Source: Chloroflexia bacterium
Lineage (GTDB): Bacteria > Chloroflexota > Chloroflexia > Thermomicrobiales > CADCWN01
DNA: 32,000 bases
Assembly: GCA_046328475.1 (NCBI GenBank)
Contig: JAXLWN010000067.1
Location: 4,263-36,262, forward strand
Reading direction: 5' to 3'
Part shown: positions 1 through 32,000 of the stretch, in pieces
How the letters are laid out: each line of letters starts with the position of its first letter
Position numbering within the stretch: position 1 is the first letter of the stretch
The notes under the pieces: generated by a model
What the model was told of the DNA's origin: nothing
Seen by the model: the letters and a program-made list of their open reading frames with translations, nothing else
Databases searched by the model: none
Made by a program: the position numbers and the translations under genes

Positions 1-12
1 CGCGGCTGCGCT

Positions 13-579
13 ATGACGACGACTCGGAAGAATTCGAAGCATTGGCGCTGGAAATGCTGTGCCGACGCTCCGGCCATCTACGAGCGGATCGATCTGTCGG
101 CGTTCAAACTGAGCCACTCGACGTGCTCAAGTGCGATCACGCCGGTTGTCCGGCGCGGTTACGCGCCGCTCGGTGACGGCAAATATGCCGTCGCCATCGG
201 CGATGTTCATGTGCTGAACGATCCGGTACTCGGGCAGGGGGCGAACGCCGCCTCGCATGCCGCCTGGACGCTCGGCGAGGCAATCGCCGCTGGTGGGCCA
301 TTCGACGAAGCGTTCTGCCGCCGCGTGGAGGGGCGCTCCTGGGAGTACGCGAGCGCGGTGACGGAATGGACCAACGCGGCGCTGCAGCCGCCCGCGCCGC
401 ATGCCATCGCACTCTTCGCCGCCGCCGCCCAGGACAAGGCGATCGCCGACGAACTGGTCGACAACTTCAACGCCCCGGCGCGCAACTGGGCGATCTTTGG
501 CAGTCCAGAAGGGGCAGCAGCCTATCTGGAGCAGCATGGCCTGGCCGTGGCCGATGCCGTCGCGCATAGCCACGGCTGA
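13..579 (+). CDS. FAD-dependent monooxygenase, styrene monooxygenase (StyA)-like, C-terminal part (gene begins left of window or is frameshifted near its start)
   Basis: ORF with ITPVVRRGYAPLGDGKYAVAIGDVHVLNDPVLGQGANAASHAAWTLGEAI, a flavoprotein monooxygenase GD...P..GQGAN motif. The first ~60 nt read better in another frame (RLRYDDDSEEFEALALEML), suggesting an indel. Confidence 0.65.
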   Translation: MTTTRKNSKHWRWKCCADAPAIYERIDLSAFKLSHSTCSSAITPVVRRGYAPLGDGKYAVAIGDVHVLNDPVLGQGANAASHAAWTLGEAIAAGGPFDEAFCRRVEGRSWEYASAVTEWTNAALQPPAPHAIALFAAAAQDKAIADELVDNFNAPARNWAIFGSPEGAAAYLEQHGLAVADAVAHSHG

Positions 580-771
580 GTTTTCGCTGGCGTGACCTGG
601 TCGGTGGAACTCGCCGCGCGATGAACGCATCCCCCACTGTCCGCACACTCTCCTCATGCTGTTCGCAGCCACCGGGGTCTGCCAGGGGGCAAACTCGTTG
701 GCAGCGACCCTCCCGTACAGGGTGGCGTCGATGAAAAGTATTGCGCCAGGCAATCAGGTATCGCGCCTGAA

Positions 772-1656
772 ATGGGCGAGCACTTTATCCTGAAGACGAC
801 CCCTCCCGGCATTTCAGGCGCGATTTTGAAGAAGCGAGAGCTGATGAACTCTGTACAGCAAGCCCCACCCGTCGAGCGCGCCCCAGCACACCCTTTTGCG
901 CTCGAATTGCGGGGACTCTCCAAGGATTTCCGCCTCCCTGTCCTCCGCGACCTCACGCTTGGGGTGCGGCCCGGCGAGTTTGTCTGCCTGCTCGGCCCGA
1001 ATGGCTGCGGCAAGACGACCCTGCTGCGTATCCTCGCGGGCCTGGAGGAACCTGATCATGGCCAGGTATTGATCGCTAACGAGCCCGTCGCTGCGCAATC
1101 CGATCGTGCACGGCGGGTCGGAGTGGTCTTCCAGGAGTCGCGCTTGCTCCCCTGGCGCTCGGTGCTCGACAACATCACGCTCTGCCTCAAACCACTGGGG
1201 CTGCACGGAGAGGCCGCGCGGCAACGGGTCGGCACCTACCTCGACCTCGTCGGGTTGCGCGGGTTCGAGCGCGAGTTCCCCGGCCGGCTGTCGGGGGGTA
1301 TGCAGCAGCGCGCGGCGATCGCCCGCGCGCTGGCAACCGGACCGACAATCCTGCTGATGGACGAGCCGTTCAGCGCGCTCGACCCGGAGACGCGCCGCAT
1401 CATGCAGGACGAGTTGGTGAAGCTGTGGGAGGCGATGGGGACCACGATCCTCTTCGTGACACACAACATCGAGGAGGCGCTGCGAATCGGGAACCGGGTC
1501 GCCCTGCTCACCGCCCGCCCCGCGCGGGTCCGCACAGACCTACCGGTCGCGACTGGGGACGACCGCCAGCAGATAGCAGAGCAGTTGCTCGAGCAACTCT
1601 CGGAGGAAGTATGGCGACAACGCCGTCAGGAGACGCCGAGTGCAGTCGCGGGGTGA
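772..1656 (+). CDS. ABC transporter ATP-binding protein, nitrate/sulfonate/taurine type (SsuB/TauB-like)
   Basis: Walker A LLGPNGCGKTT, signature LSGGMQQRAAIARAL, Walker B ILLMDEPFSALD. The true start may be an internal ATG (e.g. near 844). Confidence 0.93.
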   Translation: MGEHFILKTTPPGISGAILKKRELMNSVQQAPPVERAPAHPFALELRGLSKDFRLPVLRDLTLGVRPGEFVCLLGPNGCGKTTLLRILAGLEEPDHGQVLIANEPVAAQSDRARRVGVVFQESRLLPWRSVLDNITLCLKPLGLHGEAARQRVGTYLDLVGLRGFEREFPGRLSGGMQQRAAIARALATGPTILLMDEPFSALDPETRRIMQDELVKLWEAMGTTILFVTHNIEEALRIGNRVALLTARPARVRTDLPVATGDDRQQIAEQLLEQLSEEVWRQRRQETPSAVAG

Positions 1657-2488
1657 GTGGATGAAGCAAGGGGCCACCCGTCCACTGGTGGGCGCACAAC
1701 GTAAGGAGGGGGCCACCGACCGAGGGCGCGGCACGCTCTGGCGCGTGGTCGAGCGGCTGCACCTCCCCACGCTGGTCGTGCTGCTGATCGGCGTGGTGAT
1801 CTGGTCGCTGCTCTCCCAGCGATTCGGCCAGTATTTGCTCCCCTCGCCGGGGCGGGTGTTGCGTGCGCTCGACCAGTTGGTCACCAGTGGCGATATTTGG
1901 GTCCACATCGGGGCCACCTTGCGGCGCATCGGCCTCGGTTTCGGTGCCGCCTGCGGCGTTGCCCTCGTGGTCGGTTTCTGCGCCTCGCGGCTTCGCCCGG
2001 TCGAACTGGTAATCCGCGATCTCACGGCGATCCTGAACAGCACCTCGGTCTTCGTCTGGATCGTGCTGGCGATGATCTGGTTCGGCCTGACCGACCGGGC
2101 TCCGGTCTTCACCACCTTCATGATCACCCTGCCAGTGCTCCTCAGCAATGTACTGGAAGGGGTCGCGAGCGTCGATCGCAAGTTGCTGGAGATGGCCCGC
2201 GCTTACCGGTTCGGCAGCCTGGATCGCTTCGTCCAGATCACGATCCCGAGTATCAGCCCTTATCTGCTGGCCGGGATGAGCAATGCCTTCGCCCTCGCCC
2301 TGCGGGTGAGCGTGATCGCGGAGATCTTCGGGGTGACCACCGGCATCGGCTATCAGATGAATTACAGCCGCGACATCCTGCGCACCGACCTGATGTTCGC
2401 CTGGGCGGTGGTCCTGATCGTGGTGATGGTCGTGGTCGATCGCCTCGTCTTCGTGACGATTTCGCGCCGCGTGAGCCGCTGGCGCTGA
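1640..2488 (+). CDS. ABC transporter permease (SsuC/TauC-like)
   Basis: Hydrophobic protein with EMARAYRFGSLDRFVQITIPSISPYLLAGMSNAFALALRVSVIAEIFG, a typical permease EAA loop. Overlaps the upstream ATPase gene. Confidence 0.9.
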   Translation: MQSRGEWMKQGATRPLVGAQRKEGATDRGRGTLWRVVERLHLPTLVVLLIGVVIWSLLSQRFGQYLLPSPGRVLRALDQLVTSGDIWVHIGATLRRIGLGFGAACGVALVVGFCASRLRPVELVIRDLTAILNSTSVFVWIVLAMIWFGLTDRAPVFTTFMITLPVLLSNVLEGVASVDRKLLEMARAYRFGSLDRFVQITIPSISPYLLAGMSNAFALALRVSVIAEIFGVTTGIGYQMNYSRDILRTDLMFAWAVVLIVVMVVVDRLVFVTISRRVSRWR

Positions 2489-2507
2489 GACGAGGAGGAG
2501 TTCAATC

Positions 2508-3620
2508 ATGGCAATGACGCGACGAGATTTTCTCAACAAGGCCGGGCTCGCGGCCGGTGGGTTGGGGCTGGCCTCCGTGCTCGCTGCATGTGGTGGCGGC
2601 ACGACACCCACCTCGGCTGCCTCCGGGGGAACAGTCCCCGGCACCGGCAGCCCTGGTCGGGGCACGCCAGGCGGAGCGACACCCGGCGGGGCCACGCCCG
2701 GCGGTGCGAGCAAGCCCTCGCGCAAATTCTCGCTCGGCTACCTGACCCTCGGTTGGGCTGGCATCGAGATCACCCACAAGCTCGATTTGCTCAAGCAGCG
2801 TGGCTGGAACACCGAATGGCAGTCGGTGGGGCCGATCAACGGGCTGATCAACGCCTACGCGTCGAAGCAGGTTGAGCTGATCGACATGGCGCTGGTCCTC
2901 GCCGCCCAGATGTACGAGAACGGGGTGCCGCTGACGATCTTCGGCACTGCCGTCGCCACCCTCGGGTCGATCGTCGTCCCCGAGGACTCCTCAATCAAGT
3001 CGGTGACCGATCTCAAGGGTCGCAAGGTGGGCGGAATCCCCGGCTCGGCGACCGCCCAGGATGTCAACGCCTCGCTCCGCAAGGTCCACGGTTTCGACCT
3101 CTTCACCGACACCCAGTTCGTCCAGGCGACCGCCCCCGCGGATCTGATCGGGCTGATGCAAAAGCGCGACGTTGAGGCGGGCTTCGTCTGGGAGCCGATC
3201 ACCTCGCAACTGAAAGTGAATGCCGCCTATCGCGTGCTGGCATCGCAGCAGGAACTCTGGGAACAGGCCAGCGGGACAAGCACGAGCCAGATCCACGTCG
3301 TCTATGTGACCACACCGGAAATCGCTCGCGAGTACAGGGCCCTGCTCGCCGATGTCAACCAGTGCCAGGCGGAGGTCGCCGACCTCTGGCAGAAGAAGGA
3401 TGCGAAGGCGATCGACGCGATCATGCAGGTGACCCAACTGCCGAAGGATGTCGTCGAAATGGCGCTGGGACAAACGAATCCGCTCTTTGGCCTCACCGAC
3501 GAGCACATCCAGACGATCCTGACGCAGCTCAAGCTGAACCGCGAAAACGGCACCATCCTCAAGTCGGATAGTTGGCTCGACCCGGCGAAAGTCAGCCCCG
3601 ACCTCTTCTTCCGGCTCTAG
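2508..3620 (+). CDS. ABC transporter substrate-binding protein (NitT/TauT family), Tat/lipoprotein signal
   Basis: N-terminus MAMTRRDFLNKAGLAAGGLGLASVLAACGGG (twin-arginine plus lipobox), Pro/Gly/Thr-rich linker, NMT1/SsuA-like body, immediately downstream of permease. Confidence 0.9.
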   Translation: MAMTRRDFLNKAGLAAGGLGLASVLAACGGGTTPTSAASGGTVPGTGSPGRGTPGGATPGGATPGGASKPSRKFSLGYLTLGWAGIEITHKLDLLKQRGWNTEWQSVGPINGLINAYASKQVELIDMALVLAAQMYENGVPLTIFGTAVATLGSIVVPEDSSIKSVTDLKGRKVGGIPGSATAQDVNASLRKVHGFDLFTDTQFVQATAPADLIGLMQKRDVEAGFVWEPITSQLKVNAAYRVLASQQELWEQASGTSTSQIHVVYVTTPEIAREYRALLADVNQCQAEVADLWQKKDAKAIDAIMQVTQLPKDVVEMALGQTNPLFGLTDEHIQTILTQLKLNRENGTILKSDSWLDPAKVSPDLFFRL

Positions 3621-3701
3621 CGGGGAATCGATTGTGCGATGGCATTGCCTACACCGCAGCATTCGACCGACGAGAGGTGACGTACATCGGAGGAATGCCT
3701 G

Positions 3702-4941
3702 ATGAAAGTGATCATTGCGGGATGCGGCATCGGCGGTCTCACCGCCGCGCTGGCGCTGCACCGGGCCGGGATCGAAGCCGAACTCTTCGAGCAGGCGCAG
3801 GAAGTGCGCGAACTCGGCGTCGGCATCAACCTGCTGCCGCACGCCGTCAAGGCGCTGGCCGGGCTTGGCCTGCTGCCCGCACTGGACGAGGTGGGCATTC
3901 GCCAGCGCCTCCTGGTCCTGATGAACCGCCACGGGCAGACGGTCTGGGAGGAGCCGCGCGGCCTCGACGCCGGCTACGATCTGCCGCAGATCAGCATTCA
4001 TCGCGGCAAGCTGCAGGGGGTCCTCTATCGCGCGGTCCTCGACCGCCTGGGACCGGAGCGCGTCCACACCGGACTCCGCCTGACCGGCTACGCCGAGCGA
4101 GGCGATCGCATCCTGGCGCAATTCGCGCGCCGCGCCGATGGCGTGCTGGTCGAGGCCAGCGGCGATCTGCTGGTCGGTGCCGACGGCATCCATTCGGCGC
4201 TGCGGTGGATCTTCTACCCCGACGAAGGCCCGCCCGCCTGGAACGGGCACATGCTCTGGCGTGGCGCAACCGAGTGGCCGATCTACGCCGACGGTCTCAC
4301 GCAAGTGATCGCGGGCGGGAACGACGCCAAGCTCGTCTACTACCCGGTCCACGCCGACCCGGCGCGCCCCGACACCCAACTGACCAACTGGGCGATCATG
4401 GCACGCCTGGGCGACGGCTCACAACCGCTGCCGCGCCGCGAGGACTGGAGCCGACCTGGGCGATTGGACGAAGCCCTGCCGTACGCGACACCTTCCGCCT
4501 CGATTTCGTCGATTTGAGGCGCTGATGTCAACGACCGAGACCTTCTACGAGTTCCCCTGCTGCGACCGCGACCCGGTCGATCGCTGGTCCTTCGGCCGCG
4601 CCACGCTGCTCGGCGACGCCGCCCACCCGATGTACCCGACCGGCAGCAACGGCGCGAGCCAGGCGATCCTCGATGCCCTCGCGCTTGCCGCTCACCTGAT
4701 GTCGGGTGCCCCCGTAGCCAGGGCGTTGGCAGCCTACGACGCCGAGCGCCGCCCCGCCACAGCTGCGATCACCCTTTCCAATCGCCGTGGTGGCGGAAGG
4801 GGTGATCGACCTGGTCGAGGCGCGGGCACCGGGGGCTTCACCGACCTCGGTGCCGTGGCGAGCCATGCCGAACGCGAGGCGGTCGTGCGCGGCTACGCCA
4901 CCCTGGCCGGTTACGCCGTTGACCAGGTGAACCAGCCCTGA
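3702..4941 (+). CDS. FAD-dependent monooxygenase (PhzS / salicylate hydroxylase-like), split by a frameshift near 4510
   Basis: MKVIIAGCGIGGLTAALALHRAGIEAELFEQ (Rossmann GxGxxG), then in another frame RATLLGDAAHPMYPTGSNGASQAILDALALA (GDAAHP motif). Confidence 0.85.
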
Positions 4942-4986
4942 GGCCCCCAGCGGTTGTACGACGAGCACGATGAGAGGAGGCAATCC

Positions 4987-5506
4987 GATGACCGATCCGC
5001 ACACCAACCAGGACGAAGAGCCTCGATGGCTACAGCAACGATGCGCACCCTGGAGTCGCGCGCACGACGAACTCGCGAAAGGCCTACCAGCGCCGACATC
5101 ACCCATTTCCTGGGCACGAGCAAGCCCCGATGGCGCGCCCGCACGTCGCCGGGGTCGGGGCGGCCTGGCTCGACGGCGACTTCTATGTCACCAGCAACCT
5201 CAACGCGCGCAAGGCCCGCAACCTGGCCGCGAACCCGACCTGCACGATCGCCGTCAAGCTGGCGGGCATCGATCTGACGTTCTTCGGGACCGCCGCGCGG
5301 TGAGCGATGCGGCCGCGCTGGCAAGCTCGCCGCAATCTACCGCGAAGGCGGCTGGCCCGCCGAGGTCGCGGGCGATGCGCTGGCCCTTTTCAGTGCACCC
5401 AGCGCCGGCCCGTCGCCGTGGCGTCTTCCGCTTCACCTTCGATCGGGTCGTCGGCGTCGCGGGGCCGTCCCTTCGGCGCGACCCTCTGGGAGTTCGCCCG
5501 CGCTGA
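4987..5506 (+). CDS. Pyridoxamine 5'-phosphate oxidase-like (PPOX-fold) protein, frameshifted
   Basis: Bridging frames gives ...THFLGTSKP.GRPH...DGDFYVTSNLNARKARNLAANPTCTIAVKLAGIDLTFFGTA..., a typical PPOX/F420-family pattern. Confidence 0.65.
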
Positions 5507-5555
5507 CCATGTGCCACGCGCGGCCTTTCCCGATATCGAGAGTAGGAGATCGAGC

Positions 5556-5945
5556 GATGGAACCGAACAGCCCCGAACAGTGGTGGCCTCTTTCAGCGGG
5601 CGATGGGCGCTGGCGATATCGAGGCGCTGCTGCGTCTCTACGGTGACGGTAATCGCCGGTGCGGACGGCCAGATGCGGCCGGACACGACGGCGTGCGCGC
5701 ACAGCTCAGGCCGCTGGTGGAGGCGCGGGCGAACTTCGACTTCACAATCAAGAAGATCATCGGTCCGGCGACCTGGCCTTGCCTCACACCGCAGTGCAGA
5801 TCAGCGGACCACGCATCAGTTCGGGCTACGCGCTCGAAGTCCTGCGTCGGCAACCAGATGGGCGCTGGCTGCTGGTCCTCGGCGACCCCTTCACCATCGG
5901 CGCAGCGATCGAGGAAGCGGCGATTAAAATGGGAGCATCGATTGA
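5556..5945 (+). CDS. SnoaL-like / nuclear-transport-factor-2-fold protein, frameshifted
   Basis: MGAGDIEALLRLYG ... SGYALEVLRRQPDGRWLLVLGDPF, characteristic of DUF4440/SnoaL-like proteins across two frames. Confidence 0.5.
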
Positions 5946-7526
5946 TGGCGACTCAGCAGCTATCTACCGACGGCGGTGCAGCGGCGCTCACGCCAGCGGA
6001 CCCTACACAAAATGCCCGCTGCCGGACCACTCGTTGTCTCGCGGGCCAACCGCGTTACTTCGCAGCCCGTGGGCACGACGGTGCAGAGGGCGGGCCATCT
6101 GCCTGACCGGTTCGCACGTCTGGAATAACTTCCACGATGGGATGGGACCGGGTCGGGATTGCCCCGGAACCGGAACGGCTCGATTTCGATGCCTACCTCG
6201 CCTTTCTCGCGGACTACGTACCATTTCATCCGCCTGGCGCTGGTGATTCCGCTCGCAGGCTGCCGGTGGCGACTACCTATCTGCATGTCCCCGCAGCCGT
6301 GGCCCAGGAGCGGGGCGGGTGTTGCGACCGACGGCCAGCCGAAGTTCGATCTCACGCAGTTCGACCCGGCCTACTTCGCGCGGCTCCGCGAGCGTGTCAG
6401 CGCCGCCGGCGAGCGCGGCATCTACGTCGCGATCATGCTCTTTGACGGCTTCGCCCTCCACGCATCGGCCCGCACCCGACCACATCCGGTTACCCGTTCC
6501 GCGCGAACAACGTCAACGGGATCGCCATCGCCTCGATCAACGACTACCAGGTCCTGCCGCTCGATCCGCGTGTCCAGACTTTCCAGCAAGCGTACATCCG
6601 GCAGGTCGTCGAGACCGTCCACGACTTGCCCAACGTCCTCTACGAGGTCGCCAACGAGTCGGTGGGTGGCGGGCGTGTGGACCGCGAGTTCGCGGATATC
6701 TGCTCGGGCTGGCCGACGTGCCCGACTGGGGCGACTCGACCACCTGGCAATACTGGGTGATCCACACCATCAAGGAGCACGAACAGCGGATGGGCTACGA
6801 CCAGCACCCGGTCGGGATGACGATGCAGTTCCAGTTTGCCGACCAGCGGCGGGTCAACGCCCCCCTCCTTAATAGTCGCGCCGACTGGATCTCGCCCGGC
6901 TATGACGACGACGCCTTCGCTGAGGGCGGGCATCCCGGCCACGACGGCAGCCCGGAGTCGCGCTGGTACATCGACCCACCCGCTGGGGACGGCACCAAGG
7001 TCATCCTCACCGATACCGACCACTACGCGGCGGGCAAGGGCGACCCGCTCTGGGTCTGGAAGTCCTTCCTGCGCGGCCACCACCCGATCCTGATGGACTA
7101 CGGCCTGATCGCCGCCGCGACCGCACCCAACCTGGGCGCGGGGACGCCGGAATACGAGGCGTTCGAACCGGTCCGCCGCGCCATGGGCGACACGCGCCGT
7201 TTCGCCGAGCGGATCGATCTGTCCGCGATGGTGCAAACGGCGAACTCGCTTCGACTGGCTATGTGCTGGCGAACCCTGGCGCAGAGTACCTCGTCCTGCA
7301 AGCGGGCAACACGACGGTGCCGTTCACCGTCATGCTGGAGGCGGGCACCTACCGTGCGGAGTGGCACGATGTCGAGCGGCGCGCGGTGACGAGGGAAGGC
7401 GTAGTCAATGCCGAACGTCGTGCCACGCTTGAGTTCCGCAGCCCGTTCGCGGCATCGGGCGGTGTCGTGCTCTACCTGAAGAAGATCGCGCACGCTCTCG
7501 TGTCGCGGACGATGCTGGTGGGTTGA
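5946..7526 (+). CDS. Glycoside hydrolase-like protein (DUF4038-like TIM barrel with C-terminal collagen-binding-like beta domain), multiple frameshifts
   Basis: AICLTGSHVWNNFHDG ... LDFDAYLAFL ... LPNVLYEVANES ... WQYWVIHTIKEHEQRMGYDQHPVGMTMQF ... LANPGAEYLVLQAGNTTVPFTVMLEAGTYRAEWHDVERR. Confidence 0.65.
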
Positions 7527-7588
7527 CTCGTGCTGCTCGGAGCAGTGACGGCTAGCAGGGCATGGGTAGCGGCCGGGAAGGAGGCGCG

Positions 7589-8131
7589 ATGCGGAATGCC
7601 GAGTTGAGCGATGCTCGACCGTGGCGGTTGAGGCCCCCGACGCGCAAGACGCTCCTGGTCATCCACATCGCGTCGGGCGGCGCGTGGATCGGGATCGATG
7701 TCGTCATGGGCGTCATGGTCTTCACCGCCCTCGGTGGCGACGATGCCACCAGGGCGCTCTGCTACCGCGCGCTCGAATTGTTCGCTGGTTGGCCGCTGAT
7801 CGTGACTGGCCTGATCTGCCTCGCCAGCGGCGTCCTCCTCGGCCTCGGCACGGTCTATGGTCTGCTGCGCTACTGGTGGGTCGTGGTCAAGCTCGTGCTG
7901 AACGTCGTCCTCGTCGCCCTGGTCGCGATCCTCTTGCGGCCGGGGGTCGTCGAACTGGCAGAACAAGGGCGACGCTTCGAGGCCGGGCAAGCGGCCATGC
8001 TCGCGACGGGTCAACTCGTCTTCCCACCGATCGTCTCGACAAGCGCGCTCATCTTCGCGACGATCCTGGCCGTCTTCAAGCCATGGGGCCTCATCCGCAA
8101 GCGCCAGGCGCCAGCGCGCAACGCCGAGTAG
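7589..8131 (+). CDS. DUF2269-type integral membrane protein
   Basis: ATG at 7589 preceded by GGAGG-like RBS. HIASGGAWIGIDVVMGVMVFTAL and further hydrophobic helices. Confidence 0.6.
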   Translation: MRNAELSDARPWRLRPPTRKTLLVIHIASGGAWIGIDVVMGVMVFTALGGDDATRALCYRALELFAGWPLIVTGLICLASGVLLGLGTVYGLLRYWWVVVKLVLNVVLVALVAILLRPGVVELAEQGRRFEAGQAAMLATGQLVFPPIVSTSALIFATILAVFKPWGLIRKRQAPARNAE

Positions 8132-8251
8132 GTGCCTGCAACGCCGTCCGCGAATGAAACCGACGTGCAACGAAGGAGACGATTGCCTCCTTCTAGTGAA
8201 GCCACGCCCTCGCGCAAATTGCCGGGCGAGCGCGCAGAGAGGAGAACGCCG

Positions 8252-8860
8252 ATGGATCCCCGTAACACCGCCGTACTCGCAATCCACTGGCAACGAGACA
8301 TCGTGAAGCGCGAAGGAGCCTTCGGCGAGTTCTACGGCGAAATGGTCGAGCGCACCGGCGTCATTGAGCGTTCTGTCAGCCTGCTCGCCAGTGCCCGCGC
8401 GCGAAACGTGCCGATCTTCTATACGCGCGTTTGCTACAGCGAAGGGCATCCGGAACTAGATGCCAACTGCCCGCTCCTCGACCTCGTCGGTCAGCGGAAA
8501 GCCCTGGTGGACGGCTCGCCCGGCGCGATGATCATCCCGGAGTTGTCGCCCCAGCCGGGGGATGTGGTCGTGAGCCACACACGAGTGGCGGGCACCCAGG
8601 GCACCAATCTGGTCGAACAACTCCGGGCACGCGACATCAAGCATGCCGCCATTCTCGGCGTATCGACCAACATCTCGGTGGAAAGTACCGCGCGCAACCT
8701 CGCCGATGCCGGATTCGATGTCCATGTGGTGGCGGACTGCTGCACGACGAGCACCCAGGAGGCGCATGACGCGTCGATTGCGACCCTCGGCCTCCTCACG
8801 CGCACGATCATGAACGCCGACGAGTTCATCGTGGACTTTGCGCGCGGGGGACAGGCCTGA
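8252..8860 (+). CDS. Cysteine hydrolase (isochorismatase-like family)
   Basis: NTAVLAIHWQRDIVKREGAFG ... VVSHTRVAGTQGTNLVEQLRARDIKHAAILGVSTNISVESTARNLADAGFDVHVVADCCTTS. RBS ggag upstream of ATG 8252. An atypical S replaces the canonical nucleophilic Cys in GVSTNISVE. Confidence 0.85.
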   Translation: MDPRNTAVLAIHWQRDIVKREGAFGEFYGEMVERTGVIERSVSLLASARARNVPIFYTRVCYSEGHPELDANCPLLDLVGQRKALVDGSPGAMIIPELSPQPGDVVVSHTRVAGTQGTNLVEQLRARDIKHAAILGVSTNISVESTARNLADAGFDVHVVADCCTTSTQEAHDASIATLGLLTRTIMNADEFIVDFARGGQA

Positions 8861-8890
8861 TCCGATACGTTGCAGCAAGGAAGGTGCCGC

Positions 8891-10306
8891 ATGACCCCGG
8901 AGGAATTCCGCCAGTTTGGCCATCAAGTGATCGATTGGATCGCCGACTACCGCGCGCACGTCGCCGACCTGCCCGTGATGTCACCTGTCGAGCCGGGATC
9001 GGTTCGCGCGCAACTCCCCGTTCATCCGCCCGAGCAGGGCGAACCCTTCGCGGCGATCCTCGCCGATCTGGACCGGCTGATCGCCCCCGGCCTCTCCCAC
9101 TGGCAGCACCCGCGCTTCTTTGCCTACTTCCCCGCCAACGCCAGCCTCGCCTCGGTGCTCGGAGACTTGCTCAGCACGGGACTCGGCACCCTCGGGTTGA
9201 GCTGGCAGTCGAGCCCGGCCCTGACCGAACTGGAGGAGACCGTCACCGACTGGCTGCGCCAGATGATCGGGCTCTCTGATGCGTGGGCGGGCGTGATCCA
9301 GGATTCTGCCTCGACCGCCACCCTGGTCGCCTTGCTCTGCGCCCGTGAGCGCACAACTGGCCACGGGCAGACACGCGGCGGGCTCCAGGCGGAGGAGCGC
9401 CCGCTGGTCGTCTACACCTCCGACCAGAGCCATAGCTCGGTCGAGAAGGACGCGCTCCTCGCCGGCTTCGGCCGGGCGAATGTTCGCGCCCTGCCGACCG
9501 ACGAGCACTTTGCCCTGCGCGTTGATGCGCTGGAAGAGGCGATCCGCGCGGATCTGGCGGCGGGTCGCGTGCCCTGCGCGATCGTCGCGAGCGTTGGCAC
9601 CACGGCGAGCACCGCGCTCGATCCGCTGGAGCCGATCGCGGCGCTGGCGCATGCCCACGGCCTCTGGCTTCACGTCGACGCGGCGCTCGCCGGATCCGCG
9701 ATGATCCTGCCTGAGTGTCGCCCCTTGTGGGCGGGGATCGAGGGGGCCGATTCGCTGGTGATCAACCCTCACAAGTGGCTCGGCGCGGCCTTTGATTGTT
9801 CGCTCTACTACATCCGCGACCAGGATCACCTGGTACAGGTGATGTCGACCAACCCGAGTTTTCTGCGCACCGACGCCGATGGTCGCGTGCGGAATCTGCG
9901 CGATTGGCAGATCCCGCTCGGTCGCCGTTTCCGTGCCCTCAAACTCTGGTGCCTCGTACGGGAGCAGGGTGTGGCCGGACTACAAGCGCGCCTACGCCGA
10001 GACATGAAGAATGCGCGTTGGCTGGCAGAGCAGGTGGACGCAACACCGGGCTGGGAGCGGGTGGCACCGGTCCCGCTCCAGACGGTCTGCGTGCGGCACC
10101 GTCCCGCCGGGCGAGAGAGGGAAGAGCTCGACGCGCACACGCTTGGCTGGGTGGGACGGCTAAACCGCTCTGGGGCCGCCTATCTGACGCCCGCCGTGCT
10201 GGCGGGGAGGTGGATGGCACGCGTGTCGATCGGCGCGGAGCCGACGGAGCGCGTGGATGTCGAGGCGGCATGGCAGGCAATGCGCGCGGAGGCCGAGCGC
10301 GGTTGA
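8891..10306 (+). CDS. Pyridoxal-dependent decarboxylase (aromatic-L-amino-acid decarboxylase-like, group II)
   Basis: WQHPRFFAYFPANASLASVLGDLLS, VASVGTTASTALDPLEPI, HVDAALAGSAMILPE, PLP-lysine motif SLVINPHKWLGAAFDCS. Confidence 0.92.
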   Translation: MTPEEFRQFGHQVIDWIADYRAHVADLPVMSPVEPGSVRAQLPVHPPEQGEPFAAILADLDRLIAPGLSHWQHPRFFAYFPANASLASVLGDLLSTGLGTLGLSWQSSPALTELEETVTDWLRQMIGLSDAWAGVIQDSASTATLVALLCARERTTGHGQTRGGLQAEERPLVVYTSDQSHSSVEKDALLAGFGRANVRALPTDEHFALRVDALEEAIRADLAAGRVPCAIVASVGTTASTALDPLEPIAALAHAHGLWLHVDAALAGSAMILPECRPLWAGIEGADSLVINPHKWLGAAFDCSLYYIRDQDHLVQVMSTNPSFLRTDADGRVRNLRDWQIPLGRRFRALKLWCLVREQGVAGLQARLRRDMKNARWLAEQVDATPGWERVAPVPLQTVCVRHRPAGREREELDAHTLGWVGRLNRSGAAYLTPAVLAGRWMARVSIGAEPTERVDVEAAWQAMRAEAERG

Positions 10307-10370
10307 CCGCCCCTGCCCTGTGCTGGCAACCGCGATAGCTATGCGTCACTGACACAAAGGAGGAGTGATC

Positions 10371-11403
10371 GTGAAGTTCGGCATCTGGCTCGATTTCCGC
10401 AACCCGCAGCCGTGGCACCGCCCGTGGATGCAGGTGTACGAGGAGTCGGTCGACCTCGCCGTGTCGGCCGAGCGCTGGGGCTTCGACTCCGTGTGGTTCT
10501 CCGAGCACCACCTGGTCGACGATGGCTACCTACCCGCGCTGTTCCCCGCGATCGCCGCCGTGGGTGCCCGCACGCGGCGCGTCCGGCTGGGCACCGCGAT
10601 GCTGCTCGCCCCGCTGTACCACCCGCTGCGGCTGGCCGAGGATGCTGCGGTCACCGATCTGCTCACCGGCGGCCGGCTCGATCTGGGCCTCGCGCCCGGT
10701 TACCGACACGAGGAGTTCGCCAACCTCGGGGTGCCGCGCGAGCAGCGCGGCGCGCGCACCGAGGAGACCATCGAGGTGCTGCGGCGGGCGTGGACGGGTG
10801 AGCCGTTCTCCTTCCACGGCAAGCACTTCACGTTCGACGACGAGATCACCGTGGTGCCGGTGCCGCCGCAGGAGGGCGGCGTGCCGCTGTGGATCGGCGG
10901 CGGTAGCACGGCTGCGGCGAGGCGGGCCGGCCGACACGGCTGCCACTTTCTGCCCGACCTCGGCACGCCGCCGGAGGTGCTCGACCTGTACCGGGCCACG
11001 CTGGCCGAGCACGGTCACGACCCGGCACGCGGCCAGATCACGGCAATCGTCTCGCCGGGCGTGTTCGTGTGCGACAACGCGGACGAGGGCTGGACGCTGC
11101 TACGCGAGCACTATCTGTACCTGATGAACGCGTTCATGGCGTGGTTCGGCAACCCGACGATCTCGTCGGTGGACGACCTGCCGCGCGAGCTGTTCCTGGT
11201 GGGCCTGCCGGACGGTCGCCGAGGGGCTGCGCGAGCGGGTCAAGCCGCTGGGCGACGTGGACCGGGTGATCTTCTTCGGCCGCGCGCCCGGCCTGCCGAT
11301 CGACCTGGCGCGAGCCTCGCTGGCCCGGTTCGCCGAGGAGGTCATGCCGCAGCTGAGTAGACCCGCAGACCAGGCGGGCGGTGCCGACCAGGTGAGCACC
11401 TGA
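10371..11403 (+). CDS. LLM-class flavin-dependent oxidoreductase (luciferase-like), frameshift near 11215
   Basis: GTG start with AAAGGAGGAG RBS. MKFGIWLDFRNP ... FDSVWFSEHHLVDDGYLPALFPAIAAVGARTRRVRLGTAMLLAPLYHPLRLAEDAAVTDLLTGGRLDLGLAPGYRHEEF. C-terminus continues in another frame to TGA at 11403. Confidence 0.88.
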
Positions 11404-11439
11404 CGCGGAGCAAGTATTGGTCACCGAAAGGAGAGCCAC

Positions 11440-12482
11440 ATGACGATCCAGGTTCACGAACTGACCCAGGCGACACGCACCCAGCCATCCCCGGAGCGCA
11501 TCCTGCAACTCGGGGCTCGGCTTCTGGGGTGCCAAGACGCTGCTCAGCGCGGTCGAACTCGGCGTCTTCAGCGCCCTGGCCGGCAACCCGCTGGTGATGG
11601 GAGACGCTGCGGCGGCACTCGAGGCTCCACCTGCGCAGCGCGCGCGATTTCCTCGACGCGCTGGTCGCCCTCGGCATGCTCGCGCGCGAGGGCGACCGCT
11701 ACCGCAACACGCCCGAGGCCGATCGCTTCCTGGACCGCGCCAAGCCGTCGTACGTCGGGGGCATGCTGGAAATGGCCAATGCGCGACTCTACCCGTTCTG
11801 GGGCGCGCTGACCGAGGGGCTGCGTACCGGACGGCCGCAGAACGAGGCCAAGACGGGCGGCAACTTCTTCGAGGCGCTCTACCGGGACCCGCAACGGTTG
11901 GGGCAGTTCCTGCGCGCGATGACCGGCCTCAGCGCGGGCGCGGCGCTCGCGATCGCGCGGCAGTTCCCCTGGGAGCAGTACCGCACCTTCGTCGATGTCG
12001 GCTGCGCCGAGGGGTGCCTCCCCGTCCAGGTCGCCCTGGCGCATTCCCACCTCGCGGGCGGCGGATTTGACCTCGCCGCCTGTCCAGCCGCACTTCGCGT
12101 CGTACGTCGCGGCGCACGGGCTCGGTGAGCGGCTGCGCTTCTACCCGGGCGACTTCCTCCGCGAGCCGCTGCCCGAGGCGGACGTGCTGACCATGGGGCA
12201 CATCCTCCACGACTGGAGCCTGGACGAGAAGCGCCTGCTGGTCGCCAAGGCCCACGCCGCGCTGCCGCCGGGTGGGGCACTGATCGTCTACGACGCGGTG
12301 ATCGACGACGAGCGGCGTCAGAACGCCTTCGGGCTGCTGATGAGCCTGAACATGCTCATCGAGACGCCGGACGGTTTCGACTACACCGGGGCCGACTGCG
12401 CGCCGGCTGCGCGAGGCCGGTTTCCGGGAGACCTACGTCGCCCCTCGCCGGGCCGGACGCGATGGTCGTTGGTATCAAGTAG
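11440..12482 (+). CDS. SAM-dependent O-methyltransferase (dimerisation plus methyltransferase domains), multiple frameshifts
   Basis: [43 protein letters not shown] (SAM motif I region), [55 protein letters not shown]. Confidence 0.85.
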
Positions 12483-12726
12483 GCCCCGGCCACGCTGCGC
12501 CCGACCATACGATGCGGCACCTCCCTGAGTCGCTCCGCTGCGCGCTGTGTCGATGCCAGTCCCGACGGCAGCACACACCCTTCGTGCCGCGCGACCGGCA
12601 TTCAGACGAGAGCATCGACCAACAAGCTAACCCACCAGCGTATCGCATGCATGGTCAGGCACGCCGTGTTGGCAGCTCATCTACCACGCAAGGAATTGAA
12701 CCGCACCACTGGTTGGACGTTGGCAG

Positions 12727-12751
12727 GCGTCGGCCGTCTCACGGCCGACGC
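12727..12751. terminator. Perfect 11-bp stem, 3-nt loop hairpin (gcgtcggccgt-ctc-acggccgacgc); candidate terminator of the upstream gene block
   Basis: Exact reverse-complement arms read from sequence. There is no T-tract, so terminator function is uncertain. Confidence 0.45.
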
Positions 12752-12814
12752 TGCGAACCCCGATCCGCACGCGTTGTCATTTCGGGTGACATCACCACAA
12801 CAAGGAGGAGTCGT

Positions 12815-12829
12815 ATGACCGCAGGCTAG
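12815..12829 (+). other. Possible 4-codon leader ORF (MTAG-stop) behind a strong Shine-Dalgarno
   Basis: aaggaggag at 12802-12810, then ATG ACC GCA GGC TAG, directly followed by a long imperfect inverted repeat. Confidence 0.3.
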
Positions 12830-12830
12830 T

Positions 12831-12941
12831 GCGCCGTTCCTCAAGTGGGGTGCAAATTGGAAGCCGCGTATGTACTAGACTGCGATCGATATCTGGGCAA
12901 ATGCGTGGCTCCGTATCTGCACCGCATTTGAGGAACGGCGC
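12831..12941. repeat. Long imperfect inverted repeat: 12831-12870 pairs with 12902-12941, ~31-nt loop
   Basis: gcgccgttcctcaagtggggtgcaa versus the reverse complement of ctgcaccgcatttgaggaacggcgc: 22/25 identical in the outer part, 32/40 over the full arms, plus three G-U compatible positions. Confidence 0.75.
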
Positions 12942-13114
12942 ACTTGTGCCGCACCACGCTGATTTCGCTGGGTAGCAAACCGAGCGATGCCACAGGAATC
13001 GCACTGTGCTCACCCAGCAGCAGCATGGTGGGGTACTAGACTTCTCCTCGAGTTCTTGCTACATTGTACGTACACACCGCTTCAGGTCATGCGGTTGGTG
13101 TCCTGGAGGTCGCT

Positions 13115-13798
13115 ATGCGCGTTTCCCAGTGGTTCATTGTCGCGACCGCGTTGTTCGTCACCTGCCTGATCACCGCCAATGTCATCGCCGTGAAGCTGGT
13201 CGCCATCGGCGGGCAGATCCTCCCGGCCGGTATCGTCATCTTCCCCGTCAGCTACATCCTCGGCGATGTGTTGACCGAGGTCTACGGGCTCCGGCGGGCG
13301 CGCCTGGTCATCTGGACCGGCTTCGGTTGCAACGCGCTCTTCGTCGCGGCGGCGTGGCTCGGCGGGATCCTCCCGGCGGCCGGGTTCTGGGATGGTCAGC
13401 CGGCCTACGAGCGCATCCTCGGCTTCACCCCGCGCCTGCTCGCGGCGTCGTTGGTCGCGTACCTCGTCGGCGAGTTCGCCAATGCCTATGTGCTCACCTG
13501 GCTGAAAGCGCTCACCCGGGGGCGGTGGCTCTGGACCCGGACCATCGGCTCGACGCTCGTCGGCGAGGGGCTGGACTCGCTCCTCTTCGTGGGCCTCGCC
13601 TTTGCGGGCATCCTCCCGGTGCGGACGCTCCTGATCACCGCCGCCACACAGTGGCTGATCAAGACGGGCTACGAGGCGCTGGCGACGCCGCTCACCTACC
13701 TCGCCGTCGGTTTCTTCCGGCACGCCGAGGGTCGGGCCGACGCCATGCAGCCGGTCGGGTTCTCGCCAATGCCACTCCACGCAGGTGGCGACGACTGA
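13115..13798 (+). CDS. yhhQ: Queuosine precursor (preQ0/preQ1) transporter, YhhQ family
   Basis: MRVSQWFIVATALFVTCLITANVIAVKLVAIGGQILPAGIVIFPVSYILGDVLTEVYGLRRARLVIW...; the VIFPVSYILGDVLTEVYG motif is diagnostic of the family. Adjacent to queC/D/E. Confidence 0.92.
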   Translation: MRVSQWFIVATALFVTCLITANVIAVKLVAIGGQILPAGIVIFPVSYILGDVLTEVYGLRRARLVIWTGFGCNALFVAAAWLGGILPAAGFWDGQPAYERILGFTPRLLAASLVAYLVGEFANAYVLTWLKALTRGRWLWTRTIGSTLVGEGLDSLLFVGLAFAGILPVRTLLITAATQWLIKTGYEALATPLTYLAVGFFRHAEGRADAMQPVGFSPMPLHAGGDD

Positions 13799-13831
13799 CG
13801 ATCGGCGTGCAGTAGCCAGGAGTGGTGCGAC

Positions 13832-14550
13832 ATGGGCACGGAGCAGCGACCGGCGGTCGTGCTGTTGAGCGGTGGGCTCGATTCGACGACGACGCTGGCG
13901 ATCGCCAGGAGCCAGGGGTTCGAGGTCTACGCGCTCTCCTTCCGCTACGGCCAGCGGCACGAGGCGGAATTGGCCGCAGCGGCGCGCATCGCCGCAGCCA
14001 GCAACGTCGCCGAGCATGTGATCGTGCAGTTCGACCTCGGACGCTTCGGCGGCTCCGCGCTGACGGCCGACATCGCCGTGCCGAAGGGCCGCAGCCTCGA
14101 CGAAATGGGCGTCGGTATCCCAGACCATGTGCCGCGCGGAACACGGTCTTCTCCTGGCGCTAGCCTGGGCCGAGACGCTGGGGCGAGCGATATCTTTTAT
14201 TGGTGTGAATGCGCTCGATTACTCCGGCTATCCTGATTGCCGACGAATATATCGCCGCCTACGAGCAGATGGCGAACCCGGCGACGAAAGCGGGCGTCGA
14301 GGGGACCCAGCGCCTGACGATCCACGCCCTTGATCAGCATGACGAAGGCCGAGATCATCCGCAAGGGCCTGGAACTCGGCGTCGATTACAGCCAGACGAT
14401 CACCTGCTACGACCCCACGCCCGCTGGCGTCGCCTGCGGCGAATGCGATGCTTGCCTCCTGCGCCTGAAGGGTTTTGCCGAGAATGGCCTCGCCGACCCC
14501 GCGCCCTACCGAAATGTACCAGCCGCCGCAGACGCCAGCACGCCGATGAC
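13832..14550 (+). CDS. queC: 7-cyano-7-deazaguanine (preQ0) synthase QueC, broken by frameshifts near 14130-14330
   Basis: PP-loop [35 protein letters not shown], ...[14 protein letters not shown], ...[40 protein letters not shown] (Zn cysteines). Confidence 0.92.
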
Positions 14551-14912
14551 CAGGATCACGCTGCGACGCAAGGTCGACTTCTCTGCGGCGCAATGCCGGA
14601 AATGGGTAATTTACCGCGAAGTTGTCCATGGGCACAACTATTCCGTGGAGGCATTCGTGGCGGGCGATCCTGACGCGCGCGGCATGATCAAGCCGTTCGA
14701 GGAGATCGGGTCAAACGCGACCTTCAAGGAGCTGGTCCACGATCGTGGATATGACCACCAGACGCTCAACGCCAGCCCCATTCGATGAACTGTCGCCGAC
14801 TACGGAGAATCTCGCGCTCGTGTTCCTGGAAGCTCTCCGGGCGCGGGACGACCGCTACACCAAAGTGCGCGTCTGGGAGACCGACAACAACTACGCCGAG
14901 GCCGAGGCGTGA
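14546..14912 (+). CDS. queD: 6-carboxy-5,6,7,8-tetrahydropterin synthase QueD, frameshift near 14785
   Basis: [14 protein letters not shown] ... [27 protein letters not shown] ... YDHQTLN, then in another frame [39 protein letters not shown]. Confidence 0.85.
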
Positions 14913-15657
14913 GCGCCGAGCGCGCTGGCTGGTACCAGCTCAACGAGCACTTCGACGATCCAGGGCGAGGGTGAGCACGCCGGGCGCACCGCCGTCTTCC
15001 TGCGGCTACAGGGTTGCCCTGTCGGCTGCGTGCGTGGTGCGACTCGAAGCTCACCTGGTACGCGGGCGGCGAGCGGCGGCATGACGAGCTGCTGGCGATC
15101 GTAGCGGGCTACCCCGACTGGAGTTGCTGGTCATCACCGGCGGGAGCCGCTGATCCACGACCTGATGTCGAGCGCCACCTGGCGCGCGAGACCCACCTGG
15201 AGACCTCCGGCGTTCACCTGGGTTCGGCGGGCAGCTGCGGCCCTGCTGGGTGACGCTCTCCCTGAAGGCGGTCGCAGGCTGGCGGTGGCGGACGACGTCC
15301 TGGCGAGCGCGGGCGAGTTGAAGTATGTCGATGAAGACTACGATCCCGGCGACGCTGCGTTACACCTTGCCGAATACCGACGCCTCACCGGCCGCCCCGC
15401 GCCGCCCGTGCGCCTGATGCCGGAGGGGGCACCGCCGCGCCAGGCGATGGTCGCGCGGACGCTGCGCTGCTGCGCGAGCACCCCGAGTGGCGCTTTGGCC
15501 CGCGCCTGCAATACAACTACCTGCCGTTTCGGACCTCGAAGGGGGGAACAACAAGCAGTTGAGCGCGGCGGAGGCGCGACGCCTGCGCGCTGCGCGCATC
15601 GCGCAGCGCGAGGAAGGTGCGCGACCTGCGCGGCGGAACCGGGAGGAAGCGAGCCGA
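14909..15657 (+). CDS. queE: 7-carboxy-7-deazaguanine synthase QueE (radical SAM), several frameshifts; 3' boundary approximate
   Basis: Bridging frames gives FD.TIQGEGEHAGRTAVFLRLQGCPVGC..WCDSKLTWYAGG (CxxxCxxC radical-SAM cluster), LLVITGG.P, and C-terminal VRLMPEGAPPRQ / HPEWRFGPRLQYNYLPF. Confidence 0.85.
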
Positions 15658-16467
15658 TGGTGGGCACAGTGACAATGCCGGACGTGCAGGGCCGCAGCGA
15701 TGCGCGCCGCATCCTGATCGATCAGGTCGGGGTGAGCGAGTTGCGCCACCCGGATCGTGGTGCTCGATCCGCAGCAGGGGGAGCAGCGGACGATCGCGCA
15801 ACTGCGCATGTCGGTGCGCCTGCCGCACCAGTTCAAGGGGACGCACATGAGCCGCTTCGTCGAGGTGCTGAACGAGCACCACGGCGAGGTGATGCGGACG
15901 TTCTCGGCGATCCGCGCCGATCGAGCGGCTGGCGCCGAAAAAGGCGGCGGACGAGCGCGGTTCCTATTTGCTGGTGCCACCGCGCCGTCATGGTGCGGCG
16001 GCCTTGAGGACCACGAGTGCGACTTGTCGGGCAATTGAATAACGGGCACTCCGCTGATTTGTCCTGAAGTGCGGGTGCCGGTCGCGAGTCTCTGCCCGCA
16101 GCAAGGAAATCTCCGATTACGGGGCACACAACCAGCGTGGGTATTGTGTGACTACAGCGTCCGTAGCGTGCGGGACGCCACGGGATCCCGGCGTTGATCT
16201 GGATCGAGGAGTTGGTCGAGATTGCCGGGCTCCGCACCGGTCTACCCGCTGCTGAAGCGCATGGACGAGCGGCATGTCACGATGCAGGCCTACGACAACC
16301 CGGCGTTCGTCGAGGACATCGCCCGGAATGTGGCGGCGCAACTGGCCGACGATGCCAGGGTGGCCTGGTTCCGGGTGGGTGTGGTGAACCACGAGTCCAT
16401 CCACAACCACAGCGCCTTCGCCAACGTTGAGTGGTCCCGGGAAACCGGCTACGCGACCGCCCCCTGA
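15657..16467 (+). CDS. folE2: GTP cyclohydrolase FolE2 (type IB), several frameshifts
   Basis: MPDVQGRSDARRILIDQVGVSELRHP / DPQQGEQRTIAQLRMSVRLPHQFKGTHMSRFVEVLNEHHGEVM / bridged CP..SKEISDYGAHNQRG / PVYPLLKRMDERHVTMQAYDNPAFVEDIARNVAAQLADDARVAWFRVGVVNHESIHNHSAFA. Confidence 0.92.
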
Positions 16468-16514
16468 CCAGTCCGGGGGCGGGATCCGCCTGGCCCGAGA
16501 GGAAAAGAGCATTC

Positions 16515-18450
16515 ATGGCGCTCACGCCGCAGTTCGAAGCGCACGCCCGCAGCCGTGGTCGAATGGGGACGCTGCGCCTTGTCCGCGATCAGCAATGGCT
16601 GCCGGGGCGATCGACGCCCATCCTCTACCCGGTCCTGAACCTGGTGACCGGCACCACGCCCAATGGCGGGGGCATCTGGCGCTACATCGTCAACGATCTC
16701 CTCGATCACGAGCACCAGAACTCGCCGATCCTCTCCCAGGTACTGCACTTCCTCGACTTCCACCTGTTGCCGCACATGCTCAAACGCTGGCGGGGGAAGA
16801 CGCTGCGCCAGCATTACCGCGACCGGCGTGAGCCGATCGACTTCCGCGCCCCGCTTTTCCTCGACTCGGGCGGATTTAAACTCCTCTTCAAGCCCGACCT
16901 CACCCTGGCCCAATATGGACTGCTGCGCCCAGGCGAGGAGGCGGAGAGCATTCTGCGCTTGCAAAAGGACTTCGGTGGCGACCTCGTCGCTTCGCTCGAT
17001 TACCCGCTGCCGCCGAACCTCGATCCCACCGAGGCCCGCGAGCGGATGCGCCGCAGCGAGGCGAACGCCCTGCGCGCCCTGGAGTTGCTGTCGTCGGGGG
17101 ACGAGTTCGCCGACTACGCGCCTTTGCTGTACATCGCCTGCCACGGCCTGACGGCGGACGATATCGAGGACTATGTGCGCCGCACCCTGGCGGCAATTGT
17201 CGAGCGCGGGCTCCCGACGCAGGGCATCGGCATCGCGATCGGGTCGCTCGTGCCGCTACGCAGCGCCCACAAGCTGGTCGATCTCGTCGGCATTATCCAG
17301 GGCGCGTTGCGCGGCATCCCCGAGACATTGCGCGCAACCCTCCCCATCCACGTCTTCGGGGTCAGCGGCGACCTTATCCCGCTCCTGACGTACCTGGGCG
17401 TTGATTCCTTCGACAGCAGCACCTATATCCAAGCCAGCCGCTCGCTCAAGTACTACCACCCGCGCGAGCGAGATGGTTCCGGTCCTCCAACTGGAAGACT
17501 TGCCGTGCGACTGCCGCATCTGCCGCGCGCTCGACTTCGGCAAACTCCACGACACGCTGACCGCCCATCGCGATGTCTACCGACCCAGCGAACCGAAGGG
17601 CTTCAAGAGCTATTACTACGCCCAGATCGCGCTGCACAACCTGGAGATGGAGCGGCAGGTCCTCGACCGCACGCGCAAGGCACTGGAGGCTGACAGCCTG
17701 GTCGAACTCCTCGTGGAGCATGCCGAGCAATTCCCACGCCTGCAGCCCGCCCTGCAGACGATTGCGCGGGACGACGCGATTCTCTCGCCTCGGCTCACCC
17801 GGGTGGTCTACACGACCAAGCTCTTCGGCGAACGCGCTCCTCTGCCCGGGCGAAGGACCGAGGCACGCGAGCCCGACCGCCCGACCATCTCGTTGCGCTT
17901 CACCCCCGACGACTTCAAGGTGCCGCGCGACTATCATCCACCAGCAGGCCAGGATCTCCTGCTGATCGTCCCCTGCTCGGAGACCAAGCCCTACTCCGAA
18001 TCGCGCAGCCACCAGGCGCTCATGCGGCGGTTGCGGCAGGCGCTGGATGCGCCGACGCTCGCGCGAATCCACAAAATCTCCCTGTCAGGGCTGTACGGGC
18101 CGGTGCCGCAGGAGCACGAGTCGGACGAGAACGTCTTGCACTACAACTTCCTGCTCTCGCCGATGGATCACGCGCAGATTGAAGAGGATGCGAAGCGTCT
18201 CACCGCCTATCTCAAACAGCACGGCAAACACTATCAGGCGATCTTCGGCTACGCGACGAGTAAGGCCTATCGCACGGTCCTCCAGCGCGCCGGGCTGCAA
18301 CTCTACCCGCGCAAACCCGCCAGCCAGATGCCGACCGAGTTCTACCGCAACGCCAATCTCGACGAACTGGTCCAGGCGATTGCCGAGAGCGCCGGGTGCG
18401 ACGATCGCGCCGAGTTCGGGACCCCGGAGTTGCGCGGCATGGTGTCGTAA
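16515..18450 (+). CDS. dpdA: DpdA-like DNA-guanine transglycosylase (TGT superfamily, TgtA5-type) with C-terminal DUF5591-like region; frameshift near 17468
   Basis: TGT motifs APLFLDSGGFKLLF (cf. TGT DSGGFQ), GIGIAIGSLVP, HVFGVSGDLIPLLTYLGVDSFDSSTY (nucleophilic Asp region), Zn motif CDCRIC ... ALHN (Cys codons 17506/17512/17521, His 17635). C-terminus LLLIVPCSETKPYSESRSH ... ISLSGLYGPVPQEHE. Directly follows folE2. Confidence 0.85.
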
Positions 18451-18474
18451 CGTTGCGTCGCGCCCGGGGGCAGG

Positions 18475-19260
18475 ATGCCGCTGCTGCTCGACCGGTTGAG
18501 CGTCTATGGGGAGATGCTGGCGATTGCCAGCGAGGTGCTGGTCGAGCGGGAAGTGCTCCCGCTCGACCAGTTTCGTGCCCTGCTCTTTCCCCGCCGCGAG
18601 AACGAGACGCTGGAGCGCGAACTGCTCGCCGACCTGGGCGACCTGGGCATCGCGGCGGTTGACGAGCACTCCCTGCGTCGCGCGCTCGCGCCCGATCGCG
18701 CCACCGGCGCTGCGCTGCGCCTGCATGTCCTCGCCACGCTGCGCGCGTTCGAGGATGAGAACGCGGTGATCCTCGATCTCTACCGCTTCCTGCTCGAGGA
18801 TGGCTCGTTCGGGCGGCGCGTCCTCGATCGCGACGCGATTTGGCCGCGCTTTAACCGGCATTGCGCGGCGATCGGGATCGGTGGGCAATCGGTGATCCTC
18901 AACAGCCTCAAGATGGCCTCCTGGCTGCGGCTGATGACGTTCGTTGGCCTGGTCCGGCCAGAGCGCAGCAACACCTTCATCCTCGCCCCGAAGCTCGACC
19001 TCCTCCGCGCCATGCTCCGCTCGATCGTTGGCCTGGGTGGCGACAACCTGAGCAGCCGTCGTCGCGCGCATCGAGGCGCTTCGCCCGCTCACGCAGCGCT
19101 CGGGCTCGCTCCACCCCGGGTATGCCGACGCCCTGGCGCCTCGAACGGCGGCGAGATCGGGCTTACCACGATCGGAGATGCCGGCGGGGGTGCTGCTGCA
19201 CGACCGCGGCAACTCCATCGCCCCCGCGACTAGCGCGAACGCTCCGGGGAGGGCTGAGCG
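18475..19260 (+). CDS. DpdG-like protein of a dpd cluster (function unknown); 3' end uncertain because of frameshift
   Basis: ORF MPLLLDRLSVYGEMLAIASEVLVEREVLPLDQFRALLFPRRENETLERELLADLGDLGIAAVDEH... (~260 aa). Assigned mainly by position between dpdA and an ATPase gene. Confidence 0.45.
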
Positions 19261-19267
19261 GCACGCC

Positions 19268-22139
19268 ATGTCTGCTGATGACGCGCGCCTGGTGCGGCGG
19301 TACTTCACGACCGAGGCGAGCACGAAGGCAAGCCGCGAGGACTCTCCTGCGGCTGCACCTGCCGATGGAGCGCATCCGCGTGCTCGATGCCAAGCCGATG
19401 GTTTTCCGCCCGCACGATATGTGGGAAGAGGGAGGCAGCGCCTACACCGGCGAGGCGGGGCTGCTGGCGGCGTTGCAGGCATCCATCCTCGCCGATCCGA
19501 ACCGGATATTCGTGGTGGTCGGCGAGCCGGGGTCGGGCAAGTCCCACCTGGCGCGCTGATCGAGCACTCGCTCGACGACGCCTCTCCCATTTCCCGATCC
19601 ACATCCTGCGCCACATCGACACCCTCGAAGCGGTCGTCAGGCGGCTGGAGGAGCGGACCGGCATCGCGACCGGTGCCAGGCCATCGTCGCACCTGCTCAC
19701 CACGCCCGCCGACAAGCTCGTGCGCTACCTGCTCGCCTCGATCGAGATGGAGTTGGGAAGCGACACCCCGGAAGGCGACCGCGACCCAGGGCTCGCGCAG
19801 CTGGTCGAGTCCGCCGCGTTCCGCGCGCTCGTGCAGGAGCAAGTCGGCCGCTATCAAGCCGAGCGCAAGCGCACGGACACCGGGTTGAAGACCCGGGAGC
19901 TTCTCGAACTGGGCGCGGCCGATTTCGCGGCACTGCGCGAGCAGATCGGGAGAAGAGCACTCTTGCGCAGGCGCAGGGGCGGTTCGAGCGCCTCGCCGCC
20001 GCCTTCGGGCTGGCCGTCCGTCGGCTGGCCAACCTCGATCGTCTCGATCTCAAGCAGCTCCTCGCTGCGATTTCCGAGCGTTGCATTGCGCTGGGCGAGC
20101 CCCGTGCTCATCCTGGAGGATGTTCCTCGACATGCTCCACGACGACCTGCTGATGGTTCCCTGCTCGACGAGTCGGCCGGGCACTTCGACGCGCTCGTCT
20201 GCTGGACGACCGGCTTCGAGAACTACATGCAGACCTACCAGGAGAGCAGCGCTACACCGCGCGCCTCTCGCTCACCGACGACCAGAACGAAGCCTACAGT
20301 CTCCAGGATGGCCGCTGCGTCGAACTCGTGCGCCGCTATCTGGATGCGGTCCGGCTCGACATCCCGGGCGGCTGCCCGGTCTGCGCGCGTGCCGGGCCGA
20401 TCTTCGACCACCTCTACCCGTTCAACGCCCCCTTCGTGCAGCGCCTCTACGACAACCTCACCACGCCCGGGCGAGAGCGGCGACGTACGCCCCGCCACCT
20501 CCTTGATCGGGCGGTGAAGGCGTACCTCGAGCTTGCCGAGCGGGATGGGGCGTTCCCGCCGCTCAAGCAACCGGACGCCGTGCAGGACATCTATTACGAC
20601 ACCGCCCTCTACCGTTATCGCGAGGAGTACGCCGCGTTCGTGGCCCTCGTCAGCTGGTACGGCGAGCGGCAGGACGGCAGCCTGCGCCTGCCCCATTCGC
20701 TGGCCCGTCACCTCGGGGTCGCGATACCGGAGGAGTTTGAGGAGGACGACCTCATCGAGATCCACCTCGCGCGCGAGGCACCCGAGCAGGACGTGGTGCG
20801 GGCGGCAACCCTGGAAGTAGATCTACAGAATCGCTTCAAATCCCTCCGGCTCGAACTACAGTCGTGGTACAACCACGGCACCCCGCTCGACCACTACCTC
20901 GATCTCCAGCGCGGCGCGTACAAGACGCTGCAGTTCTTCAGGCACCGCCTGCCGCTCACCTTTGCCCACCCGGCCGGCCCGGTCGGACTCGGGCAGCCGC
21001 TCACCTACGGGCGCAGCACAGGCGAGGTCAACATCTTCATCCGCAGCACACGCATGAAGCCGCAGCGCTCGCTGCAACTCGAAATCGGCCCCGGCGCGGC
21101 GGGCCTCGACGACGAGCAGAATTACCTCCTGCTCGAAACCCTGCTGGCGCTCCAGGTCTTCGGCAGCTATCCCGAGGACGCCGACCTTGCCCTGCTCGGG
21201 CACTGGGCCGACGCGGCCCACACGGCCTATCGCGAGCGGATCGAGCGGCGGCTCACCGAGGGCCTCGGCATGGATCTGCCGACCTTCCTCCTGCTCGCCA
21301 AGTTCCTGCTTCTCAACCGCTATCTTGCCGTCGGCCTGCCGCCGGATCCGCTGACCCTGCTTACGCCACTCGATGTCGAAATCGTGGCCGATGGCGAAGA
21401 TCCTGCACCGGTCGATTTTTCGCCGCTCCGCGCGCTTGCCGAAGTGATCGACGGCGCGCTGGTGGCGCGCTTCTTCATCGCGCGCGATTTCCTCGATTAT
21501 CCGCGACTGGCCGCCGCAATCGCTCGGCTCGACGTACCGGCGCTGGTGGAGCGGGCCGCCGCCATCGTGTTGACCCGCGTAGACGAAGACTTCCGCTTTG
21601 CAGGCGGGATACGCCTCCGCGACCTCGCGCGAGCGGTGAAGGGTGTGTGCGCCGCGCTGGGTGCCCTCGATCCGGGCGAACTCTACCGCCGCATCGCGGC
21701 GGAACTCGCGGAGGTGCAGGCCGCAACCGTGACCGCGCCGACGGCGATCGTCGAACGGATGGAGCGACTCGGCGATCGGCTCGGGCTCTACTCGCTGCAC
21801 GAACTCTACGACAGCCCGCGCTGGCGGCAGTGGCAGGCGGCGGTGTCAGACCTGCCCGATGGCGAGGCGACGGATGCCTCGGAGTTGCGCAAGGCGATTG
21901 CGTCGCTCCTCCAGCCGCCCGCCGACCCGTACGGCTATTTCGCCTGGCTCGGTCGGATCCGGCAGATTCAGCGCCGCCCCACCTATCGCACGCTGCGGGC
22001 GGCGCTGGACCTGCTGGCGCGACTGGAACCCGAGCTGAACAGCGCCGAAGACACAGGGATGGGTGAAATGCTCCGTGATGTCCTTGGGCGACGCGACGCG
22101 CTGCTGCGCGCGAGCAAGCCGCTACGGAGGGCGCGATGA
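19268..22139 (+). CDS. DpdH-like large P-loop ATPase (~950 aa), frameshifts near 19290-20280
   Basis: FVVVGEPGSGKSHLAR (Walker A, codons 19521-19544), LPMERIRVLDAKPMVFRPHDMWEEGGSAYTGEAGLLAAL, HFPIHILRHIDTLEAVVRRLEERTGI, long 603-aa continuation to TGA 22139. DpdH assignment rests on size, P-loop and context. Confidence 0.55.
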
Positions 22140-22495
22140 ACCTTGTCGAGCGGATCGACGCGACGATCGCGGCGATCGATCGCCTGCACGAGCAGCGGCA
22201 CCGGCCGCACATCGCCGCCTACTGTCGCCGGATCGGCCGGTTGCTCGACGCCGCAACCGCGGCCCTTGACCACCTCACCGCATCGTCGGCTGAGTCGGGC
22301 AACCAGTCCGCTGAAGCGCACTATCACGAACTCGGGCGCTGGGCGAGCCGGGTCGCGGCGCAGATCGACGAAGCCGCCCTCGTCCGGTGCGACCCGAGGA
22401 TCGAGCAATCGCTCGGCGACTTGGTGATGATGCTGCGCGCGGCGGTGCGGGCGCAGCAGCGGCAGGCACCGCACGCGGAATCATCCCCCGGGTGA
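22136..22495 (+). CDS. Small uncharacterised protein (119 aa), translationally coupled (ATGA) to the upstream ATPase gene
   Basis: ORF starts at ATG overlapping the previous TGA. MNLVERIDATIAAIDRLHEQRHRPHIAAYCRRIGRLLDAATAALDHL..., predicted all-helical. Confidence 0.6.
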   Translation: MNLVERIDATIAAIDRLHEQRHRPHIAAYCRRIGRLLDAATAALDHLTASSAESGNQSAEAHYHELGRWASRVAAQIDEAALVRCDPRIEQSLGDLVMMLRAAVRAQQRQAPHAESSPG

Positions 22496-22527
22496 GTCGA
22501 CGCCAACGGGCCAGTCGGCACCGCCTT

Positions 22528-24810
22528 TCAGCGGACTCGGCCAGACAGTTGCGCGCCGAGCGAACGAAGGCGCGAACCGGCGCGCAGGATCTCGTCCAGC
22601 CAGGCATAGCGCGGCGCGCTCGGATCGAGCGGGGAGGTACGCCCGCTGCCGATGAGAATCACCTGGTGCTGCGCACGCGTCACGGCGACGTAGAAGATAC
22701 GCATCGCCTCCTCAACGCTCGATCTGGTGGCGTCGGCGAGGTTCTGGTTGAACGAGGCCGACCGCGTCTCCCGCTGGTCGCGCAGGGGCAGGCGGACGTC
22801 GAGGCCGTAACCGGGGGTGATCAGGAAGTTCGGCGGGTTGTATTCGCGCTTCAGCGGTGCCTGGATCTCCGGGATGATGACGATCGGGAACTGGAGCCCC
22901 TTCGCGCGGTGGATCGTCATGATGCGGATGTAGGGCACCGGCCCGGCCTCGGCCGTTCCCGGCAGTTCCGCGTCCTCCTCCTGCTGCCCGCTGAGGATGT
23001 TCGCCTGGAGGCGGCCGACGAACTGGCGCAGGGTGAGCGCCTGCTCGTTGCGAAACATGCTGCGCGCCAGTTCGCGCAACTTCTCCAGGTTCTCCAGGGC
23101 CTGGCGGTCGCCCGCAGCTATGTAATACTCGCGAATCGAGAAGGCGTCATAAAGCCGCGCGAGCAATTGTGGGACGGTGTCGCTGCGGACAGCCTGGCGG
23201 AGGCTATCCAGCGTCGCGGCGCGCTGCGGGGCGTTGTGGTCGAACCAATCGGTGAGTGGGGCACCGTGGAGCGCGCCGTATTGCAGAATGTACTGCTCCT
23301 GCATACTGGCATCGATATCTCGCAGATACGGGGTGCGCAGCGCCTGCGACAGGATCATGTCGTCGCGCGGCAGGAGGATGAGTCGCAGCAGGTGATAGGT
23401 CGCGGCGATCTCGTGACGGTGGTAGAAGCGGCCCCACGAATCTTCGCGGACGACGACCCTCGGCTCCGTGTCGGCGAAGTGCCGCTCAGGCCATGTACAT
23501 AGTGGCGCAGGTCATGATTCGTCCGCACCAGTATCGTTATGTCGCCCTGCGCCACCAGACGAGTCCTCGCCTCCCCATCCGCGCGTCAGGGATCATCGAT
23601 CCGCTGTCGCAGCAGCCAGCGGATGGCATCGGCGGTCTTGGCGATGCGCGCGTCGCGATCGTTGGTCTCCGCCGCCGCGTAAATCAATGGCGGAGTGCGG
23701 TTGTGGGCTCGATTGTGCCCTCCGACGCTTCGAGCGGGTCGCCGAGGTCGGGATACCGGGCGCTCATTGCCTGGAACAGGCCATTCTGTAGATCGAGGAT
23801 TGCGCGTCGGGCGGCGCAGACGTTGAGCGGCAGGATCGCCACCGCGTTCTGCTCGGCCAGATCCGCGAGGGCGTGGAGACGGCGGCGCGGAAGCCGTAGA
23901 TCGACTGCTTTCGGTCGCCCACGACGAGCAGCCCGGCGAGGTGATCGCGGTGGGCGTCGAGGATGCGCTTCTGGGTGCGATCGGTATCCTGGAACTCGTC
24001 GATGAAGAAGATAGCGCCAGCGCAGGCCAGCGCCGTAGCACCGCCGCGCCGCCCGTCCAGCGACGAGATCGGCCGTGCGGCCGAGCAAGTCGTCGCTATC
24101 GAAGCGCTGCTCGTCGTCCTTCCGCGCGGTGTAGGCGGCGTTCGCCCGCGCGACGAGGTCAGCGAGCGCGACCCGGTGGAGCTTGCCGTCATCGTCGGGC
24201 TGGGCGCGCGTCTCCGCCAGCACGATCGCCGGATCAGGCCGCGCTGCCGAATGTTGTCGAGGATCGCGCCGATTATGTGCGCGGCGTGGTGGTCGTCCCA
24301 GTCCAGGTCGGGCGAGAAGAGGAGCGCGTCCGGTCCCGCCAGGCTCGCTTCGGTCGTATCGGCCAGTGTCTCGGTGAACAGGGAGCGCGCCATCGAGATA
24401 TCGGCGGTGTGGGCCACGCGCTCGCCGTAGCCATAGGTCTTGAGGACGTGCGCGCAGTAGCTGTGGATCGTGCCGATGTGGGCACCGGCGAGGCGTTCCT
24501 GTTGGCGTTGCCAGAGGCGACGCCCCGCGTCGTCGCCCTCCCGCTCCGCGCGTCGGCTGCGGTCGGCGAGCGCTCGCTCGATCCGCTCCCGCAGTTCGTC
24601 CGCCGCCTTGTTGGTGAAGGTGATCAGCACAAATTGGTTGACCGTCGCCAGCCCCCGCTCGATTAGATCGAGGACCGTCGCTACCATCGTGTAGGTCTTC
24701 CCCGATCCCGCGCCCGCGCTCACGACGGTGACCGGATGCTCGCGCACATGGTCGACGATCGCCGCCTGCTGCGGCGTCACCGGAACGCCGCCACGCATCT
24801 CCGCAGTCAC
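22528..24810 (-). CDS. UvrD/AddA-like superfamily 1 helicase without C-terminal nuclease domain, frameshifted internally
   Basis: GTG start at 24810 after GAGGAGG. VTVVSAGAGSGKTYTM (Walker A), FVLITFTNKAADELRERIE (Ia), FFIDEFQDTDRTQKRI (Walker B), IRIMTIHRAKGLQFPIVIIPE (V), AMRIFYVAVTRAQHQVILIG (VI), then stop ~30 aa later. Confidence 0.88.
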
Positions 24811-24820
24811 GATCCCCTCC

Positions 24821-27568
24821 TCACGGTTCGAGCCCCAGGCAATCCGCGCGCACCGGGCAGAAATGGCAGTGATCGCCCGGGTTCTTCGGGTAGTCGCCAG
24901 CCTCGATCTCGTGAATACGGCTTGCGAGTTCTGCGCTGAACGCCTCGTACTCCTGCCGCGCCTCCTCGCCCAGCGCATCCTGCCGCCCGCGCAGCGCGTC
25001 GTGCCGGTATGCCAGGCGTATCCCGCGATCCCACCACCGCCAGGCGTGATAGCGCACGCCATAGAGGCTAACGTTCCCAAGCTGGATTGTTGGCGGGTCG
25101 TTGTCACGCGGCATCGACGCCGGCAGTAGCCATTCCTCGAACCGGCGATCCTCAAGGAAGGGATAGGTGATGTTGCCCCTGCGGATGGCGTGCCGCACGC
25201 TCGCATCGACAGCGATCGCGCGCTGACCCTCCACGATCGTGTATCCGACCTGGCCGGCTGGCCCGACGCTGATTTGATACTCACCGCCCCACTCTGCCAG
25301 GTAGGCAAGCTCGCTCGCGACTCGGCGCGCCACGGTCTACCACTCCACGTCGCGCAATCCCGGAAACGCGGCACGCGCCTGTTCTTCCGTCGCGCCCCGC
25401 ACATCCTGGAGCATCGCCAGGACTTCGTCCCGCCCTCTGGCCCACAGGCCGGTCTCCGCCAGGTGTTGCATGATGAGGCCGAGCCAGCGGCCCTGGGCCA
25501 GGGGCCGGATCTGGAACCGCTGGCGATACTGGCGAGCGCGACGATCGAGGCCCTCCATCTTGTAGCGGAAAGGGCACAGGCTGAAGTGCGCGATTTCTGC
25601 CAGGCTGTATGCTCCGCGACGTGCCTGCGCCAGCGAGGCGCGTTGCCCCACAGCCCCGGCTGGGAGGGCGGCTGGCGCGGGCGGCGGTGCGATCCTCAGA
25701 CCGAGCCGGGCCGCCGTTTCCTGCAGGTAGGGGGACGGCCCGCAGGCGCGGTCCTGGTCCAGCTGTGCGTAGGAAAGATAGAGGCTTTCCTGCGCCGCGC
25801 GCACCACCGCCAGGGAGAGATAGCGCTCCTGATCCTGATGCTCCTCGAAGCGATCCTCCCAGAATGGCCAGGGCTCGGCGTACCCGCGCGGCACCCGCCG
25901 GTCGTCGACGCCGATGAAGAGGACGTGCCGCTTGGTATAGCCGTCGATCCCCTCGGGGGTCGTCACCCAGACGCGGCCGGGAATGTCGGGCAGGGGCTCC
26001 TCCTCATCCGCCGGGCGGTCATATTCGCGCACGAGGCTGTTCAGGACGTCGCCGAACTCGTCGGGCGACATCGGCAAGGAGGTCTGCACCCGCAATTGCT
26101 CCAGGCTCTCCCTGATCCGCTCGACGATCTGGCGCTCATCGGCGAAGAGTTGCTCCGGCACCAGTCGGCTCAACTCATCGAGCAGGCGCTCGACGTGCCC
26201 CCCGATCGAGTGCGTGCCGCTGGCGAAGAGGCGGTCGCACAGGGTGCGCACTTGCTGCAACGCACGCTCCCAGAGATCGATCGACCGCTCCTCCACCGAG
26301 GCGGCGGCGTGCCGCGAATTGGTCGGCAAGGCCCGGCGGAGGGTGCGGAGATCGCCGAGCGTGCGCCGCCAGTCGGCCTCGGACAGACAGCGGGCGAAGA
26401 ACTGCGCCTTGACCGCGTCGAACTGATCCACGGTCGTCTGCAGCAGGGCACCGAGCCAGCCCGAGGCGACGATCGCCTCGAACGCTTCCGCCCCCATCCG
26501 CAACGCACCTTCGCGGCGGATTTCATAGAGCGTCAGGACGAACCGGCCCAATGGCGTCAGTAGCAGCAGGCGGGGCGGGATGCTCAGCGTCACCGGCAGC
26601 TGCTGTAGCCGGGCTTCCTCCTCCAGCAAAGGCTGCGCGGCGGCGACATCGCGCACGACGATGGCGATATCGCGGGGGTCCGCCCCTTGCTCCAGCAGCG
26701 CGCGCACCCGCGCGATGCAGGCGGCCACCTCCTGGTGCCGGTGCGTGAACGCGGCCAAGACCACCCGGTCGTCGGCGATCGGCACGGGTGTCGCCGCATC
26801 TGCGAAGAGGACTCCTTGCAGCGTGGCGAGGCTGCCACTCCCGGCCGGGGACGTCTGCACGGCGCGCGTCGCCCCGACCGCGTAGGAGGCGTAGGTGCGG
26901 CGCATGATCGCGAACCCCTCCCCCTGCGCGTCGTTGCGGGCGTAGACGAGATGCACGATGGCATTCCGCGCGCGGCAGACGTCGATGAAGTGCCGCTGGA
27001 GCGTGGTCAGGAACGTGAAACCTTCCACGATGACATGGGCGGTGGGACGGTAGGTCAGGTCGAGAAAATCGCGCGCGGCATCCTCGAACGGTCGCCGACC
27101 GTGCGCCGCCTGTTCGGCGCGGTACTCCCGCTGCAATGCCGCGAGCACATCGCCAATCCCCGGATTGAGCAAACGATTCCGCCATTGTTCGGAGATGCCG
27201 CGCGCGAAGTCTGCCCCTTGCTCGGCGAGGTCCGCGAGCGCGTCGCGCCAGGCGAAGACATCCTGGCGGAGCAGGCGCGAGAGCATTGGATCGGCCGCAG
27301 CACGGCGGATAGCGCGCTGGAGGGCGATTCGCTCCTCGGCGCGGGTCAGCGGGTGCTCGGTCATCAGGTGGCGCAGCACCTTGTGGAAGACCAGTTGCGG
27401 CTGGTCGTCCGCGAGTTGGTGCGGCGGTGCCAGTTCGGCCCGCTGTCGCTCCTGCGCGGTCGTCGCCACGATCAAGGTATATTCCTGCCCGATCAGGCCG
27501 AGTTCCGCCAGGAGGGATCGCGGCTCAAGCGGGGCACCTGTGTAGCAGAGTGTCCTCACCGACCCCAT
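24821..27568 (-). CDS. PD-(D/E)XK nuclease superfamily / AddB-RexB-like protein with Fe-S-type cysteines, one frameshift near 25335
   Basis: ATG at 27568. YSLAEIAHFSLCPFRYKMEGL ... (frameshift) ... GDHCHFCPVRADCLGLEP, a C-(n)-CxxC-(5)-C pattern as in AddB/Cas4. Also RVWVTTPEGIDGYTKRHVLFIGVDDRRVPRGYAEPWPFWED (AddB-like inactive helicase region). No Walker A at the N-terminus. Confidence 0.8.
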
Positions 27569-27644
27569 CTCGATCCCCCCGCTTCGCCCGCTTGCGCTCT
27601 CGCCATGCTTCCCGATGCCTTTCGCAGCGCACATGCGCACCCAA

Positions 27645-29072
27645 CTACTCGTCAGATTCCCCCGTACGCTCGCGATAGAACTCCTCAACCGCGCGGATCA
27701 GGCTCGTCGATCCGGCCCCGGCCGCTTCGCAGACCTCCAGTGCGTCGCCGCGCGCGTCGAAACCCGAGCGCGCGGCCTGGAGCGCGTAGAAGACTTCGTG
27801 GCTCTCCTGGTCCGGAACGTGGATGACCAGATCGACCGGGACAGTACCATTTGCCTTTTGGAGCGACACCCGCTGGCGCATGAGCGCGCCGTCGAACCGC
27901 TCATCGAACGGCTCAACCTCGCGCCGACCATCCTTTGGCAAGCCGTAGTCGCGTGCCAGCACGTCGAAGGCTCGCCTCCTGGTCGCGGCGGTGCCGCCGA
28001 TGAGGCAGATCGTTTGGTCGCGCAAGTCGATGCCGGGTTCGGGCAGGGCGACCGCCCTGCCCTGGGCCACGTCCGGGATCAGCGCCCGCAAGCGTTCGGG
28101 ATCGAGGCTGTCCAGCAGCAGCACAGCCTGGCGCAGGTGGCGCGGCGACTGCCGCCGCAGCTCCTGGTGCAAGAATTCGGCGCAGACACCGGCGGCGCGT
28201 TCCCGCACGGGTGCGGAGGCCATTTCGAACTGTTCGAGCAGGGCCAGCCGATCGCCATCGTCGCGACAAAGACGCAGGCAGTCGTCGAAGTAGTGGCCGA
28301 GCAGTGGCGCAAACTCGTCGGCACGCGCGTGGAACCGAGCAGCGCGGATCGCCAGCGCGGGGAGCTCATCTTCGGGCGCACCTTCCGGGGCGAGGTCGAG
28401 CGTCCAGCGCGCCAGTTCGCACACCCTGGCGGTTGGGCGTTGGCGGTCCACCGCGCCGAGATAGCGGCACATGACCTGGTAGGCCCGCTCGATCGCCTGC
28501 GGTAGCTCGGACTGATAGAGGCGTTCGGATAGCTGCACGGCAAGGCCATCGTCCTGCGGATTGGCGCGGGCGATGGCGTCGAATACCACGATCGCCTCCT
28601 CGTCCGACAGCCTGGCGATACCGTCTGCGTGCAGCCGACGCGCGATCGGGAGGTCGTCGGGATCGGCGCGCAGGATCGCCAGCAGATTCGGGCGCGCTGC
28701 GTCGCGAAGATTGGCATCTCCCGTGTCCCAACGCCCAAGCGCCACGGCCCGGACGATTTCCGGCCGCGCGAGGATTTCCGGCGCTTCGCCCGCGACACGG
28801 TCGGCGATCGCCGCCGCCGCCGCGTAGTCTTCGCCTCGGGCGAGCGCGACGAGCAGGCGCTCGAAGAGTCGGCGGCGATCGGCGGGAGCGAGCGCATCAC
28901 CCGCTTCGTCCAGCAGTCGATGGTCGAGGGCAGCGCTCTCGGCATCGCGCCCTAATCCTGCCAGCGCCTCGGCTCGCAGGTAGTCGAGCTGGATCCTCTC
29001 GGCGTGCTGAACCTCCGGCGGCAGCAATCGAGTTGCCGCAAGGCGTCGTAGCGCCGGGCAACAGCTCATCAC
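27645..29072 (-). CDS. TPR-like alpha-helical repeat protein with C-terminal DUF2325-like domain (475 aa)
   Basis: Helical repeats through ~350 aa, then TICLIGGTAATRRRAFDVLARDYG...VPVDLVIHVPDQESHEVFYALQAARSGFDARGDALEVCEAAGAGSTSLIRAVEEFY. Confidence 0.55.
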   Translation of the reverse strand: MMSCCPALRRLAATRLLPPEVQHAERIQLDYLRAEALAGLGRDAESAALDHRLLDEAGDALAPADRRRLFERLLVALARGEDYAAAAAIADRVAGEAPEILARPEIVRAVALGRWDTGDANLRDAARPNLLAILRADPDDLPIARRLHADGIARLSDEEAIVVFDAIARANPQDDGLAVQLSERLYQSELPQAIERAYQVMCRYLGAVDRQRPTARVCELARWTLDLAPEGAPEDELPALAIRAARFHARADEFAPLLGHYFDDCLRLCRDDGDRLALLEQFEMASAPVRERAAGVCAEFLHQELRRQSPRHLRQAVLLLDSLDPERLRALIPDVAQGRAVALPEPGIDLRDQTICLIGGTAATRRRAFDVLARDYGLPKDGRREVEPFDERFDGALMRQRVSLQKANGTVPVDLVIHVPDQESHEVFYALQAARSGFDARGDALEVCEAAGAGSTSLIRAVEEFYRERTGESDE

Positions 29073-30178
29073 GCACCGAATCGAGGGCGAGCGAGGGGAT
29101 CGCCACTGCGACGGGCGGGAGCAACCGGGGCCGTGAGGAGCGCGCGGCGCTCCTGAAGCTGGGCCAGTTCGTCCGGCTCCACGAAGGGGAGCAGCGCGTC
29201 GATGAGCGACACGAGCGACTCGGCGGTTCCCTGGGGCGGATCCTGCGCGATCTGGAGCAAACCTGCGGTGACCAGCTGATCCTTGAGGCGAACCCGCCGG
29301 CGTTGCTCGTCGGCGGATCCGAGCGACAGGGCATCCGGCTGGAGCAGGCGCGTGAGTGCGCGCAGCCCCTCCACGCGCCGCCCTTGCGCCCAGTAGCCAC
29401 GCGCGAGCAATTCCAACCGCGCGACATCCTGCGCCGTCGCCGCCAACGCGGGCGGTTCGTCGCCAAGCAAGGCGACCGCCTCATCCGGGTTGCCGAGGGC
29501 GAGCAATGCCTCGGCGAGTTGGAACGCGCTCTCGGCATCGGCGAGGGCGGCGGCATACTCTCGCGCGAGCGCGATTGCGTCCTCCCAATGGCGTTGCGCC
29601 ACGGCGAGTCGCAGCAGGAATGGTGCGAGCGCAGCGGGAGCGATTTCCTCGCGCTGATAGGTTGCCAGGAGCCGCTGCGCGCCGCGAAAGTCGCCGCTGC
29701 TGATCCGCTGCGTCAGGAGGTTGGCATCGAACGCCATCCTGCGCTCGGCCCGCCGCTGCGGGGGATAGGCGCTGAATACCTGGGCCACATCGCGCTGCCA
29801 GGCCTGGATGTCGGCGCGCCACACGGGAATGCCTTGAGGCGCGGGGAGACCACCCTGCCGGGTTGGCACGGGCGACGCGGATGACGCGGGCGGCGCAGGC
29901 GAGGCGGCTGGCCGCAGCTCGTCCAGTTCCTGCCGGACGATCGCCAGAATGTGGTCGCGGTCGGCGGGTGTGGCGGGGCCGCGCCCGATGACGTCGAGGT
30001 AGTTCCCATAGCGATACGACCGTCCGTTGTGCCACGGGTTCGTGAAATGTCCACCCGAGATGCCCGCCGCCCGCAGGGCGCGACGTATTCGCTGCAAGTC
30101 GCCGAAGTCGACATCCAGGCAGAGGACCGCCTTGCCCCGGGAGTACCGCACGTCCGGCGCAGCCTGGTGTGAACTCAC
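29069..30178 (-). CDS. Uncharacterised protein with a small N-terminal domain and TPR-like repeats (369 aa)
   Basis: GTG start at 30178. KAVLCLDVDFGDLQRIRRALRAAGISGGHFTNPWHNGRSYRYGNYLDVIG..., Pro/Ala linker, then helical repeats (AIALAREYAAALADAESAFQLAEALLALGNPDEAVALL). Overlaps the next gene by 4 nt. Confidence 0.6.
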   Translation of the reverse strand: MSSHQAAPDVRYSRGKAVLCLDVDFGDLQRIRRALRAAGISGGHFTNPWHNGRSYRYGNYLDVIGRGPATPADRDHILAIVRQELDELRPAASPAPPASSASPVPTRQGGLPAPQGIPVWRADIQAWQRDVAQVFSAYPPQRRAERRMAFDANLLTQRISSGDFRGAQRLLATYQREEIAPAALAPFLLRLAVAQRHWEDAIALAREYAAALADAESAFQLAEALLALGNPDEAVALLGDEPPALAATAQDVARLELLARGYWAQGRRVEGLRALTRLLQPDALSLGSADEQRRRVRLKDQLVTAGLLQIAQDPPQGTAESLVSLIDALLPFVEPDELAQLQERRALLTAPVAPARRSGDPLARPRFGA

Positions 30179-30182
30179 GCGC

Positions 30183-30455
30183 TCATCCCTCCACCCCGGT
30201 CAACTCGGGGGCATCGATCGGTCGCGCGCCCGGTGCGTCGGGTGCGAAGAGTTGCTCGATGCTGGCGCGCAGCTCGGTCAGGCGCTGGGGATCGGTCACC
30301 AGCGCCAGCGTCCCATCGGGCGCGATTTCCAGCGCCGCGCCCGCGCCGAGATAGACCGCCGTCGCGGGCGGCGCGTCGAGCAGCCGCGCGTCGAAGCGAT
30401 CGCCGTGGGCGGCGCGCAGCGCCTGTAGCTCAGCCAACTGCTCCGGTGTGACCAT
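30183..30455 (-). CDS. Small uncharacterised protein (90 aa)
   Basis: ORF MVTPEQLAELQALRAAHGDRFDARLLDAPPATAVYLGAGAALEIAPDGTLALVTDPQRLTELRASIEQLFAPDAPGARPIDAPELTGVEG. Tightly packed between neighbouring genes on the same strand. Confidence 0.5.
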   Translation of the reverse strand: MVTPEQLAELQALRAAHGDRFDARLLDAPPATAVYLGAGAALEIAPDGTLALVTDPQRLTELRASIEQLFAPDAPGARPIDAPELTGVEG

Positions 30456-32000
30456 CTCCGGCCCGGCGGCGAGCCGCTACGGGTCGCCCCAGTCGCCCCA
30501 GCGCCGTGGCCAGGTCGTGCAGCGTGTAGGGCTGCAACGGCCGGGGCTGCGGCTGATCGGCAGGCGAGTTGCGGCACCCGCTCCGCGCCATACCCCTCGT
30601 CGCGCTCGTCGTCGCAGCCCACGGGGCCACCGAATGCCGCCCCGGCGACGAGCAGCGGCCCACGCTCGCCGAATCGCGCCAGGATCAGCTCGCGCACGAC
30701 GAAGAATTCCCAGCGCGCGGCATCCCGGCGACGGGTCAGCGGATCTGCCCCTTGCGCCCCTGCCCGCACCCGGATCGGCTCGTCCCAGGGCTCCAGTTCG
30801 AGTTCATACTGTGGCCCCTCCCCATCGAGCGCGACCGTGACCATCCGCGAGGCGACCGGCCGGACCTGCCGATCCATCAAGGAGAGCAGCAGCTGGCCGA
30901 GGAGGGGTGCCTGCGCCGGGCGATAGCGGATCCGCGCGCGGCGCTGTTGATCGAGCGACCGCAGGGCCGCGTTGCGGGCCAGGGTCGGGCGCGGATAATC
31001 GTCCAGCGAGACGATCGCCTCGCCGAGGGCGTCGCGGAGATAGGCGCGCAGCAGCAGGCGACTGAGCAGCAGCGGGCTGCGCCGTGGATCGAGCAGCGAG
31101 CAACTCGAGTCCTGCAAGCACTGGATACAGACATCGCCGCAACTGGCAAGCAGACGCTGGGCGATCTGCCTGCCGAGTGTGCCAACCGCGCCCGTGGCCG
31201 TATCGTCGTCGTCGGCATCGTCATCGGGACCGGCGTATCCGCTGTTTTCGGCCTGGCGCGCCGGCACCGCCCGGCGTGCCGTGGCACCGTGGTCGCGAAG
31301 GATCGTCCGGTAGAGGCGCTGGAGGGGTGTCGGATCGCCCCCGCCGTCGCCTGCGGCATCGACTTCCGACTCAACCTGCCGGGCGATAGCATAGCGCGCC
31401 TCGGTCAGCGTCGGCTCGCGGCCAAGTTCGTGCGCCAGCGCCTCCCAGCGGATCACGTTGATCTCCTTATAGAGCTGCCAGGAGGAGATTTCGCCGCCCG
31501 CCTTGAGCGCGATCGGCTCGGCGAAGAGGCGGGTCAGGAAGCGGAAATGCGCCTCGGTCAGCACGAAGCCGTGGCGCTCGCGGAAAGCGTCGGTGAGCTC
31601 GCGGATCAACTGATCGGCATCCGCACCGTCGAAGTTGAATGTCGCCTCGCGGATACGCCGGGCCAGTTCCGCCAATTCATCGTCCGGCAAGCGGAGCAAG
31701 GCCCGCCCGAACTGCTCGGCGGCGTGGACCTCGCACTCGGTTGCCTGCCGTTCGAAGACACGCCAGAAGAGTTGCGGTCGATCGCGGAACTCGCGCTGCA
31801 CAGCGTGCATGATCCCGATCCCGCCCGTGCCGAGTTCGTAGACGGTGATGCGCCCCGTCGCCGAGCCGACGTCCATGCGCAAATCGACCCAGCTCGCGAG
31901 CCGCGAGAGGGTTTCCACGCCGCCCACGCTCTCGCAGGTCTGCTTGAGGGCGTGTTCGAGGCTGTGGACGAACAGATCGTCGAGATAGTCGTCGAACCGG
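30430..32000 (-). CDS. C-terminal part of a large DUF1998-like / DpdJ-like helicase-associated protein; 5' end outside window; frameshifted near its 3' end
   Basis: TVYELGTGGIGIMHAV plus Cys cluster LLASCGDVCIQCLQDSSCSLLDPRRSPLLLSRLLL, reminiscent of the DUF1998 GGaG and C..C..C pattern. DpdJ assignment is contextual. Confidence 0.5.

Follow-up and report, generated by a model that had tools for sequence, protein, structure and literature searches.

RESULTS

Gene content of two convergent arms

The window (the whole 32,000-nt stretch of DNA that was analyzed) comes from a Thermomicrobiales (Chloroflexota) MAG, and two convergent arms occupy positions 13115 to 32000 (Table 1). Their stop codons, at 22495 and 22528, are 32 nt apart. 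On the plus strand, yhhQ-queC-queD-queE-folE2 is followed by a TGT-DUF5591 fusion, a DpdG-like gene, a DpdH-like gene, and a small gene. From the right edge, the minus arm encodes a DpdJ-like protein, a protein with a weak TPR signal, a possibly DpdD-like protein, an AddB-fold protein, and a UvrD-like helicase; the minus strand of the far-right genes is backed by a codon model. A preliminary description of this DNA had proposed two such arms with these kinds of genes, and the layout held.

Table 1. Features of the island in window coordinates; L001 is one of the closest orthologous cassettes.
Feature	Position	Strand	Remarks
yhhQ/Vut_1 family queuosine-precursor (preQ0) transporter	13115..13798	+	Intact; Pfam Vut_1, E 5e-51
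queC (preQ0 synthase)	13832..14520	+	~4-5 frameshifts; traced across three frames
queD (PTPS/CPH4 synthase)	14546..14912	+	Frameshifted; Pfam PTPS, E 1e-5
queE (radical-SAM CDG synthase)	14920..15660	+	Several frameshifts; boundaries approximate
folE2 (GTP cyclohydrolase IB)	15666..16467	+	Frameshifted; Pfam GCHY-1 fragments, model 26-73 and 197-260
TGT-ArcS(C1/DUF5591) fusion	16515..18450	+	644 aa after mending one frameshift; Pfam TGT and DUF5591
DpdG-like, ~260 aa	18475..19250	+	Frameshift near 19030; 41% identity to L001 260-aa ortholog (tblastn)
DpdH-like (BrxC-like) P-loop ATPase, ~960 aa	19259..22139	+	Three frameshifts
Small conserved protein, DpdI position, 119 aa	22136..22495	+	phmmer E 3e-11 to L001 114-aa protein
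UvrD-like SF1 helicase, ~755 aa	22528..24812	-	At least four frameshifts; Pfam UvrD-helicase, UvrD_C
AddB-fold protein, ~915-930 aa, C-terminal Cys-cluster (PD-(D/E)XK/Cas4-like) domain	24821..27568	-	In-frame TAG at 25337-25339
475-aa protein, possibly DpdD-like (DUF2325-like C terminus)	27645..29072	-	Codon LLR weakly favors minus strand
376-aa protein, weak TPR-like signal	29069..30199	-	Codon LLR 0.10 per codon for minus strand
97-aa ORF	30183..30476	-	Codon LLR 0.16 per codon
DpdJ-like (YprA-family) helicase, C-terminal part	30296..32000	-	Gene start beyond right window edge

Immediately 5' of the fusion, and in its orientation, come the four preQ0 genes and yhhQ. The complete preQ0 route reported earlier is present, with QueC, PTPS/QueD, and FolE2 recognized by Pfam and QueE read from the frames and homolog matches; the order had been given as folE2-queD-queE-queC and is corrected here, position 13115 being the start of yhhQ. 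Pfam QueC fragments (model 2-81 and 156-209) fall in different frames, and the gene shares 51% identity with L001 QueC (tblastn). queD continues in another frame and is also matched by QueD of locus L085, whose FolE2 matches the folE2 region (tblastn). Pfam found nothing on any single queE fragment; following the sequence from frame to frame gave the motif IQGEGEHAGRTAVFLRLQGCPVGC and what comes after it, and homologs match. YhhQ has a role in preQ0 transport, as cited in PMC12235509.

Upstream of the island lie small-molecule enzymes (an isochorismatase, a PLP decarboxylase, a luciferase-like monooxygenase, and an O-methyltransferase). With such enzymes just upstream and a complete preQ0 pathway clustered with a transporter, the locus might be taken for a set of genes that makes a 7-deazapurine natural product of the toyocamycin/huimycin kind. 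This is extremely improbable, since the pathway is followed by the gene for a zinc-site enzyme that exchanges bases in polynucleotides, not for a phosphoribosyl- or glycosyltransferase, the neighbors code for helicases and ATPases as well as an AddB-like protein, and the upstream enzymes are set off by a noncoding gap (~12.8 to 13.1 kb) and are not conserved near the fusion in other loci.

Frameshifts and assembly state

Nearly every island gene except yhhQ carries frameshifts. At least 20 lesions fall within ~14 kb, concentrated in queC-folE2 (at least 10), the DpdH-like gene, and the UvrD-like gene, and yhhQ has none. This number and unevenness, the in-frame TAG in the AddB-like gene, the breaks in the depositor's annotation at the same sites, and indels that do not obviously fall in long homopolymers would fit a decaying relic in which the frameshifts and nonsense codon are real and the system is nonfunctional in its host. 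We judge that distinctly unlikely: unrelated genes upstream of the island (an FAD monooxygenase and the O-methyltransferase) are likewise split, conservation is retained and all catalytic motifs are intact within the correct frames, and the lesions, many of them indels and about one a stop, resemble consensus error. The frameshifts are most likely assembly errors and not gene decay.

A TGT domain fused to an ArcS catalytic domain

The TGT and DUF5591 parts are one gene. The junction at the frameshift (near 17465-17475) was read directly, model positions run on across the break, and the architecture is common to at least 413 full-length homologs; those with both domains are 610 to 690 aa long. 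In a 30-sequence alignment, D117 (DSGG), D297 (GVDSFD), C331/C333/C336/H374, and P486-C487...K491-P492-Y493...S496...H499 are invariant. The TGT domain has the zinc site CxCxxC...H, and the fusion has the exact ArcS catalytic-core motif PC-X3-KPY-X2-S-X2-H, the published ArcS-C1 signature (PMC10516641). This fused base-swapping and ArcS enzyme is previously undescribed.

A TGT-superfamily gene directly behind the preQ0 genes had been noted correctly; its assignment to the DpdA type was rejected. The NCBIfam DpdA model gives 11 to 20 bits on the fusion (19.5 for the window gene; cut-off 200), TgtA gives 53 to 94 bits (cut-off 350), and ArcS gives 75 to 85 bits (cut-off 440); by sequence, the TGT domain is nearer the tRNA enzymes (TgtA) than DpdA. 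For the AF2 model (pLDDT 81.7), the top solved-structure matches were arcTGT (1iq8) and AF0587. The preliminary description had named grouping with tRNA-specific Tgt as an argument against itself, and such a grouping was found in part: HMM scores and the solved-structure search lead to TgtA and ArcS, but the fusion lies far below both cut-offs, has no PUA or other RNA-binding domain in Pfam searches or the AF2 model, and occurs in DNA-defense contexts.

The same evidence bears on whether the fusion is a bacterial arcTGT/ArcS-type tRNA enzyme making an archaeosine-like base, with a housekeeping preQ0 operon and coincidental neighbors. Its best HMM and structure matches are archaeal, databases name the homologs tRNA-guanine transglycosylase, and in Poribacteria, where each genome has two paralogs, most neighbors of the fusion are housekeeping or metabolic genes. 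The low scores and the missing PUA domain nevertheless make this highly unlikely, as do the recurrent neighbors across phyla and domains: DpdJ homologs (9 loci), DpdG/H-like genes (L001 and L062), ParB_N proteins (L087 and L078), GmrSD_N and HEPN (11 cyanobacterial loci), a DNA methylase (upstream in 16 Poribacteria loci), and AddB-like/UvrD-like genes. The distribution is also patchy, with some copies on haloarchaeal plasmids, as is typical of accessory genes. Relative to archaeal TgtA and ArcS, with which it shares the TIM-barrel TGT with its zinc site and the C1 motif, the fusion lacks C2 as well as PUA and joins an apparently active TGT directly to C1 in a bacterial protein.

Action of such a domain pair on DNA has a precedent in Vibrio phage nt-1, in which DpdA2 and ArcS2 (C1 only, DUF5591, with the same motif) produce dG+ in plasmid DNA (PMC10516641). 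There the two are separate phage proteins with an anti-restriction role, and the TGT half is DpdA2-like; in the window they form one chromosomal protein in a restriction-type context, and the TGT half is arcTGT-like. Homolog searches found no phage or viral homologs of the fusion. Furthermore, ArcS accepts preQ0 mononucleotide (PMC11298593), which indicates that tRNA shape is not needed.

Remote Dpd homologs in both arms

Every match to a Dpd family is distant and scores far under the curated cut-off. DpdG- and DpdH-like genes do follow the TGT gene, as proposed, and were recognized through intact orthologs. The L001 260-aa protein matched NCBIfam DpdG (E 5.6e-6, 25.9 bits; cut-off 80); the end of the window ORF seems to be in the wrong frame. 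Four frame segments of the DpdH-like gene share 44 to 75% identity with the L001 958-aa protein, which matched NCBIfam DpdH (E 5.6e-21) and nine PADLOC DpdH models. The window fragment itself matched DpdH at E 6.5e-4, and its Walker A (GEPGSGKS) is intact. The small 119-aa protein shares 58% identity with the first gene of L085 and matched PADLOC DpdI at an E value of only 0.047.

In the minus arm, the right-edge ORF matched NCBIfam DpdJ (E 9.6e-9, model 1140-1349 of 1482) and PADLOC DpdJ (E 3.6e-11); hhalign against dpdJ of pART37 found the same region at only 24% probability. It has a four-Cys cluster (CGDVCIQCLQDSSC) and one homolog at 52% identity. The 97-aa ORF, which had no family match, is possibly a frameshifted C-terminal continuation of this gene; the tail of the ORF upstream of it looks out of frame. 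A search of 1.84 billion representatives found only 3 relatives of the 475-aa protein. The hhalign match of this protein to a 3-sequence DpdD profile (91% probability, E 1e-6) covers a short stretch of 53 C-terminal columns. Two TPR-like proteins had been described; a TPR-type signal was found in one, the 376-aa protein, with Pfam E values of 1e-3 to 7e-3, all under cut-offs.

An AddB-like/UvrD-like pair outside the canonical set

The minus-strand AddB/UvrD-like pair was borne out by Pfam and Foldseek. The UvrD-like protein shares 33 to 50% identity with five orthologs (tblastn), and its helicase motifs are intact. Full-length tblastn matches to the AddB-like protein are at 31 to 48% identity, and its TAG position is Tyr in the closest homolog. 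A family model (pLDDT 87.6) had AddB chains as best Foldseek matches (E 2e-23, TM 0.6). Pfam PDDEXK_1 matched its C-terminal piece only. Family conservation revealed the motifs LCPxRYK and HCxxCPxxxxCxG and no invariant D...(D/E)xK triad, and nuclease activity is putative.

Translational coupling of the AddB-like gene to a UvrD-family gene, the AddB fold, and a C-terminal Cys-cluster nuclease-type domain recall AddAB, AdnAB, and RecBCD; here, however, the motor lacks a nuclease domain. Housekeeping AddAB was rejected as an identity: there were only 44 AddB-like homologs in 5.8 billion proteins, the pair did not match the NCBIfam equivalogs AddB or AddA, and, unlike housekeeping AddAB, it is linked to DNA modification modules (deazaguanine and, once, phosphorothioate).

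Of 18 informative contexts of the pair, 14 have 7-deazaguanine or Dpd genes next to it, and because of this the two arms are best read as one island, as had been claimed. One context is an operon with PGAP-named dpdF/dpdJ. In L087 the pair lies directly behind a TGT-DUF5591 fusion and is codirectional with it, in L089 it converges on a preQ0 operon exactly as in the window, and in pART37 the order dpdJ, small gene, DpdD, and pair parallels the minus arm.

Two separate systems might instead lie side by side, a self-contained modification/sensor plus arm and an independent effector with another mark or none. The convergent arms do not form one transcript, and the pair also occurs beside DndBCDE (L086) or with only a NACHT protein (L088). 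Conservation of the minus arm next to the TGT gene, on which the preliminary description had staked its reading, was not seen beside the closest fusion orthologs: L001 and L062 carry fusion-DpdG-DpdH without the pair, and minus-arm proteins occur in 0 of 81 fusion loci. The arm linkage is thus facultative and modular. Two unconnected systems are still unlikely given the pair's deazaguanine contexts. Modification genes are absent from the minus arm, and neither arm looks complete alone because DpdG/H/I and DpdJ/D, which share a single restriction operon in canonical Dpd (PMC12235509), are here divided between the arms.

A model for the island

Taken together, the DpdG, DpdH, and DpdJ matches and the pair contexts suggest that the region is probably one divergent Dpd-family 7-deazaguanine DNA modification-restriction island of undescribed composition, in line with the preliminary description. 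Systems of the Dpd type place a modified guanine in the DNA of their own cell and destroy unmarked DNA. The steps would be as follows: (i) by homology, FolE2, QueD, QueE, and QueC make preQ0 from GTP, and YhhQ can also import preQ0; (ii) the TGT domain, with both Asp residues and the zinc site kept, exchanges DNA guanine for preQ0; (iii) the ArcS-C1 domain converts the nitrile to an amidine by addition of an amine; (iv) the DpdG-like, DpdH-like, DpdI-position, DpdJ-like, and possibly DpdD-like proteins sense unmodified DNA; and (v) the AddB-fold Cys-cluster protein and UvrD-like motor degrade it. Steps iv and v draw on family membership and synteny. The predicted mark is archaeosine (dG+) or a preQ0-lysine adduct; ArcS chemistry without RaSEA yields the latter. 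One bifunctional fusion would replace DpdA, DpdB, and DpdC. Canonical DpdA needs DpdB, and no DpdB-type ATPase was found at the locus.

The island resembles canonical Dpd (dpdA-K of Salmonella Montevideo and Kineococcus radiotolerans; Thiaville 2016 and Gedara 2023, cited in PMC12235509 and PMC10164549) in its clustering with preQ0 genes and YhhQ, a TGT-superfamily enzyme as presumed DNA writer, remote DpdG, DpdH, DpdJ, and possibly DpdD and DpdI homologs, and the logic of a modification module with a multiprotein restriction module. It differs in that the fusion stands in place of a DpdA equivalog, DpdB (DndB/ParB-type ATPase), and DpdC (DUF6884); SNF2 DpdE, DpdF, and PLD DpdK were also not found at the locus, where the DpdJ-like gene is only partly in the window. 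An amidine is expected instead of dPreQ0/dADG. The pair, outside the A-K set, distinguishes the locus as had been proposed, and an AddAB-like complex may substitute for, or supplement, the PLD nuclease DpdK and the DpdE/F helicases.

BRIGADE, the haloarchaeal Dpd/ARMADA hybrids (bioRxiv 10.1101/2025.09.15.676423), likewise combines a partial deazaguanine cluster with DpdG, DpdH-I/BrxC, and YprA-family helicases. Reports of BRIGADE are limited to halophilic archaea, and its defining features are ARMADA-like YprA helicases with PLD or PD-(D/E)xK nucleases, whereas the island is bacterial, shows no PLD nuclease in the window, and carries the AddB-like/UvrD-like pair. Haloarchaeal homologs of the fusion sit in BRIGADE-like islands, one of them on a plasmid.

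A TGT-DUF5591 fusion behind the preQ0 genes

The preliminary description read the preQ0 genes as folE2-queD-queE-queC; the order found is yhhQ (Vut_1, E 5e-51), queC, queD, queE, and folE2, and the boundary drawn there is the start of yhhQ. A search of Rfam found neither a preQ1 riboswitch nor any other RNA element 5' of yhhQ, and no tRNA genes border the island. An isochorismatase, a PLP-dependent decarboxylase, a luciferase-like monooxygenase, and an O-methyltransferase, all small-molecule enzymes, are encoded in one run just upstream of the island. This run is not conserved beside the fusion elsewhere and looks like a metabolic cluster distinct from the island. The plus arm spans 13115-22495 and the minus arm 22528-32000; positions of single features are collected in the table below.

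The two ORFs that follow folE2 are one gene. The first matches TgtA model positions 75 to 257 and the second positions 267 to 350, and the frame junction lies immediately 5' of the CxCxxC zinc motif. The repaired product is a 644-aa protein with the Pfam domains TGT and DUF5591 (ArcS-C1) and no other Pfam domain. It scored 53.3 bits and its intact ortholog scored 93.5 bits against the TgtA model (TIGR00432; cut-off, 350 bits); the corresponding values were 75.2 and 84.5 bits for ArcS (NF040592; cut-off, 440 bits) and 19.5 and 10.7 bits for DpdA (NCBIfam NF041059; cut-off, 200 bits). PADLOC, which holds Dpd models, gave no match to either protein, and a structure search (E<=0.01) returned no solved DpdA chain. 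These results do not support the "DpdA type" first assigned to this TGT. Profile comparison with a bDpdA-like protein (hhalign, 98%) reflects kinship at the superfamily level only.

The solved structures that match the fusion best are arcTGT (1iq8/1j2b) and AF0587. The AF2 model (pLDDT 81.7) ends after the C1-like domain, and neither this model nor the Pfam scan contained the C2/PUA tRNA-binding domains of ArcS. A search of 5.8 billion proteins yielded more than 400 full-length homologs of 610 to 690 aa with both domains. In a 30-sequence alignment, the TGT catalytic Asp residues (DSGG and GVDSFD), the zinc ligands (CxCxxC...H), and the entire ArcS-C1 motif (P, C, K, P, Y, S, and H) were invariant. 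At this motif, the window fusion reads PCSETKPYSESRSH, which fits PC-X3-KPY-X2-S-X2-H exactly, the motif by which the catalytic core of ArcS is recognized (PMC10516641). The fusion keeps the Asp pair and zinc site of arcTGT (TgtA) and the C1 motif of ArcS but remains under both cut-offs. A phage or viral origin was considered and rejected, since no phage or viral contig matched the fusion or the AddB-like gene.

The G+C content of the window is 67%, because of which spurious ORFs are many; reading frames were picked by third-position G+C in stop-free segments and then checked by homology. Approximately 4 to 5 frame changes were needed in queC, three in the DpdH-like gene, and at least four in the UvrD-like gene. 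The AddB-like gene carries an in-frame TAG where its closest homolog has Tyr (TAC/TAT); this lesion is a substitution, and the remaining lesions are indels. Frameshifts likewise split two genes outside the island (FAD_binding_3 monooxygenase; Methyltransf_2 O-methyltransferase), and no clean ORF occurs from ~4.9 to 7.5 kb; both observations point to indel error across the whole MAG assembly. All catalytic motifs of the island genes are intact once read in the correct frames. Given these motifs and the frameshifts outside the island, the lesions are read mainly as assembly error; some real decay of island genes is possible, since lesion density is uneven (none in yhhQ and at least 10 from queC to folE2).

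Positions of features in the window and in comparison loci
Feature	Sequence	Position	Strand
FAD_binding_3 monooxygenase, split	window	3681-4514/4525-4938	
Interval with no clean ORF	window	~4.9-7.5 kb	
Small-molecule enzyme run	window	8132-12525	
Methyltransf_2 O-methyltransferase, split	window	11598-12125/11995-12525	
yhhQ (start)	window	13115	+
TGT-DUF5591 fusion	window	16515-18450	+
Frame junction of fusion	window	~17470	+
DpdG-like gene	window	18484-19029 (L001 match)	+
DpdH-like gene, four frame segments	window	19280-22046 (L001 match)	+
Small gene	window	22139-22435 (L001 match)	+
UvrD-like gene	window	22528-24812	-
AddB-like gene	window	24821-27568	-
In-frame TAG of AddB-like gene	window	25337-25339	-
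DpdJ-like ORF at right edge	window	30296-32000	-
HATPase_c_3 gene	L001	16659-18596	
DUF6884-TGT fusion	L084	296-2329	
HATPase_c_3 gene	L085	17546-19453	
Dnd module and pair	L086	4662-20140	
Island with two fusion copies	L091	1-20688	
DUF6884-TGT fusion	L094	7-2242	

Remotely Dpd-like genes on both strands

In L001, the locus of the closest intact ortholog (fusion, 61% identity), genes for products of 260, 958, and 114 aa come after the fusion gene, and Vut_1 and QueC are encoded beside them. The three products map to the genes downstream of the window fusion. The 260-aa ortholog matched DpdG (E 5.6e-6, 25.9 bits; cut-off, 80 bits), and the 958-aa ortholog matched DpdH (E 5.6e-21, 74.8 bits; cut-off, 450 bits) as well as nine PADLOC DpdH models. 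These scores are far under the equivalog cut-offs, and the proteins are therefore remote relatives. The order of DpdG-like gene, DpdH-like gene, and small gene is that of canonical Dpd, and the Walker A motif of the DpdH-like gene (GEPGSGKS) is intact in the window. The match of the small gene to DpdI was marginal only (E 0.047). DpdH-I and BrxC are considered equivalent in a 2025 preprint. A HATPase_c_3 protein of ~640 aa is encoded 3' of this cassette in L001 and 3' of the AddB-like/UvrD-like pair in L085 (44% identity between loci); it is absent from the window and may be an extra accessory component.

A codon model, with confident genes as its training set, placed the far ORFs on the minus strand. 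The right-edge ORF matched DpdJ (NCBIfam E 9.6e-9, 33.5 bits versus a cut-off of 800; PADLOC E 3.6e-11) over model positions ~1140 to 1349 of 1482; the match is limited to the C-terminal part because the window edge cuts the gene, whose start lies beyond 32000. A 475-aa protein has three relatives among 1.84 billion representatives, and over just 53 columns its C terminus aligned with the part of DpdD that is DUF2325-like, at the end of that protein (hhalign, 91%). The few relatives of this protein and of the 567-aa DpdJ-like fragment are all on contigs of 1.6 to 2.1 kb. A 376-aa protein gave TPR matches, all below threshold. Pairwise phmmer comparison of the far genes with DpdJ and DpdD proteins found nothing; the kinship was detected only by curated HMMs and profile-profile comparison.

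The other Dpd components were looked for by family. For DpdB and DpdC, none of the window ORFs scanned matched DndB, ParB_N, or DUF6884, and for DpdE (SNF2), DpdF (DEAD), and DpdK (PLD), there was no match in Pfam, NCBIfam, or PADLOC among window ORFs up to 32000. The island would work in the manner of canonical Dpd, differs from it at DpdA, DpdB, DpdC, DpdE, DpdF, and DpdK, and reaches DpdG, DpdH, DpdJ, and DpdD only remotely. Homology of DUF5591 to DpdC/DUF6884 is at best tentative: the motifs align, but the hhalign probability was only 11%.

A rare AddB-like/UvrD-like pair beside DNA modification genes

The AddB-like family comprises 44 homologs in 5.8 billion proteins, of ~930 aa with a C-terminal PD-(D/E)XK or NERD domain, scattered among Variovorax, Paenibacillus, Nodularia, SAR324, Deinococcus, and metagenomes; a metagenome scan with the family alignment gave eight contigs, all short. 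The family model (pLDDT 87.6) matched the AddB chains 4cej_B and 3u44_B in Foldseek (E 2e-23, TM 0.59 to 0.60), followed by UvrD, AdnA, and RecC. In AddB, an inactive SF1 helicase-like body is joined to a C-terminal Fe-S nuclease domain. In the family alignment, one plus three Cys residues are conserved, but none of the acidic and Lys positions forms an invariant D..(D/E)xK triad. The UvrD-like gene directly follows the AddB-like gene in every locus with visible downstream DNA and encodes a motor of ~750 aa with helicase domains only, motifs intact. The NCBIfam AddB equivalog did not match the AddB-like protein, and the UvrD-like protein scored 110 bits against AddA (cut-off, 708 bits). The pair shares with AddAB the AddB fold, the conserved Cys, and a UvrD-family motor partner but differs in equivalog match, in the lack of a nuclease domain on the motor, and in the lack of a housekeeping distribution. 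That the minus arm is a housekeeping AddAB was rejected on the small number of AddB-like homologs and their linkage to Dpd or Dnd modules.

Informative contexts of the pair with 7-deazaguanine or Dpd genes
Locus	Context
L082, L083	DpdJ homologs, PLD, DpdD
L084	Vut_1, DUF6884-TGT fusion, QueC, SNF2 and DEAD helicases, DpdG, DpdH-like
L085	114-aa-type gene, QueD/C/E, FolE2, split BrxC_BrxD
L087	ParB_N, TGT-DUF5591 fusion, and pair, adjacent and co-directional
L089	Convergent on FolE2-QueD-QueE-QueC, like the window
L090	QueC/E/D, FolE2, DpdC-, DpdB-, and DpdA-like genes
pART37 (Paenibacillus sp. 37 plasmid)	dpdF and dpdJ (PGAP names), then DpdD, then pair
Deinococcus plasmid	queC, queD, yhhQ
L094, L095, L097, L099	7-deazaguanine/Dpd genes

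Genes for 7-deazaguanine synthesis or Dpd adjoin the pair in 14 of 18 informative contexts; DndBCDE is present at L086, and three contexts have neither kind. On pART37, the order dpdJ, small gene, DpdD, AddB-like, UvrD-like parallels the minus arm of the window. In canonical Dpd, G/H/I and J/D lie within a single restriction operon (PMC12235509); in the window they are split between the arms, so that neither arm looks complete alone. Two separate neighboring systems are nonetheless a real alternative: minus-arm proteins occurred within 10 kb of the fusion in none of 81 reference-genome loci, and L001 and L062 have the cassette but lack the pair. The minus arm is not conserved beside the closest fusion orthologs; at L087, the fusion adjoins the pair. 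The contexts of the pair and the pART37 order favor the single island that had been proposed, and the two arms probably form one modular system.

At L086 (Logan SRR21361471 contig), a full DndB-DndC-DndD-DndE phosphorothioation module precedes the pair, and genes for an HNH protein and a PIF1-type helicase of 1317 aa come after it. This arrangement suggests that the pair is a portable effector serving more than one kind of DNA mark.

Predicted writer and DNA mark

Homology shows a preQ0 supply, a TGT with an intact active site, and an ArcS-C1 domain with an intact motif. It likewise shows a DpdH-like ATPase of the P-loop kind and an SF1 helicase whose partner has the AddB fold. DUF5591 would fill the role of DpdC. 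The TGT domain would act on DNA and not on tRNA, replacing G with preQ0, a target favored because of the gene context, the missing PUA domain, and the precedent of phage DpdA2 with ArcS2, which yield dG+ in DNA (PMC10516641). The C1 domain would turn the preQ0 nitrile into an amidine, and the Dpd-like proteins together with the AddAB-like pair would restrict unmodified DNA.

ArcS of Thermococcus kodakarensis transfers lysine and also takes the preQ0 mononucleotide, and the radical-SAM enzyme RaSEA is required to finish G+ (PMC11298593). With a RaSEA-like gene absent from the window, the mark could be either dG+ or a lysine adduct. Coexpression of phage nt-1 ArcS and DpdA2 lowered dPreQ0 from 926 to 0 per million nucleotides but raised dG+ only to 4 (PMC10516641, Table 3), which leaves most of the preQ0 unaccounted for. 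In our reading, which is not that of those authors, this gap would be consistent with an intermediate that escaped measurement, for example a lysine adduct.

It is possible, if rather doubtful, that a cellular chromosome is self-marked with an amidine 7-deazaguanine (dG+ or a new preQ0-lysine adduct) written by one bifunctional TGT-ArcS enzyme without a DpdB-type ATPase, and that the dedicated AddAB-like helicase-nuclease is a portable effector for deazaguanine and phosphorothioate systems. To our knowledge, Dpd is the sole cellular system with 7-deazaguanines as a self-mark, and dG+ has so far been reported only in phage DNA. The island and its relatives suggest that an archaeal-type TGT joined to the catalytic core of ArcS can stand in entirely for the Dpd writer, so that a different DNA base is predicted for bacteria, and that the DpdG/H/J/D-like core recombines with alternative effectors. 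They also suggest that DNA modification modules have a specific partner in the rare AddAB-like pair, a new effector module. In a non-exhaustive literature search, we found no description of a bacterial TGT-ArcS fusion or of the pair in Dpd. Sponge-symbiont Poribacteria and cyanobacteria carry the fusion in abundance, and a positive result would therefore add large groups of ecological importance to those with DNA hypermodification. The family is widespread in Poribacteria, cyanobacteria, Chloroflexota, and haloarchaea and, if the above is true, would be a large unrecognized DNA hypermodification class. Cultured carriers are Thermogemmatispora carboxidivorans PM5 (L054), Allocoleopsis franciscana PCC 7113 (L002), Nostoc, Paenibacillus, and Variovorax, and established methods include LC-MS/MS of nucleosides and two-plasmid assays in E. 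coli.

The fusion family in other genomes

DpdJ homologs adjoin the fusion in nine loci, including that of T. carboxidivorans PM5. In 11 cyanobacterial loci, GmrSD_N (DUF262) and double-HEPN genes follow the fusion. The three-gene set is conserved in L002, L005, L007, L013, L027, L031, L052, L056, L057, and L059, often with an HTH/DUF7662 regulator 5' of it, and this partner module is unlike that of the window. An N6_N4 DNA methylase (~333 aa) lies immediately 5' of the fusion in 16 Poribacteria loci (including L008, L009, L019, L023, L036, L046, L064, L065, L071, and L073), often with a 205-aa protein; other neighbors in Poribacteria are mostly metabolic. Several Poribacteria genomes (e.g., OZ244587, OZ244950, and OZ252032) encode two distant fusion paralogs.

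Fusions in reverse order, with an N-terminal DUF6884 (DpdC-type) and a C-terminal TGT (DpdA-type), are encoded in L084 and L094, and that of L094 directly adjoins the AddB-like gene. Base-exchange and nitrile-modifying activities appear to have been fused independently more than once.

BRIGADE systems combine ARMADA-like YprA helicase(s), a PLD or PD-(D/E)xK nuclease, and a partial deazaguanine cluster and have been reported in haloarchaea only. The window has a DpdJ-like fragment (567 C-terminal residues), which may or may not be of the ARMADA-like YprA subtype, and a PD-(D/E)xK-type protein; a PLD is absent, and the host is bacterial. The L091 island, on a haloarchaeal megaplasmid (Haladaptatus sp. 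YSMS36 plasmid NZ_CP119784.1), resembles the BRIGADE type, which is known only from a 2025 preprint. Beside its two fusion copies, it encodes a PLD nuclease, a short TGT, DUF6884, two DEAD/DEAH helicases of large size, and two large ATPases.
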